From: Armatimonadota bacterium
GTDB taxonomy: Bacteria > Armatimonadota > UBA5829
Assembly: GCA_050948905.1 (NCBI GenBank)
Contig: JBMNES010000001.1
Location: 1,105,155-1,169,154, forward strand
Length of the DNA: 64,000 nt
Direction of reading: 5' to 3'
Positions within the stretch are counted from its first letter, which is position 1. Each line of letters opens with the position of its first letter. Shown here in pieces: positions 1 to 64,000 of the stretch. The notes under the pieces were generated by a model. The model worked only from the letters and a program-made list of their open reading frames with translations, searched no databases and had not been told where the DNA came from. Position numbers and translations under genes: made by a program.

Positions 1-703
1 AAGTGGTGACAATCCCATATAGCACCCCGACTATGATGGCCCCTCGCACATAAGAGTTGAGTACTGCAGCAACGGAAGCTGAGACATGACGCAAGCGCTC
101 TTTGTAGGCGTCTGGCACAAGTCGATAGATGCCAGCTTTTTGCGATTCCCAATTGATAAGAAACCACACCGTTAATAGGGGCACTATTACCACCCAAGTG
201 ATCTTGCCGATGGCTGCCAGCAAAAAATGACTGACTAATCCGAGGGCCGAGGTCGAGAACCCGCGAACTTGATCGGGAAACCTCTTCAATAATCCCGAAA
301 CTGAGGTCGGTAGGCTGACGCGGCGCAAAATTGTTTCCTGGCCGGCCAGGAAACGATCGATTCCATTCTCTAGTGACCTTGCATAATCAGGCAGCCTGCG
401 CGCCAAATCAACGCCCTGCTCAACTAGTTTTGGCAATATTAGAAAGACGATCGCTGCAAAGGCTGCTAAAAACATCAAACTGGTAATCGTTACCGCAAAG
501 ATGCGAGAAAGGCCTTTGCTCTCGAGTCGCGCGAGCAGCGGATTGAGCAGAAATGCAATAAGAAAAGCAAGTAAAAAAGGTGCAACCGCAGCTGCGATCG
601 GGTCAATCAGGCCACGCAGATGTTCGAAGAGGACGCAAAGCGCCAATAGTCCGACGACAATTCCTGCAAAACCAGTTATCTTCCGCCAAAGCTGCTCGCT
701 CAT
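1..703 (-). CDS. AI-2E family transporter (PerM/UPF0118-like), N-terminal part; gene continues past window start
   Basis: Not in ORF track (open at window edge). Minus-strand ATG at 703-701 translates to MSEQLWRKITGFAGIVVGLLALCVLFEHLRGLIDPIAAAVAPFLLAFLIAFLLNPLL..., a multi-TM hydrophobic protein laid out like AI-2E permeases. The frame stayed open to position 1 in my hand translation. Confidence 0.55.
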   Translation of the reverse strand, partial: MSEQLWRKITGFAGIVVGLLALCVLFEHLRGLIDPIAAAVAPFLLAFLIAFLLNPLLARLESKGLSRIFAVTITSLMFLAAFAAIVFLILPKLVEQGVDLARRLPDYARSLENGIDRFLAGQETILRRVSLPTSVSGLLKRFPDQVRGFSTSALGLVSHFLLAAIGKITWVVIVPLLTVWFLINWESQKAGIYRLVPDAYKERLRHVSASVAAVLNSYVRGAIIVGVLYGIVTT

Positions 704-819
704 TTGCTGGTCCTTTCAAACGTCAAAAGATGCTGATCTACGCTTATGAGGTTCGCCGTCGGGCAAGCTTTTCCTGCTCCGAGTTTGACCTCACAGCAAC
801 AAACTATTACCATGAAGAC

Positions 820-2127
820 ATGCCAAAAATCGCTTACTACACTTTGGGTTGCAAGGTCAATCAATACGAAACAGAAAAGATACGCGAACCACTGGAGAAG
901 GCGGGTTTCGTCACTGTGCCGTTCAATTCGGCTGCTGACATATATATAATTAACACCTGCTCAGTGACTGCCGTCGCTGACAGCAAGTCCCGCGCGGTGG
1001 TGCGCAAAGCTCTAGACCTTAACCCTGAGGCGCATGTAATAGTCACCGGTTGTTATGCCGAGCTAGAACCACGGGCATTCCGGGATATTAAGAAGAGCCA
1101 GGTGGTGGCGAACGCTGGCAAAGAAGACATAGTCGATTTGGTAGTTGCCAAGTTTGGGAACTCCCTCGAAACTGCCGCCGAAAACGTCGATATTCTTCCG
1201 ACGTCGCAACATACACCCCCCAAGACGCGACCCCGAATTCGCACGCGCGCAGTCGTTAAAGTCCAGGATGGGTGCGATCAATATTGCAGTTATTGCATCA
1301 TTCCCTACGCTCGCTCACTCAAATATTCACGCTCGCTTTCGGAGATAGTAGAGGAAGTAAGCGCGCTGGCGGATAGCGGTTACAAAGAAATAGTGCTCAC
1401 CGGTATCCGCCTCGGCAGTTACCATGAAGACACACAAACAAGACCGAATACTCTGCCCGACTTAATCGGTGCCGTGGCAGGAGTGCCGGGAATCGAGAGG
1501 ATTCGCCTTAGTTCAATCGAGCCGTGGGAAGTCGATTGCGAGCTTTTGGAGGCCATGCAATTAAAAGCAGTCTGCCACCATCTGCATATTCCTCTCCAAA
1601 GCGGAGACGATGATATACTCACCCAGATGAATCGTCCATATAACTCGGCCGATTATCGCAAAGTCATTGACCAGGTTCAAGCGAAAATTCCCGACGTCGG
1701 GATCACCACAGACATAATAGTGGGTTTTCCTGGAGAGACAGAACGTGCGTTCGATAACACCTGCGCCTTAGTGCGAGAAATTGGTTTTTCAAGGCTCCAC
1801 GTCTTTCGTTATTCTTCGCGCCCAGGGACTTTGGCCGCCAGCCTGCCCAATCAAATTTCACCAGCGGAAAAGAAAAGTCGCTCCAAAGCTCTTATCGAAC
1901 TCGGCTTAGCAACGCAGAGGGCATTTGCAGCCTCCCTTGTGGGTAAATCAGCTAGGGTTTTAGTTGAGAAACATTCCGCCGGCTCTAACCAACTAACCGG
2001 TTTTACCGATAATTATGTGGAGACCCGTTTCCCTGGCGATCCGTCTTTAAGAGGACAAATCGTTACCGTCAGGATAGTGGCGATCGACCAAAACTATGCC
2101 ATTGCTAAAATAGAGGAGAGGAGGTGA
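820..2127 (+). CDS. mtaB: Radical-SAM methylthiotransferase, MtaB-like (MiaB/RimO/MtaB family)
   Basis: ORF 580..2127 trimmed to ATG 820 (MPKIAYYTLGCKVNQYE, MTTase N-domain). Radical-SAM CxxxCxxC in VQDGCDQYCSYCIIPYAR. TRAM-like C-terminus. Confidence 0.8.
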   Translation: MPKIAYYTLGCKVNQYETEKIREPLEKAGFVTVPFNSAADIYIINTCSVTAVADSKSRAVVRKALDLNPEAHVIVTGCYAELEPRAFRDIKKSQVVANAGKEDIVDLVVAKFGNSLETAAENVDILPTSQHTPPKTRPRIRTRAVVKVQDGCDQYCSYCIIPYARSLKYSRSLSEIVEEVSALADSGYKEIVLTGIRLGSYHEDTQTRPNTLPDLIGAVAGVPGIERIRLSSIEPWEVDCELLEAMQLKAVCHHLHIPLQSGDDDILTQMNRPYNSADYRKVIDQVQAKIPDVGITTDIIVGFPGETERAFDNTCALVREIGFSRLHVFRYSSRPGTLAASLPNQISPAEKKSRSKALIELGLATQRAFAASLVGKSARVLVEKHSAGSNQLTGFTDNYVETRFPGDPSLRGQIVTVRIVAIDQNYAIAKIEERR

Positions 2128-2133
2128 CAAGCT

Positions 2134-2481
2134 ATGGTAAACGATTGCATTTTTTGTAAGATCGCCTCGGGCGAGGTCGGTAAACTTGTCTATGAAGATG
2201 AGGAAATCGCCGCATTTGATGATCTAAACCCACAAGCACCGGTTCACGTTCTAATAATTCCAAAAAAACACATAGCTCGACTATCAGACGTAACTGACTC
2301 GAATGATGCCTGTTTGATGGGTAAGATATTGGTGGTTGCAAATCAAATCGCAGCGCAGCGAGGGATTGCCGAAACCGGCTATCGGGTCGTTGTGAACTGC
2401 AACGAAGGTGCAGGACAATCCGTCTGGCACGTGCACTTTCACCTGCTGGGTGGCAGGAAAATGACCTGGCCACCCGGTTGA
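2134..2481 (+). CDS. HIT family protein (histidine triad nucleotide-binding)
   Basis: 115-aa ORF with histidine triad HVHFHLLGG. Starts 6 nt after the mtaB stop. Confidence 0.9.
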   Translation: MVNDCIFCKIASGEVGKLVYEDEEIAAFDDLNPQAPVHVLIIPKKHIARLSDVTDSNDACLMGKILVVANQIAAQRGIAETGYRVVVNCNEGAGQSVWHVHFHLLGGRKMTWPPG

Positions 2482-2497
2482 TAAAGCTAACAAAAAC

Positions 2498-2527
2498 TTG
2501 ACAATGCCGTCGCGCACCGGGTATAAT
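2498..2527 (+). promoter_or_regulatory. Sigma-70-type promoter candidate for rpsU-yqeY
   Basis: TTGACA (2498-2503), 18-nt spacer, TATAAT (2522-2527), about 160 nt upstream of the rpsU start. Confidence 0.5.
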
Positions 2528-2685
2528 TTCACTAGACGCGAGAATAGGCAACCCGCAACGTATGTGGAATAGCGGATTTGGCGAAGTGGCTACACTTTTA
2601 GAATAGTATAGCAGCGTTGCCGATCCTGTCCCGCCACTGACGCGGTGCTATATGCCCGAGACTGTCGATGGAGGAGGGATAATGG

Positions 2686-2865
2686 TTGGCACAGGTTCAA
2701 GTAAAACCTAATGAGAGTCTGGACAGCGCTCTGAAGCGTTTTAAAAAAGCACTTCAGCAGACCGGCGTTCTCAAAGAAGCCCGTGAACACGAGCACTACG
2801 AGAAACCCAGCGACAAAAGACGCAAAGCCGAGGCTGCAAGACGCAGGAAAATGCGAAGAGCGTGA
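2686..2865 (+). CDS. rpsU: 30S ribosomal protein S21
   Basis: 59 codons, so absent from the ORF track. TTG 2686 is preceded by GGAGGAGGG (2670-2678) and an in-frame TAA at 2680. Translation (M)[58 protein letters not shown] is a typical S21. Confidence 0.85.
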
Positions 2866-2882
2866 CGTCCGTGAGCGGACCT

Positions 2883-3329
2883 ATGTCGTTAACTGAAAAA
2901 CTTCTGGAAGACCAGAAGTCAGCAATGAAATCTAAGGATGAATTGAGATTATCAACCATCCGGCTTCTGCGATCATCGGTGAGCTATGCCCAGATAAACA
3001 AAGGCAGCGCGCTCACCGATGATGAAGTTTTGGAACTGCTCTCTCGTGAAGCCAAGCGGCGCAGGGAGGCGATAGACGCCGCCGTTTCAGGAGGGCGAAC
3101 CGACGTCGCCGGCAAAGAACAGGCGGAGTTGGATATTATCAACGCATATCTGCCTCAACAACTCGACGAAGCCGAAATCGAAGCTATCGCTAAAGAAATC
3201 GTCGACCAAACCGGCGCAGTTGGGCCGAAGGATCGGGGCAAGGTTATGGGGCCGCTGATGCAGCGTATTCGTGGAAAGGCTGACGGTAAGCTGGCCGGTC
3301 AGGTTGTCGAGAGGCTGCTGCAGGGCTAA
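2883..3329 (+). CDS. yqeY: GatB/YqeY domain-containing protein
   Basis: ORF 2862..3329 trimmed to ATG 2883 (MSLTEKLLEDQKSAMKSKDELRLSTIRLL...), which has a YqeY-like sequence. Follows rpsU, as in Bacillus. Confidence 0.8.
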   Translation: MSLTEKLLEDQKSAMKSKDELRLSTIRLLRSSVSYAQINKGSALTDDEVLELLSREAKRRREAIDAAVSGGRTDVAGKEQAELDIINAYLPQQLDEAEIEAIAKEIVDQTGAVGPKDRGKVMGPLMQRIRGKADGKLAGQVVERLLQG

Positions 3330-3378
3330 GCTGCCCTGCGGATTTCGGCAACTTTATGCCCACCACACTCATATTTTT

Positions 3379-5616
3379 ATGAAACCCTTTATACCTCGAA
3401 TTATCCCGCGCGCTAAAAAGAATTCTGATAAAGCCGCGCCACCTGCCAGAAGAATTGACCCCAAAAGGACAGGGATTGCCGTCGCTACCATCGCCATCTT
3501 ATCAGTTCTACTTTCAATACACATGCTCCCGAGCAGGGTCGATCTTAAGGTTGGGGATATTGCACCTGAGGACATAGTCGCCCCAAGAACTGCAAAATAT
3601 TTGGACAGCGCCGCAACCCGGCTTCGAAAAACAAGGGCTGCTGCAGAGGTGGGCAAAGCCTACGACACGCTCCCTGGCGCAGCCGACCAATCGGTGGCAA
3701 CTCTTAAGACTATTTTGGCTACCATCGAGTCCGTGCGCAAAGGTTATCCGGACCAGTCTGTCGACGCCAAACTTACCGTGGTTCGCGATCGATTAGGCGG
3801 CGTCGTGGGAGCGAAAATATCGGACTCTACTTATCTTTCCCTGCTCTCCATCGATGCGGCCGCGCTTCGTCGCATAGAGGACGAGGCGCTCAGGATAGTC
3901 AGTGCGGCGATGAGCAGAGAAATCCGCGACCATCCTTCGGATATTCGCACAGCTCAAAACGAAGTCACCGAAGAAGCGGGCCGACTTATCTCCGATCCTC
4001 AAAAAGCGGCGTTAGTTGGTGAACTCGCACGCGACGCCATCAGGCCCAATAGAATCTATAACCCAACCCGTACTATAGACTTGCAGGAATCGGCGCAGGC
4101 ACGTGTGCGGCCAGATTATAAAACGATATCTCGCGGTGACGTCGTGTTGGCAAAAGGCGAGCCGGTTTTGGAGGAGCACCTGGAGAAGCTGCAGGCTCTG
4201 GGGCTGCGAAACCCGCAGGTGGACTACCGCTCGGTTAGTGCCTTAACCGCATTGGTGACACTGGCGGTGCTGCTTGTCGGGGCTTATCTGGCCAGGTATT
4301 ATCCCGATGTATACAGAAGCACCAAGGCGCTGCTTCTTTTATCCCTGCTTGCTGTGATTGGCACCTTAGCCCTTCGCATCAGCGGCAGCCTGCTGGGAAT
4401 CAACCTTACGATCGATCAGGTCGGCTATCTGGGAGTATTATGGGTAGTCACTGTCGGCATGCTGGTTGCCGCACTGGTCAATGCCCAGGTATCAGTAGTC
4501 ATCGCGGCTCTGTTGGCTATTGTCCTGTCTTTGATGCTTAACGGCGAGCTAAGATTTGCAGTAAATGCATTTATGACGGCGATAGTCGGTATTTTAGGGG
4601 TGGCGGACATCAGGGATCGCACTGACCTTGCGCGGGCTGTTGGCTTTTTGGCGCTGGCAGGGGTAGCGCTGGTCTGGGTTACGGGTGGCCTTACAGACGA
4701 ATCTTACTTCAATATGCGAACGGGCACGGTCTGGGCTGGGCTAATCGTGCCGATAGGTGCGGGGGCAGTATTTCTAATCGGCACTGTGCCCTTAGAGAAG
4801 CTCTTCGGGTTGACTACGCACCTGTCCTTACTGGAGCTTGCCGACACTAATAAGCCGCTGTTGCGCAGGCTCGTTATGGAGGCGCCTGGCACCTATACTC
4901 ACAGTATGGCCGTCGGCCATCTCGCAGAAGCCGCGGCCGAGGCGATTGGCGCCGATTCTCTTTTGGCACGCGTCGCCTCCTATTATCACGATATCGGTAA
5001 AATCCGGCGCCCGCACTTTTTTGTGGAAAATCAGAACATCGAAAACGTTCACGATCGAATAAACCCTACGTTATCGGCTCTGGTGATAACGTCGCACATC
5101 AAAGACGGGGTTGAAATCGCCCGCGAGTATAAATTGCCGAAGATGGTGGCGGATATAATAAATCAACACCACGGAACCTCGCTTGTTCAATATTTCTATG
5201 AACAGGCTTTGGGGGAGCAGGATTCTGCTGGTGGGTTGGAGAGCCAGTTCAGGTATAATGGACCGAAGCCCAAGTCTAAAGAGGCTGCGCTTATTATGCT
5301 GGCGGATTCGGTGGAAGCGGCCAGCAGGGCTATGTCTAAACCCACTCGCGCCACTATCGAGCTCGTAGTAAACAAGGTCGTTGCGGAGAAACTGAGAGAT
5401 GGGCAGCTTGACGAATCCGATCTGACGTTTAAGGAAGTCAGCAAAATTACCGATGCGTTTATAAAAGCCCTCACTGGAACCTTGCACGCTCGCATCGACT
5501 ATGCAGAGGTATTGGACAAAAAGGCGGCTAATGGAGATTCTGATACAAAATCAACAGCAAATAACGGTGAAGACCGAGCAACTGACGAACAGAGCGCTCA
5601 AGGTGCTGCAAGCTGA
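3379..5616 (+). CDS. 7TM receptor with intracellular HD hydrolase (PgpH/YqfF-like HD phosphohydrolase)
   Basis: Long N-terminal extracytoplasmic region, a block of hydrophobic helices, then an HD domain (HSMAVGHLAEAAA...SYYHDIGK). ORF-track start 3271 overlaps yqeY, so in-frame ATG 3379 (MKPFIPRI) is preferred. Confidence 0.8.
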   Translation: MKPFIPRIIPRAKKNSDKAAPPARRIDPKRTGIAVATIAILSVLLSIHMLPSRVDLKVGDIAPEDIVAPRTAKYLDSAATRLRKTRAAAEVGKAYDTLPGAADQSVATLKTILATIESVRKGYPDQSVDAKLTVVRDRLGGVVGAKISDSTYLSLLSIDAAALRRIEDEALRIVSAAMSREIRDHPSDIRTAQNEVTEEAGRLISDPQKAALVGELARDAIRPNRIYNPTRTIDLQESAQARVRPDYKTISRGDVVLAKGEPVLEEHLEKLQALGLRNPQVDYRSVSALTALVTLAVLLVGAYLARYYPDVYRSTKALLLLSLLAVIGTLALRISGSLLGINLTIDQVGYLGVLWVVTVGMLVAALVNAQVSVVIAALLAIVLSLMLNGELRFAVNAFMTAIVGILGVADIRDRTDLARAVGFLALAGVALVWVTGGLTDESYFNMRTGTVWAGLIVPIGAGAVFLIGTVPLEKLFGLTTHLSLLELADTNKPLLRRLVMEAPGTYTHSMAVGHLAEAAAEAIGADSLLARVASYYHDIGKIRRPHFFVENQNIENVHDRINPTLSALVITSHIKDGVEIAREYKLPKMVADIINQHHGTSLVQYFYEQALGEQDSAGGLESQFRYNGPKPKSKEAALIMLADSVEAASRAMSKPTRATIELVVNKVVAEKLRDGQLDESDLTFKEVSKITDAFIKALTGTLHARIDYAEVLDKKAANGDSDTKSTANNGEDRATDEQSAQGAAS

Positions 5617-5962
5617 GAACTGCTCTCAGAACACCGAGGTCAGCGTCTTGCTTACGGGCGATGAGACGATTAAAATACTCAACGGGCAGTATCGTGGTAT
5701 CGACGAAACGACAGATGTGTTATCCTTTTCCCAGCATGAGACCGACGAGGTCTTTCCTGGCGCCGACGACGAAAATCTTCTGGGAGATATAGTAATCTCG
5801 GTAGAGACTGCCAGGCGGCAGGCGGAGGCGCGGGGTTTCACGATGGATGAAGAAATTGAGATTCTGCTGGTGCACGGATTACTGCATCTGCTCGGCTACG
5901 ATCACTCTGAACCGGATCAGGCTGAGGAGATGTTTGCGCGGCAGGCCGAATTGCTGGCATAA
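5531..5962 (+). CDS. ybeY: rRNA maturation RNase YbeY
   Basis: Zinc-binding motif HGLLHLLGYDH. The start is ambiguous (5501 or ATG 5531), and either overlaps the end of the upstream HD gene. Confidence 0.85.
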   Translation: MEILIQNQQQITVKTEQLTNRALKVLQAENCSQNTEVSVLLTGDETIKILNGQYRGIDETTDVLSFSQHETDEVFPGADDENLLGDIVISVETARRQAEARGFTMDEEIEILLVHGLLHLLGYDHSEPDQAEEMFARQAELLA

Positions 5963-6026
5963 TGTGTGTGGATAAAGGAGTTTTCGGGGACAGCGACCAA
6001 TAATGAGAGGGATTAGCGACTAGATA

Positions 6027-6746
6027 ATGCGGTTACTTACTAACCCGATGAACGGGTTTAAATATGCAGTTGAGGGAGTGGTTCATGTTTTCCGCACGCA
6101 GCGGCACATGAGATTCCACTTCCTGGCTATGGTTTTGGTGTTGATAGTAAGTTTGGTCTTAAAGCTGAAACGCGAAGAAGTAATCGTGCTGCTGTTTACT
6201 ATCACGCTTGTGCTTGCTGCCGAGATGTTTAATACGGCGATTGAGGCGGTGGTCGATTTGGTGACGCAGACCTATCATCCGCTGGCCAAGTTCGCCAAGG
6301 ATATCGCTTCGGGTGCTGTGCTGATTACGGCGATTAACGCGTTGGCGATTGGTTTTTTGCTGTTTCCTGGCGGCGCGAGGCTGAATTTGCTCAGCGAGGA
6401 TCTGGGGTTGCACACTCCAGAGCTATCGACCATTGGTTCTGTAGCATTTTTGTTGCTGGGAATAATGGTTCTGATGTGGAAAGTCGCGGGTAGGAAGGGC
6501 AAACTGCTCAAAGGTGGAGTGGTAAGTGGACACTCGGCAGTCGGCTTTTTCCTTGCGACTACGATTGTATTTATGTCGGGCAGCGTGGCTATCGGTATTT
6601 TGGCTTTTATGATGGCCGTGCTTATTGCTCAGAGTCGTGTAGAGGGTGGCATACACACGCTTGCAGAAGTCGTGCTCGGTGCGCTGTTGGCGACGGGTGT
6701 GGCGTGCATAGTGTATGGCGTGCTATCTCCGGTGTTTCCATTATAG
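6027..6746 (+). CDS. Diacylglycerol/undecaprenol kinase (DgkA-like) fused to a PAP2 lipid phosphatase domain
   Basis: The N-terminal half resembles DgkA (FKYAVEG...AAEMFNTAIEAVVDL...AKDIASGAVL). The C-terminal half carries PAP2 motifs (SGHS ... SRVEGGIHTLAEV). Confidence 0.7.
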   Translation: MRLLTNPMNGFKYAVEGVVHVFRTQRHMRFHFLAMVLVLIVSLVLKLKREEVIVLLFTITLVLAAEMFNTAIEAVVDLVTQTYHPLAKFAKDIASGAVLITAINALAIGFLLFPGGARLNLLSEDLGLHTPELSTIGSVAFLLLGIMVLMWKVAGRKGKLLKGGVVSGHSAVGFFLATTIVFMSGSVAIGILAFMMAVLIAQSRVEGGIHTLAEVVLGALLATGVACIVYGVLSPVFPL

Positions 6747-6764
6747 AGAGGTGAAGTTCCGCTA

Positions 6765-8114
6765 GTGGACGACCCAAACCGTATCGTGTTAGGACTAATC
6801 TTAATCGCAGTTCTGGTGATGCTGAATGCGTTCTTTGCTGCGGCTGAGATGGCGCTCGTTTCTGTAAGAAGAACTCGAATCAAACAGTTGGTAGAAGAGG
6901 GCAATGCCCGCGCGCGTACTGTGCTGCATTTGCTTGAGCGCCCTACCAATTTTATGGCGACTGTGCAAATCGGGCTGACGCTGGTTGGCTTTATGGCTTC
7001 GGCTTTTGCTGCTGTAAGTATTGCCGAGCCAGTGGCGTCGCTATTGCACACCTCGAAGTCTATTGCTGTGGTCGTAGAGACCGTGCTGCTCAGCTTATTC
7101 ACCCTTGTCTTCGGCGAGATAGCCCCGAAATCCCTGGCCATCCAGCGAGCAGAGAAATTGTCACTGGCATTCGGCGGCACTGTGAAAGTCTTGTCGATAG
7201 TCGCTTTGCCGTTGGTGAGGTTGGTTAGTTTCCTCAGCGAGCAGGTCGTTCGGCCGTTTGGGGTGCAGGCGCGTTTCACCAATCCTCTGACTGAAGAGGA
7301 ACTGAAAATGCTCGTGGAGGCTGGCGAGGAGGAAGGCGTCATTGAGGAAGAAGAAAAGGAGATGATACACTCCATTTTCGACTTCACCGACACCGTAGCC
7401 AGGCAGGTTATGATACCGCGCACGGATATGGATGCGGCCTCCGTTACCAGCACGCTTGATGAGCTTTTGGACTTAATCACTGAGACGGGGCATTCGCGAA
7501 TTCCTATTTATGAAGACAACGTCGACAGCATCATTGGGGTGGTGCACGCTAAGGACCTGTTGTCCGTTTTGAGGCAGAAGCAGGTATTCGATCTGCGAGA
7601 GGTGATGCGACCTGCGTATTTCATCCCAGAGACCAAGGACGTCGACGAATTGCTGGCCGATTTCAAGAGAAGCAACGTCCATATGGCGATAGTCCGCGAC
7701 GAATATGGCGGCACGGCTGGTTTAGTTACCATCGAGGATCTTCTTGAGGAGATCGTCGGGGAGATTCGCGACGAATACGACCAGGAGGAGCCGTTAATAG
7801 ACGTCGAGGACACCGACCATGCGCTGGTCAGCGCCAGGATGAGCATAGACGACCTCAACGAGCAGATGGGCCTCGACGTTCCTGAAAGTGAGGAGTTCGA
7901 GACTATCGGTGGCTTCGTCTTCGATTTGTTCGGCAGGCAGCCCAACGAAGGGGAAATCATCAGTTGGAGCAACCTCGACTTCGTCGTTCACAGTCTCGAC
8001 GGCGGGCGACTGAACAGAATACAGGTCATACGCACAGACAGGCCGAAAACCGAAGAAGAGAACAACGGCTCAAACGGGAAATCCTCAAAGGACAACGGCT
8101 CGAAGACGAAATAA
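6765..8114 (+). CDS. CNNM/DUF21-CBS-CorC_HlyC family transporter (hemolysin-like, TlyC/CorC)
   Basis: N-terminal DUF21 TM domain (AAAEMALVSVRRTRI), a CBS pair, then a CorC/HlyC C-terminal domain (GGFVFDLFGRQPNEGE). Confidence 0.85.
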   Translation: MDDPNRIVLGLILIAVLVMLNAFFAAAEMALVSVRRTRIKQLVEEGNARARTVLHLLERPTNFMATVQIGLTLVGFMASAFAAVSIAEPVASLLHTSKSIAVVVETVLLSLFTLVFGEIAPKSLAIQRAEKLSLAFGGTVKVLSIVALPLVRLVSFLSEQVVRPFGVQARFTNPLTEEELKMLVEAGEEEGVIEEEEKEMIHSIFDFTDTVARQVMIPRTDMDAASVTSTLDELLDLITETGHSRIPIYEDNVDSIIGVVHAKDLLSVLRQKQVFDLREVMRPAYFIPETKDVDELLADFKRSNVHMAIVRDEYGGTAGLVTIEDLLEEIVGEIRDEYDQEEPLIDVEDTDHALVSARMSIDDLNEQMGLDVPESEEFETIGGFVFDLFGRQPNEGEIISWSNLDFVVHSLDGGRLNRIQVIRTDRPKTEEENNGSNGKSSKDNGSKTK

Positions 8115-8143
8115 TTCACTCGTATAATGTGGCGATTAAAGTG

Positions 8144-8168
8144 GTGGCCGGGATAACACCCCGGCCAC
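8144..8168. terminator. GC hairpin between convergent genes (possible bidirectional terminator)
   Basis: GTGGCCGGG-ataacac-CCCGGCCAC, a 9-bp perfect stem. No strong T-run on either side. Confidence 0.35.
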
Positions 8169-8181
8169 CGTTATATTACAT

Positions 8182-10224
8182 CTATTTCGACTGAATGCCG
8201 GTTGTGGTCTGCGGCCCATTCTTAGAGAGGTCTATCTGTCTGTATCCAAGTGCAAAGGCTGGAGAATCCGGCTTCAGTCGAAAATCGTCTTTGTCGGGGT
8301 TGACGAAAAGGGGATCTGCGATTATGCCGTGCCTGTCGTGACCACGTGCCCGCCACTTTTCGATATCATCCTCCCCGAACGAGACTGGCTGGCCGCTGGC
8401 GTTGAAGTACAGGTTGTAGTCTATATCGCACTTGTCATCGCTCCAGTTACCGCTCATCAGCGCCCCTTCTTTGAAGTAGATTATGTTGCGCTCGAATGTG
8501 AAACCGCGGTGTTCTTCGGCTCGGGTTTTCTGAAGTTGATACAGGGTTGCGAGGGCGAAGACGTTGTTGGAGATTAAGTTATCTTTGCCGTAGTGCTGGT
8601 GAAAGCCACCTGTTTTGGTGCGGACGACCACATTGTTTTCGATGAGTATGTCAGTGCTTCCCTCATCAGTGTAAATTCCCCAACCCCCATAGCCGGCGGA
8701 TTCGCAGTCGTGGATAAAGTTGTTTCTTAAGATTGTGCCGGGAGAGACGCCGAGTGTGTAAATACCGCCGAGGTCGCTGAGAGTACCGCGGCCTATGTGG
8801 TGAATATAGTTATTTGCGACCAGGTTATTCACCGCGGCGCTTTTGTCATAACCCCAGCTCCACCCAACCGAGACGCCGGTGTAGTTCAACTGCCCAATCT
8901 CGTTATCGGTCACTATATTATTCGGGCTACCCGCTATCCAGACTCCCACCGCGCTGGCGAATATCTTTCCGCCGTCGATGATTTTATTATTTGAAACGGT
9001 CGTATATGCAGATCCTGCCTGGATTTTGACCCCGCCAGCGCCCATATCCTTGATAAGGCTGCTGCGAACTGCGCAATGCGAGCAGCCGTTGCCGAAATCG
9101 ACGCCGTAGTCGCCGATTCCGGATATTTCGCAGTGGATAATCTCACAATTTCGCGCGTGTTGAGCGGCGATTGCCGCCGGAACCTCGTGAGCTGCCTGTG
9201 CTGAACCGGAACTGCCCGGTGGCAGAGTATATTGCGTATGTGAGAATTGCAGGTTCTTGAAGCGTACAAACTGCACAGGTTGATCCTGCTGACCGGCCAG
9301 CTTAATAACGGTCTCCAACACAGGCGCTACAAACTCTGCGCTGCTTAAATCTTGTTTTGGATCAGGATAATAATAGATCTTTCCTTCGGAGCGGTCGAGG
9401 TACCACTGGCCGGGGCTGTCGAGGGCCTCAAAGACGTTTTCCACTATATAACGCGCAAAAAGTTTTCTATTGTGTTCCCGCGCCATCCAGAACCGGCTTT
9501 TCTTAGCCAGTTTCACCGTATCCGTGCTCTCATCTACGGATTGAATCGGCAGCCGGGAATCCACCCACAAATTGAAGATTCTCACCTCGACATCGCCGAG
9601 ATTACGCCAGTTCGCCTTGATTTCCCCTTTGTTGAACTCGAACTGATCCTGCCCATCCTGCCACTTGTCGCCTATGCTTGCAGATTTTATGTGATAATAG
9701 CCCTCTTTTGGCAGGCGGGTTCTCTGCGCGCGTTGGCCGTTTACGAATAGTTGGTCGGGGTTCCAATCCCCTCTCTTGGCTTCTGGCACGCTGGCGGCGA
9801 CCAAGTTTTTTCCATTCACTGTAACGGGTTCAAACCTTTTGATTTGCCTGCCGCCGCTGATAATAACCCTCTCTACGCCGTCTGAATCAGCATACGCCTG
9901 CCAGGTGATCGGGGCTGTCGCGGTGCCGGAATCCTGTTCGGTCAATTCAAGAGTTTCATTCAGATAGTATGTGCCCGCGCGCAGGTTAACGACAATCGGG
10001 CGCGCCAATCCGTTTTGATCTGATTTTATGCGCCGAATGGTGTCCCTGGCGCCTTTCAGGGTCGCCAACGGGCCGTCGGTTCGTGCCTTATTCGGCAGGG
10101 CCAACCGTCCGCTCCAAGTATCGTTTCCGTTTTTCGCTATATATAGCCTATCCGCATCCTGTGCGCTTGCGAGGCTGGCTAAAATCAGAGTCAGAGCGAT
10201 AGCAATGTAGTGCCAGGGTGCCAT
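8182..10224 (-). CDS. Secreted right-handed parallel beta-helix repeat protein (polysaccharide lyase/hydrolase-like fold)
   Basis: ORF trimmed to ATG 10224 (MAPWHYIAIALTLILASLASAQD signal peptide; GAGGA 5 nt upstream). Repeated beta-helix motifs such as NNFIHDCESAGYGGWGIYTDEGSTDILIENNVV. Confidence 0.75.
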   Translation of the reverse strand: MAPWHYIAIALTLILASLASAQDADRLYIAKNGNDTWSGRLALPNKARTDGPLATLKGARDTIRRIKSDQNGLARPIVVNLRAGTYYLNETLELTEQDSGTATAPITWQAYADSDGVERVIISGGRQIKRFEPVTVNGKNLVAASVPEAKRGDWNPDQLFVNGQRAQRTRLPKEGYYHIKSASIGDKWQDGQDQFEFNKGEIKANWRNLGDVEVRIFNLWVDSRLPIQSVDESTDTVKLAKKSRFWMAREHNRKLFARYIVENVFEALDSPGQWYLDRSEGKIYYYPDPKQDLSSAEFVAPVLETVIKLAGQQDQPVQFVRFKNLQFSHTQYTLPPGSSGSAQAAHEVPAAIAAQHARNCEIIHCEISGIGDYGVDFGNGCSHCAVRSSLIKDMGAGGVKIQAGSAYTTVSNNKIIDGGKIFASAVGVWIAGSPNNIVTDNEIGQLNYTGVSVGWSWGYDKSAAVNNLVANNYIHHIGRGTLSDLGGIYTLGVSPGTILRNNFIHDCESAGYGGWGIYTDEGSTDILIENNVVVRTKTGGFHQHYGKDNLISNNVFALATLYQLQKTRAEEHRGFTFERNIIYFKEGALMSGNWSDDKCDIDYNLYFNASGQPVSFGEDDIEKWRARGHDRHGIIADPLFVNPDKDDFRLKPDSPAFALGYRQIDLSKNGPQTTTGIQSK

Positions 10225-10231
10225 ATCGTCC

Positions 10232-11329
10232 TCATTTCTCGACGCTGTTTTTTGCGACTTCACGGCCCTTATCGATGAAGTATCGCATAGTTTCGTAGTT
10301 AATAGTCGGCGGCTCGGAGTGGTCTGTGTGCAGGATATATCCCCCGCCGCCCTTGATCACCGGGGGAATTTTCTTTTCTAGCTCGGCGTCTATTTGCGCG
10401 AAGTCGTTTGAGATCAACGTGCGCACGTCGATACCGCCGAAGAAGGCTATCTTATCCCCAAACCTGTTAAAAAGCGTCGGCAGGTCCATTCCGGCCTTGA
10501 CCTCCATCGCCTGCAGGCAATCCATGCCCGCCTCAATTAGCCCTGGTACCAGCGGCTCTACGTAACCGCAGGAGTGAACTATGACCTTACAGCCCATCGA
10601 ATGCGCGAAGTCGAAGAGCTTGGTGTGGCCGGGCTGGATTATCTGCTCATACATCGCCGGCGACATAAACGGCCTGTTTTTGAACCCCATATCCTCATAA
10701 AAGAACATCCCGTCCGGGCTGCCTTCCTCGGCGAAAAGAACTTCCAGGTGCTTGATGGTCAAATCCGCGTAAACATCGACCATATCCTTGACCCAATCCG
10801 GGTCCAGCGCCATCCCCATCAGCATATATTCATGTCCGCACAGCGGGTGAATCTGCTCAAACGGCGCTACTCCTCCCCAGCAGAAGTACCTCTGCCTCTC
10901 AGCGGCAAACTGCTTCTCGCCTCTATACCAGTCTATGGGTATCCTGCGGCGATCGAACTCGACTAGCCGGGGCCGGGCGTGTTCTTCCCAGGTTTTTCTG
11001 TCCTTTACGGTAAAATCGACGTGTTCCGGGGTGGAATCGTGGAGTTTGTGCCTGCGCAGCTTCGCGCCATTGCCGTCGAGGTGGAGTATGGTCTCCTCGG
11101 TTTCTTCAATGACGACTGACTGAAAATCTATGTCCACGGTGCTATTAAGCCAGCCCGCCGATCTTAAATCCTGCCCGAAGTGCTCGGCTACGTCCTCACC
11201 CTCGGCTATGTGGCCTTCCCGAACCCACCGCTGAACCGTCGCCCCCCACGGCGTAACGGACACCGGGAGCATATCGACGGGCTTGCGGTCGAGCGCGGCC
11301 TGCATACGTTCTTTGCTGGTCATCTGCAT
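10232..11329 (-). CDS. Uroporphyrinogen decarboxylase (URO-D) family protein, MtaA/CmuA-like
   Basis: MQMTSKERMQAALDRKPVDMLPV ... GGGGYILHTDHSEPP matches the URO-D-like TIM-barrel pattern. Its stop lies 7 nt before the beta-helix gene start. Confidence 0.7.
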   Translation of the reverse strand: MQMTSKERMQAALDRKPVDMLPVSVTPWGATVQRWVREGHIAEGEDVAEHFGQDLRSAGWLNSTVDIDFQSVVIEETEETILHLDGNGAKLRRHKLHDSTPEHVDFTVKDRKTWEEHARPRLVEFDRRRIPIDWYRGEKQFAAERQRYFCWGGVAPFEQIHPLCGHEYMLMGMALDPDWVKDMVDVYADLTIKHLEVLFAEEGSPDGMFFYEDMGFKNRPFMSPAMYEQIIQPGHTKLFDFAHSMGCKVIVHSCGYVEPLVPGLIEAGMDCLQAMEVKAGMDLPTLFNRFGDKIAFFGGIDVRTLISNDFAQIDAELEKKIPPVIKGGGGYILHTDHSEPPTINYETMRYFIDKGREVAKNSVEK

Positions 11330-11392
11330 ATTATCTCACTCCATAATGCATACTCTGCCAATAAATGATATTCCGACATCGAAGCCGTTCTT

Positions 11393-11427
11393 ACCTGCTA
11401 TAAAGAGTCATATCTTTCTGAGCAGGT
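11393..11427. promoter_or_regulatory. Imperfect 35-bp palindrome in a divergent promoter region (operator candidate)
   Basis: ACCTGCT-ataaagagtcatatctttctg-AGCAGGT, with inner AAAGA/TCTTT arms. Sits between the URO-D-like (-) and SIS (+) genes. Confidence 0.25.
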
Positions 11428-11487
11428 CAAACGGGTGTGTTCGGCGAAGATTTCAATTGGCAATTAACCGTAGAGAGGGTTTCATAA

Positions 11488-13323
11488 ATGAGCGAGACAT
11501 CGTTAAAGCGTTCAAGAGAGTTTCTTGAGGTGGCGGATCAGTTTAAGTTGGGCGTTTTGGTCACGGAGTCGTCCCATCCGGTGACAGCGGAGCTTAGCCA
11601 GACCGCCAAACGCAGCATCCCGGATGCGCTGAGGCTGCTCTTCGAGGTGGACAAGGACGTAGTCGAGAAATACCGGGAATGGGCGACAAGTGATTCGCCT
11701 AGAAAGACAGCCGACACGCTGCGTGACGCCATCGCGGCTGGAGGAAATATGTATTTCACAGGCTGCGGCTCCACTGGCCGGCTCTCCATTCAGCTTGCGT
11801 CGATTTGGCGAGACTTCTGGCAGAAACGAAAAGCCAGCGGCCACGCCGACTCGGAGGATTACGAAAACCGCGCGTTCAGCGTCATGGCGGGCGGGGACTT
11901 CGCTTTGATTAAGGCTGTTGAAGGATTCGAGGACTTCACGCAGTTCGGCGGAAAGCAAATAGGCGATCTCGGCGTGACTCAGGGGGATGTCGTCTTCGCT
12001 ATAACTGAGGGCGGGGAGACTTCTTTCGTCATCGGAACAGCCTGGAAGGGGCTGGAGCGGGGCGCTAAGGTATATTTCGTCTACAATAACCCGGACGATA
12101 TCCTCTGCGAGCACGTGCAGCGCAGCCGCGAGGTCATTCAGGAGCCGCGCATCGAGAAAATCAATCTCACCACCGGGCCGATGGCCATCACGGGTTCCAC
12201 TCGAATGCAGGCCACCACGATTCAGTTGTGCGTGATGCTCACTGTGCTGGAGATGGTGCTGCGAGACCTGATCGATGACCCTGCGCTGAGTTCGGATGCA
12301 GTTCCCGCGCAGTTTATGGCAAAGCTGGAAGAGATGCACGCCACCCTGATGTCGCAGCCGCTGTGTGATTCTCTTGCAAAGCTGGTGGAATTGGAGGAGA
12401 GCGTATATCGCGCCGACCACAAGAACAATTATTTCGCCAATTTGATCGGTGTGGACGTGCTTACCGACACCACCGAGCGCTCGCCGACGTTCTGCACCCC
12501 TCCGTTCCGCAAATTTGACGACACCAGTGCGGCGGAGAGCTGGGCGTTTCTGTATCTGCCTTATGAGAAAACAGAGGATGCCTGGAATTGGATTCTCAAG
12601 AAGCAGCCAAGTTGTGTAGAATGGACCGAGGAAGAGGTTCGCGAGTTGGTCGGGGATGAGAAGCTCGCAGCTACTTATGAGGTCATTAAGCGCATATCGA
12701 AACGGGAGCTGATGCGCTTTAAGATCGGCAAAGATGGGTTAAAGAATCGACCGCTGGGTAAAGGCGACAGTGCGGTTGCGATTCTTCTGGAGGCTGAGGC
12801 GGACTGCCTGACTTCTGAGAACGGTTTCTTCAGAAAACAGCTTGAAGAGGCGGCTGCGTCTGGTGCGCGGACGGGGTTGATTTATCTCGGCAGCGAGGAT
12901 GGCGTGCGAAAGGCTGAGGAGTTCGTAAAGGGCTGGAACCCGGATGCTGCGGCAGTATTTGCAGTGGTGCCGCAGACTGATTTTCTGCTGGATGGAGTCA
13001 CGCGCGCCGGTGCGAAGATGCTGATGAACGCGAACTCAACCTGCACGATGGTGCGCCTGGGCCGAGTGCTTGGAAACGTTATGATATGGCTGGTTGCGTC
13101 GAACCTCAAACTGATCGACCGCTCAACTCGTTATATTTGCAAGCTCACCGGCCTGGATTATGTGGCCGCTAACGAGCTGCTGTTCGAGGTTGTGGAATAT
13201 GTCGAACCGCGAATGAAGGCGGATCAAAAATACCCGCCCATCGTCGGCACGTCGGTGATGCGAGCGAAGTATAATCTCAGCAACGAGGACGCTGAAAAGA
13301 AACTAATGGAGGAACTTGGCTGA
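11488..13323 (+). CDS. SIS-domain sugar-phosphate isomerase/etherase-like protein (GCKR/MurQ-like, two-domain)
   Basis: 611 aa. SIS-type phosphosugar loop YFTGCGSTGRLSIQLA. Size and layout resemble GCKR/MurQ-family proteins. Confidence 0.6.
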   Translation: MSETSLKRSREFLEVADQFKLGVLVTESSHPVTAELSQTAKRSIPDALRLLFEVDKDVVEKYREWATSDSPRKTADTLRDAIAAGGNMYFTGCGSTGRLSIQLASIWRDFWQKRKASGHADSEDYENRAFSVMAGGDFALIKAVEGFEDFTQFGGKQIGDLGVTQGDVVFAITEGGETSFVIGTAWKGLERGAKVYFVYNNPDDILCEHVQRSREVIQEPRIEKINLTTGPMAITGSTRMQATTIQLCVMLTVLEMVLRDLIDDPALSSDAVPAQFMAKLEEMHATLMSQPLCDSLAKLVELEESVYRADHKNNYFANLIGVDVLTDTTERSPTFCTPPFRKFDDTSAAESWAFLYLPYEKTEDAWNWILKKQPSCVEWTEEEVRELVGDEKLAATYEVIKRISKRELMRFKIGKDGLKNRPLGKGDSAVAILLEAEADCLTSENGFFRKQLEEAAASGARTGLIYLGSEDGVRKAEEFVKGWNPDAAAVFAVVPQTDFLLDGVTRAGAKMLMNANSTCTMVRLGRVLGNVMIWLVASNLKLIDRSTRYICKLTGLDYVAANELLFEVVEYVEPRMKADQKYPPIVGTSVMRAKYNLSNEDAEKKLMEELG

Positions 13324-13367
13324 GTTTCTTATAATCCGTATATGCATATATGTAGAGAGGTGTGAAC

Positions 13368-14603
13368 ATGGCACACGATTTTCGAGCAGAATACAACATC
13401 CTCGCGGACAAGCTTGCCGCCCGTGGAGTCGATGTAGAAAAGGTCAAGGCAAGGCTCAAATCACAACATATCGAGACCCCAAGCTGGGGTTTTGCAGACG
13501 CTGGAACCCGGTTTGGCACATACCAGCAGGAAGGTTCCGCGATCACCATCGAGGAGAAAATCGCGGACGCGGCTCAGGTCAACAAGTTCACCGGCGTTGC
13601 GCCGACCGTAGCTGTGCACGTTCTTTGGGACTTCCCGAACGGCGTCTCCGATGCGCAGGCGCTATCTGATTACGCCAAATCCCTCGGCGTTGCAATCGGA
13701 GCGATAAACCCGAACGTCTTTCAAGGCAGAGAATACGCCTTCGGAAGCATAACAAGCGAGGACCCAGGCGTCCGGCAGCAGGCAATCGACCACATGCTCT
13801 ATTCCATCGATATAGGCAAAGAGCTTGGTTCTGAACTGCTTTCGTTGTGGTTTGCCGACGGCACCGACTATCCGGGGCAGGGAGATTTCAGACGACGCAA
13901 ACACTACGCTGAAGACGCACTCAAGACGGTATACAATGCGATGCCGGATAATATGCGCATGCTCATTGAGTATAAGCCATTCGAGCCGGGGTTCTATCAT
14001 ACCGACCTGGCCGACTGGGGAATGAGTTATGTCACAGCCCAAAAGTGCGGCCCGAACGCGCACGTGTTAGTTGACCTCGGTCATCATTTGCAGGGTGCCA
14101 ATATCGAGCACATCGTGTCGTTTTTGCTGGATGAAGAGCGGCTGGGCGGTTTCCACTTCAACAATCACAAATACGCCGATGACGATCTTACCGTCGGCTC
14201 GATCAACCCCTACGAGCTGTTCTTGATCTACAACGAACTGGCCAAAGCGGAAGATGCGCCGAACAACAACCCGCCGGTGGCATATATGATCGACCAGTGC
14301 CATACCACCAAGCAGAAAATGGATGCGATGATCCAGACGATTATCCATATCCAGACAGCTTATGCCAAGGCTATGTGCATCGACCGGACAAAGCTGTTGG
14401 AGGCTCAGAAGGCCAATGACATAGTCTCTGCGGAGACCTGTCTGCAGCAGGCGTTCAATACGGATGTAGAGCCGCTGTTGAAAGTGGTTCGCGAGGAAAT
14501 GGGAATCGATCCCGATCCGCTTCAGGCGTTTCGTGCCAGCGGATATTGGAAGAAGATAAGTTCCGAGAGAGGAATACGCTCCGGTCTTGGCCTGGGCGCC
14601 TGA
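13368..14603 (+). CDS. L-rhamnose isomerase-like TIM-barrel sugar isomerase (Pseudomonas stutzeri/Streptomyces type)
   Basis: HIETPSWGFADAGTRFG...VAVHVLWD resembles the N-terminus of the short L-RhI family. ATG 13368 lies 7 nt after AGAGG (the ORF-track GTG is at 13362). Confidence 0.65.
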   Translation: MAHDFRAEYNILADKLAARGVDVEKVKARLKSQHIETPSWGFADAGTRFGTYQQEGSAITIEEKIADAAQVNKFTGVAPTVAVHVLWDFPNGVSDAQALSDYAKSLGVAIGAINPNVFQGREYAFGSITSEDPGVRQQAIDHMLYSIDIGKELGSELLSLWFADGTDYPGQGDFRRRKHYAEDALKTVYNAMPDNMRMLIEYKPFEPGFYHTDLADWGMSYVTAQKCGPNAHVLVDLGHHLQGANIEHIVSFLLDEERLGGFHFNNHKYADDDLTVGSINPYELFLIYNELAKAEDAPNNNPPVAYMIDQCHTTKQKMDAMIQTIIHIQTAYAKAMCIDRTKLLEAQKANDIVSAETCLQQAFNTDVEPLLKVVREEMGIDPDPLQAFRASGYWKKISSERGIRSGLGLGA

Positions 14604-14632
14604 TCTTATTCCATACAACCTCCCTCCACAAA

Positions 14633-14668
14633 TCGAGGCTCGGCAGAGGTCGGGCCTCGACTTTTTTA
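14633..14668 (+). terminator. Rho-independent terminator after the isomerase gene
   Basis: TCGAGGC...GCCTCGA stem followed by CTTTTTT. Confidence 0.6.
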
Positions 14669-14869
14669 AAATACGTATTCCTACCAGTCTACCTCACAGC
14701 CTCATATATGGAATAAACTCCTGTAATATCGATTTTGAAGATCCCATACTGTGCGGTTATAACGGTCTATTAGCAGCTTTTTGTCTATATCTGAGCTGCA
14801 ATATGGAACAATTCGTTGTGTAAATTCTGACCCGGATACGGTATTTGCGGAACCATAGAGGTAGTATTG

Positions 14870-15202
14870 ATGCACAAATCCGCTCGAAAAAAAGGTTTTA
14901 CGCTGGTCGAGGTTATGGTCGTAGTATCGTTGATAGCGATGCTGTTGGCGATTGCCACGCCGAGTTTTGTGAAGACCAGAGATGTGGCCCGCACCAACGC
15001 CTGTCTGGCGAACTTAAAATCTCTGGACGGGGCCAAGATGCAGTGGGCGATGGAATATCACAAAAATGATGGCGATGTTGTAACCTGGGGAAACATCGCG
15101 CCGGGTTATATGAAGACGCAGGTTAATTGTCCGTGGGGATACGCCTACACCCTTCAGCCAATCGGCGTTCCGCCTTATTGCCCTGTCGTCGGCCACCACT
15201 AA
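14870..15202 (+). CDS. Prepilin-type N-terminal cleavage/methylation domain protein (type II secretion/type IV pilin-like)
   Basis: MHKSARKKGFTLVEVMVVVSLIAMLLAIATPSF is the classic G|FTL(V/I)E leader plus hydrophobic helix. ATG 14870 follows GAGG. Confidence 0.8.
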   Translation: MHKSARKKGFTLVEVMVVVSLIAMLLAIATPSFVKTRDVARTNACLANLKSLDGAKMQWAMEYHKNDGDVVTWGNIAPGYMKTQVNCPWGYAYTLQPIGVPPYCPVVGHH

Positions 15203-15224
15203 TACAAGCTGCACCTGACAATTT

Positions 15225-15256
15225 TAGGGCCTGATGCATAACCCGATCAGGCCCTA
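15225..15256. terminator. Hairpin downstream of the pilin-like gene
   Basis: TAGGGCCTGAT-gcataacccg-ATCAGGCCCTA, an 11-bp perfect stem. No T-run follows, so terminator function is uncertain. Confidence 0.35.
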
Positions 15257-15324
15257 ACGATAGTGCATATTCGCTTGTATACCGGCAAAACCGGTGTTTC
15301 CAATTGGCCGCTTCTACGCACCTA

Positions 15325-15597
15325 TTAAGTATCTGCAATTATTCCCAGTTCTACTGCCCTTTTGAACGCTTGAAACCTGTTTGTTGCCCCTAATTTGACG
15401 TATGCCCTAGCTAAATAAAAGTCAACCGTTCTCTTGCTTACCGAAAGACTTTGTGCCACCTCACTGGAGCACTTTCCGTCAAAAATTAATTTGAGAATCT
15501 CGCGTTCCCTTTCCGTAATTTGGGCCAGGGTCTCCCTATCCCCGGGGCCTAACGCAGTTCGCTCGGTGCTATCCATGCTTCCCGTGCCCCCTCTCAA
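15325..15597 (-). CDS. LuxR/GerE-family helix-turn-helix transcriptional regulator (small, no receiver domain)
   Basis: LTEREREILKLIFDGKCSSEVAQSLSVSKRTVDFYLARAYVKLGATNR is a GerE-type HTH. TTG 15597 overlaps the sigma stop (TTGA). Alternative ATG at 15576. Confidence 0.8.
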   Translation of the reverse strand: MRGGTGSMDSTERTALGPGDRETLAQITEREREILKLIFDGKCSSEVAQSLSVSKRTVDFYLARAYVKLGATNRFQAFKRAVELGIIADT

Positions 15598-16487
15598 GTG
15601 TCAAAAAATGTATCAAGCCAATTTCTTGTCACCGCGAGTTTAAGTTTTTTGAGCGCCCTGGCTTCCAACTGACGCACTCTCTCCCTAGTTATATGCATCT
15701 GCTGTCCGATTTCCTGCAGGGTGAATACAGAACCACCCTTCAGTCCAAAGCGCTTTTCGATTATTATTTTTTCCTGAGGACTCAGCCAATCCATCAATTC
15801 ACCAAGCACCTCAACTGTCTCCTGCTTCATCACATCATGCTCAGGATTCGCTGATCCCGAATCCGTCAGCCTTTCGATGAGCGAGGTCATTCCGTCCTCC
15901 GAGACAGGCTCATCCAACGAGACCAAAGCCTCAGAGGCTTCGAGCAGCCGCAGCACCTTCTCCCGGGGGAGCTGCATCCGCTCGCAGAGCTCTTCGATTG
16001 TGGGTTCCCTACCGAATTCGTTAACAAAAGAGGTGCCAGCCTTATTAAGCCTACGAATAGACTGAATTACATAGCTCGGCACCCTGATTGCTCGGCCCTG
16101 GCGTTCGATCGCGCGCATAATCGCCTGTCTGATCCAGGCGACCGCATAGGTACTGAATCTAAATCCCCGCTCCGGGTCAAACGATTCCACAGCCTTCATC
16201 AAGCCTATATTACCCTCTTGAATCAGGTCAGGCAGCGGAACCCCAGAACGAGCATACACCTTTGCAATACTCACGACCAGCTTCAGATTGCACTCCACCA
16301 ACTTCCGGTGGGCGCTCAGATCACCTGCTTTAGCTTCTCTCGATAGCCTTTGCTCTTCTTCGGCACTCAGCAAAGGCCATTTACCGATTCGATCGAGATA
16401 CATATCCATCGAATCGGCTACTTCCGAAGTTACGGGCAGCGCTTCTTCAAGACCCGGCTCCGTCAATTCCAGCGGATCGCTGTGCAT
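15594..16487 (-). CDS. RNA polymerase sigma factor, sigma-70 family (RpoD-like, lacks region 1.1)
   Basis: Regions 2-4 are recognisable (DLIQEGNIGLMKAVESFDPERGFRFSTYAVAWIRQAI; TLQEIGQQMHITRERVRQLEARALKKL). Preferred ATG 16487 follows GGAGGAAGGAGG (the ORF-track TTG is at 16508). Confidence 0.9.
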   Translation of the reverse strand: MHSDPLELTEPGLEEALPVTSEVADSMDMYLDRIGKWPLLSAEEEQRLSREAKAGDLSAHRKLVECNLKLVVSIAKVYARSGVPLPDLIQEGNIGLMKAVESFDPERGFRFSTYAVAWIRQAIMRAIERQGRAIRVPSYVIQSIRRLNKAGTSFVNEFGREPTIEELCERMQLPREKVLRLLEASEALVSLDEPVSEDGMTSLIERLTDSGSANPEHDVMKQETVEVLGELMDWLSPQEKIIIEKRFGLKGGSVFTLQEIGQQMHITRERVRQLEARALKKLKLAVTRNWLDTFFDT

Positions 16488-17387
16488 CGACAAGCCTCCT
16501 TCCTCCAATACCTCTTCATGAGGAATATCAACTTGATATTTAGCACCAGTCGCACACGAACAGTGCGCGGTCTATCCCAACCAGCATCTGCCTGCCCACT
16601 TGATCGGCTTCCTACCGCAAAGCAGGTTACATCTCGCCCAGCCAGTGCAACAACACTACGACATCTTTGCCCAAACTGGACAGTGCCCGCCATAACCGGC
16701 GGTAATGTCACAATTCCTCTCCAGCGACCTCCTTGTCTAACTGATCAGAGTCCGAAATCAGGTTATTGCTATTGCCTTCTCAGAGAACGATCCCTCCGAA
16801 AAGAGTTAGAACGCCGGATAATCTCGACGCCATATATGCATCAGGCGAAGAGAATAGATATTTCCACAGAACAATGCCGTAAGGGTGGAATTCGCGGCGG
16901 TTCTGGTGTTATCTTCTGTGGGCCGGCAGATATTCGGGTAACAACAAAGCGCCACCCTATTTTGAATAGGGCTTTCCCGTCGTCTGCCTGCGTCGCTTTT
17001 GGTGGTTGTTCTGTGCGTAGTTCGGCGTTCTCAACGAATACATACTAGCACGCGATTGCAACGATTTGACAACAACCTTGTAACAGATCAGTAAAATAAA
17101 TCCGTGCCAGGCCAGATAATCAACCCGTGCGGCCCACTTTGCACTGCTCCCGGCCCGCGACACCACACCTTATGCATTACAACTTCGCCATTTACCGGCC
17201 GACTTCCTCTATTGAGTAGCTCGACTTATAAATTATACGGCAATTAATGTGCCAAAGTGAAAATGTCGCATAAACCCGGTAAGCTTGCGTGTGTTTCTAT
17301 TTACCTGTTCGGTATTTTTTCTAAACGGGCCCTCGCCACTATAATTGAGTGCATTTTACAGCCCTGAAGTTCTTAACCAGCGTTTTT

Positions 17388-17396
17388 TGTTATAAT
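17388..17396 (+). promoter_or_regulatory. Extended -10 promoter element candidate (TGTTATAAT)
   Basis: TGnTATAAT about 25 nt upstream of the GNAT gene start, in an AT-rich stretch. Confidence 0.3.
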
Positions 17397-17420
17397 AATC
17401 TGCTTACGCAGGAGATGACT

Positions 17421-18632
17421 ATGATCGCCAGAAATCCTAAAAAAACCGAGCTTCAAAGAGCCATTGAGGTTGCAGCAGTCGCATTCCCGGATACACCGTT
17501 GGAAGAGTGGGCGAGTTTTTTTGAGATGGTTGCGGAGGTTTTTGGGCTGCGGTACATTTTGGTGGTAGAAGACGAGGGTTTGATTGTCTCCACGCTGGTG
17601 TGTCGGCCGGCTCCGGTATATATCAACGGCTCGCCCGTAAGCCACGCCGCCGTCGGGGCTGTTGCTACTGTTCCTGAGGCACGTTGCAAGGGATTTGCTT
17701 CGGAGATGATGAGGGAATCGGTGCGGCTGCTGCGTTCCGATAAGATTTATTTGTCGTCGCTGTGGCCGTTCTCATATCCATATTATCGTAAGTTCGGCTG
17801 GGAGGTCGGCTCGGAGACGCGTAATTATAGCGCGGCAGGCAAGGTTTTCACCGAGTTGGGAGACGCTGGCAACGCACGATTTATAAGGCAGGGGGATCTG
17901 CGGTATATCAAAGGGATTTTTGACGATTGGGCACAGGAATACAATTGCCTGACACAGCGTACCGATGTGTGGTGGGACAGGGTGACCAAACTGAAGTTGA
18001 CCCCGCTGACCGAACCCGGCTCGGGCAACGGCGTGGTTGTGCACACAACCGGTGGCCGAGTCGACGGATATGCGGTATACGTGTTCACTCGGAAAGACGA
18101 TCGAAAGTCTATTAGCGTCTACGAAATCGCGTATTCGGAGGCCGCCCATCGCAGGGATATGCTGGCATTACTAGGCAGGTTGGTCGATGATGGCACCCTT
18201 TCGTTCTACGCGCCGGTCGATGATCTGTTTTTACAGGAAATACCTAACCCGCGCGCGATTAGCACAGGCATAGCCCCTTCACACCAGTTCAGAGTTGTAG
18301 ACCCCATTGGTGCAATGGCCAGTCTCGCCGTTGACGAGGACGTCTCCGGCGGCGTCAGCTTCTCGATTAGTGACCCGGTCTTTGAAAAAGGCTGGGACTT
18401 CAGCGTGGAGGCCGACGGGGGAGGGATCGAAATAGGAAAACCCAACTCCAGGCACCGATTGCAGTTGGATATACAGACCTTCGCCAGACTATATTCCGGT
18501 TATCTGTCTCCCTATGACGCCTGGGAACTCGGCAAGATTCGGGTAGAAGGGGAGGGGATGGAGATGCTTATCAAGGCGGGTGAGATTTTTTCACCCCTTA
18601 CGCCTTATCGAACCTGGCTGGAGCCAGGCTAG
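17421..18632 (+). CDS. GNAT family N-acetyltransferase, Eis-like (GNAT plus SCP2-like C-terminal domain)
   Basis: ARCKGFASEMMRESV...LWPFSYPYYRKFGWEVG, about 400 aa, matching the Eis family layout. ATG 17421 lies 6 nt after GGAG; the ORF-track start 17349 lies in AT-rich noncoding sequence. Confidence 0.7.
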   Translation: MIARNPKKTELQRAIEVAAVAFPDTPLEEWASFFEMVAEVFGLRYILVVEDEGLIVSTLVCRPAPVYINGSPVSHAAVGAVATVPEARCKGFASEMMRESVRLLRSDKIYLSSLWPFSYPYYRKFGWEVGSETRNYSAAGKVFTELGDAGNARFIRQGDLRYIKGIFDDWAQEYNCLTQRTDVWWDRVTKLKLTPLTEPGSGNGVVVHTTGGRVDGYAVYVFTRKDDRKSISVYEIAYSEAAHRRDMLALLGRLVDDGTLSFYAPVDDLFLQEIPNPRAISTGIAPSHQFRVVDPIGAMASLAVDEDVSGGVSFSISDPVFEKGWDFSVEADGGGIEIGKPNSRHRLQLDIQTFARLYSGYLSPYDAWELGKIRVEGEGMEMLIKAGEIFSPLTPYRTWLEPG

Positions 18633-18635
18633 GAG

Positions 18636-18959
18636 CTAATCTTCCTTCAGGATTTCTATGGCCCGCCGCGCGTCCTGCGATGGGACTTTAACCTGCGGTG
18701 GTTTGTCCGATAACGCCGTATCGATACCCTCATCGTGCAGCATATCTGCCAATCTTTCGGATTCCTCAATTTCCCGGCACCACGCCACCGTGATCATTTG
18801 TCCCAATTCGAACTTCGCATTAGCGGGGATGTCGGCGATATAGTGTGGTGGCAGATCCTGACCCAGCGTCCTCAGCCTCACCAGCCTCCGCACGAGCAGA
18901 TATATCGCGAACATCGCGATGGCCAACTGCAATGCCATTGCTATCTCTGTCGAGCTCAT
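18636..18959 (-). CDS. Hypothetical small membrane-anchored protein (C-terminus faintly DUF2007-like)
   Basis: 107 aa. One N-terminal TM helix (IAMALQLAIAMFAIYLLV), then a soluble tail. No firm motif. Confidence 0.45.
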   Translation of the reverse strand: MSSTEIAMALQLAIAMFAIYLLVRRLVRLRTLGQDLPPHYIADIPANAKFELGQMITVAWCREIEESERLADMLHDEGIDTALSDKPPQVKVPSQDARRAIEILKED

Positions 18960-19079
18960 AATATACCTTTTTAAGGATTCAAAAAACAGACATTTATATT
19001 ATACGCGCATGCGAACCGAATAGCATCGTGCCGTTGCAGGAGTTGCACGGGCAAGGTATACTATTGTCGCGGGTATACT

Positions 19080-20273
19080 ATGCGAATTGCGATTTTTACA
19101 GAGAGTTATGAACCGATCATAAATGGAGTGAGCGTCTGCGTCAGCACCCTTCGGGATGGGCTGATAAAGCGTGGCCACGACGTTTTTATCTTCGCCCCTG
19201 CATTCAAAGGATACGTCGATCCTTACGAAGGAGTTACACGGATGCCCGCCACCCATACGGTGCTGATGCCGGACTACCCCTTTCCGCTGCCATTTGCGCC
19301 GCAGGCGAAGCGCATCTTTTCAAAGCTAAAAGTAGATATCGTACACGCTCAGTCGCCGTTTCTTTTGGGGGTATTGGGGGCTAAATGGGCGCGACAATTC
19401 GGCATTCCGTTCGTGGCTACAAATCACACACTATATACGGAATACGTTCACTACGCCCCCGTGCGGCCTAAATCGCTGTCAAGGCAGTTTTTGATCAGTC
19501 TGATGAGGTGGCACTACTCCAAAGCCGACGCGGTCGTTGTGCCTTCAGGGCCGGTGGAAAAGGTGTTGCGATCTTACGGTGTCAAGAGCCGCATAGATGT
19601 TATCAAGACCGGGGTCGATCCTGTTAAACCGCTGTCCGCCCAGCAGCGCAACTCCGTTCGACGAGATTTTGGGGTGGAGGATGACGACTTTTTGTTGCTT
19701 TATGTCGGCAGAATCGCTCGCGAAAAAAATCTTCGAATGCTGCTGGGTGCGTTTAAGAACGTGTTGTCACAACATCCATCAAGCAAGCTGGTGTTAGTTG
19801 GCGGCGGCCCGGCTCTAGCTGAGACCAGGGATTACGCAAACGAGTTAAGCCTCGGTGAGAGCGCTCAATTTATGGGTATGCTCCCGCGCCTCGATATAGA
19901 GCCGATTTACGGCGCAGCAGATGCCTTCGCTTTCCCCAGCACCACGGAGACTCAGGGGATAGCGATATGCGAGGCCCTCAGCGCAGGGCTGCCGGTGGTG
20001 GCCGTCGATGCTGGCGGGATACCGGAGAACCTGCAAAACGGGGTCGACGGGTTTCTTACCGCCGACGACGCGGGTGAGTTTGCCGATCGCATAAAATTCC
20101 TGATCAACAGCCCTGCCGATCGTGCACAAATGGCCGAACGCGCCCGTGCTAACGCACAGCATTTTTCGATAGACCGTATGGTCGATAACTTCGAGGCGTT
20201 CTACGAGTCCGTCATCTCAGCCGCAGTATGCCCGGCCGCTATCGGTAACCGGCAAAAGTCAGGGTCTATTTGA
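19080..20273 (+). CDS. Glycosyltransferase family 4 (GT-B fold)
   Basis: MRIAIFTESYEPIINGVSV N-terminus and a C-terminal E-x7-E-like region (FPSTTETQGIAICEALSAGLPVV). Confidence 0.85.
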   Translation: MRIAIFTESYEPIINGVSVCVSTLRDGLIKRGHDVFIFAPAFKGYVDPYEGVTRMPATHTVLMPDYPFPLPFAPQAKRIFSKLKVDIVHAQSPFLLGVLGAKWARQFGIPFVATNHTLYTEYVHYAPVRPKSLSRQFLISLMRWHYSKADAVVVPSGPVEKVLRSYGVKSRIDVIKTGVDPVKPLSAQQRNSVRRDFGVEDDDFLLLYVGRIAREKNLRMLLGAFKNVLSQHPSSKLVLVGGGPALAETRDYANELSLGESAQFMGMLPRLDIEPIYGAADAFAFPSTTETQGIAICEALSAGLPVVAVDAGGIPENLQNGVDGFLTADDAGEFADRIKFLINSPADRAQMAERARANAQHFSIDRMVDNFEAFYESVISAAVCPAAIGNRQKSGSI

Positions 20274-21753
20274 CCCCTTTCGCCGCATCCTCGATCTGAC
20301 GTATCTCTTCCATCGCTTTCTTGGCGTCGGCGTGGTCTGGTTTAAGCTCTAGCACAGGCGTCAGAAATTGTTTGGCGGCTTCGAGGTTGCCCATCAAAAT
20401 AGCCAATCTGCCGCATACGTAGTTGCCCTCGATGGTCCCGTCAAACAGGTGGAATGAGTGTTTTTCCCGTTCAAGCATTCCCGCCATCAAAAACACCTGC
20501 CATTCCGCGTCCAATCGGTCTCCGAGTTCGCGGTCTACCCACGCCAGGTTGAGTCTGGCGTTGGCGTTCTGCGGATCCATCTCAAGAACAAGACGGAGGG
20601 CATTCGCCGCCTCATCCCATTTCTTTTCCAGGGCAAGCTTTTCCGCTTTTTCGATCAGTGTCGGAGCTTGATTGGCAGCGATCCCGTCTGCAACATTTTT
20701 TGGAACGTAGGTCAGAAGCACCGATTTGAAATCCGTGTTGGTGACTTTTTTTATCGCTTCACAGATCGTGTCGGTATCAGGGTTGCCCGTGTAGTTAAGC
20801 TGTCCCATAATCTTCGCCAGCGTCTGCGGGCCAGATTTGCTTAGCAGTCCCGATATCGCCTCGATGGAATACTGCACTTTGGCAGCTTCGAGTTTTGCAT
20901 CGAAGACGGCTGGGTTTTTGTTTATATATGGCGCCTGCGGCCATGAGAGTAAGTTTACTTTGCCCCTCAATTCCTGTGCGCCAGGTCCCACTGTGAACAG
21001 CGATGTTGCCAAATCGTTAAGCTGTTTGGAGCCATATTTGGCTACCATCTGCCGGGTCAGATAGCCACTGACTCCTTCGTTAAACCACCGGCTGAATGGG
21101 TTGTAGAGTTTCAACGGCACTGCTATCAAATAGGAGATGGTGTCCTGAACCGGGGCAATTGCCATAGCCTCCCCAGCTCCTAGAAAATCCTGCGCCATTT
21201 GACCCAGTTTATCCTCAGAGCGAATCGTGCCGTCGGGGTTGATCAGCACGGGGAAATAGCTGCGCTTAATTTTGTCCTGGTCGAGGTTCTTGTCCTCGAA
21301 GACCATATTGAATTCGTCTTTATCCTTGGAGTATCGAACCTGCACAAGCCCGGCGTCGATCCCATCAGTGGCGACAGCGTCGCTTTTACGAACCAGCTTG
21401 ATATTGGAGAACACGCCGACCATAGCCTCCGATTTTTCCTTGAACATCTGCAGTCGTGACTTAGCCGTGTCCTGTTTTTCCTCTGCCCCCAAAGCCTGGG
21501 TAATGTCAGTCGCTAGTGCGCCGACATTAGATAATAAGCTAATCGTCTGACGATGAGTGTCCAACGATGGCTTAATTGCGGATTGGGCCACTTCCATCAC
21601 TTTTTTGGCCTGCGTCTCCATTCCTGCCGGATATGACACCGTTATCCCGGCGGTAGTCATTTGTTTTACATCAGCCGCCTCGCAGCAGCTTCCTGCCCAC
21701 AACCCGGCAATAATAACCATCACAAAAACCAATGTGCTCAGACTCTTCATCAA
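20266..21753 (-). CDS. Secreted hypothetical protein with C-terminal TPR-like repeats
   Basis: Signal peptide MMKSLSTLVFVMVIIAGLWAGSC. C-terminal helical repeats (WDEAANALRLVLEMDPQNANARLNLAW..., GNLEAAKQFLTPVLELKPDHADA). Confidence 0.6.
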   Translation of the reverse strand: MMKSLSTLVFVMVIIAGLWAGSCCEAADVKQMTTAGITVSYPAGMETQAKKVMEVAQSAIKPSLDTHRQTISLLSNVGALATDITQALGAEEKQDTAKSRLQMFKEKSEAMVGVFSNIKLVRKSDAVATDGIDAGLVQVRYSKDKDEFNMVFEDKNLDQDKIKRSYFPVLINPDGTIRSEDKLGQMAQDFLGAGEAMAIAPVQDTISYLIAVPLKLYNPFSRWFNEGVSGYLTRQMVAKYGSKQLNDLATSLFTVGPGAQELRGKVNLLSWPQAPYINKNPAVFDAKLEAAKVQYSIEAISGLLSKSGPQTLAKIMGQLNYTGNPDTDTICEAIKKVTNTDFKSVLLTYVPKNVADGIAANQAPTLIEKAEKLALEKKWDEAANALRLVLEMDPQNANARLNLAWVDRELGDRLDAEWQVFLMAGMLEREKHSFHLFDGTIEGNYVCGRLAILMGNLEAAKQFLTPVLELKPDHADAKKAMEEIRQIEDAAKGVK

Positions 21754-21886
21754 AAACCTCCACGACTAGCTACACAACAGTATACAGTGACGAGAGGTCA
21801 AAGCTCAAATCCCAAATAGCAATTCAAAACTATTTATAACCCGTCGGTATTCTGGGTAAGACTCCGGGTAATGGAGGTGTATCGTT

Positions 21887-22303
21887 ATGAAGCTGAATGA
21901 GATTATGTCCAGGGAACTCGTGACCTGCAGTCCTAATGAGAGCATCGCACAAGTTGCCAAAAAGCTGCAGGACAACGACATTGGGATGTGTCCTGTTGTG
22001 GAGGAGGAGCGCCTGGTGGGCGTGGTGACCGACCGTGATATCACCACTCGCGCGGTTGCCAAAGGTTTCGACGTCAATTCCACTATGATCGGCGAGATTA
22101 TGACCCGCGACCCGATTTCGGTGGAAGCTTCTATGGAGGCCGAGGAAATCTGCGAGATAATGTCGGAGCATCAAATTCGCCGGCTGCCGGTGATGCGGGA
22201 GAACAAGCTCGTTGGCATTGTCGCCCTGGCCGACCTTGCGCTGGACCTTGAAGAGGAAGAACTGGTAGCCGATACGCTGATCAATATCTCACAGCCGGCC
22301 TGA
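21887..22303 (+). CDS. CBS domain pair protein
   Basis: 138 aa with two CBS motifs (IMSRELVTCSPNESI...GMCPVVEEERLVGVVTDRDI; IMTRDPISVEA...RRLPVMRENKLVGIVALADL). Confidence 0.85.
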   Translation: MKLNEIMSRELVTCSPNESIAQVAKKLQDNDIGMCPVVEEERLVGVVTDRDITTRAVAKGFDVNSTMIGEIMTRDPISVEASMEAEEICEIMSEHQIRRLPVMRENKLVGIVALADLALDLEEEELVADTLINISQPA

Positions 22304-22335
22304 CAATGTGGCGTAGCACAAAAATGTCGTTGATC

Positions 22336-23193
22336 TTAACCCGACCACCCGATTTGCCACCACCTGCGTGTCGGAGCTTTGTGCTCGGCGCAGGTGGGGC
22401 AGGGGGCTAACTGACGCTCGGCCATAAATCGGACCTCACATGTGAGCCGTCCTGCTGCATCGGGACATTCACGCCGAAAATGAAATATGCCCTCCTCCGT
22501 CCACACCGCAGCTAATGCTGGCTCGATGAGTCCGCTTGTGTCGAGTTTTAACGCGCCGTGCCCATCCTTGCCGTTTGCAAACCTTGTCGCCGCCAGATTC
22601 ACCGAGCACACGGATTGCACTTGAGCATATTCCTTCAGCATATAGGCATAGACTCGCGCCGTGGCGCCGGTGTTGGATATGTCATCGAGTAATAATACGC
22701 GGCCGCTGAGCTTTTGAGGTCGGGCGAAAAGGTCCTGCACCACATACTGCATACGGGCCTTCAGCGCATCCGGGCCACTCAGCCTGCTTACTGCCCGCAT
22801 CGGCGGCCTGGTGGAGGATCGAAAGAACATATTCTCCACGTTCCTGGCGCCGGTCTTTGCGCAGATCATATCCGCCAGCGCGCTCTGTGGCCGAGATCGC
22901 TCTGCGGACACCTCCTGTGACCCCAGCGCTCGCACAACCCAGTCGAAATTAGCGCCTGCCAACCGAATAACCTGCGCACAATAAAATCTGCACAAGGCAG
23001 TTATGTGAGGTTCGAAATCGGCCGTTACCGCGCAGGACTTGAACGCCTTTATAAGCTTGCTTTCGTAGCTGGTGAGTGAGTTGGGCCAGAACGACCCCAG
23101 CGTTACAACTTCGTCGCACGGGTCGCTTTGACATAATGCAGCAACGTCAATCGCCGTTCGCAGTGGGATCGGTGGTTTGGTCATGGCAGCCAT
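22336..23193 (-). CDS. Type I phosphoribosyltransferase-domain protein with unassigned N-terminal region and C-terminal Cys4 cluster
   Basis: PRPP-binding loop VLLLDDISNTGATARV. C-terminal C-x8-C-x12-C-x2-C (ECPDAAGRLTCE...PCPTCAEH). No match I recognise for the first ~130 aa. Confidence 0.6.
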   Translation of the reverse strand: MAAMTKPPIPLRTAIDVAALCQSDPCDEVVTLGSFWPNSLTSYESKLIKAFKSCAVTADFEPHITALCRFYCAQVIRLAGANFDWVVRALGSQEVSAERSRPQSALADMICAKTGARNVENMFFRSSTRPPMRAVSRLSGPDALKARMQYVVQDLFARPQKLSGRVLLLDDISNTGATARVYAYMLKEYAQVQSVCSVNLAATRFANGKDGHGALKLDTSGLIEPALAAVWTEEGIFHFRRECPDAAGRLTCEVRFMAERQLAPCPTCAEHKAPTRRWWQIGWSG

Positions 23194-23298
23194 ACGATAT
23201 CACGACAGGCCCCGGCTCACAATCCTTCTGCAATAAAAATATAAAAAATCCTTGTGAACTGCGCGCTGGTCTAGTACACTATCGCAGAGGTGATCGTT

Positions 23299-24588
23299 AT
23301 GCTTAAATACCATAAGTACTACGAATGTATGCCGCGCGTTGTTCGCGCAAAAAGCCTTACCAATGTCGTCATTAAGCCGCTGTTCGATCATTGCCGGTTC
23401 AACGATGAGGATGAGTATAAAATCGCGCTGATCCCTGTCGGAGGGGTGTTCGGGCAGACCGAGGTTCTGTCTCCGGATAAGATCTCCGTGAAGTCGCAAA
23501 ACGGCGTGATCTCCATACCCCTGGCCTTCGACGCCGAGCAGGAGCACACTCTGCAGGTGGAAAACTCCGAAGGCAAGCTCATCGCTGAGTTCGCCTTGTA
23601 TGCGCTCGACGAAGACCTCTTCGACTTGCGGCCATACAAAGGCGATATGCACATGCACACAAATAAATCGGATGGGGTAGAATCCCCGGCCTATGTTGCG
23701 GCGTCGTGCAGAAAAATCGGTCTGGATTATATGGCCATCACGGATCATTACACAATTGAGCCGTCCAGGGAGGTAATCAAGACATTTGAGAACGCGAATA
23801 TCGACCTGAGGCTTTACCCCGGCGAAGAAGTACACCCGCCCGGAAACCCTGTTCACATGGTCAACTTCGGAGGATCTATCGGCGTCAACGCGCTGTTTAA
23901 GACGCCTGAGTATGAGAAAGAAGTCGCCGAAATAGAGAAGGAGCTCAACTTTATTCCCGAAGGCGTTAAGCGGCACAACTTCGCCTCGTGTTTGTGGTGC
24001 TTCAATAAAATCCGCGAAGGCGGCGGGTTGGGGATATTCTGTCATCCATATTGGATATTCCGACAGAAGTACGATGTGCCTGAATATCTTACGAACCTGC
24101 TTTTCGAGCACCAGCCGTTCGACGCGCTGGAGCTTATCGGTGGGTTCTTCATTCACCAGGCGGAATCGAATATGCTGCAGGTGGCGCGGTATCACGAAGA
24201 GCGAGAGAAGGGTAAGAAGATACCTGTGGTCGGCGTGACGGACTCCCACGGCGTCGAGGACGTCGGATTGTTTGGGTGGTATTATACCATCGTGTTCGCA
24301 AAATCTTCGGATCTTGGCGATCTAATAGACAGCATCAAGGGCCTGAAATCCGTCGCGGTGGAGGCATTGCCGGGGGAGCGGGTGCGCGCGTTCGGCCCGT
24401 TCCGGTTGGTGCGATATGCGCAGTATTTGATTCGGGAGATATTCCCTGTGCATGATGAGTTGTGCGTAGAAGAAGGCAGGTTAATGCTGGCATACGCGGC
24501 TGGCGAGCCGGGTGCGGCGGAAGCGCTGTCGAGGCTAAAGGGCCGCACGAAGAAGCTGTACGACCGAATGTGGGGTAGCGAGAATTGA
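23299..24588 (+). CDS. PHP-domain metal-dependent phosphoesterase (CehA/McbA-like)
   Basis: GDMHMHTNKSDG...MAITDHY PHP signature after a ~110-aa beta-rich N-terminal region. ATG 23299 follows AGAGG. Confidence 0.7.
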   Translation: MLKYHKYYECMPRVVRAKSLTNVVIKPLFDHCRFNDEDEYKIALIPVGGVFGQTEVLSPDKISVKSQNGVISIPLAFDAEQEHTLQVENSEGKLIAEFALYALDEDLFDLRPYKGDMHMHTNKSDGVESPAYVAASCRKIGLDYMAITDHYTIEPSREVIKTFENANIDLRLYPGEEVHPPGNPVHMVNFGGSIGVNALFKTPEYEKEVAEIEKELNFIPEGVKRHNFASCLWCFNKIREGGGLGIFCHPYWIFRQKYDVPEYLTNLLFEHQPFDALELIGGFFIHQAESNMLQVARYHEEREKGKKIPVVGVTDSHGVEDVGLFGWYYTIVFAKSSDLGDLIDSIKGLKSVAVEALPGERVRAFGPFRLVRYAQYLIREIFPVHDELCVEEGRLMLAYAAGEPGAAEALSRLKGRTKKLYDRMWGSEN

Positions 24589-25487
24589 CATCGGCGGCAA
24601 TCGCCTTACTGGTGTTCTCGGCGATAATTCACGCCACCTGGAATATGATAGGCAAGCGTGAAGACCCGTCGGCGAAGTTCTTTCTTATTGCGAACACTAT
24701 GGGCGTGTTGCTGCTTAGCCCGGTGGTGCTTAGTAATCTGAGCCTGCCGCTGAGTTTTCCGGTTGAGGTCTGGAAACTCATCGCGATAACCGGGTTGTTT
24801 CAGGCAGTGTATTTTATGGGGTTGGCCGGTGCTTACAGGGCCGGCCATCTCTCTGTCGCCTATCCTCTCGCACGTTCGGCCCCGGTTTTAATGGTCGCCG
24901 TGATAAGCATACTGATGGGCAAAGGTTCCCAGTTGACTTCGCCGTCGATAGTGGGGATGGTGCTGGTCGCCATTGGGGGGTTGTTGTTGCCGATAAACCG
25001 CATTGCCGATTGGAAACTGCGGGATTATCTGCACGCTTCGACGCTGTTTGCGCTGTTGGCGGCGGTGGGGACAAGCGGATATTCCCTCGCCGACGATGCG
25101 GCGCTGAGGGTTTTAAAGGAGCAATTGAGCGCCAATAGGGTCATCCTGACGCTGAATTATGCGTTTTTCGAGGGCATCTCGACCTTTTTATGGCTCGGTT
25201 TGCTTGTTTTGATTGGGCAGCGCAACGGCAAAGACTCGGCCAAAAGCCAGCCGGTTCGATTCAGACACGCCATGGTCGCGGGAATAGGGATATGTCTGGC
25301 CTATACGATAGTGCTTCTCGCGATGACTTTGGCGAAAAACGTCAGCTATATAGTCGCGTTTCGCCAGCTTAGCATACCTATAGGCGCTGTGCTTGGGGTG
25401 ACCGTGCTGCGGGAGCCGGGAAGCGTGAACAAGTTCGTTGCCATCACTGTGATGCTTGCAGGCCTGGTTTTGGTTGCTGTCTATTAG
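24585..25487 (+). CDS. EamA/DMT superfamily transporter
   Basis: About 10 hydrophobic helices in two EamA-like halves. TTG start overlaps the PHP gene stop (TTGA). Confidence 0.75.
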   Translation: MTSAAIALLVFSAIIHATWNMIGKREDPSAKFFLIANTMGVLLLSPVVLSNLSLPLSFPVEVWKLIAITGLFQAVYFMGLAGAYRAGHLSVAYPLARSAPVLMVAVISILMGKGSQLTSPSIVGMVLVAIGGLLLPINRIADWKLRDYLHASTLFALLAAVGTSGYSLADDAALRVLKEQLSANRVILTLNYAFFEGISTFLWLGLLVLIGQRNGKDSAKSQPVRFRHAMVAGIGICLAYTIVLLAMTLAKNVSYIVAFRQLSIPIGAVLGVTVLREPGSVNKFVAITVMLAGLVLVAVY

Positions 25488-25517
25488 AGGCAATCATCGA
25501 AGCAAGCCCCACATTTC

Positions 25518-25546
25518 TTGACTCTGTGCTGAGTGCAGGTTACAAT
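25518..25546 (+). promoter_or_regulatory. Sigma-70-type promoter candidate
   Basis: TTGACT (25518-25523), 17-nt spacer, TACAAT (25541-25546), 29 nt upstream of ORF 25575. Confidence 0.45.
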
Positions 25547-25574
25547 ACACTACTATTTATAACCGGAGACGACC

Positions 25575-26207
25575 GTGAACGTTGAACTACTCACCTGCCA
25601 ACGGATGACCGCTGGGCTTGTATATCCGCCGTATCCTCTGCAGCAGCCACAGGTAAATCAGATTTATGCCGACATCTCGCTGCGTTACCCGTTTCAATCG
25701 CTGCAGCATTTGCCGGACGGCGCGAGAATGGCTAACCCTGCGGGGGATTTCTTCATCCGTGCTACGCTTATGCAGGTCAACGATGGGGTCGACTTCTTCC
25801 CGTCGTCCAAAGAGCGAGCTATGGACCTCTTTCAGATCGCCCAGGAGAGGCTGCAGGTGCCGCAGTTCACGGTTTTTGGTATAAAATTGACGGCGTTGCT
25901 TCCCTTGCAGGAGCAAAAAAACGCCGCGGCTCTGCTGGAGCGTGCCGCGCTGGACAGAATAGAGAGCAATCTGGACCTGCTCGGGCCGGGCAGGCAGGGC
26001 GTTGGGCTGCGAATAGTGCTGCACCAGGACGGGATCAGGGAACTGAAGATAGAGCCGTTTTTCAAAGACCTGAGCCAATTATATATAGAGTTGGATATCC
26101 AGCATCCCACCGCTTTCAACGATATCTGTACCATAGAACCGTGGATGGATTCGGCTTATGATTATCTGTTTAGAGAAGTAAAAGGTTTCTTAGAGACGCT
26201 GTCATAA
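25575..26207 (+). CDS. Hypothetical protein
   Basis: 210-aa ORF with GTG start and protein-like composition. A promoter candidate lies upstream. No motif recognised. Confidence 0.5.
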   Translation: MNVELLTCQRMTAGLVYPPYPLQQPQVNQIYADISLRYPFQSLQHLPDGARMANPAGDFFIRATLMQVNDGVDFFPSSKERAMDLFQIAQERLQVPQFTVFGIKLTALLPLQEQKNAAALLERAALDRIESNLDLLGPGRQGVGLRIVLHQDGIRELKIEPFFKDLSQLYIELDIQHPTAFNDICTIEPWMDSAYDYLFREVKGFLETLS

Positions 26208-26235
26208 CGCCGCTTCTAGTGGGTATACCCCACCT

Positions 26236-27162
26236 ATGAAGCATCTGTCCACAATCGTTGTGTTGTGCTTTATATGTGCCGGGGCTGGGCTTGGCGCTGA
26301 TATGGGCCAATGGGAGACGGTATCATATCAGGACTGGGGTCTGACACTTCAGATCCCTGCCGGCGCCGTAAAACACCCCGTGCCCAACCAGCCGCCTAAC
26401 GGTTTTTATGATGTGTACTCCGCAAACGGCTGCGCCTGCGTGATTGCCGTGACCCCCGTTCGCAACCTGCCGACTCCAACTACCATCGAGAAATTGATTC
26501 AGGAGGAGCTTGCCAAATCTGCCAGATTAGGTGCGGCCAGGCGCTGGGAGCAGGATTCCAGGCAGGGGGATCTTTTCAAGGGTTTTATGGGGCTGGTGAA
26601 GATCAAGGGAGCTGTTTTTCTGCCGGACGCGGTGCGACAGATCGTAGCCGGAGATACGGCGTTTCACTGCGTTTCTATGGCGGCGCTTGGGGATGATAGT
26701 TCCCCTGTGTTGAGTGTCGGCGTATTCGGGCCGCGACATCGCGAAAATGACATAACCATTATCGCTAAGGGTATGGCTGCGTTTGTCAAAAAATCCGGCT
26801 CGGTGAACAAATCAGTAGGAGCTTCTGCCGGCGCTGGAGAATCCGCTAGCTGGCCTACTTTAAAACCTGGACAGATTGAGCTTGAAGGTGTCATCTCGAT
26901 GGTCACCGGCGACCAGAAAAGCCTGATACTGGCCGTGGAGTTTATCACCATGCCTGGATCCAATCCGATCGCCCTTAACCCCGCCAGGCGCAAGGTGGTG
27001 CTTTTGAGGCAGAAAATGGACTGGCCGGCTGTTGGGCAGCGAATACGCCTGTTGGGAACTAACACCGGCGTCGGCAAGCCGATGACCGCCGATTTGCTGG
27101 AAAAACTGCCGGATGAGCCCCCGGTGCAGCCGGTAAAAAGCGAACCTAAAACCTCTGCTTAA
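26236..27162 (+). CDS. Secreted hypothetical protein
   Basis: Signal peptide MKHLSTIVVLCFICAGAGLGA. 308 aa with a Pro-rich C-terminal tail. No motif recognised. Confidence 0.55.
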   Translation: MKHLSTIVVLCFICAGAGLGADMGQWETVSYQDWGLTLQIPAGAVKHPVPNQPPNGFYDVYSANGCACVIAVTPVRNLPTPTTIEKLIQEELAKSARLGAARRWEQDSRQGDLFKGFMGLVKIKGAVFLPDAVRQIVAGDTAFHCVSMAALGDDSSPVLSVGVFGPRHRENDITIIAKGMAAFVKKSGSVNKSVGASAGAGESASWPTLKPGQIELEGVISMVTGDQKSLILAVEFITMPGSNPIALNPARRKVVLLRQKMDWPAVGQRIRLLGTNTGVGKPMTADLLEKLPDEPPVQPVKSEPKTSA

Positions 27163-27234
27163 GCTGTTGTTTACTCTCTCCTCCCTTGATTGACACAACT
27201 TGCCTCACACCGTACCATGGTAATGGAGGATCAA

Positions 27235-28326
27235 ATGAGAGTATACATCGGCGCCACTCGTCAGAACGATGGTAAGACAATAACCAGCCTCGGACTTATT
27301 TCCGCGTTCAAGAAGAGGCTAAGCAACGTCGGCTACACAAAACCGGTCGGCCAGCGTTATGTCGAGATTGACGGCGCGAAGATAGACGAAGACGCGCTGC
27401 TGGTGAAGACCATATATAAACCGGACTGCGAAGTTGGGGATATGTCGCCGATCGCCATTCCGAGGTATTTTACGGAGAATTATATAGACTCTCCCAATCG
27501 CCCGGAACTAATCGGCGCCATTACTTCAGCGTTCGAGCGGGTGAGGGTTGGCAAGGATATAGTTGTGGTCGAAGGCACAGGGCACGCCGGGGTGGGGTCG
27601 GTTTTCGATTTGTCCAACGGAGATGTAGCGGCACTGCTTAAAAGCAAGGTCGTGCTAATCTCTTCCGGAGGCATAGGAAGGCCGATCGACGAGATAATGC
27701 TCAATAAGGCGATGTTCGACGCAGCCGGGGTGACGGTCGTCGGAGCCATTATAAATAAGGTAGAGGAAGCGAAATACGAGAAGGTCAGCCATTACGTCAA
27801 ACTTGGGCTGGAGCGCAAGGGCGTCGAGTTGCTCGGGGTGATGCCGTACAGGTCTGTGCTGTCCAGCCCGACTATCGGCCAGTTGCTGGAGGACATCGAC
27901 GGCAAGTTGTTGAGCGGCAACAGGGGTCTGCATAACAGCGTCGAAAAGACCGTTATCGGCGCTATGCCGCCGCATCAGGCGCTGGATTATCTCACCAAAG
28001 GCGCGCTGCTTATCACTCCGGGGAGTCGTGAGGACCTTATTTTAACTGCTGTAAGTTCTTGTCTGGTGGGATGTGAAGAAGGCCCGGCGATCGCGGGAAT
28101 GATACTGACAGGCGGTACTCCTCCGCAGCCGAACGTCGCGCAGTTGCTGGATAAGATAGCCATCCCGGTTATTCTGGTCGAGGACGACACTTATTCGGTG
28201 GCGTCCCGTATAGCGAAGCTGATTATCAAGATCAGGCCGGGGGATTTCGAGAAGATCAACGCGGCGGAGGCTATTGTCGACGAGTTCGTCGATGTGGATC
28301 GCATTTTGGAGAAGCTGCACGATTAA
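27235..28326 (+). CDS. DRTGG-domain protein resembling the N-terminal (BioD-like P-loop plus DRTGG) region of phosphotransacetylase
   Basis: MRVYIGATRQNDGKTITSLGL P-loop-like start; VVVEGTGHAGVGS; LLITPGSREDLILTAV...GMILTGG. ATG 27235 follows GGAGGA. Confidence 0.65.
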   Translation: MRVYIGATRQNDGKTITSLGLISAFKKRLSNVGYTKPVGQRYVEIDGAKIDEDALLVKTIYKPDCEVGDMSPIAIPRYFTENYIDSPNRPELIGAITSAFERVRVGKDIVVVEGTGHAGVGSVFDLSNGDVAALLKSKVVLISSGGIGRPIDEIMLNKAMFDAAGVTVVGAIINKVEEAKYEKVSHYVKLGLERKGVELLGVMPYRSVLSSPTIGQLLEDIDGKLLSGNRGLHNSVEKTVIGAMPPHQALDYLTKGALLITPGSREDLILTAVSSCLVGCEEGPAIAGMILTGGTPPQPNVAQLLDKIAIPVILVEDDTYSVASRIAKLIIKIRPGDFEKINAAEAIVDEFVDVDRILEKLHD

Positions 28327-28331
28327 CGCTT

Positions 28332-29645
28332 ATGACCTACCAGCAATCCCTTGAATATCTCGATAGTCTGCTTAAATTCGGCATAAAGTTCGGCTTGGAG
28401 CGCATCAGCGCTCTGGCCGCGGCTTTTGGCGACCCTCACAAACAGCTTCGCGTGATACATGTCGCCGGAACCAACGGCAAAGGCAGCACGTGTACCTTCA
28501 TCGCGTCGATCCTGCGCGAGGCGGGTTATCGCACGGGTTTATATCTTTCGCCGTATGTCTTTGACGTGCGGGAGCGCATCCAGGTAGATGGCAAATATAT
28601 CTCCGAGGAGGAGTTCGCCGAGCTTGCCTCCGAAATTAAGCTCGCCGCCGATAAAATAGGGCAGACTGAGCTTGGGCCGGTCACTGAGTTTGAAGTAAAG
28701 ACTATGATGGCCTATCTCTACTTTGTGCGAAAAGGTGTCGACTTCGCGGTGCTGGAGGTCGGAATGGGCGGAAGGTTCGATGCGACCAACATCGTCTCTC
28801 CGCTGGTTTCCGTCATCACCTCAATCAGCCTCGATCATACCGACCGGCTCGGCGATACGGTCGAAAAGATAGCATTCGAGAAGGCCGGCATCATAAAGAA
28901 CGGCTCGATGTTGGTCACTGCGGTCGATGACGATGCGGCGTGGCGGGTGATTTTGGACAGAAGCCGGCAGGAAGGCGTGGAGATCTGGCGTGTTATGAGC
29001 TCGCATGCCCGACACCCGTCCTCCCCGTCCGCTGATGTGCAATTCAGATATTCGACCAAAGGGGACAGCTTTTCTCTTTCCGGCGGGGAGATGAAGCTGA
29101 TCGGGTTAAAGCCTTCTCTAATCGGCGCATTCCAACACGCCAATGCTGCCACGGCTGCTGTCGCCATTAAAGCGCTGGAGAGATATGAGGTACGCATCAC
29201 TTCTCAGGCTATAGCCGCCGGGATAGCAAACGCGGCCATACCAGGGCGAATGCAGGTGTTGCGCAATGACCCGACCGTGGTCATCGATGGCGCACACAAC
29301 CCGGACGCTGCGGCAAAACTGGCACGAGCGATAACAGAGCGATTCAGCTATGATCGTTTGATCCTTGTCATCGGCATGACCAACTCACACTCCCCTCAAA
29401 AGGTGCTGCGCAAGCTCGCCCCTCTCGCCAATAAAGTGATCGTTACTCAGTCTCAATGGTTCAAGGCCACTCCATCCCAGCAGATCGCAGACGTGGCTCT
29501 GAAGATGGGGGCCGACGTCGAAGTGGTTGAGCCTGTAACAGAAGCGGCGAAGCACGCAATAAAAATCGCAAACCCCCGTGATCTGGTTCTTATAACCGGT
29601 TCTTTTTACACCATTGGCGAAGTCAATACCAACAACCTCAAATAG
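28332..29645 (+). CDS. folC: Bifunctional folylpolyglutamate synthase/dihydrofolate synthase
   Basis: Mur-ligase P-loop HVAGTNGKGST. FolC-like N-terminus (YQQSLEYLDSL..FGIKFGLERI). Confidence 0.9.
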   Translation: MTYQQSLEYLDSLLKFGIKFGLERISALAAAFGDPHKQLRVIHVAGTNGKGSTCTFIASILREAGYRTGLYLSPYVFDVRERIQVDGKYISEEEFAELASEIKLAADKIGQTELGPVTEFEVKTMMAYLYFVRKGVDFAVLEVGMGGRFDATNIVSPLVSVITSISLDHTDRLGDTVEKIAFEKAGIIKNGSMLVTAVDDDAAWRVILDRSRQEGVEIWRVMSSHARHPSSPSADVQFRYSTKGDSFSLSGGEMKLIGLKPSLIGAFQHANAATAAVAIKALERYEVRITSQAIAAGIANAAIPGRMQVLRNDPTVVIDGAHNPDAAAKLARAITERFSYDRLILVIGMTNSHSPQKVLRKLAPLANKVIVTQSQWFKATPSQQIADVALKMGADVEVVEPVTEAAKHAIKIANPRDLVLITGSFYTIGEVNTNNLK

Positions 29646-29772
29646 CCCGCTCCCCTCAAAAAGTTAGCCAATCTCAGCCGCAATTAAGGAATGAATAATC
29701 TGTGGCGGCCAGGCTGTCGTTGTTACATCACCTGGTAATATTACCTGATTTCGTGGAACTTGTACGCATCCA

Positions 29773-29802
29773 TTGACAATCGACTTATGTCAAGGGTAAG
29801 AT
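29773..29802 (+). promoter_or_regulatory. Sigma-70-type promoter candidate far upstream of giant gene 1
   Basis: TTGACA (29773-29778), 18-nt spacer, TAAGAT (29797-29802). It would give a leader of about 510 nt. Confidence 0.3.
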
Positions 29803-30185
29803 GCAGGTAGAGGGCATGGCTGCCGGATAGGGTTTGTCGGCAGCAAATTCGCCCGCCGGGAGGTTGATGACCATTCGGTCAGCAGGCTCGCTGCCCAGAG
29901 AATCCTGGGTGTAGTCGTCAGGAGGTATACAATTGAACACCAGCCCGGGCTTTATGAACGCGGCAGGGTTCTGGGCGCTGGATTTGATTGCTTTAGGGGC
30001 AGCTACTGCAATCGGTAAATCAGCGCCGCTTAGTGAGTACACCGCCGACCTCACAGGTTGCCGTCGCGCAGCGCACGATGCAGTTGCCGGCAGTCGCTTT
30101 GCCTGGCATGCAGCACCGTGCGCGCGTTTGCGTCTGGTGACAAAATACCAGCGAGAGAAAAAGCAGACTTTCTATATTACTAATG

Positions 30186-30225
30186 AAACGCGAAAGCGCG
30201 AAAGAAGCGAAAGCCAGAAATAATG
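30186..30225 (+). repeat. Dispersed ~40-nt GCGAAAG-repeat element, copy A
   Basis: AAACGCGAAAGCGCGAAAGAAGCGAAAGCCAGAAATAATG. About 90 percent identical to the reverse complement of 43931-43970. Confidence 0.8.
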
Positions 30226-30315
30226 CACTAGCTCAATCGGACTTCGAAGCTCGGATATCGAACATCGAAGCTTGTGCTGATGGTGGCTGGTCAGCTTGAA
30301 GGGTTGAAAAATTTT

Positions 30316-33300
30316 ATGAGAAAATCAGCATTTATATTATTGTTAGTCTTTGCAGCAGTCGCTTGCTCGCAAATGGCGATCGCCGCTGAGTTCCGTGCGT
30401 TCTGGGTTGATGCGTGGGGAACGGGTGCGATGAACCAGACGCAGGTGAATACGCTGCTCGGCACGGTCGGCACATCGCAGGGCGGTCAATTGCGCGACGC
30501 CAACTGCAATGCGATCGTAATTCAAGTGAGGCGCAACTGCGACGCCAACTACCCGTCGCAGATGGGAGAGCCGTATATGTCGGGGCTTACTCCTTCTAAC
30601 TTTAACGCCCTGCAGGCGGTTATAAATGCTGCTCACGACACCACCGGCGGCAAAAAACGCCTCGAAGTCCACGCGTGGATAGTCTCATTCCGAACCAGTG
30701 GCGGATTAGTGTACAGCCAGCACACCAGCACCCCTACCGCCAGCCTGACAGATTATGACAATTACTGGATTTCGCGCTTGAACACAGGCGCGGAAGTCGA
30801 CGACAAATCGATGGACCCTGGCCATCCCCTCGTGTCGGAATATACGGCCAATGTGGCTATGGATATAGTGACACACTTCGATGTCGACGCAATTCATTAT
30901 GACTATATCAGAACCGGCGGCAATGCCGAAGGCTACAACCCGACGAGCGTGGCTCGATATAACGACTTGAAGGGCAAGACAGGAACACCAGCCGCCACCA
31001 ATGCTGAGTGGCAGCAGTGGCGACGAGATCAGATTACTGCGGTTGTCAGGAAGATATACTCCAAAATCCAGGCGATCAAGCCGTCGGTTAAGCAGACTGC
31101 CTCTGTAGTCACCTGGAACCCCTCGCCGACAGCTTCAACCCGCGCCGCTTTCCAGGCGACCCGGCCGTATTATGACGTTTACAGCGACTGGGATAGCTGG
31201 CTTGAGGAAGGCATCGTCGACGCTGTAATGCCGATGACTTATTATAATAACGCCTCCCTGCCTACCGACTATAAGAAGTGGATGAACTACCAAAAAGACC
31301 GCCACCACAATCGACATATGTATATCGGGCCAGGCATCTATCTGAACTCGCTGGACAACTCTATTCTGCAGCTTCAGCTAACACGAGACCCATCCCCTGC
31401 CGGCAACTACGCGGAGGGCTATTGCGGCTATTCATATAGAGTTCCTTATATTAACGGAACCTGGGCGAATCAGTTCGGTGCACGGGTGAAGAACGAAGTA
31501 AACCCAACCTGGACCGATATCCCGGTGATGACCTGGAAGTCCAATCCGACAAAGGGGCATATCAGCGGCACTATCACCGATTATGCCACGGGTAAATGGA
31601 TCGACGGGGCGAAGGTGACTCTCAGCGGGGCTGCGTCGCGCACGCAATACTGTGACGGCACCGGGTTTTACTCTTTTATCGATCTCGCACCGGGAACATA
31701 CACTGTAACTGTACAAAAAACTGGCACTCCGGCTCGACCGAAGAGCTATCCGACCATGAGCAAAACGGTGACAGTCGCTATCGGCGCTGTGACGGGAAAT
31801 ATGTATGTCACGAACTTCCAACTCGGCGGGGATGTGCCTCCGCAGATAAGCAATGTTAATGCGACTAACGTGACCAACACTGCGGCGACCATAACCTGGA
31901 CCACCGACCCGTCCGGTACTACGCAGGTTGAATACGGTAAGACTACGAGCTATGGATCCTCGACCACGCTCAACAGCAGCCTCGTAACTTCGCACTCGCA
32001 GACCATCACCGGCCTGACACCGAAGACGCTGTATCACTATCGAGTGAAGTCGAACAACAGCAACGGTAACTCGGTTTCAGGTGATTATACGTTTACGACC
32101 AGCGGCCAACCAGCGATTTCGGGGGTTGCCACAGCTTCTGTGGGCGCGACATCGGCCACAATTATCTGGGCCACCGACGTTCCGGCGGATAGCAAGGTTA
32201 ATTATGGACTCACCACCGGTTACGGCAGCCAGAAGTCTGATGCAGCGCAGCAGACGACTCACAGTATCACACTGACCGGGCTTGCTGAGAATACTACTTA
32301 TAATTATCAGTGCGTATCGACCAACCCCTACGGGACAGCAACGTCGACCAACTTTACTTTCAAGACTCAGTCTGCTCCGACTGAGATAATCGTAGATAAC
32401 GTGGATGCGACCTTCACCGGGACCTGGAGCACAGGCACCGGAGGCTATAACGGAAACTACAGATATATTTATAACGGCAAATCTACTGCCACCTCTTCGG
32501 CGACATTCACGCCGAACCTGGCGGCCGGCCGCTATGATGTCTATGTCTACTACCCATCGCATACCAGCGCCACCACTAAGGCGCCGTTTACTATTTATCA
32601 TATGGATGGCACCACAGCCGCTTCGGTCAATCAGACGACCAATACAGGCACGTGGGTTAAGATTGGGGACAATCTGCGATTTGATGCAGGCACCAACGGT
32701 TATGTCACGCTGGGAATATACACCGGCGAAACTAACAAAACGAAATACGTCCTGGCTGACGCGGTCAAGTTTGTGTATGTTGGTGAGCTTGGGCCGCCTG
32801 ACCTTATCGTGAACAATGGTGATGCCGGCACCTCATTCACTGGCACCTGGAACGAGGGGACCTATGGCGGCGGTTACAATAATGATTACACGTTCGCCGA
32901 TTGTGCCGCCACTGTTACGGCTACATATAAATGGACACCGACGGTTCCTCAAACCGCTCTTTACGACGTATATTGCTGGTATAACACCGGCGCAAACAGG
33001 GCCACCGACGCAAACTATACCATTCGACACGCTGACGGCACCAAGTCGGTGCAAATAAATCAGCAGACCAACGGATCGCAGTGGGTGCTGCTGTCTTCCG
33101 GGTTGAAGTTCAACGCGGGCACAGGCGGATATGTGATGCTGGATAACAAGGCCAGCAACAACGTCGTGATCGCAGACGCCATCAGATGGGTCTATGCCGG
33201 CCCGGCGCCTGTGATAGACGACACACCGCCTACGATATCCATAAGCAACCCATCAGCATCGTTGACCAAGTCCGGCCCGATTACCTACACGGTCAACTAC

Positions 33301-34689
33301 GCCGACGATATCGGGGTCAGCGCGATCACACTGACCAGCGCAAACATAACCCTGCATAAAACCGGCACCGCCAACGGAATTGTGACGGTTTCCGGCACGG
33401 GCACTGCTTCGCGCACGGTCACTATTTCTAACATTAGCGGCGACGGGCTGATGAGTATATCCATCGCCGCAGGCACGGCAAGCGACGCTGCTGGCAATCT
33501 GGCGCCGGCTGCCGGCCCTGCACCTTCTTTCTACGTGGATAACACCAAACCGGAAGTCTCGCTCGATTCTCCGTCGACTGAGATGACAACTTCCGGCCCG
33601 GTGACCTATACGGTAACCTACGACGACGCTACTGCAGTGACTTTGACGAGCGCTAACGTTACGCTTAATAAGGCCGGCACGGCTAACGGAACTGTGGCTG
33701 TATCCGGCTCCGGTAACTCTTCGCGCACGGTCACTATTTCCAATATAACCGGCGACGGGACACTCGGCATTTCAGTGGCTGCGGGCACCGCCAGCGACAA
33801 TGCGGGCAACCTCGCCGATGCGGCCGGGCCGTCGTTGACGTTCGTTGTCGATAACACTGCTCCGAGCGTGGCCAACGTCACTGACGAGACTTACACTATC
33901 TCCAAGTCGAAGCTGAACGCATCGTGGGTGGCTTCTGATGCCGGTTCCGGGGTTGCAAATTGCGAATACGCAGTGGGCACAACACCTGGCGCTGCTAATA
34001 TCAAAGGCTGGACCGACGCAGGTAATGCGACTTCGGCTGAGATTACAGGACTTTCTCTGCAGGTCAACGGCGTCTACTATGTCTCTGTTCGCGCAGTCGA
34101 TAATGTCGGTCTGACCTCTGCGGTGGTCTCTTCTGCTGGGGTGCGTGTGGCGCAGCCAGTCGATAGTATTCCTGCGACCAGGGATCTGCCCAATGGCTCC
34201 GTGGTGTTGCTGCCTGCGAGGGTCGTGACTGCGGCGTTCGACGGCAGGTTCTATATTGAGGAGGACAACCGGGCGGCTGGTATTCAGGTGCAGAGCGCGG
34301 ATTCGACCGCGGTAGGCCAGTCTGTCTCGGTTTACGGCATACTCGGCATGAACGATGGCGAGCGCGCGATCACTAACGGCAAAATCGACCAGGCTGCTCC
34401 TGGCACGGCTATAATGCCGCTTATGGTGACAGGAAAATCTGTTGGCTCGGCGGGAAGTGCGGAACTATATAATATCGGACTTCTGCTGAGAACTGCAGGA
34501 AGAGTCACCAATAAAGGAGCCGGTTGGTTCAGTATAAGTGATGGATCGGGTGTGACCGTAAAGGTCTATTCCGGCAAAGCCGTCAACACCGGCGCGTTTG
34601 TCGGGGCGACCGGGATCAGTATCCTCGAAGGCAATCAGAGGGTTATTCGAACCCGTTTTGAGAGTGACGTGCGCGTATACGCGCCTTAA
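30316..34689 (+). CDS. Giant secreted mosaic protein 1: GHL10/DUF187-like head, CarboxypepD_reg-like, 2x FN3, 2x golvesin/Xly-CBD-like, 2x Ig-like repeats, shared C-terminal module
   Basis: ATG 30316 gives signal peptide MRKSAFILLLVFAAVACSQMAIA. Head: EFRAFWVDAWG...NCNAIVIQVRRNCDANYPS...HYDYIR...PMTYY. Then GHISGT..DGTGFYSFIDLAPGTYTV; FN3 (ATITWTTD...YHYRVKS); IIVDNVDATFTGTW...ADAVKFVYVG. Confidence 0.8.
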   Translation: MRKSAFILLLVFAAVACSQMAIAAEFRAFWVDAWGTGAMNQTQVNTLLGTVGTSQGGQLRDANCNAIVIQVRRNCDANYPSQMGEPYMSGLTPSNFNALQAVINAAHDTTGGKKRLEVHAWIVSFRTSGGLVYSQHTSTPTASLTDYDNYWISRLNTGAEVDDKSMDPGHPLVSEYTANVAMDIVTHFDVDAIHYDYIRTGGNAEGYNPTSVARYNDLKGKTGTPAATNAEWQQWRRDQITAVVRKIYSKIQAIKPSVKQTASVVTWNPSPTASTRAAFQATRPYYDVYSDWDSWLEEGIVDAVMPMTYYNNASLPTDYKKWMNYQKDRHHNRHMYIGPGIYLNSLDNSILQLQLTRDPSPAGNYAEGYCGYSYRVPYINGTWANQFGARVKNEVNPTWTDIPVMTWKSNPTKGHISGTITDYATGKWIDGAKVTLSGAASRTQYCDGTGFYSFIDLAPGTYTVTVQKTGTPARPKSYPTMSKTVTVAIGAVTGNMYVTNFQLGGDVPPQISNVNATNVTNTAATITWTTDPSGTTQVEYGKTTSYGSSTTLNSSLVTSHSQTITGLTPKTLYHYRVKSNNSNGNSVSGDYTFTTSGQPAISGVATASVGATSATIIWATDVPADSKVNYGLTTGYGSQKSDAAQQTTHSITLTGLAENTTYNYQCVSTNPYGTATSTNFTFKTQSAPTEIIVDNVDATFTGTWSTGTGGYNGNYRYIYNGKSTATSSATFTPNLAAGRYDVYVYYPSHTSATTKAPFTIYHMDGTTAASVNQTTNTGTWVKIGDNLRFDAGTNGYVTLGIYTGETNKTKYVLADAVKFVYVGELGPPDLIVNNGDAGTSFTGTWNEGTYGGGYNNDYTFADCAATVTATYKWTPTVPQTALYDVYCWYNTGANRATDANYTIRHADGTKSVQINQQTNGSQWVLLSSGLKFNAGTGGYVMLDNKASNNVVIADAIRWVYAGPAPVIDDTPPTISISNPSASLTKSGPITYTVNYADDIGVSAITLTSANITLHKTGTANGIVTVSGTGTASRTVTISNISGDGLMSISIAAGTASDAAGNLAPAAGPAPSFYVDNTKPEVSLDSPSTEMTTSGPVTYTVTYDDATAVTLTSANVTLNKAGTANGTVAVSGSGNSSRTVTISNITGDGTLGISVAAGTASDNAGNLADAAGPSLTFVVDNTAPSVANVTDETYTISKSKLNASWVASDAGSGVANCEYAVGTTPGAANIKGWTDAGNATSAEITGLSLQVNGVYYVSVRAVDNVGLTSAVVSSAGVRVAQPVDSIPATRDLPNGSVVLLPARVVTAAFDGRFYIEEDNRAAGIQVQSADSTAVGQSVSVYGILGMNDGERAITNGKIDQAAPGTAIMPLMVTGKSVGSAGSAELYNIGLLLRTAGRVTNKGAGWFSISDGSGVTVKVYSGKAVNTGAFVGATGISILEGNQRVIRTRFESDVRVYAP
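33220..33852 (+). repeat. Intragenic tandem duplication (two ~0.31-kb units encoding Ig-like modules) inside giant gene 1
   Basis: Unit A (~33220-33540) and unit B (33541-33852) share long near-identical stretches. Example: TCGCGCACGGTCACTATTTC occurs in both. At protein level, ITYTVNYADD..LTSANITLHKTGTANG aligns with VTYTVTYDD..LTSANVTLNKAGTANG. Confidence 0.8.
34150..34686 (+). other. Shared C-terminal module, copy in giant protein 1
   Basis: VVTAAFDGRFYIEEDNRAAGIQV...VGQSVSVYGILGMNDGERAI...YNIGLLLRTAGRV...FSISDGSG...GAFVGATGI...ESDVRVYAP. Aligns with the C-termini of giants 2-4. Confidence 0.75.
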
Positions 34690-34763
34690 ACTGGATTCAA
34701 CGGACGGAATCTTAAGATGGCCAGGATGGCAGCGATCGGGTTTGGCTTGTGGTAATGCTTTTG

Positions 34764-34796
34764 GCCCCGGACAGGTGTTGTGACGCCGTCCGGGGC
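34764..34796 (+). other. GC hairpin between giant genes 1 and 2 (no U-tract)
   Basis: GCCCCGGAC-15 nt-GTCCGGGGC. The ORF-track GTG start 34780 of gene 2 lies inside its loop. Confidence 0.35.
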
Positions 34797-34830
34797 TGAG
34801 CTACCGTGCTGGGTTCTGGAGGAGATTCAC

Positions 34831-37800
34831 GTGGCAAAGACGGTTAAGGGTAGTTTTATGGTTGGTGGGCGACAACTTAATTGGGCACTGCTCACCTGCC
34901 TTTTGGTTTTTGTAAGTGCGTGTGCTTGCGGGGCTTATGTTCAGGGTGACCCTGAGTTCAGGGCGTTCTGGGTGGACGCCTGGGGAGTGGGGGTGCTAAA
35001 CCAATCACAGGTGGATGACCTCCTCGGTGTGCCCGGCACGCCGCAGAAAGGCCAGATTCGCGAGGCCAACTGCAACGCGGTCATAGTGCAGGTGAGGCGC
35101 AACTGCGACGCCAACTACCCGTCCTCTATGGGTGAGCCTTATATGTCCGGGCTGTCTCCGGCTGATTTTAACGCGCTTCAGGCAGTCATTGATGCCGCGC
35201 ACGATACCACCGGCGGCAAGAAGAGAATAGAAGTGCATGCGTGGGTTGTTGCCTTCCGCACCAGCGGCGGGGCCCTATATGCCGCGCACTCAGACCCTCC
35301 CACCGGCAGTCTTATTCAACTCGACAACTACTGGCCCTCTCGTGACAACACCGGCGCTGAGGTAGGGGATAAGGCAATCGACCCCGGCCATCCGCTTGCT
35401 GCAGATTATACCGTCAACGTCGCTATGGACATCGTCACCAACTTCGATGTCGACGCTGTTCACTACGATTATATAAGATTCACAGCCAACAACCAGGGCT
35501 ACAATCCGACCTCTGTCGCTCGATATAACGCCAGATATGGTCTGACAGGCCAGCCTAATCCGAAAGATGAACAATGGAAGCAGTGGCGGCGGGATCAGGT
35601 CACGGCGGTCGTAAGAAAGACCTATGCCAAGATTCAGGCGGTGAAACCGTGGGTGCAGTTGAGTGGGTCGTTTGTCACGTGGAACCCGTCGCCGACCTCC
35701 TCAACCCGTGCCGGGTTTATGGGGACCAGGCCGTATTACGATGTGTATAGCGACTGGGATGCGTGGATTCAGGAAGGAATCATAGACGCAGCGGTCCCGA
35801 TGACATATTACAACTGGGCCTCACTTCCCTATGACTACTTAAGATGGATGAATTTCGAGAAGGACCGTCACGGTAACCGGCATATGTACATCGGTCCGGG
35901 AATATACCTGAACTCACGTGACAATGCCCTGATGGAACTCAATATGACGCGAGACCCGTCGCCGGCGGGCAATTACGCTCACGGTTTCAGCGGATACTCA
36001 TACAGGGTTCCTTATGACGGCGGCAACTGGAGCAACTTCGGCACGCGGCTCAAAAACGAGGTGACACCCGTTTGGGCGGATATCCCGGTTATGGATTGGA
36101 AGGCCTCTCCGACAAAGGGGCATATCAGCGGAACGGTGACTGTTAACGGCACCAACGCGTGGCTCGACGGCGCGACGGTGCAGATAACCGGGCCTGAGGA
36201 GCGGACTATGCTCACGGACGGCACCGGGTTTTACGCATTCATCGATCTTACTCCCGGAACCTATACAATCACCGTCAGCAAAACCGGCGCTGCCACGACA
36301 CAGCGCGTGGTCAACGTTGGAATCGGCCAGGTCGTCGGCAATATGTACGTGAACGATTTTTCGATCGGCAGCTCGCCGATCGTCTACGATGTGGAAGTTG
36401 TAAATATTACCGACAACACCGCTACGATAGCCTGGAAGACCGATCTTCCGGCATCTTCTCAGGTGCAATACGGGCCTACGGATGGCTATGGGCAGAACTC
36501 CGCGATCGATCAAACGCTTTCCACGTCGCATTTGGTCACTTTGACCGGATTGGCTCCGCATACTCTATATCATTTTAGAGCAGCATCAGCAAACGACGTA
36601 GGGACCGGATATTCTGGGGATTATACCTTCTCCAGCGGCTCGGGTCTATTGGCTTTGATTCCCACGCCGAGCAGCGGCGGAACGGTTACCGGCGGAGGTT
36701 GGAACGCAGCCGGAACCCTCGTGAGTGCTCGTGCTGAGACTTATAACGGCTTCTTCTTCCAGGGCTGGTCGACCACGCCTAACGCTGGCGGAATAATCTC
36801 CACCGCAAATCCTTATGAGTTCGAGATGCCGCTGGGGAATCTGACGCTTTACGCAATATTCCAATCAAGCGTTGGGGATATTATCGTGGAGTCTATGCCG
36901 GGTGGCAAAAACTACGATTGGTATCAGGACTTTAACTTCGCCGTCAGCAGCGTAAAAAGCGCCGCAATTGGCTGCACGCCAGGCATATCCAGCAGATATT
37001 CCGGCATCGGCGGGGTGGTCACCGACCGATCCGCGCACTATCGACCTGAAATTCCTGTGGATGGATCCTACGAGGTCTGGGCTACCTGGGCAAAATCGAC
37101 AAACGGCGGCTCTAATATCCGTCATACGGTATATCACAGGGACGGCGAGTTTACCAAGATTTTTAACCAGGCATCAAATGACAATAAATGGAATTATATA
37201 GGCGAGTTTCCATTCCTCGCCGGCGCGTCGGGCAGTGGGGTTGCCGAGCTAAAACAATGGGCCTCGGCGGCGCAATCGGGCAAGAGAATTATGGCTGATG
37301 CTGTCAAATGGGTTTACGTAGGCCCGTTTAAGGCCAAAAATCCGGAGCCTGCCGATAAATCAGTAGAAATCCCGCCGAGCAACCCGACTCTGAGTTGGTC
37401 ACCGGGAGGAACAACAGGGGCCTATGACGTCTACTTCGGCACCAGTCCGACCGAGATGGAAAAGGTCTCCAGTATGCAGACCAGCACCAGTATCAGCATG
37501 GATGTGCTTGCATCGACGACCACATATTACTGGAGAGTCGACTCGTTCTTCCTTGGCAAGACCACGACCGGGGATATCTGGCGGTTTACAACGGCGGCTG
37601 TGCCACCTTCTATTTCTAATGTGGAAGTTACAGCCATCACGTCATCCAGCGCAGTGATTACGTGGGATACCGACCAGCCTGCCACGGGCCAGGTCGTATA
37701 CGGCACTGAGCCTACCTACGGATCGACGACACCGAAAGATACTGGCCTAAAACGGTCGCATTCGTTCACATTGACAGGGCTGTCGGCTAACACGGTCTAT

Positions 37801-39444
37801 CATTTTAAAGTAAAGTCGGAAAACAGCCTGGCAATGAAAGCTGAGTCTTCGGATGAGTCGTTTGCTACCAAGCCGGAGTCTCTGACGTTCATAATTGACA
37901 ACCCCGAAGGCACGGCCACAGGCACATGGACTTCGATGACGGATACCGGTGGCTGGCCGGAGTCGGCGAGCCAGTACGTCTATTCGTTGAATATGCAATC
38001 GGCTACGACTGCATTTTTCACGTGGACGCCAAATATCCCCGTCACCGGGAAATATAACGTATACTGCTGGTATAAGGCCGGGCCAGATCGCACTACCTCG
38101 GCGAGATATACCATCACACACGCCAATGGGCAGATGGCGGTAGCGATTATAAATCAGGCGACATCTGGCGGACAGTGGGTTCCCATAGCGATTAACAAGC
38201 AGTTTACAAAGGGCACTTCGGGATATATTACGCTGACCAATAAGACCGGAGAGACTGACGGCGCAAGGAAAGTGATTGCCGATGCGATAAAATTCGAATA
38301 TTCGGAAATCGACAACGAGCCGCCGACGGTGCCGGAGAATCTGGTCGCTATAGCGGCTTCTACCTCCAGCATAGATCTAACCTGGAATGAGGCAGAGGAC
38401 GACTATGCGCTGGCGGGCTATAAGGTCTATCGCAATGGGCAGATCATCGGCATCACGCCCGATTCCAACTTTAACGACAAGGGGTTGGCCCCGAACACTC
38501 GCTACAGCTATAGCGTGCTCGCATACGACGCTACCGGCAATGAGTCGGAAAGATGTGCCCCTGTCGATAGATATACCCTGTCGCCGGCGGTCACTGCGGC
38601 CAGTATAACCTGCGATCGCAGCGTGGAAGTCACTTATACGACGCCTGAGTTCACATTCAGCAACCCTGGCCTCGGGGAAGGTAAAGTATCGACATATCGT
38701 TATGTATGGAACAATTCCCCAGGTCACACCTGGACAGATGCTGAGGCAAAGTGGGAGGATTCCACTAAAACCGTCAACGCGACGAGCGCCGGCGAGTGGT
38801 ATTTCCACGTTAAGGGCTACAATGGCGACGGAATATCGAGCGGGTCTGTGGACCTCGGGCCGTATTATTTTGGCGCAGGCATAAGCTCAATTGCCGCCGC
38901 CACTAATAACCCCGACGGCACCGCTGTGCAGATAACGGAATATATGATAATTTCAGCGACCTTTAGCGATAGGTTCTATATACAAGAGGAGAACAGGACC
39001 CGGGGCCTGCGGTGTGACGCACGCACGACGCTGCCGGTTGGCACGCGCGTGAAGGTCAAGGGCACACTGGCCACGTCGAACGGCGAGAGATATCTGACTA
39101 ATGTGGTCATTGTAGAATCTGCTGCGGGCACTGCGCCGAGGCCGTTTTTGCTGAGAACTAACGGGTTGGGCGGCGCTGCGCCGAACCAGTATACGCCGGG
39201 ATTTCCGAATGTTTCTCAGATATTCAATGCAGGACTTTTAGTTCGTGTAGCGGGTAGGGTCGAGTCGACCGGCGCCGGCTATTATGTTATCAGCGACGGA
39301 ACGGGCGGCACTCTTACCGTCCGTTCTACTAAAGCGGTAAGTGTGGGTGCGTTTATAGGCGCAACCGGGGTTGTGGTCCCGCAGGGTAGCGTCTGTGAGT
39401 TGCAGACTCGGTCGCAAAGTGATGTAACGGTCTACCTGCCGTAA
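34831..39444 (+). CDS. Giant secreted mosaic protein 2: GHL10/DUF187-like head, CarboxypepD_reg-like, FN3s, InlB-B-repeat-like, golvesin/Xly-CBD-like x2, shared C-terminal module
   Basis: GTG 34831 lies 6 nt after GGAGGAG (alternative ATG 34858). Possible lipobox VSAC. The head is roughly 70 percent identical by eye to gene 1 (PEFRAFWVDAWG...VRRNCDANYPS...HYDYIRF). GGTVTGGGW..YNGFFFQGWS. DIIVESMPGGKNY...ADAVKWVYVG. Confidence 0.8.
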   Translation: MAKTVKGSFMVGGRQLNWALLTCLLVFVSACACGAYVQGDPEFRAFWVDAWGVGVLNQSQVDDLLGVPGTPQKGQIREANCNAVIVQVRRNCDANYPSSMGEPYMSGLSPADFNALQAVIDAAHDTTGGKKRIEVHAWVVAFRTSGGALYAAHSDPPTGSLIQLDNYWPSRDNTGAEVGDKAIDPGHPLAADYTVNVAMDIVTNFDVDAVHYDYIRFTANNQGYNPTSVARYNARYGLTGQPNPKDEQWKQWRRDQVTAVVRKTYAKIQAVKPWVQLSGSFVTWNPSPTSSTRAGFMGTRPYYDVYSDWDAWIQEGIIDAAVPMTYYNWASLPYDYLRWMNFEKDRHGNRHMYIGPGIYLNSRDNALMELNMTRDPSPAGNYAHGFSGYSYRVPYDGGNWSNFGTRLKNEVTPVWADIPVMDWKASPTKGHISGTVTVNGTNAWLDGATVQITGPEERTMLTDGTGFYAFIDLTPGTYTITVSKTGAATTQRVVNVGIGQVVGNMYVNDFSIGSSPIVYDVEVVNITDNTATIAWKTDLPASSQVQYGPTDGYGQNSAIDQTLSTSHLVTLTGLAPHTLYHFRAASANDVGTGYSGDYTFSSGSGLLALIPTPSSGGTVTGGGWNAAGTLVSARAETYNGFFFQGWSTTPNAGGIISTANPYEFEMPLGNLTLYAIFQSSVGDIIVESMPGGKNYDWYQDFNFAVSSVKSAAIGCTPGISSRYSGIGGVVTDRSAHYRPEIPVDGSYEVWATWAKSTNGGSNIRHTVYHRDGEFTKIFNQASNDNKWNYIGEFPFLAGASGSGVAELKQWASAAQSGKRIMADAVKWVYVGPFKAKNPEPADKSVEIPPSNPTLSWSPGGTTGAYDVYFGTSPTEMEKVSSMQTSTSISMDVLASTTTYYWRVDSFFLGKTTTGDIWRFTTAAVPPSISNVEVTAITSSSAVITWDTDQPATGQVVYGTEPTYGSTTPKDTGLKRSHSFTLTGLSANTVYHFKVKSENSLAMKAESSDESFATKPESLTFIIDNPEGTATGTWTSMTDTGGWPESASQYVYSLNMQSATTAFFTWTPNIPVTGKYNVYCWYKAGPDRTTSARYTITHANGQMAVAIINQATSGGQWVPIAINKQFTKGTSGYITLTNKTGETDGARKVIADAIKFEYSEIDNEPPTVPENLVAIAASTSSIDLTWNEAEDDYALAGYKVYRNGQIIGITPDSNFNDKGLAPNTRYSYSVLAYDATGNESERCAPVDRYTLSPAVTAASITCDRSVEVTYTTPEFTFSNPGLGEGKVSTYRYVWNNSPGHTWTDAEAKWEDSTKTVNATSAGEWYFHVKGYNGDGISSGSVDLGPYYFGAGISSIAAATNNPDGTAVQITEYMIISATFSDRFYIQEENRTRGLRCDARTTLPVGTRVKVKGTLATSNGERYLTNVVIVESAAGTAPRPFLLRTNGLGGAAPNQYTPGFPNVSQIFNAGLLVRVAGRVESTGAGYYVISDGTGGTLTVRSTKAVSVGAFIGATGVVVPQGSVCELQTRSQSDVTVYLP
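38881..39441 (+). other. Shared C-terminal module, copy in giant protein 2
   Basis: IISATFSDRFYIQEENRTRGLRC...VGTRVKVKGTLATSNGERYL...FNAGLLVRVAGRV...YVISDGTG...GAFIGATGV...QSDVTVYLP. Confidence 0.75.
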
Positions 39445-39447
39445 GAT

Positions 39448-39680
39448 GGCCGGGACTGAGGCCGGCCACTACGCATCGTTGGCCGGGACTGAGGCCGGCC
39501 ACTACGCATCGTTGGCCGGGACTGAGGGCCGGCCACTACGCAATTGTTGGCCGGGACTGAGGCCGGCCACTACGCATTGTTGGCCGGGACAGAGGCCGGC
39601 CACTACGCATTGTTGGCCGGGACTGAGGCCGGCCACTACGCATTGTTGGCCGAGGGCCGAGATCGGCCACTACGTTATGT
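39448..39680. repeat. Head-to-tail array of seven REP-like hairpin units (33-35 bp, no spacers)
   Basis: Units at 39448, 39481, 39514, 39549, 39582, 39615 and 39648, with consensus GGCCGGGACTGAGGCCGGCCACTACGCAT(C/T)GTT. Each has a 6-bp GGCCGG/CCGGCC stem. On the minus strand each unit reads GTAG followed by the palindrome. Confidence 0.9.
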
Positions 39681-39700
39681 AGCTATTTTGGAGGATTATT

Positions 39701-42700
39701 ATGCAGTATTTCAATTTTAGGGGGAGGAAATTGAATATTTTCAAACTGATCTTAGCGGTTGCGGTGGTAGCGGCGCTGTCTGCAGGCGCGTGCTATGCAT
39801 ACACGGCGGGTGACCCAGAGTTCCGCGCTATATATGTGGACGCATGGCATGCGGGCGCCAGAAACGTGTCGGAGGTCAATCAATTGATCAACGACGCCAA
39901 GTATTGCAACGCGAACGCTATTGTCCTGCAGGTGCGCCGCAGAGGTGATACCATATATCCATCCGGCGAACCGCTGGCCTCTGGTTTTTCGGCTAGCTAC
40001 GACGCGCTGGCCGACCTTATCCAGAAGTGCCACAACTCCTCGCCGAGGATTGACGTCCACGCGTGGTTCGTAATTAACGCTATTGCAAGTACCGGCGCAG
40101 TGCCGACCAACCCGAACCATCCATACAAAAAATATCCGCAATATCTGACCAAGACAAGTTCGGGCGCACAGGCGATAGCCGATGACTACTGGTTCGACCC
40201 CGGCCATCCGGGAGCGGAGCAGTACACGTATAACGTGATCATGGATGTCGTCAATCGCTACAACGTCGACGGGATTAACCTCGACTACATTAGATTCGGC
40301 TCCAACGACTCCGGCTACAACGACGTCAGCGTGGCGCGATTCAATAGCTTCTATTCGCGCTACGGCGGGGATTTCAACAAGTGGAGACGCGATCAGATCA
40401 CGAACCTGGTTCGCAAAATCTACGTGAACGCCATCGCCGCCAAGCCGAACATTAAGATCTCGGCGGACTGCGTTGCTGGCGCGCCGGCTCCTGCGAGTTC
40501 GGCCAATTATACGAATACTCAGCCTTATAGTAAGTATTATCAGGACTGGCAGGCGTGGATGAACGAAGGCATCCTGGACATCTCGATGCCGATGGCTTAC
40601 TTTGACTGTGATGGCAGCTACGGCAACCTGTTCGACCCATGGGTGTGCTTCGCCAGCGCCAATTCCTACAATCGCCATTCTGTGATGGCGCCGGGAGTAT
40701 ACAGTCCATCTTGCCTGATCGCACAACTGTCCAGCACCAGAAATCTGCCGTGCGGTTCCACCAACGGCGCTGGTGTCTATGCCTATGCCTCTATGAGTGC
40801 TTCGATAAAGGATGCGGCGAAAGCGGTTTGGTCGTCGAAGGTCTCTGTGCCTGTTATGCCCTGGAAATCCTCGCCCACCAAAGGATACATCAAAGGCAAT
40901 GTGACCTTTGCACAGTCGGTGTGGGTGGACGGCGCGACGATCGCTATATCAGGCCCGGCTAGCCGCAGTATGTACACAGACGGCACAGGTTTCTTCGCGT
41001 TCATCGATGTGCCTCCGGGAACTTACACGGTCAACTGCACATCCTCTTATGGAACACGGACCCAGAGCGTGGTGGTTACTGCAGGCCAGGTCGCTTCTGC
41101 CAATGTCGATTATCCGCTGTCGTCTCTGGTTATCAGCGACATCGAAGTAACCGGCGAGACCGGAACCCAGGCCACAATCAACTGGACCACAAACGCCGGT
41201 GCGACGAGCAAAGTCTTTTATGGCACCGACAGGACCTGCAGCCAGTCAACTAGTGAGAATATGACAATGGATACCTCTCACAGTGTGACCCTTACCGGGC
41301 TATCGCCGAACACGGTGTATTTCTTTAAGGTATACTCCAAAAACCCACAGGCCGACGCTGCGATATCGCCAGTTAGTGCGCTCATAACCAAACCTATTCC
41401 CGATGTGCATATTGTCGAATCAAGAGCGGGCGGCAAGAATTATACCGACTTCACATACAACGGCCCGGCGCCATCTACGGCGAAAAGCACCGTGGCCGGC
41501 GTGACCCCGGGCATTGGCTGCTACTATGCCGGCCAGACGACCCCGCCGAAATGGGGAGAATGGTCGTTCACCCCGACGATTAGCGGTTCATACAACGTTT
41601 ACGGAACCTGGGGCACCAATACATTCACAAGTGATACAACGATACCGACCTGGACTGTTACCAATGCAGGTGCAACGATTACCAGGGATATCTCACAAGC
41701 CAGCGGAGCCAATACATGGCAGCCTCTGACTTCCGGGCCGGTGCAGTTGAACAAAGGCGTCAAATATACCGTTCACCTCGCTACCAACCCCGATAACCTA
41801 GGCAACAAACGCACCTATTTCGACTCGGTCAAGTGGGAGTTTGCCGCTGAGAGCGTGCCGCCTTCGAAGCCGACTGGCCTTGCGGCTAGCGATATCCAGG
41901 AGGACTCAATAACGCTGGATTGGAATCCGTCCACCGACAACGTCGGAGTGGCGGGCTATCGCATCTTGCGCGGTAGTGCGTCAACAAATATGACTGTAAT
42001 AGATATCAGCCCGACGAACTCCTATGTGGATACGGATGTTCTTGCCAACACGAAATATTGGTATGCTGTCTCTGCATATGATACTTCCGGCAACAAATCC
42101 GATAACAGCTCGACGATCAACACGTGGACGATGTGTCTCAAGCCGAACGCCAATACCATAGTCTGCGATAAGCAGGCTGGCGTATGGCATTCGTCCGGGC
42201 CGTTTACCTTTACCGCTGTCGAAGGCTTCGGAGCGGGTCGAGTTAACTACTATAAGTATGTCTTCACCACAGACACCACTCACGAGTGGACCGGTTCGGA
42301 AACGGCGTGGGTAGCTGGGGTGCGTTCAATTACTGTCCCGTCCAGCGCAGATCCTTACTACCTGCACATCAGAGGTGTAAACCAGGCGTCGGTGCCGGGA
42401 GAGCCTAACACCCTTGGGCCATACTATCTCGACACGACGGCTCCTCAGACCCCGGTAGTGACTCCTGTCGGAGCTGCTTCGGTGACATCGCTGACAGCGA
42501 CGTGGTCGGCGGAAGATCCGGAAAGCGGCGTTCAGGAATATCAATACGCAGTAGGCACAACTTCCGGGGCGACCAACGTGGTCAACTGGACCTCGACTAC
42601 TGAGACCGAAGCTACGATTAACTACAACGTATCGCCGTCGGTGACGAAGCTGTATGTTTCGGTTAAGGCCAAAAATGCGGCTGGAAGCTGGAGCAGCGTC

Positions 42701-42982
42701 GGCACCTCAAGCGCTATCTCCCTTGCGACGCTGGTGGACAGCGTAGCCGCGGCCAAGGCGCTGGATAATAGCGGCATGGCGATCGCTATCGAGAACGTCT
42801 ACGTCTCGGCGGTATTCGACGGTTGCTTCTATGTCCAGGACGGCAAACACGGGCCTGGAATCCGCTGCGAAGGCGTCTGCACATTCGCTGTTGGCGCTAA
42901 GGTGAATGTCAGCGGCGTGCTCGGTAAGAATGCGGCTGGAGAGAGAGTTCTCAGCGACGCATCGGTAAGCGCTGCACAGTAG
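39701..42982 (+). CDS. Giant secreted mosaic protein 3: divergent GHL10/DUF187-like head, CarboxypepD_reg-like, FN3s, golvesin/Xly-CBD-like, truncated C-terminal module
   Basis: ATG 39701 follows GGAGG. Signal peptide LILAVAVVAALSAGACYA. PEFRAIYVDAWH...NANAIVLQVRRRGD...NLDYIRF. GYIKGNV...DGTGFFAFIDVPPGTYTV. VHIVESRAGGKNY...FDSVKWEF. Confidence 0.8.
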   Translation: MQYFNFRGRKLNIFKLILAVAVVAALSAGACYAYTAGDPEFRAIYVDAWHAGARNVSEVNQLINDAKYCNANAIVLQVRRRGDTIYPSGEPLASGFSASYDALADLIQKCHNSSPRIDVHAWFVINAIASTGAVPTNPNHPYKKYPQYLTKTSSGAQAIADDYWFDPGHPGAEQYTYNVIMDVVNRYNVDGINLDYIRFGSNDSGYNDVSVARFNSFYSRYGGDFNKWRRDQITNLVRKIYVNAIAAKPNIKISADCVAGAPAPASSANYTNTQPYSKYYQDWQAWMNEGILDISMPMAYFDCDGSYGNLFDPWVCFASANSYNRHSVMAPGVYSPSCLIAQLSSTRNLPCGSTNGAGVYAYASMSASIKDAAKAVWSSKVSVPVMPWKSSPTKGYIKGNVTFAQSVWVDGATIAISGPASRSMYTDGTGFFAFIDVPPGTYTVNCTSSYGTRTQSVVVTAGQVASANVDYPLSSLVISDIEVTGETGTQATINWTTNAGATSKVFYGTDRTCSQSTSENMTMDTSHSVTLTGLSPNTVYFFKVYSKNPQADAAISPVSALITKPIPDVHIVESRAGGKNYTDFTYNGPAPSTAKSTVAGVTPGIGCYYAGQTTPPKWGEWSFTPTISGSYNVYGTWGTNTFTSDTTIPTWTVTNAGATITRDISQASGANTWQPLTSGPVQLNKGVKYTVHLATNPDNLGNKRTYFDSVKWEFAAESVPPSKPTGLAASDIQEDSITLDWNPSTDNVGVAGYRILRGSASTNMTVIDISPTNSYVDTDVLANTKYWYAVSAYDTSGNKSDNSSTINTWTMCLKPNANTIVCDKQAGVWHSSGPFTFTAVEGFGAGRVNYYKYVFTTDTTHEWTGSETAWVAGVRSITVPSSADPYYLHIRGVNQASVPGEPNTLGPYYLDTTAPQTPVVTPVGAASVTSLTATWSAEDPESGVQEYQYAVGTTSGATNVVNWTSTTETEATINYNVSPSVTKLYVSVKAKNAAGSWSSVGTSSAISLATLVDSVAAAKALDNSGMAIAIENVYVSAVFDGCFYVQDGKHGPGIRCEGVCTFAVGAKVNVSGVLGKNAAGERVLSDASVSAAQ
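42722..42979 (+). other. Shared C-terminal module, first half only, in giant protein 3
   Basis: YVSAVFDGCFYVQDGKHGPGIRC...VGAKVNVSGVLGKNAAGERVL, then a stop. The second half found in giants 1, 2 and 4 is absent. Confidence 0.7.
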
Positions 42983-43007
42983 CGTTTAATCAGGTGAGTT
43001 AAACCAA

Positions 43008-43046
43008 AGCCCGGGTCGTGCGAAGAGTGCGATCCGGGCTATTTTT
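43008..43046 (+). terminator. Rho-independent terminator after giant gene 3 (overlaps the stop of the convergent DUF1638 gene)
   Basis: AGCCCGGGTCG-11 nt-CGATCCGGGCT (one G-U pair), followed by ATTTTT. Confidence 0.6.
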
Positions 43047-43779
43047 GTGGCTGTTGTTTGAGGATCAGCTCGTCGAAGGATTCCGCGATGCTGCTGCCGG
43101 GCGGCACAATTAAAAAATCCTCGCTGTGCCAGTCCCCGTTGGCCAGTTTGCAAACCAGGGATAAGTCCCCCGCAAGCTCTGCGTATTCCCAGTTTTTGTC
43201 TGTGGCCAGGTTTTTTGTGAATTGACGATACTGCTCCGCGCATCCGATTCCGGTATCTATAAACGCCGCGCGGGTGTAGTTTGCATACCAGAGCTGTTCC
43301 TGTTCGATGAGATATTTAGCGTTATCTTCGCCGTATTTTTCGCAATACTCTTCATAGCGATCCGCGTAGTGTTTCGCATGGATGTCGATAAAGCCCTGGT
43401 CGACATCCCCTTCCTTGCGCTCAACCCAACCGGGGCTGTAGTAGTAGGTTCCGGGGTTTGCGGAGAACTCCTCGCTGTAGCGTTGCCGCGAGCCAAGAAA
43501 CGCCGTGATGCAATCGTGCATACGGATTATCACAAGAGGAACCGACCGCGCCATAACCTCCGCCGTGCCCCGGCTGCACAGTCCGTAACCGAGAGCTATA
43601 TAGTCATAGCCCTGTTCGCTGGCAGCATCAACGCGATTTTGAATAGTGGCTCGCAGTTCATCTGGTGTGTTGTGCAGCCCAAAAGCCAGCAGTTCGATGT
43701 TTATAACATGAGGACTATGCGCTGCCGCGAAATAAAACTCCCGCGCAAGTGCCTCGCAAGAAATTACTTTGATCTTCAT
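43039..43779 (-). CDS. DUF1638 domain-containing protein
   Basis: MKIKVISCEALAREFYF...LLAFGLHNTPDELR...YIALGYGLCSRG...LVIIRMHDCITAFLGSRQRY fits the DUF1638 pattern as I remember it. Confidence 0.65.
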   Translation of the reverse strand: MKIKVISCEALAREFYFAAAHSPHVINIELLAFGLHNTPDELRATIQNRVDAASEQGYDYIALGYGLCSRGTAEVMARSVPLVIIRMHDCITAFLGSRQRYSEEFSANPGTYYYSPGWVERKEGDVDQGFIDIHAKHYADRYEEYCEKYGEDNAKYLIEQEQLWYANYTRAAFIDTGIGCAEQYRQFTKNLATDKNWEYAELAGDLSLVCKLANGDWHSEDFLIVPPGSSIAESFDELILKQQPQK

Positions 43780-43884
43780 AACTGCATTTTATACGCGATA
43801 AGCGGCGTGGTCAATTGGGTTGTCGGTTATCGGTTTACAGTCAAGAACGGCGATCTCCGAATCGCCGCTTCGTGATTGGAAAAT

Positions 43885-43918
43885 GGCCGAGACGGAGATC
43901 GGCCACTACGTCAGTGTA
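43885..43918. repeat. Solo REP-like unit (variant subtype)
   Basis: GGCCGAGACGGAGATCGGCCACTACGTCAGTGTA. Closest to terminal array unit 7 (GGCCGAGGGCCGAGATCGGCCACTACGTTATGTA). Confidence 0.8.
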
Positions 43919-43930
43919 TCGCACATCGTA

Positions 43931-43970
43931 CATTATTTCCTGGCTTTCGCCCTTTTCGCGCTTTCGCGTT
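43931..43970 (-). repeat. Dispersed ~40-nt GCGAAAG-repeat element, copy B
   Basis: Minus strand reads AACGCGAAAGCGCGAAAAGGGCGAAAGCCAGGAAATAATG. Lies about 150-190 nt upstream of the DUF1638 gene, in the same orientation relative to that gene as copy A is to giant gene 1. Confidence 0.8.
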
Positions 43971-44048
43971 CTTCCCTTCCGCGCGATGTCTCCTCGAGAG
44001 GCGAAGGAATCGCGGCCCCTGTGCAGTAAATTTCATTGGAGCAATGCT

Positions 44049-45278
44049 ATGATTAGTACCCACGACAAACGAATTATCCGATCCCTCGCTGCTCAGGTCG
44101 CAGAAATCGCGGCGATGACTGTGCAGGAAGAGAAGCGGGCGATGTGGCGTGCCTTGAATGGTCTTAAACCCGACAGGCCTATGGTGATGATTGACCAGGT
44201 CTGCTGGAACGAGATGAACGTCGACGACGAACTTACCCTGCTCTGCGAGGACCCCGAATGCCGTGGGTACGAGGACTACCTTCGCAAAACGCTGTACCAG
44301 TGGCGGCATTTCCCAGTGGATATGGTCGTGGAACCGTTTGTGCGGGTTCCAAAAGCGATTCATAACACCGGGCTTGGGCTAGGCGCTGTAGAGGATATCG
44401 CCTGCACAGACCCGACGAGCGCGGTGGTGGGCCATAGCTATAAAAACCAGTTCGTTACCGATTCGGATTTGGACAAGATCAAGATGGCGCAGGTGACCTG
44501 CGACGAGGCAGAGACCGAACGCAGGCTTGGCGTCGCGCACGACCTATTCGACGGCGAGCTGGATATTTTTGAGCAGGGGCTGGACCCATACCTCTCTGTT
44601 TGGGACCCCATTTCGATGTTTATGAGCGTACAGGATGCACTCTACGCACTCATAGACCGGCCAGATTATATGAAAGAGCTGGCCAGGCGGATTGTGGCGA
44701 GTTATATGTCTATGCTCGACCAGGCGGAGCAGCAGGGATTGTTGTGTCACAGCCAATCGCTGATCCACTGCACCGGCGCATACACCGACGACCTTCCCGC
44801 CCCCGGTTTCGACCCGGCAAAGCCGCGCACGCAGGATATATGGATGTTCGGCCTGGCGCAGATGTTTTCGACGGTGTCGCCGGGTATGTTCGAGGAATAT
44901 GAAGTCGAGACGTCCATGCCGTTATTCGAGCGATTCGGGCTGGTTTATTACGGCTGTTGCGACCCGTTGGACTTGAAGATGGTTCAAGTGCGGAAAATAC
45001 CTAACCTGAGGAAGATTTCGATGAGTCCGTGGGTCGATGAACGGCGCGGCGCAGAGCAAATCGGCGGTGACTACGTCTACTCCCGCAAGCCCAACCCGGC
45101 GCTGCTGGTATCCTTTCACGAGGACGAGGTCCGAAAATACTTGCAGGATTCTGTTGATATATGCAAGCAATACGGCTGCCCGCTGGAGATTATTCTGAAG
45201 GACATCAGCACCGTCTGCTATGACCCGGCCCGGCTGTGGCGATTCGGTGAGATCGCTATGGAGGTGGTGGGGGCCTAG
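44049..45278 (+). CDS. Hypothetical 409-aa protein (possibly a URO-D-like/TIM-barrel enzyme; weak)
   Basis: ORF 43815..45278 trimmed to ATG 44049 (MISTHDKRIIRSLAAQVAEIA...), because the upstream part runs through the repeat elements. No firm motif. Confidence 0.55.
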   Translation: MISTHDKRIIRSLAAQVAEIAAMTVQEEKRAMWRALNGLKPDRPMVMIDQVCWNEMNVDDELTLLCEDPECRGYEDYLRKTLYQWRHFPVDMVVEPFVRVPKAIHNTGLGLGAVEDIACTDPTSAVVGHSYKNQFVTDSDLDKIKMAQVTCDEAETERRLGVAHDLFDGELDIFEQGLDPYLSVWDPISMFMSVQDALYALIDRPDYMKELARRIVASYMSMLDQAEQQGLLCHSQSLIHCTGAYTDDLPAPGFDPAKPRTQDIWMFGLAQMFSTVSPGMFEEYEVETSMPLFERFGLVYYGCCDPLDLKMVQVRKIPNLRKISMSPWVDERRGAEQIGGDYVYSRKPNPALLVSFHEDEVRKYLQDSVDICKQYGCPLEIILKDISTVCYDPARLWRFGEIAMEVVGA

Positions 45279-46012
45279 TCCCCTTCGTCGCCGATTAGCC
45301 CTGCCGCTTTCAGTATATTTTTATTCGCCGACCTGAACTCGTGTGATATCTGTGAGAGCAGTTCCGCGACCACTTTTCTCTTCGTCTGATTCGCCACAGG
45401 GCAGTTGTTTTCGATCACCGGAAACCCACACGCCTTTGCGAATCGAGTGATGGACGCTTCTTTTATATATGCCAGAGGCCGAATCACCGTGAACCTGCCT
45501 CCGAAGTATTTCCGCTTATGAGCCATAGTCTCCAGCCTGCCCGATGCGAACAGATTCAGCAGCGCTGTGTGTGAAAAATCCTCCAAATGGTGCCCAAGCG
45601 CGACCTTATTGCAGCCGTGCGCCTCCGCGACTTCAAACAGGCTCCTGCGCCTGTTGCGGCCGCACCTCTCGCAGTCCATCGGCAACGGCTCCCCATCCGG
45701 CAGAATCAGATCAGTAGCCGCATACGGAACCCCTTCCTTGTCCAGCCAATCGACCAGTGCATCCGGAGGCTCGATATTCGACCCGCGCGCATCCCCTTTG
45801 ATATGTGCCGCCATAAGCTCGAATTTGATCTCCCCTATCTGCTGCTGCCGCTTCAGCAGCCTTAGCAGCGATAAGCTATCTTTGCCGCCGGAGACTCCGA
45901 CCAGCACACGATCATGCGGCTGAATCATATCGTGGTCTCTCAGCGCCTCGTTCAGCTTCTTGCCTAGATAACAGGCCAGCCTCTCCGATTCTGTTCTCCA
46001 TCTTTTAGACAT
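45275..46012 (-). CDS. PP-loop ATPase, TtcA-like tRNA 2-thiolation protein
   Basis: PP-loop VGVSGGKDSLSLL, Cys motifs (CERCGRNRR; NNCP), and GHHLEDF. Confidence 0.75.
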   Translation of the reverse strand: MSKRWRTESERLACYLGKKLNEALRDHDMIQPHDRVLVGVSGGKDSLSLLRLLKRQQQIGEIKFELMAAHIKGDARGSNIEPPDALVDWLDKEGVPYAATDLILPDGEPLPMDCERCGRNRRRSLFEVAEAHGCNKVALGHHLEDFSHTALLNLFASGRLETMAHKRKYFGGRFTVIRPLAYIKEASITRFAKACGFPVIENNCPVANQTKRKVVAELLSQISHEFRSANKNILKAAGLIGDEGD

Positions 46013-46162
46013 AATCGAAATTAGGATAACACCTCAGCGAGTTCATGTCACTTGAAACTTATTACATAAATCTATCACGCATCAATACACTGTAATAGTA
46101 TAGATTTACATAATAAGCGGGCTGCCGGATAGTCTGATACTGCTGATATTGCCATTTTGTCA

Positions 46163-46192
46163 TTGACTTTCGCCGGAACCTGAACATATACT
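46163..46192 (+). promoter_or_regulatory. Sigma-70-type promoter candidate for giant gene 4
   Basis: TTGACT (46163-46168), 18-nt spacer, TATACT (46187-46192), in an AT-rich 240-bp intergenic region. Confidence 0.4.
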
Positions 46193-46254
46193 GAAGAATC
46201 TTTTAGTGTGCCTGTATTGCAATAGCTATCGATTATTTTGTGGGGGAGGAAGCA

Positions 46255-49200
46255 ATGCGTAAGCCTGTATCTTTGCTGGAGTTATGGCGCGCCGCTGCAA
46301 GGTGTAGCACTTTTTTGCTTTGTGCTGCATTTCTGTTGATGTGCGCTTCGTCTGTGTTTGCTCTGGTGGCAGAGGATGGATTGGTAATAGGAGATGAAGA
46401 TCTACCTCAAGTAGGCGGAACTCCGCTGCCAGAGAAAAAACTCACGCCCGAGGAAATCGCCGCTGCAGAGGCCGAGGCGGAAGCCTCGTCGGTGGCGGCC
46501 AACTATGTCTATCCCGTTCCGTTATATGGTCAGTGTTGGAGCCCGTGGAGATATAATCAACTCGGCACCTGCAATCTCACCATCTGCGATGCGGGATGCG
46601 CGATGTGCAGCACGGCTATGGTTTTTTCATATCACGGTGTAAGTTGCGACCCAGCGTCACTTAACACCTGGTTAAGAAACAACGGAGGCTACTCAGGGGG
46701 CTGCAACCTTATCTGGAGTGTAGCCGCCAATTACTCCAGTAAGGTAAAGTTTGTGGCAAGCTATAACTGGAACACAGTGGCTGCCAATCTTACCATAGTC
46801 AATCAGCACCTTGATGAGGGCAAGCCGCTTGTGTGCGAGGTTCGCAACAGCAGCGGCGGGATGCACTTTGTTACCATCACCGGGCGCAATGGTTCGACCT
46901 ATTACATTAACGACCCCGGCTACGGCGACAGCACGACCCTCAACGCTCGTTACGGATCCCCGGCGGCTGCTTGTTACGGCATCCGCATTTATGACAAAAC
47001 AGCTCCTCCTCCTCCGACCTGGAACGCGACTTACGTCAATCAGTCGTATCCGTCTACCATGACCGCAGGAGAAACCGCAGTTGTATGGGCGGAGTTTAAG
47101 AACACGGGCACCGGAACCTGGACACACAGCGCTACCTGCATAGGCACCTCCAGCCCGGCCAACCGCGTTAGCCCGTTCTACAACTCGGCAAACTGGATCA
47201 ACAATACCAGACCTTCCGATGTAGACCAAACCTCTGTGGCAACTAATCAGACTGGACGGTTTTCATTTATCCTTAAAGCTCCGGCCACGCCGGGTACCTA
47301 TACCGAAAAGTATAAACTGGTGCAGAGCAACTCGACCTGGTTTGGGCCGGAGATCACGTGGACAATTACTGTCAAGGCGGCTACGGGCAATATAACCGGC
47401 ACCGTTCGCAATTCATATAATAACGATCCGGTGTCGGGTGCGACTGTCGCAGTAACCGGCGGACCGACGGCTACTACCAACGCTTCCGGCGTGTATACAA
47501 TTTCGGGCCTTGCGCCCGGCGCAAAGACGCTGACCGTCAGCAGGGCAGGTTTTGAGACCCAGACCGCAAACGTCACTGTGACGGCAGGGGCGACTGCAAC
47601 TCAAAACTTCACACTTATCTCAACAGATAAGACAGCGCCGACTGTTCCGACAAACCTGACCGCTAACGCGACGTCTCCGAGCCAGATTAATTTGGCCTGG
47701 TCGGCGTCGACGGACTCCGGCGGGGCTGGTTTGGCTGGATATATAGTCTACCGGGGCAGTTCTGAGATTGGTCGTACGACTTCAACTTCGTATTCGGATA
47801 ATGGCCTGACATCGAACACCAGTTATAGCTATACTGTCAAAGCCTATGACAACGCTGGCAACATCTCAGGCGCATCGAACACGGCGACTGCCACAACCCA
47901 GATAGCGGCCGTCCCGATCTTCCAGGACGGGTTTGCTAATTTGAACTATTGGCAGGCGCTGGTCGAGGGCTCAATGCCCGCCCCTAACCCGGCAGTGCTT
48001 GTGGATGATAACCACAATCACGCTCAGTTCCCGGGTGTTAAGGCGATCAAAACCGTGGATAACGCCAATGGCTCGCAGGGCTGTTTGACTGGTCACACAT
48101 TCGACATACCGTTTGGCGCAGCCAAGTTCGAAAGCTGGTTCTTTGACGGTTCCGGCCTTGGATATATCGGTCAGTTCGAGGAAGGTATTGAGGGCTGGGC
48201 AGGTTTGCCGAACTCCTGGGCTGTCTTTGATACGATCTCAGGCGGCACCAGCGGTAAGTGCCTGCGAATTAAGGACGGCGGATGGCAGGGCGGCGCTTTT
48301 AAAGAGTTCACCAGCGGTTTTGCCGTGGGTGAGGCCTATACGCTTAAACTGAGCATGAGACTAGCCAACGAAGGCACCTGGGGCACTGCTCCATACATCT
48401 TCGTCAAGTTCCTGAACAGTTCCGGTGGCGTCATCGGCTCCGAGAACACCAAGGCTATCACACTGGACAATGCGTGGCATACATATACCCTGACCGGCGC
48501 CGTGCCTTCTGGCGCAACAAAAATACAAATCGGCCAGAATATGTATCTCAATGCCACCAAAGATTACTATTACTATATGGACGATGTCTCGTTCATCACT
48601 TCGACCGATGTCAAAGCGCGCAGCAGCAGGCAGGGCTTGCAGGTGCGATGTGTGGATAGTAATGGTTCTCCTAAGGCTATCTATTTCCTCGGCACTTACA
48701 ACGCTTCCCCTGGCTCGCTTGGCTCTTACAGCGGCGGTTACTACAAGGTCTGTGGGACTGGTTGCACAGGCTGGTATTGGCCGCTTGCAAACTGCAAGGA
48801 GCGCACACCGGGATGGCATAAGTTCACCATAGACTTCACACCATACACGGGCGCCGGCAACGAGGTTAAGTACTATATTGACGGCACGCTGGTCGGCTCT
48901 GTTGAGAGGACCCCGGATACGCAGGATATCGGCCTGAATATGGTTGCTTACGGCTTCCACTATCGGGTCAATAACCCGGGCTGGTTCGACGACTGTGCGA
49001 TGTATGCTGCTCCTCCGGTTGCGCCGGTTATGGGCGCGGCCCAGACTCTGTCTACCACTTCCATTCGATGGAAGGTAACTGACAAATCCAATAACGAGAT
49101 CGGGTTCAAGGTGGTTAACGCGGCCCAGGCTATCGTCGCCTCAGCGCCTGTTGCCAACGGCTCCGGCAGCGTGGTTAACATGGACGAGACAGGCCTTGTT

Positions 49201-50208
49201 CCGAACACGGCTTATACTCGAACGGCCAAGGCATTTAACGGTTCACTCGACAGCTCGCCGACTGCGGCAGCTACCAGGTGGACACTGTCCGTTCCGCCGA
49301 GCAAGTCTAACGTGACCAGTAACCGTGCGGAGGGCTCTACTTCCGCATCGCCTGACATTACGTTTACCGCGGTCGGCGGTTTCAAGAGCGGAACGTTGGC
49401 CAAATATCTCTACGCCTGGGACACCAGCCCGACTCATACCTGGACTGGCTCTGAGGAGGTTTGGGATTCTGGTGATCTGATTCTCGAAGCCCCTGCGACA
49501 GGTCAATATTACCTGCACGTCAAGGGCTACAACGGTGAGAACGTCGAAAACGGCGCTCTTGACCTTGGACCTTACGGCTATCAGGCTACTCCTGAAGCCA
49601 GTAAGATCAGCGACCTTTGGCCTCTTGAGGACGGTGAGGTTCGCTGGCTGCACGGCAAGATCGTCACTGCTAAGGTTGACGGTGGGTTCTATATGGAGGA
49701 ATCCGACCGGACTGCTGGCGTGCTGGTTATCTCTAACGCCAGCGTGCAACCTGGCGACATAGTGAACGTGGAAGGCACACTTGGCCTTAACGATTCCGGC
49801 TCTCAGAGGCTGTTGACCGCATCTTACGTTGAGAAGGACGGCACTGCCGCTGTTCCTGGTGCGCTGTTTATGGTCACCAGGTCGGTTGGTGGTGAATCTC
49901 CGTCCGAGTTCACCCCTGGCTCGACTCTGACAAATGGCCTGTATAACGTCGGCTTGCTGGCCAGATTGTCTGGTCAGGTTGTGAGCAGGGATATATCCGA
50001 CCCTCAGAACAAAGTCTTCTACCTCGACGACGGCGCTAAAGTCAGCGACGGTAACCAAGGCTTTGGCATTCTGGTTCGGTGTGGCAGTGTGACGCCGCCT
50101 GCAAACGGCATGGTAGCTGTGACAGGTGTAATCACTCTCGAAGCGATCGGCAAGAATTATGTTCCGGTGCTGGTCATTCGAGACGAGAGCGACCTTTCTC
50201 AGCCATAA
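46255..50208 (+). CDS. Giant secreted mosaic protein 4: papain-fold C39-like cysteine peptidase head, NBR1-type Ig, CarboxypepD_reg-like, FN3, concanavalin/LamG-like with inserted CBM4/9-like module, shared C-terminal module
   Basis: ATG 46255 follows GGGGGAGGA. Signal peptide FLLCAAFLLMCASSVFA. Peptidase: LYGQCWSPW...ICDAGCAMCSTAMVFSYHG...GMHFVTITG...YYINDPGYG. Ig: WNATYVNQSYPSTMTAGETAVVWAEFKNTGTGTW. Also GNITGTV...ASGVYTISGLAPGAKTLTV. Confidence 0.75.
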   Translation: MRKPVSLLELWRAAARCSTFLLCAAFLLMCASSVFALVAEDGLVIGDEDLPQVGGTPLPEKKLTPEEIAAAEAEAEASSVAANYVYPVPLYGQCWSPWRYNQLGTCNLTICDAGCAMCSTAMVFSYHGVSCDPASLNTWLRNNGGYSGGCNLIWSVAANYSSKVKFVASYNWNTVAANLTIVNQHLDEGKPLVCEVRNSSGGMHFVTITGRNGSTYYINDPGYGDSTTLNARYGSPAAACYGIRIYDKTAPPPPTWNATYVNQSYPSTMTAGETAVVWAEFKNTGTGTWTHSATCIGTSSPANRVSPFYNSANWINNTRPSDVDQTSVATNQTGRFSFILKAPATPGTYTEKYKLVQSNSTWFGPEITWTITVKAATGNITGTVRNSYNNDPVSGATVAVTGGPTATTNASGVYTISGLAPGAKTLTVSRAGFETQTANVTVTAGATATQNFTLISTDKTAPTVPTNLTANATSPSQINLAWSASTDSGGAGLAGYIVYRGSSEIGRTTSTSYSDNGLTSNTSYSYTVKAYDNAGNISGASNTATATTQIAAVPIFQDGFANLNYWQALVEGSMPAPNPAVLVDDNHNHAQFPGVKAIKTVDNANGSQGCLTGHTFDIPFGAAKFESWFFDGSGLGYIGQFEEGIEGWAGLPNSWAVFDTISGGTSGKCLRIKDGGWQGGAFKEFTSGFAVGEAYTLKLSMRLANEGTWGTAPYIFVKFLNSSGGVIGSENTKAITLDNAWHTYTLTGAVPSGATKIQIGQNMYLNATKDYYYYMDDVSFITSTDVKARSSRQGLQVRCVDSNGSPKAIYFLGTYNASPGSLGSYSGGYYKVCGTGCTGWYWPLANCKERTPGWHKFTIDFTPYTGAGNEVKYYIDGTLVGSVERTPDTQDIGLNMVAYGFHYRVNNPGWFDDCAMYAAPPVAPVMGAAQTLSTTSIRWKVTDKSNNEIGFKVVNAAQAIVASAPVANGSGSVVNMDETGLVPNTAYTRTAKAFNGSLDSSPTAAATRWTLSVPPSKSNVTSNRAEGSTSASPDITFTAVGGFKSGTLAKYLYAWDTSPTHTWTGSEEVWDSGDLILEAPATGQYYLHVKGYNGENVENGALDLGPYGYQATPEASKISDLWPLEDGEVRWLHGKIVTAKVDGGFYMEESDRTAGVLVISNASVQPGDIVNVEGTLGLNDSGSQRLLTASYVEKDGTAAVPGALFMVTRSVGGESPSEFTPGSTLTNGLYNVGLLARLSGQVVSRDISDPQNKVFYLDDGAKVSDGNQGFGILVRCGSVTPPANGMVAVTGVITLEAIGKNYVPVLVIRDESDLSQP
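49597..50205 (+). other. Shared C-terminal module, copy in giant protein 4
   Basis: IVTAKVDGGFYMEESDRTAGVLV...PGDIVNVEGTLGLNDSGSQRLL...YNVGLLARLSGQV...FYLDDGAK...VAVTGVI...ESDLSQP. Confidence 0.7.
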
Positions 50209-50235
50209 TTTAATAGAGACAGAAAGCAATTCCCA

Positions 50236-50277
50236 CGGCCCGGATCGGCATTAAGACTTGATCCGGGCCGGTTTTTT
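50236..50277 (+). terminator. Rho-independent terminator after giant gene 4
   Basis: CGGCCCGGATC-13 nt-GATCCGGGCCG (11-bp perfect stem), followed by GTTTTTT. Confidence 0.8.
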
Positions 50278-50329
50278 GGCATAATAGAAATAAGATCGAG
50301 CTACAAACGGCTGTTGATTTGAAAGGTAA

Positions 50330-50944
50330 ATGGAAATGGATTTCGTGTTATCTGAGCAGGAGGTTCGGGTTCTCGGCTCACTCGTCGAAAAGGAAGCGAC
50401 TACCCCGGAGTATTATCCTCTAACTCTAAACTCGCTGGTGCTGGCGTGCAATCAAAAGACGAACCGTGACCCGGTGGTTTCATACGACGAGGACGAGGTG
50501 CGAGAGGCGCTGGACAGCCTTATTGAGAAGGACCTGGTGATAGTCTGCGACCGCAAAGACAGCCGGGTGCTGAAATATGATAATTATATGGCCGATAAAC
50601 TCGGGCTGACGGCTGCGGAAAATGCAGTTATGTGCGTTTTGATGCTGCGCGGAGCGCAGACCCCTGGCGAGATAAGGCAGCGCACCGAGCGCATTCATTC
50701 ATTTGACGAGCTATCCGAAGTCGAGCAGATACTTGAGGGCCTGGCCTCAAAGGAATCTCCGATGGTCGCCCGGCTGCCACGCAGCCCCGGTCATAAGGAG
50801 AATAGATATGTTCATCTGCTCAGCGGCGCGTCAGCCGAGGTCGAAACCGCGCCCGAAAGCCTGCGAGACCGTGTCGAGCTACTCGAAGCGCAAGTAGAGG
50901 CTCTGATGCAGGAGTTCGCCGAGTTCAAAAAGCAGTTCGAGTGA
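50330..50944 (+). CDS. YceH family protein (DUF480)
   Basis: LSEQEVRVLGSLVEKEATTPEYYPLTLNSLVLACNQKTNRDPV is the characteristic DUF480 N-terminus. C-terminal coiled coil. Confidence 0.8.
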   Translation: MEMDFVLSEQEVRVLGSLVEKEATTPEYYPLTLNSLVLACNQKTNRDPVVSYDEDEVREALDSLIEKDLVIVCDRKDSRVLKYDNYMADKLGLTAAENAVMCVLMLRGAQTPGEIRQRTERIHSFDELSEVEQILEGLASKESPMVARLPRSPGHKENRYVHLLSGASAEVETAPESLRDRVELLEAQVEALMQEFAEFKKQFE

Positions 50945-50945
50945 T

Positions 50946-51815
50946 CTAGCCTTTTAACGCGCCCGCAGTCAGGCCTTCGGTGATCTGCCGCTGGAAGATC
51001 AGATACACGATCAGAGTCGGCAGCATAACCACTACCAGCCCAGCAAACAGCGCGCCCCAGTTGGCCTGATAATGCTCGACCATAAGCAGGTTCTGAATGC
51101 CCAGCGGCAAAGTGCGCAGGCTCTCTTTGGATATAATCACCAACGCCAGCGGGAACTCGTTCCAGATGCCGAAGAAGTTGAATATACCGGCTGCAATCAA
51201 GCCCGGCTTCGCCAGCGGCAGCATAATCCGCCAGAATACCGTGAAGCTGGAGCAGCCGTCTATCATCCCTGCCTCGGCAAGCTCATGCGGCAGCGTCTTA
51301 AAGAACCCGGTCAGAACAAATATCGTAAATGACAGAGAATAGGCCACATACACCGTGATCAGGCCGTAGTAGTTGTCCAGCATACCGAGGTTCGCCAGCA
51401 GCAGATAAAGCGGCACGATTCCGAGAAACACCGGAAACATCATCCCGCTCATAAAGACCGCAGACATCGCGTCTCTGCCTTTGAACGTAAACCTTGCGAG
51501 CGCGTAGGCAGCCATCGCCCCGATAAACAGGATAAAGAACATAGACAGCACGGTTACAAAGACGCTGTTGCCGAAACATTCACCGACTTTGGCCCCGTGC
51601 CACGCTTCTGAAAAATTGCTCCATTGCAAGACTTTCGGAAGCGACCACGGGTGTTCAAATATCTCGGTGGAATCTTTTAGAGACGCGAACAGCAGCCACA
51701 GCATCGGGTAGATGACGATCGCCGAGTAGATGATAAGCACTACCTGCAAAAGTCCGCTTCTGATCGGAGTTCGTTTTGAACGGGAGGCTTTTTTGTGTTT
51801 CTTATCGATCACCAT
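50946..51815 (-). CDS. Carbohydrate ABC transporter permease (MalG-like)
   Basis: 6-TM permease with an EAA-like loop (LAEAGMIDGCSSFTVFWRIMLPLAKPG). Its start overlaps the upstream permease stop by 1 nt. Confidence 0.85.
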   Translation of the reverse strand: MVIDKKHKKASRSKRTPIRSGLLQVVLIIYSAIVIYPMLWLLFASLKDSTEIFEHPWSLPKVLQWSNFSEAWHGAKVGECFGNSVFVTVLSMFFILFIGAMAAYALARFTFKGRDAMSAVFMSGMMFPVFLGIVPLYLLLANLGMLDNYYGLITVYVAYSLSFTIFVLTGFFKTLPHELAEAGMIDGCSSFTVFWRIMLPLAKPGLIAAGIFNFFGIWNEFPLALVIISKESLRTLPLGIQNLLMVEHYQANWGALFAGLVVVMLPTLIVYLIFQRQITEGLTAGALKG

Positions 51816-52738
51816 TACAGTTCCACCGCCTCTCGTCTCATCAGCCGCAGCGAGCCTAACGATATGGTAAATATAAGCACAAAGACCACCACCCCGATTG
51901 CCGTCGCATAGCCGAAGTCGCTCTCGCTGAACGCCTTTTGATATAGATAAGTCAGCAGTGTATGTGTGTGCTCGGTGGGGTTGGAGTCGGTCATCACATA
52001 GACAAGCCCGAAGATGTTTATGGTGTTAATGATCAGATATACGATAGCCAGCTTCAAAATATCCCACACCAGCGGGATTGTGATGCCGATGAACTGCTGC
52101 CAGCTTCCGGCTCCGTCGATTGAAGCAGCTTCGTAGTATGAGTTTGGAATACTCTGTATGCCCGCCAGCAGAAGCACTATATAAAACCCCAAACCATACC
52201 ATATACTGGTCACAATCATACATATAAGCGCGGTATTAGGCTCGCCGAGCCAACCGTTCTGCGGGGGTTTTATCCCCATGCCCTGCACAACCAGATTCAA
52301 TATGCCGAATTGCGGGTGATATACAAACGACCACAGCACAGCCACCGCCACGACGGAGATCATATTAGGAAATAGAAAAACCGCTCTATAAGTCCCCGAT
52401 CCCCAGACTTTTCTGCTGAGCACACTGCCGAAAAATAGCGCCAGCGGGATTACCACGACCAGTGAAATCAGCATAAACTCGAAGTTGTGCAGCAGCGCTT
52501 TCCAGAACAACGGGTCTCTCGGCACCATCTGGCCGCCGGACGACTCGAATCCCAGCAGTTTTTGGAAGTTCGCTAAGCCGACAAACTGCCGGTTCTGCGA
52601 TATCCCGCTCCACTTGAACATGGCTATATAAAACGCCTGCACCATCGGAAACAGGAAAAACACCGTGTATAACACAACGGCCGGGGTCAGAAACAGTATG
52701 AGGGTTTTAAATTTATCGCGGTTGGCTACTGAACTCAT
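51815..52738 (-). CDS. Carbohydrate ABC transporter permease (MalF-like)
   Basis: EAA-like loop YYEAASIDGAGSWQQFIGITIPLV; multi-TM. Confidence 0.85.
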   Translation of the reverse strand: MSSVANRDKFKTLILFLTPAVVLYTVFFLFPMVQAFYIAMFKWSGISQNRQFVGLANFQKLLGFESSGGQMVPRDPLFWKALLHNFEFMLISLVVVIPLALFFGSVLSRKVWGSGTYRAVFLFPNMISVVAVAVLWSFVYHPQFGILNLVVQGMGIKPPQNGWLGEPNTALICMIVTSIWYGLGFYIVLLLAGIQSIPNSYYEAASIDGAGSWQQFIGITIPLVWDILKLAIVYLIINTINIFGLVYVMTDSNPTEHTHTLLTYLYQKAFSESDFGYATAIGVVVFVLIFTISLGSLRLMRREAVEL

Positions 52739-52794
52739 CTTATGTTATATGATACACTCTCTCGACGAGGTTGTGGGAGATTTCTATGAAATAT

Positions 52795-52824
52795 ACACCG
52801 GGGCATCCTTTCGCGCCCCGGTGT
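52795..52824 (-). promoter_or_regulatory. Intercistronic GC hairpin between the SBP and permease genes
   Basis: ACACCGGGG-12 nt-CCCCGGTGT. Sits in the position typical of mRNA-stabilising hairpins after binding-protein genes. Confidence 0.4.
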
Positions 52825-52838
52825 AACGCAAAACTCGA

Positions 52839-54158
52839 CTATTCGGCCTTATGCTTAGGAATGGAGTTGTCCTTTCGGCAAGTCTCAGCCGCCTTTTCCA
52901 TTCTATCCACAAACTGCTGCGGAGTCGAACGGCCGTTTAGCAGGGAGGACATAGCTTCCTGTATCTCCTTGCCCATAGTTCGATACCAGTCGCCGTAGTC
53001 CGTGCCGTAGGTAGTGGTGGCAGCGTTCATATACTTCGCCGGCGCCACCAAAGTCGGTGGCAAATCGACCTCGTCGCTGCCTTTTATGGACATAAGAGTG
53101 TTCTTCTGAACGATGAACTTTTTGGCCATCTCCTGAGAGGTCATGAACTTAAAGAAATCCGCCGCCACATCAGGATGCTTAGCGGCTTTAGGGATAATCC
53201 AGGTCTCAACGCCGCACAATACCACCGAAGGATCACCTTTGCCGCCAGCAATCACCGGCGGGTTGAAATACTCCATGTGGAAAGTCGACGGCATCTGCAT
53301 TTTCATCTCCGAGCCGAGCCACGTCCCGCACGGGATCATCGCCGCCCTGCCGAGTACGAATTCCATCTGGCTCTCGGTGTGGCTCATCCCCATAGCGCCC
53401 TTCTGGAAGTAGCCCTTGTCACGCAGTTCTGCGATCATCTCCGCCGCTTTCAGGAACGCCGGAGCTTTCCAAGCGCCCGGTTTCAGGTTTTCAGCGTCGT
53501 AAAAACCCTGCAAACCACCTGCGCTGATAGCCCACGGGAAGAAGAAGCCCTGCAGCATATACTGCGGATATTTGCCCTGGAAGGTGATCGGCGCGATACC
53601 GGCCTTTTTGATCTTCTCGCACAGCACCAGCAGTTCGTCGTAGGTCTTCGGCGGCGTCCATCCGTGTTTCTTGAACATATCCACGTTATACCACCAGCCG
53701 AAGATGTTGTTATTAAACGGCATTATATAGTAATGGCCGTTATATTTTCCCTTGTCCAGAAGCGACGGATAAAACGTCTCTTTCCAGGTTTTGTCGGAGC
53801 CGTAGGCCTTGGTTTCGAGATATTTGTCCATCTCCAAAACCTGCCCATCCACGACCATCGCCCACACGTCCATATCCCATCCCGGCCAGGTCAGATCCGG
53901 CACATCGCCACGCACGAATCTCGGACGCAGTTGCTCCCATACGCGAGGGTTGCCCCACAGATTGATCTTCACATTGGGGTGCTGCTTTTCGTATTCACGA
54001 GCCGCATATTCGAAGAAGTCCAGACCGAACCCGCCCTGAAAAGATGCTACCTCGATCTCGATTTTGCCGTCGGCTGTTTTACCGGCGCCGGATTTGTCGC
54101 CGCAGCCCGTAATCATAAGGGCAAACAACGCTATAATAATAATGAGAATGTTACGCAT
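52839..54158 (-). CDS. ABC transporter extracellular solute-binding lipoprotein (sugar-type)
   Basis: ORF trimmed to ATG 54158 (MRNILIIIIALFALMITGCGD, lipobox ITGC; GGAGG upstream). Family-1 SBP-like sequence. Confidence 0.8.
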   Translation of the reverse strand: MRNILIIIIALFALMITGCGDKSGAGKTADGKIEIEVASFQGGFGLDFFEYAAREYEKQHPNVKINLWGNPRVWEQLRPRFVRGDVPDLTWPGWDMDVWAMVVDGQVLEMDKYLETKAYGSDKTWKETFYPSLLDKGKYNGHYYIMPFNNNIFGWWYNVDMFKKHGWTPPKTYDELLVLCEKIKKAGIAPITFQGKYPQYMLQGFFFPWAISAGGLQGFYDAENLKPGAWKAPAFLKAAEMIAELRDKGYFQKGAMGMSHTESQMEFVLGRAAMIPCGTWLGSEMKMQMPSTFHMEYFNPPVIAGGKGDPSVVLCGVETWIIPKAAKHPDVAADFFKFMTSQEMAKKFIVQKNTLMSIKGSDEVDLPPTLVAPAKYMNAATTTYGTDYGDWYRTMGKEIQEAMSSLLNGRSTPQQFVDRMEKAAETCRKDNSIPKHKAE

Positions 54159-54294
54159 TAACTCTGCCTCCGGGACATTTTTGACCAGAGGTAGAGTATC
54201 ACAGATGGGGTATACAGTCAATTATTTTCGCACGGAGGTAGAGTGCTCAGGCGTGGAGAATACCCTATTGTATAGAAAACCACAGAGGTTATAA

Positions 54295-55602
54295 ATGAAC
54301 GAGTCTATAGACAGAACCGGATCGAAATTTGAATGGATGGGGCGCGATGAGCTTACCCAGTTCCAAAACCAGGCCCTGTCACGCAGCGTAAAGCAAGCCG
54401 CGAAATCACCTTATTATTCTCAGAGGTTTGCAAAGGCGGGCCTCGATCCGGGAGATATAAAGGGCACAGACGACATTACATCTCTGCCGTTTACCACAAA
54501 AGACGACTTGCGGCTGAGCTACCCGAACACTATGCTCACAGTAGAGCCGGAAAAGGTGATCCGCATGCATACCTCAAGCGGCACCACGGGTAAGCCCACG
54601 GCAATCTTCCATACCAGAGAGGACGTCGATAACTGGGCGGAACTTATGGCGAGATCGCTGGCGATGGCGGGAGCCACCTCGCAGGACGTTTTCCAGAACA
54701 TGTCCGGCTATGGCTTGTTCACCGGCGGGCTGGGGTTGCACTATGGCGCAGAGAGGCTGGGGATGTGGGTTATCCCCGCGGGCGCAGGCAACACGGCCAG
54801 GCAGATAATGCTTATCAGGGATTTCCGCGTGACCGTGGTCCACGCCACTCCGAGCTACGCGATGCATGTAGCCGAGCGCATGGTGCAGGAAGGCGACGAC
54901 CCTAAGAGCTTGAACATCAAAATTGCAGCGCTGGGCGCAGAGCCATATACCGAAGAGCTTAGACTCAAACTTCAGGACCTCTACGGATTTAAGGCATTTA
55001 ACAGCTATGGCCTGAGCGAGATGAACGGTCCCGGCGTGGCTTTTGAGTGCCCATATCAAAATGGCATGCACATCTGGGAGGACAGCTACCTGGTGGAGAT
55101 CATAAACCCGGAGACCCTGCAGCCCGTGGCAGACGGAGAGATCGGGGAGCTGGTGCTAACCACGCTCAGGCGTACGGCGATGCCGATTATTCGCTATCGC
55201 ACCAGGGACCTGACGCGCAAGATGCTCGGAGAGTGTCCGTGTGGACGCAAGCACGTGAGACTGTCGAGGTTCGTCGGTCGATCGGACGATATGCTTATAA
55301 TTCGCGGGGTCAACGTCTTCCCAAGCCAGATCGAAGAGGTTATTATGCGCCACGACTGGCTCGGCGGCAACTACGTCATAAACCTGTCGAAAAAGCAGGC
55401 GCTGGATCAGATGACTGTCAGAGTCGAGATCGCAAAGACCGGCTTCGACGGTTCTATGCAGACGCTGCGCAACCTCCGCGCCGATTTGCAGAGGGAGCTA
55501 AAGGAGCAGATAGGGTTCACGGCGGATATCGATGTGCTGGAACCGGGCAGTTTGCCGACGAGCGACGGCAAGGCCAAACGAGTAATCGACGAGCGAAATT
55601 GA
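54295..55602 (+). CDS. Phenylacetate-CoA ligase family protein (PaaK/coenzyme F390 synthetase-like)
   Basis: AMP-binding motif HTSSGTTGKPT, and PaaK-like N- and C-terminal domains. Confidence 0.85.
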   Translation: MNESIDRTGSKFEWMGRDELTQFQNQALSRSVKQAAKSPYYSQRFAKAGLDPGDIKGTDDITSLPFTTKDDLRLSYPNTMLTVEPEKVIRMHTSSGTTGKPTAIFHTREDVDNWAELMARSLAMAGATSQDVFQNMSGYGLFTGGLGLHYGAERLGMWVIPAGAGNTARQIMLIRDFRVTVVHATPSYAMHVAERMVQEGDDPKSLNIKIAALGAEPYTEELRLKLQDLYGFKAFNSYGLSEMNGPGVAFECPYQNGMHIWEDSYLVEIINPETLQPVADGEIGELVLTTLRRTAMPIIRYRTRDLTRKMLGECPCGRKHVRLSRFVGRSDDMLIIRGVNVFPSQIEEVIMRHDWLGGNYVINLSKKQALDQMTVRVEIAKTGFDGSMQTLRNLRADLQRELKEQIGFTADIDVLEPGSLPTSDGKAKRVIDERN

Positions 55603-55623
55603 GCGGAAATCAGGAGCGACAAT

Positions 55624-56040
55624 ATGTATAAGGAACTACGAGTATTCGTTGAGAATAGACCCGGCAAGCTGTCAAAAATCGCCGAGTTGCTGGGCGGCGC
55701 CGGCGTCGATCTGTTGGCGCTGGAACTTGCGGATGAAGGGCAGTTCGGGGTCTTTAAGCTGCTGACCGCCGAGCCTGACAAAGCGAAGCAGGTGCTCTCC
55801 GAGGCCAATATGCCTGTCGCGTTCAACCAGGTCGCGATAATCGAAATACCTGATAAGCCGGGCTCGTTGCTGAAACTGTCGCGGGCGATGGAGGATGCGC
55901 AACTGAACATAACCGACGCTTATGGTTGTATCCTCGAACGAGGCAAGCGGGCGGTTTTAGTCGTAAAGGGAGATAAGCTCGACGCTATCGAGGCAGCCGC
56001 AGCCAACGCCGGACTAAAAGCCCTCAGTTCTCTGGATTAG
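55624..56040 (+). CDS. ACT domain-containing protein
   Basis: Two ACT-like halves (LRVFVENRPGKLSKIAELL; IIEIPDKPGSLLKLSRAM). A usual partner of PaaK-like ligases. Confidence 0.75.
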   Translation: MYKELRVFVENRPGKLSKIAELLGGAGVDLLALELADEGQFGVFKLLTAEPDKAKQVLSEANMPVAFNQVAIIEIPDKPGSLLKLSRAMEDAQLNITDAYGCILERGKRAVLVVKGDKLDAIEAAAANAGLKALSSLD

Positions 56041-56060
56041 CGCATATTTAGCGTGTTTGT

Positions 56061-56092
56061 GGCCGGGACGCAGCGCCCGGCCATTTATTTTT
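56061..56092 (+). terminator. Rho-independent terminator after the ACT gene
   Basis: GGCCGGG-8 nt-CCCGGCC followed by ATTTATTTTT. Overlaps the stop codon of the convergent gene. Confidence 0.6.
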
Positions 56093-56909
56093 CCGGATGT
56101 TCCAACATGGAGACGCGGGTTAAAGCCTCCCCTGGTTCGGTGTGTTCCCACAAATATTTTATCTTACGCAGACTGAGTGTGAGATAATCGTCGTCGTCGC
56201 CGAAGACCTCCAGGGTCATGGTGTCGTCGTAACCGGTGTTTTTGATCCGGCGCACGACCTGCACCCAGTTGATATTGCCGACTCCCAGCGGCAGATGTTC
56301 GTCGCTTGTGCCGCCGTGATTATCCGATATATGAAGATGCCCCAGCCTGTGACCAAAATTGGCGAGCAGCTCTTCTGATCTATTGTAAGAAGAATCAAGG
56401 TTGGCGTGGCCGACGTCCAGCAGGAACCGGACGCTGTTGACGGATTCGATCAGGGGTTTTAGCTGAGCTACACGGCTGAACCCTGGGGTGTTTTCCACCA
56501 GCAGAATCATATCCAGCGTCTCCGCCCGTTCGGCCAGACGCACGATAGCCTCCGTGTTTTGTGCTATCATCCACTCTTCATCGAAAAGAGAGACTTTCGT
56601 GTGCGGGTGGACGTTCATCTTGTCGATACCCATATCCCTAAAGACGTCCATACACCGCTCCAGCTCTTTAATCGCAAGCTCACGAAAATCCGGGAAAGGC
56701 GAGGCGATCGGAAGATACCACGCCGTATGGCCCACCGCGAACATATCGGCCTCGTCGAGTGCGTTCACAATCTTATCCGCATTGACCGTGGCCGAGTAGG
56801 TTTGTTCCGGCTCAAGTGTAAGGTCGATAAAATCGAAACCGAGGTCGCGGAACGAAGCGATCTCCTGGGTGACCTCGATCATTGGGTTATTCATTGCGCC
56901 GAATAGCAT
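56085..56909 (-). CDS. Sugar phosphate isomerase/epimerase (xylose isomerase-like TIM barrel)
   Basis: LLDVGHANLDS...GHLHISDNHGGTSDEHLPLGVGNINW. The start is ambiguous (56909 or 56894; ORF-track 56963 overlaps the upstream gene). Confidence 0.75.
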   Translation of the reverse strand: MLFGAMNNPMIEVTQEIASFRDLGFDFIDLTLEPEQTYSATVNADKIVNALDEADMFAVGHTAWYLPIASPFPDFRELAIKELERCMDVFRDMGIDKMNVHPHTKVSLFDEEWMIAQNTEAIVRLAERAETLDMILLVENTPGFSRVAQLKPLIESVNSVRFLLDVGHANLDSSYNRSEELLANFGHRLGHLHISDNHGGTSDEHLPLGVGNINWVQVVRRIKNTGYDDTMTLEVFGDDDDYLTLSLRKIKYLWEHTEPGEALTRVSMLEHPEK

Positions 56910-57612
56910 AGAAATCCGCCCTTTGATGTAACCACGGATCGAGCAACTGCTCTCGATCGACAACTGTCGGAGGGTTTTGTCTGTATTTTAGCCTTTTTTC
57001 GGCCAGTTCATTCCTTATGGAATCCGGAATGCAGCCCATTGAGCTGGGATACTGCCAGTCAAATACATCGACCAGTGCCGCCAGCAATAGCCAGTGCTCC
57101 CCAAGAAGGCTCATAAGCCTGTCCCAATCCAGCCTTTGGCACTGCGCCTGGGCGAGTCGCATGACGTCGGGCCAGTCGCAGCGGTGGCGGTTGATGACGA
57201 AGACTTTGATCCATATAAGCTCTTCGAGAGGCAGAAAATTGAGATGAAGGCCCAAAAACTCCCCAACCGACGCGCGGCTGAACCACTCGTCGGTTATATA
57301 GTTGACCAGATTCGCAAATCGCCAGATCACGTCCAGTATCAACCCCTTTTGACCGGAGTGATAGATCCAGTCCTTATCTCCGGCGGCCTGCTCTCCTATG
57401 TCGACAAACCCGACAGAGCTTAACGCCTCAGCCGCGGCTTGCACTTGATCCTGGGTGACGTAGACGTCGATATCGTGAGTGTTGCGCCACCAGTTTGTGT
57501 AGTGATAGACGGCAAAAGCGCCGCCGACCATAAAGCGAACGCCGGAGTCCTGAAGCGCTCGCAGGGCCTTCATATACAGGTCACGATCCTGAGTGTCGAA
57601 ATGATCGGTCAT
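56887..57612 (-). CDS. Hypothetical protein, possibly nucleotidyltransferase-fold
   Basis: 241 aa. VRFMVGGAFAVYHYT...HDIDVYV resembles a minimal NTase G[SG]...D.D motif. Function uncertain. Confidence 0.45.
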   Translation of the reverse strand: MTDHFDTQDRDLYMKALRALQDSGVRFMVGGAFAVYHYTNWWRNTHDIDVYVTQDQVQAAAEALSSVGFVDIGEQAAGDKDWIYHSGQKGLILDVIWRFANLVNYITDEWFSRASVGEFLGLHLNFLPLEELIWIKVFVINRHRCDWPDVMRLAQAQCQRLDWDRLMSLLGEHWLLLAALVDVFDWQYPSSMGCIPDSIRNELAEKRLKYRQNPPTVVDREQLLDPWLHQRADFYAIRRNE

Positions 57613-57721
57613 GATTATCTAATACCCCAGCAGTCTATTGCGAAAACTTAGTAAATGGGTAGAGGTTTACGGCTGCCTCGTCTATAATAAGAGAGTGATA
57701 GAGTAAGGAGGCTTTCTTTGC

Positions 57722-58660
57722 ATGCGTAATTTTAAACTCGTTGTGCTCGGTCTGGCTGTTGTTATGATGACGGCGGCTGCGTTTACGGCCTGGGCAAAGA
57801 AAGATGCAAAATATGTAGGCTCTGAGGAGTGCATCGCCTGCCACGAAAGCAGTTACGCTGCATTGGTGGCCGGATACAAAAAGACAGCCCATGCGACGGC
57901 GATGTCTGATGCTACAAAGAAACCGGCCGCAGTCAAAGCCAAATTCGACGCGGATTCCCCGATCAAAAAGGCGGATATCAAATACGTGCTCGGCTCGGAA
58001 AAATCCAACCAGAGCTATATGGATAAGGACTTCAAGGTGTTGGGCGGCAAGTGGAACGCGATGTCCAACAACTGGGCTCCGGAGCCGAACGCCGGCAAAA
58101 ACGGCGTGACGCAGTGCGTCGGATGCCACACCACCAACTTCGAGCCGGAGAAGAGAACCTGGACCCAGATGGGCGTCGGCTGTGAGAGCTGCCATGGGCC
58201 GGGTGCTGAGCATGCCGAGAGCATGGACGCCGAGGATATCCAGACCATGAAGGGACTCGACTCCAAAAAGAAATCTATGGTGTGCGGGCAGTGCCATGCC
58301 ACGGGAACCGACCCCAGCGGCAAGTTTGCCTATCCGGTAGATTATCTGCCGGGCGACGACCTCACCAAGAGCTTCAAGCTCAAGGATGTCGCTGAAGGTG
58401 CTGCGAACAATCAGTATAATGAGTTTATCAAAAGCAAGCACTATGAAGGCGGGATGGCTTGTGTCAACTGTCACGACCCGCACGGCGACAAGTCAAAGGC
58501 GGCTCCTCAGCTCAGACAGCCGATCAATGAAGGCTGTTTGACCTGCCATGCTGCAACTATCAAGAGTATGAAAGAGCACGCTCCGACCGCGGGGGAGAAG
58601 GCGACTTGCGCCACCTGCCATATGCCGCGCGGCTCACACGCCTTCAAAAAAGCCGAATAA
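57722..58660 (+). CDS. Secreted multiheme c-type cytochrome (7 CXXCH motifs)
   Basis: Signal peptide MRNFKLVVLGLAVVMMTAAAFTAWA. Heme motifs CIACH, CVGCH, CESCH, CGQCH, CVNCH, CLTCH, CATCH. Confidence 0.85.
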   Translation: MRNFKLVVLGLAVVMMTAAAFTAWAKKDAKYVGSEECIACHESSYAALVAGYKKTAHATAMSDATKKPAAVKAKFDADSPIKKADIKYVLGSEKSNQSYMDKDFKVLGGKWNAMSNNWAPEPNAGKNGVTQCVGCHTTNFEPEKRTWTQMGVGCESCHGPGAEHAESMDAEDIQTMKGLDSKKKSMVCGQCHATGTDPSGKFAYPVDYLPGDDLTKSFKLKDVAEGAANNQYNEFIKSKHYEGGMACVNCHDPHGDKSKAAPQLRQPINEGCLTCHAATIKSMKEHAPTAGEKATCATCHMPRGSHAFKKAE

Positions 58661-58681
58661 ATACGAGTTAACAGACGATGG

Positions 58682-58716
58682 AAAGGGCGCCGTTTCAGCG
58701 CCCTTTTCTGGTTTTT
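58682..58716 (+). terminator. Rho-independent terminator after the cytochrome gene
   Basis: AAAGGGCGC-7 nt-GCGCCCTTT followed by TCTGGTTTTT. Confidence 0.75.
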
Positions 58717-58810
58717 GTGGTTGATTCGCGGCGTGTTTATGTTTGCTCGTTGCGTTTCTGGGATAGGACGAGTAAAATTGACGGTAATGATATTTCACGG
58801 ACGAGATCGT

Positions 58811-60421
58811 ATGACACAGGCTGCGAGATATTTAGCGCCGCTGATTGCGTGCTTATGCGCTATGGCGGGCGCGTGTTGGGCTGAGGCGGTTCCGGTGCGG
58901 ATTATGATGGGTTCCAGCGAGGCGCCACTGGCTCCTGCGCCAGTATTCGACGGGGCAGGGGTGTTGGCCCCGGTTCAGATCGTCTCAATGCTGGGAGCAA
59001 GCAGGGTCGACGCGGAAAACGGTGACATATTGGTCACGGCCGCCGGCGGGCAGTCCGCAAACATAAAGCCCGTCTACATAAATGGCAACCGCATGATCCC
59101 GATGGATAAGCTGATCTCGCTGATCGGCGGAGAGCGGATATGGGATCCGGCGAAACGCACGCTTAAGTTAATTGCGCACCTCAGCTCGGTGGAATTTGAC
59201 GATGACACCCTCAAGATAAACTGCTCATTTCCTGTGCGCGTCTCTACGAGTATGTGGAACGGCAACATCGTGGTGGATGTGGCCAATACAAAGCTTGTCT
59301 CTGAGGCCAAAGAAGTCTACATAGGCACGCCGCTGGTCTCTAAGGCCAGGCTCGGTCAGTTCGATACTTCGACCGCGCGCGTTGTGCTGGAATTGGCGAA
59401 AAACACGGGTTATACGCTCGAATCTAACGGCGCTGTGTCACAGGTTCAACTTAAAGTCGGGGATGGGCTGGTTCCACCTGCGCCGGCTGTGGCGTCGTCA
59501 CAGCCTCAAAGCGGTAAATCATCGTATACGATTAATTCGATCAACATTCAAGGCGATGAGAGGTCTTTCACCGTTGGAATAGCGACGTCCGGCAAATCGG
59601 CTGCAACGAGCAGCTTATCCGTAACTCCGCCGGAGATTCGCGTCGATTTGCCCGGAGGCAGGCTGGCGGAATCCTGCGATATCGCTGGGTCACATCCGTT
59701 GGTTAAACCGGAACTCGTTAGGACATCGTCCGGGGCGCAGTTGGTGTTGAAGCTGACCAGGCCATTGGCTTATAGCGTGGACGTTCGCGAGACGGAGACG
59801 GTGATATATGTGCGGCCTGCCGACAAGTCGGGAGGCACGCTGGCGAGCAAGGTTATAGTGATAGACCCTGGGCATGGCGGCAAAGAAGGCGGTGCGCAGG
59901 CGGGGGGCGTCAGCGAAAAGACGATCAATTTGCAGTTGGCAAAACAACTCGCTGCGTCGCTCGAAAAGCAGGGCGCGCACGTCATTTTGACCAGAAGCGG
60001 GGACGAACAGGTAGGGCTATCGGCTCGACCGAAAATGGCTATCGACGCCAGCGCGGACTTTTTCATCTCTTTGCACTGCAATTCAAACGTATCACCGAAC
60101 AGTGCGACGGGTATAGAGACATATTATCACCAGCAGTTGCCGAGCCCTAAGCTGCTGGCTCAAGCTATCCACGATGGGGTATGCAAGTTTACGGGCATGT
60201 GCGACAGGAAGGCCCGCAGCGACCGCGTTTTATATCAGTCTGGCCTCGGCGTGCTGAGGGGATTGGCCAATTCGGGGATTCCGGGAGTGCTGGTAGAATG
60301 CGGCTATCTCAATCATTCCACCGATCGCGCAAAACTCAGGGACGCTGCGTATAGATCGAAGCTGGCCGAGGGAATTGTTGCGGGGCTTAAAGCGTACATA
60401 GAAGGGATACCGATACAATAA
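58811..60421 (+). CDS. N-acetylmuramoyl-L-alanine amidase (Amidase_3) with N-terminal stalk and AMIN-like domains
   Basis: ATG 58811 (MTQAARYLAPLIACLCAMAGACWA). Catalytic domain VIVIDPGHGGKEGGA...FFISLHCNS...ECGYLNH. Confidence 0.8.
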   Translation: MTQAARYLAPLIACLCAMAGACWAEAVPVRIMMGSSEAPLAPAPVFDGAGVLAPVQIVSMLGASRVDAENGDILVTAAGGQSANIKPVYINGNRMIPMDKLISLIGGERIWDPAKRTLKLIAHLSSVEFDDDTLKINCSFPVRVSTSMWNGNIVVDVANTKLVSEAKEVYIGTPLVSKARLGQFDTSTARVVLELAKNTGYTLESNGAVSQVQLKVGDGLVPPAPAVASSQPQSGKSSYTINSINIQGDERSFTVGIATSGKSAATSSLSVTPPEIRVDLPGGRLAESCDIAGSHPLVKPELVRTSSGAQLVLKLTRPLAYSVDVRETETVIYVRPADKSGGTLASKVIVIDPGHGGKEGGAQAGGVSEKTINLQLAKQLAASLEKQGAHVILTRSGDEQVGLSARPKMAIDASADFFISLHCNSNVSPNSATGIETYYHQQLPSPKLLAQAIHDGVCKFTGMCDRKARSDRVLYQSGLGVLRGLANSGIPGVLVECGYLNHSTDRAKLRDAAYRSKLAEGIVAGLKAYIEGIPIQ

Positions 60422-60455
60422 ATGACGGGGCTATCGCAGGAGGCGAGTCGGTTCG

Positions 60456-61076
60456 ATGGCTAAAAGACGAAAAAAATCAGGTGGGTCGGCGGCGCTGTTT
60501 ATCGCAGGGATGCTACTAATCTGCGCGGCGGCTGCGGGTGCCTATTATTATATGAATAATCAGCCGACCGGTTTGGTTACTCCGGCGCAGAAGCCTGTCG
60601 TGACTGTGACTCCGAACGCTGCGCCTGCCGTGTCCCAACGTACTGTCCGTATTTATCTACCGGTGGCGGGGAAGCGCGGATTTTATCTGAAGCCTGTGGC
60701 TGTGACGAGCAGCAAAAAGGGAGAGATACTCGACGCGGCGCTGGGTGAACTGCTTGCCACCAACACGAAGTCTGGCCCAGCGGCGGAATTGATCCCTAAA
60801 GGAACGAAATCGCTGGCTCCGGTGAACGTTCACGACGGGGTTGCGACTATTGACCTTAGCAGCCAGTTCACGGACAATTTCTCCGGTGGTTCCGAACAGG
60901 AGGCGCTTACCATAAACGCTATCGCTCATACGCTGGTGGCAAACAGCGGTGGCAAGGTAAAAAGCGTCCTTATTTTGGTAAATGGGGGATCGGTTGAGAC
61001 ACTGGGAGGGCATCTGGAGCTTTCTTATCCGATAGAAGCGGACTCTACGTTGCTTCAACCGGATGGTTCAAAGTGA
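60456..61076 (+). CDS. GerMN domain-containing protein (GerM-like)
   Basis: N-terminal TM anchor. GerMN-like region (ATIDLSSQFTDNFSGGSEQEALTINAIAHTL...GGKVKSVLILVNG). Confidence 0.7.
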   Translation: MAKRRKKSGGSAALFIAGMLLICAAAAGAYYYMNNQPTGLVTPAQKPVVTVTPNAAPAVSQRTVRIYLPVAGKRGFYLKPVAVTSSKKGEILDAALGELLATNTKSGPAAELIPKGTKSLAPVNVHDGVATIDLSSQFTDNFSGGSEQEALTINAIAHTLVANSGGKVKSVLILVNGGSVETLGGHLELSYPIEADSTLLQPDGSK

Positions 61077-61894
61077 CCTCTCCGATAGGTGTATTCGATT
61101 CCGGCCTTGGTGGATTGAGCGTCGCCGCCCGCATTCTTCAGATTCTGCCCAATGAGCGCATCGTCTACTTTGCGGATACCGCACACGTGCCGTATGGGGA
61201 GCGCTCCTTTGATGAAATTCAGCAGTTTTCTCTCAATATCGTCAGATTTCTCGTCGGAAAGGGAGTAAAGGCTGTGGTTGCGGCTTGCAATCTATCGAGC
61301 GCGGTCGCCTTGACGAAGGTGAGGGATACCTGGCCAGATCTGCCGATTCTTGGGGTAATCGAACCCGGCGCGAGGGCGGCTGTGCAGGCGTCAAATGGAA
61401 ATCCAATTGGGGTGCTGGCCACGACGGGTGCGATAAAAAGCCAGGCATACGATAAGGCGATTGCACGGCTGGATGATTCCATAAAAGTAACCGGGCAGGC
61501 TTGTCCTAAATTTGTGCCGTTAGTGGAATCAGGCCTGGCGGAAAGCGATCAGGCTAAGGAGGCTGCCAGGGAGTACGTTCCGAGGTTGCTTGAGGCGGGC
61601 TGCAAAACTATCGTGCTTGGCTGCACTCATTATCCCTTTTTGATGAAAAGCATTCGATCGGCTGCGGGTGAGGATATCGCTATAATCGATCCCGCGCAGG
61701 AAACCGCCGCCGAACTTGGGAATATTCTTACCAGGCACAAAATAGCGAGTGATGAGCTAAAATCCGCTCATGAGTTCTATTCCAGCGGCGATTCGAGCGG
61801 GTTTAAGGCTTTGGGAAGCGAGTTTTTGGGGCGCGACATCGACAAGGTGACGCGCGTTGACATTGAAGATTTACCACGGGGGACTAATATATGA
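61073..61894 (+). CDS. murI: Glutamate racemase
   Basis: IGVFDSGLGGLSV...VVAACNLSS...LGCTHYPFL, with both catalytic Cys motifs. GTG start overlaps the gerM-like stop (GTGA). Confidence 0.9.
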   Translation: MTSPIGVFDSGLGGLSVAARILQILPNERIVYFADTAHVPYGERSFDEIQQFSLNIVRFLVGKGVKAVVAACNLSSAVALTKVRDTWPDLPILGVIEPGARAAVQASNGNPIGVLATTGAIKSQAYDKAIARLDDSIKVTGQACPKFVPLVESGLAESDQAKEAAREYVPRLLEAGCKTIVLGCTHYPFLMKSIRSAAGEDIAIIDPAQETAAELGNILTRHKIASDELKSAHEFYSSGDSSGFKALGSEFLGRDIDKVTRVDIEDLPRGTNI

Positions 61895-62616
61895 TTCGCC
61901 TTGACGGCCGGGCAACAGACCAACTTCGACCAGTTAAAATAACACGCAATTTTCTGAAATACCCGGAGGGGAGCTGCCTCATTGAGATGGGTGACACGAA
62001 AGTCATCTGCTCTGCGTTTATCGAGGACAAGGTTCCGCCTTTTTTGAAGGGTTCGGGGCAGGGCTGGGTGACTGCGGAGTATGGTATGCTGCCGGGTTCG
62101 TGTGAGACCAGGGCGAGAAGGGACGCCACAGTCGGGCGAGTCAACGGCAGGGGCCAGGAGATTCAGCGATTGGTGGGCAGAGCTATACGCTCGATCGCCG
62201 ATCTTAACGGGTTCGGCGAACGGACGATTTGGCTGGATTGTGACGTGCTGCAGGCAGATGGCGGAACCAGGACGGCGTCTGTCACCGGGGCTTTCGTGGC
62301 CTTCGTCGATGCTTGCGCGCAGATGAAAAAAGAAAACATCTGCAAGAAACTGCCGTTTTCGGACATCATCTCCGCTATCAGCGTAGGAATCGTGATGGGC
62401 GAGGAACTATTGGACCTCAACTACAAGGAGGATTCCAACGCGCAGGTCGATATGAATGTGATTATGACCGAGAATGGCAGGATAGTCGAGGTACAGACGA
62501 CCGGCGAGGGTGCTCCGTTTACTCGTAAAAAGTTCGATTCGCTGCTCGATCTGGCGCAGAAGGGCGTTGTGGAGCTAACGTCGATGGTCAAGTCGACTCT
62601 CGCGGATGTGCTGTGA
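61891..62616 (+). CDS. rph: Ribonuclease PH
   Basis: RLDGRATDQLRPVKITRNF...GWVTAEYGMLP...DCDVLQADGGTRTASVTGAF. ATGA overlap with murI. Confidence 0.9.
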   Translation: MIRLDGRATDQLRPVKITRNFLKYPEGSCLIEMGDTKVICSAFIEDKVPPFLKGSGQGWVTAEYGMLPGSCETRARRDATVGRVNGRGQEIQRLVGRAIRSIADLNGFGERTIWLDCDVLQADGGTRTASVTGAFVAFVDACAQMKKENICKKLPFSDIISAISVGIVMGEELLDLNYKEDSNAQVDMNVIMTENGRIVEVQTTGEGAPFTRKKFDSLLDLAQKGVVELTSMVKSTLADVL

Positions 62617-63206
62617 CGAAGCTGATTATAGCCACTAAAAATCCGGGCAAAGTTCGAGAGATGGTCGAATTGCTGTCGGGTCTTCCTTATGAGGTGCACA
62701 CCCTGCTGGATTATCCCGATGCGCCTGATGTCGAAGAAACAGGCACTACCTTCCTTGAGAACGCAATAATTAAGGCCACTGCTTATGCCGATTTTACGGG
62801 TGAACTGACCCTGGCCGACGATTCCGGCTTGGAGGTCGACGCGCTCGACGGCGCGCCGGGTGTTTTCTCCAGCCGCTTCGCCCCGACCGAATCCGAGCGC
62901 AACGAGCGTCTGTTGAGTATGATGAAAGACGTGCCCGACGACCGGCGTACGGCCAGATTCAGGTGCGTAATTGCCATCGCAGAGCCGTCCGGCGGCGTTC
63001 AGGTCAGCGAAGGCAGCGTAGAAGGCGTCATCGCACACGAACCCAAAGGTGACAACGGCTTCGGCTACGACCCGATATTCTACATCCCCAACCTGAAAAA
63101 ACATTTCGCCGAACTCGACTCCGCCCACAAAAACAGGATATCCCACCGCGGCAAAGCCCTGACAGAGGCGAAAAAGATCTTAACCCGGATGGCGAGTGGC
63201 GGTTAA
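62613..63206 (+). CDS. rdgB: dITP/XTP pyrophosphatase (RdgB/HAM1 family)
   Basis: LIIATKNPGKVRE...ADDSGLEVDALDGAPGVFSSRF...GFGYDPIF...ISHRGKAL. GTGA overlap with rph. Confidence 0.9.
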   Translation: MTKLIIATKNPGKVREMVELLSGLPYEVHTLLDYPDAPDVEETGTTFLENAIIKATAYADFTGELTLADDSGLEVDALDGAPGVFSSRFAPTESERNERLLSMMKDVPDDRRTARFRCVIAIAEPSGGVQVSEGSVEGVIAHEPKGDNGFGYDPIFYIPNLKKHFAELDSAHKNRISHRGKALTEAKKILTRMASGG

Positions 63207-63268
63207 TGGTTGTTGGTTGGCGGTTTACTGTTGTCGGTTTGCTTGCCAAATCTGGTATGAGCTATAAC

Positions 63269-63646
63269 CTATAGAAATTCATCAGTCAAATCTATAACGT
63301 CTTTAAATTCGCCGGTCAAATCTATAACGTTTTTAAATTCATCGGTCAAATCTATCACCCCAGGTTCTTCAACAGGTCGCTGCGCAGTTGTTACATTAGA
63401 ACCGCTGTTGCATATAGAGATCAAAAGCAATGTAGCTACCACAACCACGCCAATCCCACCGAGAAGCCATAAGAAAATCTCCGGCATGGCTATTAAAAAA
63501 ACTACAAATAACACCGCTGCGACAAGTAAACCATGAATTAAATCTGGTAGCACAGCTTTTCCCAATAGATAATAACCACCTGCTCTTACAGGAAGTGGTA
63601 TATCATCCACCCAATTTATGTGATCTTCTCTGTTATTGTCAGTCAT
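63269..63646 (-). CDS. Hypothetical membrane protein with a C-terminal 10-residue tandem repeat
   Basis: Two or three hydrophobic helices, then VIDLTDEFKN-VIDLTGEFKD-VIDLTDEFL at the C-terminus. Confidence 0.55.
   Translation of the reverse strand: MTDNNREDHINWVDDIPLPVRAGGYYLLGKAVLPDLIHGLLVAAVLFVVFLIAMPEIFLWLLGGIGVVVVATLLLISICNSGSNVTTAQRPVEEPGVIDLTDEFKNVIDLTGEFKDVIDLTDEFL
63275..63360. repeat. Three tandem 30-bp repeats inside the 3' end of ORF 63269..63646
   Basis: AAATTCATCAGTCAAATCTATAACGTCTTT / AAATTCGCCGGTCAAATCTATAACGTTTTT / AAATTCATCGGTCAAATCTATCACC... Confidence 0.85.
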
Positions 63647-63869
63647 TGCAGCAATTATCTCCCTTCATATCGTTCATAGCCAATTGCTCTCAATGACTAT
63701 ATCGCTAATTTACATCTAAAGAGGCAAAACCGGCCTTCCGCTGAAATTTCCAATCAATTTTCCAGATATCGCATCTCAGCGTGCGATGGCCTCCGATTAA
63801 CCCCTGATTTGGCTGGGCATGATAATATAATAAGTGGGTTGGATGGGGTTTGGTAAGGAGGTTGTGGCG

Positions 63870-64000
63870 GTGGGTGGTGCGTCACGGTATAGTAGTGTTG
63901 CACAACAATTTCTCCCAAAGGATATCGCGGACGCCGTGCCGGAGGCGTTGTGCGAGAAACTGGCACGTACGCACTACGAGAACTTCCCCATAGGGTCGAT
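63870..64000 (+). CDS. Squalene/phytoene synthase family protein (HpnC/HpnD-like), 5' end only
   Basis: Not in ORF track (runs off the window). AAGGAGG at 63855-63861, then GTG 63870. Translation ...FLPKDIADAVPEALCEKLARTHYENFPIGS contains the HYENFP motif I associate with HpnC/HpnD. Confidence 0.45.
   Translation, partial: MGGASRYSSVAQQFLPKDIADAVPEALCEKLARTHYENFPIGS

Follow-up and report, generated by a model that had tools for sequence, protein, structure and literature searches.

Four giant modular secreted proteins with GHL10 and cysteine-peptidase heads in an uncultured Armatimonadota bacterium: putative peptidoglycan hydrolases

Gene layout of the locus

The window, a 64,000-nucleotide stretch of DNA from an uncultured Armatimonadota bacterium of a type known from anaerobic digesters, carries four long genes (G1 to G4) with predicted products of 117-166 kDa, together with the following features:

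30316..34689, + strand, G1, 1457 aa (ORF call)
34831..39444, + strand, G2, 1537 aa (ORF call)
39701..42982, + strand, G3, 1093 aa, a divergent paralog
43008..43040, + strand, GC-rich hairpin with a 14-bp stem and then a T run, directly 3' of the G3 stop
46255..50208, + strand, G4, 1317 aa (ORF call)
50946..54221, - strand, CUT1-type ABC importer (substrate-binding protein and two permeases; Pfam), directly downstream of G4
58715-60421, AMIN plus Amidase_3 amidase of the ordinary type

The four lengths agree with those given in the sequence-only reading that this analysis followed up, and the start codons chosen there are the ones preceded, at 5-12 nt, by a GGAGG-like Shine-Dalgarno motif, which is weaker in G1 (GAAGGG). 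The signal peptides claimed for all four products are likewise supported by signal-like N-termini that combine a basic n-region with a hydrophobic core, as in MRKSAFILLLVFAAVACSQMAIA followed by AEF in G1; this call was made by eye and covers signal peptidase I and lipoprotein sites alike. As had been described, G4 lies about 3.3 kb past G3, and the 3.27-kb gap holds three unrelated genes: DUF1638, one ORF without assignment and a TtcA-like PP-loop gene. The hairpin after G3 is likely the end of a G1-G2-G3 transcription unit, and no hairpin of comparable strength was reported in the G1/G2 and G2/G3 gaps. FolC and the TtcA-like gene are housekeeping genes within the locus; synteny is kept in a related metagenome-assembled genome (MAG), where the importer also holds the same position. 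None of the annotated neighbours was recognised as a phage gene.

The 32-nt identical run between G1 and G2 is real, and the head identity, estimated earlier at roughly 70 percent, was computed as 69%. The proposal that this duplication is recent or homogenised nevertheless fails: where the two proteins share a residue, the codon is the same in only 43% of cases, and the related MAG contains a separate ortholog of each gene, 90-93% identical. Synonymous sites between G1 and G2 are saturated, and the duplication is old. The gene with the C39 peptidase head, G4 here, is present in one copy in this genome and in two in the related MAG.

Catalytic heads

The two types of N-terminal head are located as follows:

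30385..31515, + strand, GHL10 TIM-barrel head of G1, residues 24-400 (Pfam 128 bits; structure 5OQ2, E 1.4e-17)
46519..46917, + strand, papain-fold cysteine peptidase head of G4, proposed catalytic Gln93, Cys115, His204 and Asp220

The GHL10-like heads proposed for G1, G2 and G3 were recovered by Pfam with 128, 122 and 116 bits, respectively (cutoff 27.9; E 1e-33 to 1e-37), and the structure matched by the G1 head, 5OQ2, is that of Cwp19. The [HL]DYIR pattern given for these heads is present, but it reads H-Y-D-Y-I-R in G1 and G2, and only G3 has L-D-Y-I-R. In the residue map of G1, the candidate catalytic Asp196-Tyr197 fall within HYDYIR. Of the 11 conserved pocket residues of Cwp19 that can be aligned, 9 are retained in both G1 and G2, among them the Asp-Tyr pair where strand 4 ends, whereas G3 has lost roughly half of these conserved residues. 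Across the family, the D-D-Y-F of Cwp19 and DigH is replaced by D-[YF]-x-R in 116 of 123 heads, so that one Asp is missing, and the position of Cwp19 Gln295 is occupied by Met. The candidate catalytic residues of G1, G2 and G4 are conserved, also across about 120 homologs.

The earlier statement that GHL10 proteins have no biochemically defined substrate is outdated, because Cwp19 and DigH cleave peptidoglycan glycan strands: Cwp19 is a lytic transglycosylase on peptidoglycan (PMC6016235), and DigH (YddW) is a hydrolase of denuded peptidoglycan glycans (PMC12288456). For a third GHL10 protein, DogH, activity on starch, cellobiose and melibiose has been reported, the sole basis of this claim being a reducing-sugar colour assay. 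The nearest structural neighbour of Cwp19 is the PNAG-processing domain of PgaB. Like G1 to G3, Cwp19 of Clostridioides difficile begins with a signal peptide and a GHL10 TIM-barrel, and non-catalytic modules behind the barrel position the enzyme; however, with 703 aa and three CWB2 repeats as anchor it is 2-3 times smaller than the proteins described here, its role is the autolysis of the producer's own wall, and its strand 4 ends with D-D-Y-F instead of D-Y-I-R. The identity of E. coli DigH to the heads of G1-G3 is about 26%. This protein is a lipoprotein of the division septum with 439 aa in a single domain, also with D-D-Y-F, and has neither a modular tail nor a paralog array.

The head swap proposed for G4, a papain-fold peptidase plus an NBR1-type Ig domain, is matched by Peptidase_C39_2 at residues 89-221 (39 bits, cutoff 24) and N_BRCA1_IG at 279-373; PF03412 stayed below threshold (16 vs 22 bits). 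The four proposed catalytic residues do not vary among 11 homologs. The best PDB sequence matches of this head, also among its top fold matches, are the C39 domains of the ABC exporters ComA, PCAT1 and LahT, with an alignable Gln/Cys/His/Asp arrangement, and Cys/His/Asp of G4 align with those of ComA and LahT. In contrast to these exporters, G4 has no ABC transporter part and, with a signal peptide for its own export, is not an enzyme of leader-peptide processing. Two phage lysin surveys count Peptidase_C39_2 as a catalytic domain.

Modular tails and the C-terminal domain

The module order of each protein is given below in residues, followed by the window coordinates of four regions:

G1: signal-like 1-23; GHL10 24-400; CarboxypepD_reg 416-495; fn3 509-596 and 605-684; Golvesin_C 690-822 and 831-958; Ig-like repeats 966-1182; Ig-like 1185-1275; tandem OB 1280-1457
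G2: signal-like 1-38; GHL10 41-417; CarboxypepD_reg 432-501; fn3 about 520-600; InlB B-repeat-like 612-679; Golvesin_C 723-827; fn3 840-905 and 927-1013; Golvesin_C 1022-1156; fn3 1168-1240; Y.Y.W..H.WT module about 1255-1345; tandem OB 1350-1537
G3: GHL10 38-385; CarboxypepD_reg 397-469; fn3 481-549; weak Golvesin_C-like 607-700; fn3 722-806; Y.Y.F..H.WTG module 815-912; Ig-like 915-1010; first OB barrel only, 1025-1093
G4: signal-like 1-37; C39_2 89-221; N_BRCA1_IG 279-373; CarboxypepD_reg 380-454; fn3 465-542; lectin-like 545-935; fn3-like 936-1009; Y.Y.W..H.WTG module 1010-1125; tandem OB 1126-1317
32383..33189, + strand, two Golvesin_C modules of G1 (Pfam E 4e-55)
34153..34686, + strand, C-terminal tandem OB-fold domain of G1 (custom HMM built from alignment A1; alignment)
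47887..49059, + strand, lectin-like middle region of G4, residues 545-935
49630..50205, + strand, C-terminal tandem OB-fold domain of G4 (sequence modelled by AF2)

All domain calls of the sequence-only reading (GHL10, CarboxypepD_reg, fn3, Golvesin_C, Peptidase_C39_2 and N_BRCA1_IG) were found by Pfam, and the swapping of heads on a common tail is real, the four tails being alignable at 25-31% identity. G1 has no Y.Y.W...H.WTG.E module, and G3 stops halfway through the C-terminal one. CarboxypepD_reg or its sister model CarbopepD_reg_2 was matched in all four (in G1 under the curated cutoff, 25.5 vs 32.2 bits), as was fn3/Pur_ac_phosph_N. Golvesin_C is present in two copies each in G1 and G2, with a sub-threshold match in G3 (22 bits, cutoff 31.6), and the two copies of the G1 Ig-like repeat are 64% identical. 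The Golvesin_C pair in G1, probably carbohydrate-binding, aligns with residues 893-1039 of the Paenibacillus xanthan lyase 6F2P (E 1e-14), a module that we take to be the CBM84. A xanthan-binding CBM84 is described in the P. nanensis enzyme papers. In that lyase the module accompanies a polysaccharide lyase for xanthan, whereas here it accompanies GHL10 and, in relatives, Amidase_2. For the middle region of G4, neither Pfam nor the PDB gave a sequence match in G4 itself; the equivalent region matched CBM_4_9 in 5 of 9 close homologs. No LysM, SH3, SPOR, AMIN, PG_binding or CW_binding module was found by Pfam in the four proteins.

The last about 190 aa of the tail are predicted to form a tandem OB-fold: the AF2 model of the G4 domain has a pLDDT of 95.4 and a pTM of 0.90, and its best Foldseek matches are the tandem-OB SSBs 1SE8 and 2CWA, RPA, and OB domains of aminoacyl-tRNA synthetases. 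The domain is not covered by any model of Pfam or NCBIfam. It is matched by about 5,040 protein clusters with varied heads, including many unrelated secreted enzymes such as subtilases, beta-helix proteins and a putative glucoamylase (PF10091), and in 99 of 137 matches it lies at the very C-terminal end. G3 carries the first barrel only, with the same truncation in its orthologs at loci L002 and L019. Among complete GHL10 ORFs, the domain is present on 17 of 23 ORFs in Armatimonadota-labelled loci and on 0 of 43 ORFs in Planctomycetota- and Verrucomicrobiota-labelled ones, where the C-terminal position is taken by dockerin-like D-x-D-x-D-G-D-V-D pairs and a '...QRFYRVRL.P' domain, respectively. 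In its restriction, among the loci examined, to Armatimonadota-type loci and its terminal position on unrelated secreted enzymes, it recalls the lineage-specific dockerins and T9SS C-terminal domains; it differs in being a double OB barrel, not an EF-hand pair or a beta-sandwich, and no cohesin, sortase or secretion machinery partner was identified for this putative localisation domain. The shared tail is mostly a lineage-wide chassis. Because its spacers and C-terminal domain are generic, it tells little about substrate, which weakens the earlier argument from a common tail to a common glycan-plus-peptide polymer.

Relatives and proposed function

More than 390 homologs were found, already named 'family 10 glycosylhydrolase' by annotation pipelines, so that a rare architecture was rejected; the family is common in metagenomes. 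The relatives are chromosomal genes of Armatimonadota- and PVC-labelled MAGs, encode 1100-2300 aa, and occur as several giant paralogs per genome with CBM-like modules. On the G4-type tail, the alternative N-terminal heads are Amidase_2 (about 55 among the matches listed), Amidase_3 or Peptidase_M23, all of them peptidoglycan hydrolase classes. One complete 1242-aa gene in the interior of a contig, P0197, combines Amidase_2 and a G1-G3 subtype GHL10 head (ELRAFWVDAWG, MDYIRY) in a single protein, with N_BRCA1_IG, CarboxypepD_reg, Golvesin_C and fn3; this is a single case in one assembly. Golvesin_C is found on the Amidase_2 proteins P0169, P0170, P0180, P0222, P0230, P0232 and P0234. Amidase_2, Amidase_3, M23, cysteine-peptidase and glycan-cleaving heads swapped on a common tail, with a bifunctional form in P0197, recall modular autolysins and phage endolysins, from which the family differs in its size, its chromosomal location and the lack of classical wall-binding modules.

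Our preferred explanation, which we hold to be somewhat better than an even bet, is that G1-G4 are giant modular peptidoglycan hydrolases, probably for breaking down foreign or dead wall material. Peptidoglycan had been one of several candidate substrates, and it gains support from the alternative heads and from P0197, which mirrors the DigH logic of cutting amidase-stripped strands. In addition, peptidoglycan glycan is cut by both of the best-characterised GHL10 enzymes, Golvesin_C is also present on several Amidase_2 proteins, the C39 residues of G4 are invariant in a domain type known from phage lysins, and the adjoining NgcE-like importer and the enrichment of Armatimonadetes on peptidoglycan (both below) are in keeping with this. 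Against it stand the D-[YF]-x-R subtype, unlike the peptidoglycan-active enzymes, the Gln295-to-Met change, the pocket losses of G3 and the missing wall-binding modules. The subtype difference and the missing wall-binding modules would suit GHL10 giants that act as nutritional glycanases on chitin/chitosan, a PNAG- or Pel-like exopolysaccharide, a xanthan-like EPS or an alpha-glucan, G4 being an unrelated secreted protease on the same export and anchoring chassis. We regard this as a less probable but serious competitor: the only solved Golvesin_C relative is in a xanthan lyase, Cwp19's nearest neighbour processes PNAG, DogH reportedly acts on starch and cellobiose, tandem OB proteins adjoining GHL10 genes include a PF10091 Glycoamylase with CBM30, and the importer equally suits chitin or another GlcNAc polymer. 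The separation of G4 from G1-G3 by three genes and a terminator also speaks against the preferred explanation. Nevertheless, the fusion of a same-subtype GHL10 head to a MurNAc-L-Ala amidase, the seven Amidase_2 proteins with Golvesin_C, the peptidoglycan activity of both rigorously characterised GHL10 enzymes and the classes of the alternative heads all weigh against a polymer other than peptidoglycan.

A housekeeping role in separation or turnover of the producer's own wall, with the tandem OB domain as a tether in its envelope, would fit the own-wall activity of DigH and Cwp19 and the conserved synteny with FolC and TtcA-like genes. We consider it improbable, as a conventional amidase with AMIN and Amidase_3 is already encoded nearby, SPOR and AMIN targeting modules are absent, C39 copy number differs between close relatives, and the several giant paralogs per genome, the tandem arrays (20 of 75 loci) and the CBM-like modules are typical features of exoenzymes rather than of divisome hydrolases. 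Very improbable, in our judgement, is a mainly structural role as S-layer-like or sheath-like proteins or adhesins with degenerate or merely binding heads. Their huge size, their richness in Thr and Ser, the Ig-like and fn3 build, the lost G3 pocket residues and a weak NCBIfam match of G4 to an anammox S-layer glycoprotein would agree with it; that match, however, is limited to generic beta-sandwich modules of the CarboxypepD_reg/Ig region (45 bits vs a cutoff of 1400), and G1, G2, G4 and their homologs have kept the candidate catalytic residues.

Under the peptidoglycan explanation, the four paralogous proteins would be Sec-exported, and the GHL10 barrel of G1, G2 and perhaps the divergent G3, a D-Y-x-R subtype of the Cwp19/DigH family, would cut the MurNAc-GlcNAc backbone, while the G4 peptidase would cut stem peptides or cross-links. 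CarboxypepD_reg, fn3, Golvesin_C and the CBM_4_9-like region of G4 would serve as spacers and glycan-binding elements, and the tandem OB domain most likely tethers the enzymes to the producer surface or a partner and would not set the substrate. The importer's substrate-binding protein has NgcE (GlcNAc/diacetylchitobiose) as its best match (TIGR03851, E 2e-95; 320 bits, below the 399.65 cutoff), and the importer is a possible uptake route for the hydrolase products. Purified peptidoglycan fed to anaerobic enrichments enriched uncultured Armatimonadetes and Verrucomicrobia (PMC7511781), and MAGs with these labels carry the giant GHL10 family. Foreign or dead wall would be digested outside the cell, and its GlcNAc-containing products may be taken up through the NgcE-like importer.

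Organization and history of the gene array

Three of the four genes encoding giant secreted proteins, G1 to G3, lie in tandem, and G4 follows after a distance of 3.27 kb. The genes and the flanking signals are as follows:

29773-29802: promoter-like site 5' of G1
30316-34689, plus strand: G1, ORF of 1457 aa
34831-39444, plus strand: G2, ORF of 1537 aa
39701-42982, plus strand: G3, ORF of 1093 aa
43008-43040: strong hairpin with a T run, after G3
46163-46192: promoter-like site 5' of G4
46255-50208, plus strand: G4, ORF of 1317 aa

All four start codons chosen in the sequence-only reading are preceded by a GGAGG-like motif, in a weaker version (GAAGGG) at G1, and the N-termini, judged by eye, are signal-like, with a basic stretch followed by a hydrophobic one. 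Because of the hairpin after G3 and the promoter-like sites before G1 and G4, the genes G1, G2 and G3 may form one transcription unit, with G4 separate; no hairpin comparable to that at 43008-43040 was reported in the G1-G2 and G2-G3 gaps. An Rfam search of the window returned no match. Between G3 and G4 lie a DUF1638 gene (43039-43779, minus strand), an ORF (43815-45278, plus strand) without a Pfam or NCBIfam match, and a TtcA-like PP-loop gene. The first two are also kept as a pair, likewise between G3 and G4, in a related metagenome-assembled genome (MAG), GCA_964494345.1, where the ortholog of the unassigned ORF is called as 409 aa (locus L002), so that its true start probably lies downstream of 43815. 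The product of 26236-27162 (plus strand), 308 aa long and signal-like at its N-terminus, has no family match.

The heads of G1 and G2 are 69% identical, in agreement with the roughly 70 percent estimated by eye, and the 32-nt run shared by the two genes is real. The proposal that their duplication is recent or has been homogenised, on the other hand, did not survive measurement: over 850 aligned residues the two share 52% of their amino acids and 57% of their nucleotides; where the residue is the same, the codon is so in only 43% of cases, a figure that codon bias by itself would roughly produce; and each gene has its own, separate ortholog in the related MAG. Given this low codon agreement and the separate orthologs, we conclude that the duplication is old and bears no sign of homogenisation. 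Gene conversion was rejected on the same two grounds and because the 32-nt run sits in the most conserved patch.

On a 437-kb contig of GCA_964494345.1 (loci L002 and L003), the same array occurs in the same order, with orthologs of G1, G2, G3 and G4 that are 93%, 91%, 90% and 92% identical, respectively. Here two tandem giants with a C39_2 head (L002, 5821-13951; 1321 and 1317 aa), which share 80% and 92% identity with G4, correspond to the single one of the window, so copy number varies between close relatives. At the other end of the contig lies a second tandem GHL10 pair (L004, 9893-19627), both members with the tandem OB domain described below and with heads that share 66-68% identity with the G1 and G2 heads.

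The G1 architecture is common to more than 390 proteins; those that annotation pipelines name, mostly from Armatimonadota MAGs, are called 'family 10 glycosylhydrolase' or 'YddW (UPF0748)'. A scan of species-representative genomes with the GHL10 head alignment yielded 75 loci, all from uncultured MAGs and many from anaerobic digesters or reactors: by label, 21 Armatimonadota, 24 Verrucomicrobiota, 24 Planctomycetota/Phycisphaerae, 4 unlabelled and 2 implausible. Two or more tandem GHL10 giants were present in 20 of the 75. One Phycisphaerae-labelled MAG (L044, 353-4408) carries two GHL10 heads in a single polypeptide of 1352 aa. The MAG labels at L008 and L023, 'Bifidobacteriaceae' and 'Coriobacteriia', look wrong for contigs with GHL10 giants, and mislabelling or mis-binning is likely; L023 has the Armatimonadota-type C-terminal domain.

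Probable catalytic heads and their exchange among relatives

Every domain named in the sequence-only reading was confirmed in G1-G4 by Pfam. The heads of G1, G2 and G3 score 128.1, 122.4 and 116.0 bits, respectively, against GHL10/UPF0748 (PF02638; cutoff 27.9), and G1 residues 24-344 match the TIM-barrel of Cwp19 (5OQ2) with an E-value of 1.4e-17 in phmmer. The sequence-only reading knew of no defined GHL10 substrate; substrates of Cwp19 and DigH/YddW are published (PMC6016235, PMC12288456). Cwp19 of C. difficile, whose structure has been solved (5OQ2; PMC5765458), is a peptidoglycan lytic transglycosylase (PMC6016235), and E. coli DigH/YddW performs septal hydrolysis of peptide-free ('denuded') glycan strands (PMC12288456). 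For a third GHL10 protein, DogH of Deinococcus, activity on starch, cellobiose and melibiose was reported, a reducing-sugar colour assay being the sole basis of the claim (PMC9967864). Searches of the literature on Armatimonadota and necromass, or on PF02638/YngK, found nothing useful.

Eleven pocket residues of Cwp19 could be aligned with the heads (W36, Q77, W127, R132, D195, D196, Y197, S250, Q295, Y297 and G328). In G1 and G2, nine are conserved (W, Q, W, R, D, Y, S, Y, G); the two exceptions are one Asp of the D-D pair, which is lost, and Q295, which is replaced by Met. G3 keeps about 5-6 of the 11. The lost Asp is a subtype feature: D-[YF]-x-R is present in 116 of 123 family heads, and D-D-Y-F in none. 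For GHL10 as a family, no mechanism of catalysis is yet agreed (PMC5765458).

The head of G4 contains a Peptidase_C39_2 domain (PF13529) at residues 89-221, scoring 39.2 bits against a cutoff of 24, followed by N_BRCA1_IG at residues 279-373. Residues Q93, C115, H204 and D220 stand in canonical catalytic order and are invariant across 11 homologs; in alignments, three of them, the Cys, His and Asp, coincide with catalytic positions in the ComA and LahT C39 domains. The AF2 model of this head is poor (pLDDT 60.5). In it the Cys begins a helix, and two consecutive strands bear the His and the Asp. Its top Foldseek matches (AvrRpt2, PCAT1, SpeB and 3ERV) are weak, with E-values of 2e-3 or weaker and TM-scores of 0.2-0.4; all are papain-like proteases and point at most to a generic papain-like fold. 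That G4 is a bacteriocin-processing C39 peptidase (PF03412), which forms the N-terminal part of ABC exporters and cuts double-glycine leader peptides, was rejected: it scores 16.3 bits against a cutoff of 22, lacks an ABC transporter domain and carries a signal peptide of its own. A homolog search with the G4 head alone retrieved 7 further proteins, mostly small C39_2 proteins of about 326-338 aa. Peptidase_C39_2 is listed as a catalytic domain of phage lysins in two surveys.

The strongest clue to the function of the family is the exchange of heads among homologs of the G4 tail. These proteins share N_BRCA1_IG, CarboxypepD_reg, fn3, a 390-aa middle region, the Y.Y.W module and the C-terminal domain, and the C39_2 head is replaced in them by Amidase_2 (about 55 among the matches listed for the tail), Amidase_3 or Peptidase_M23; all alternative heads are therefore of peptidoglycan hydrolase classes. 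Re-scanning of three such homologs (P0125, P0167 and P0144) confirmed the replacement heads at the N-terminal position. Golvesin_C is likewise recurrent on Amidase_2 proteins. The homolog P0197, a complete gene within its contig, combines a D-Y-I-R GHL10 module with Amidase_2, N_BRCA1_IG, CarboxypepD_reg, Golvesin_C and fn3. This amidase-GHL10 fusion mirrors the logic of DigH, in which peptides are stripped before the bare glycan is cut, and it indirectly supports the view that the GHL10 heads would cleave the glycan strands of peptidoglycan.

Tail modules and the terminal tandem OB domain

The tails of all four proteins can be aligned at 25-31% identity, which bears out the shared tail described earlier. 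CarboxypepD_reg-type modules occur in all four (sub-threshold in G1, CarbopepD_reg_2, 25.5 against 32.2 bits), as do fn3/Pur_ac_phosph_N modules. Golvesin_C (PF25275) is present in two copies each in G1 (185.8 bits) and G2 (133.5 bits), falls below threshold in G3 (22.4 bits; cutoff 31.6) and was absent from G4 in Pfam. The middle region of G4 (545-935) has no family match of its own and gave an empty PDB profile search; the corresponding region matches CBM_4_9 in 5 of 9 close homologs (best E-value 5.5e-6). Pfam searches of the whole proteins and their unassigned segments (E ≤1) found no LysM, SH3, SPOR, PG_binding, CW_binding, CWB2 or AMIN domain.

G1, G2 and G4 each close with a conserved module of about 190 aa. 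In 99 of 137 relatives with a match it stands at the very C-terminal end, and no Pfam or NCBIfam model covers it; nor did these databases detect a T9SS C-terminal domain, PEP-CTERM, LPXTG, dockerin or SLH in this segment. G3 ends after the first half of the module. Its L002 and L019 orthologs are shortened in the same way, and the recurrence of this 1093-aa form led us to reject a broken pseudogene. An AF2 model built on a 27-sequence alignment shows two beta-barrels (pLDDT 95.4, pTM 0.90) and retrieves OB folds only in Foldseek, the best being the tandem-OB SSBs 1SE8 and 2CWA, followed by RPA and aaRS anticodon-binding domains (E-values of 7e-4 and weaker, TM-scores 0.25-0.4). Against viral structures only generic OB proteins were returned, the best a phage lipoprotein (TM 0.43). 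The aligned sequences themselves give only weak matches to OB-fold families, such as tRNA_anti-codon (6/27) and RMI2 (4/27).

When 1.84 billion representative proteins were searched with a profile, 5,040 clusters matched at E ≤1e-3 and 3,841 at E ≤1e-10; the proteins span 184-2252 aa, and the domain is nearly always C-terminal in them. The heads are varied: in a sample of ten members, together with several neighbours, they comprised LVIVD repeats, subtilase S8, Amidase_3, beta-helix/NosD, CBM_4_9, and PF10091 Glycoamylase with CBM30. We also asked whether other tandem-OB genes beside GHL10 genes are peptidoglycan enzymes; none are, being fragments of GHL10 giants, a PF10091 Glycoamylase + CBM30 protein, or without assignment. 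The Glycoamylase protein (L024, 6718-9630, minus strand) adjoins a GHL10 giant, so the domain also occurs on an enzyme without a peptidoglycan hydrolase domain.

The taxonomic spread of the domain was taken from the 75 GHL10 loci and one named protein. Among complete GHL10 ORFs, it was present in 17 of 23 from Armatimonadota-labelled and 6 of 6 from unlabelled loci; none of the 43 from loci labelled Planctomycetota or Verrucomicrobiota has it. Planctomycetota-labelled giants end in paired dockerin-like D-x-D-x-D-G-D-V-D motifs (L009, L028, L037, L043 and others), and Verrucomicrobiota-labelled giants in a conserved domain closing with '...QRFYRVRL.P' (L011, L032, L042, L056, L067 and others); both look like lineage-specific C-terminal domains. 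Given the varied heads and the absence of the domain from complete GHL10 ORFs of Planctomycetota- and Verrucomicrobiota-labelled loci, we take it to serve localisation in one lineage rather than to determine the substrate, which weakens the earlier argument from a common tail to a common substrate.

A wider view, which we put forward tentatively and regard as possible at best, makes the tandem OB domain a hitherto undescribed surface-retention or sorting module typical of Armatimonadota, the basis of an exoenzyme chassis. The approximately 5,040 clusters would then carry peptidoglycan hydrolases, glycosidase-like domains, subtilases and beta-helix proteins as heads, the function of the domain would correspond to that of the dockerin-like and '...RFYR' ends of the Planctomycetota and Verrucomicrobiota homologs, and a partner would be implied, in the form of a receptor or of machinery for secretion or attachment. 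The chassis would then bear a complete extracellular set of murein-digesting enzymes (glycan cutters, amidases and endopeptidases), with which the organisms would feed on the walls of other bacteria.

Probable function and significance

Two further features of the window belong to the context of the array:

50946-54221, minus strand: CUT1-type ABC importer (two permeases and a binding protein), directly downstream of G4
58715-60421, plus strand: AMIN + Amidase_3 protein of 568 aa, AmiC/CwlD-like

The importer keeps its position next to G4 in the related MAG, and its binding protein best matches NgcE (TIGR03851; E 2e-95), with 320 bits, below the equivalog cutoff. NgcE is a binding protein for GlcNAc and diacetylchitobiose. 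The product of 58715-60421 is a wall amidase of the ordinary kind and does not belong to the giant family; the cell thus also has a conventional septal-type amidase.

On balance, we favour the reading that G1-G4 degrade peptidoglycan as giant modular hydrolases built on an exoenzyme chassis common to the lineage, probably scavenging foreign or dead wall, in which the GHL10 heads would act as glycan cutters and G4 as the one peptide cutter. The main rival holds that proteins of the G1-G3 type are glycanases for another polymer, possibly GlcNAc-based. In its favour are the D-Y-x-R motif, which departs from that of Cwp19 and DigH, the lack of wall-binding modules of the classical kind, the occurrence of a Golvesin_C relative in a xanthan lyase, and a tail that is generic. 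Against it stand the amidase and M23 heads on the G4-type tail and the fusion of Amidase_2 to GHL10, and we judge it rather unlikely. That the giants are housekeeping autolysins seems improbable to us, and a structural role, for proteins with candidate catalytic residues conserved in G1, G2 and G4, very improbable indeed.

In kind, the proteins are already known, as GHL10 wall hydrolases and as modular lytic enzymes in which heads are shuffled. New in G1-G4 are their giant build, the D-Y-x-R subtype of GHL10, the use of Golvesin_C and CBM-like modules instead of wall-binding repeats, and the unannotated tandem OB domain at the C-terminus.

Peptidoglycan is a large necromass pool of organic carbon and nitrogen, and to our knowledge its anaerobic degraders and their enzymes are poorly known. 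With purified peptidoglycan as sole substrate, uncultured Armatimonadetes and Verrucomicrobia, of unknown physiology, were enriched under anaerobic conditions (PMC7511781). The GHL10-giant family is present in MAGs labelled Armatimonadota and Verrucomicrobiota, and its members are concrete candidates for anaerobic peptidoglycan degradation. GHL10 biochemistry would thereby extend to a large D-Y-x-R subtype, and the unannotated C-terminal domain family may explain how exoenzymes are positioned in Armatimonadota. If the heads act on another polymer, the family would still represent an abundant class of putative glycanases in three poorly cultured phyla.
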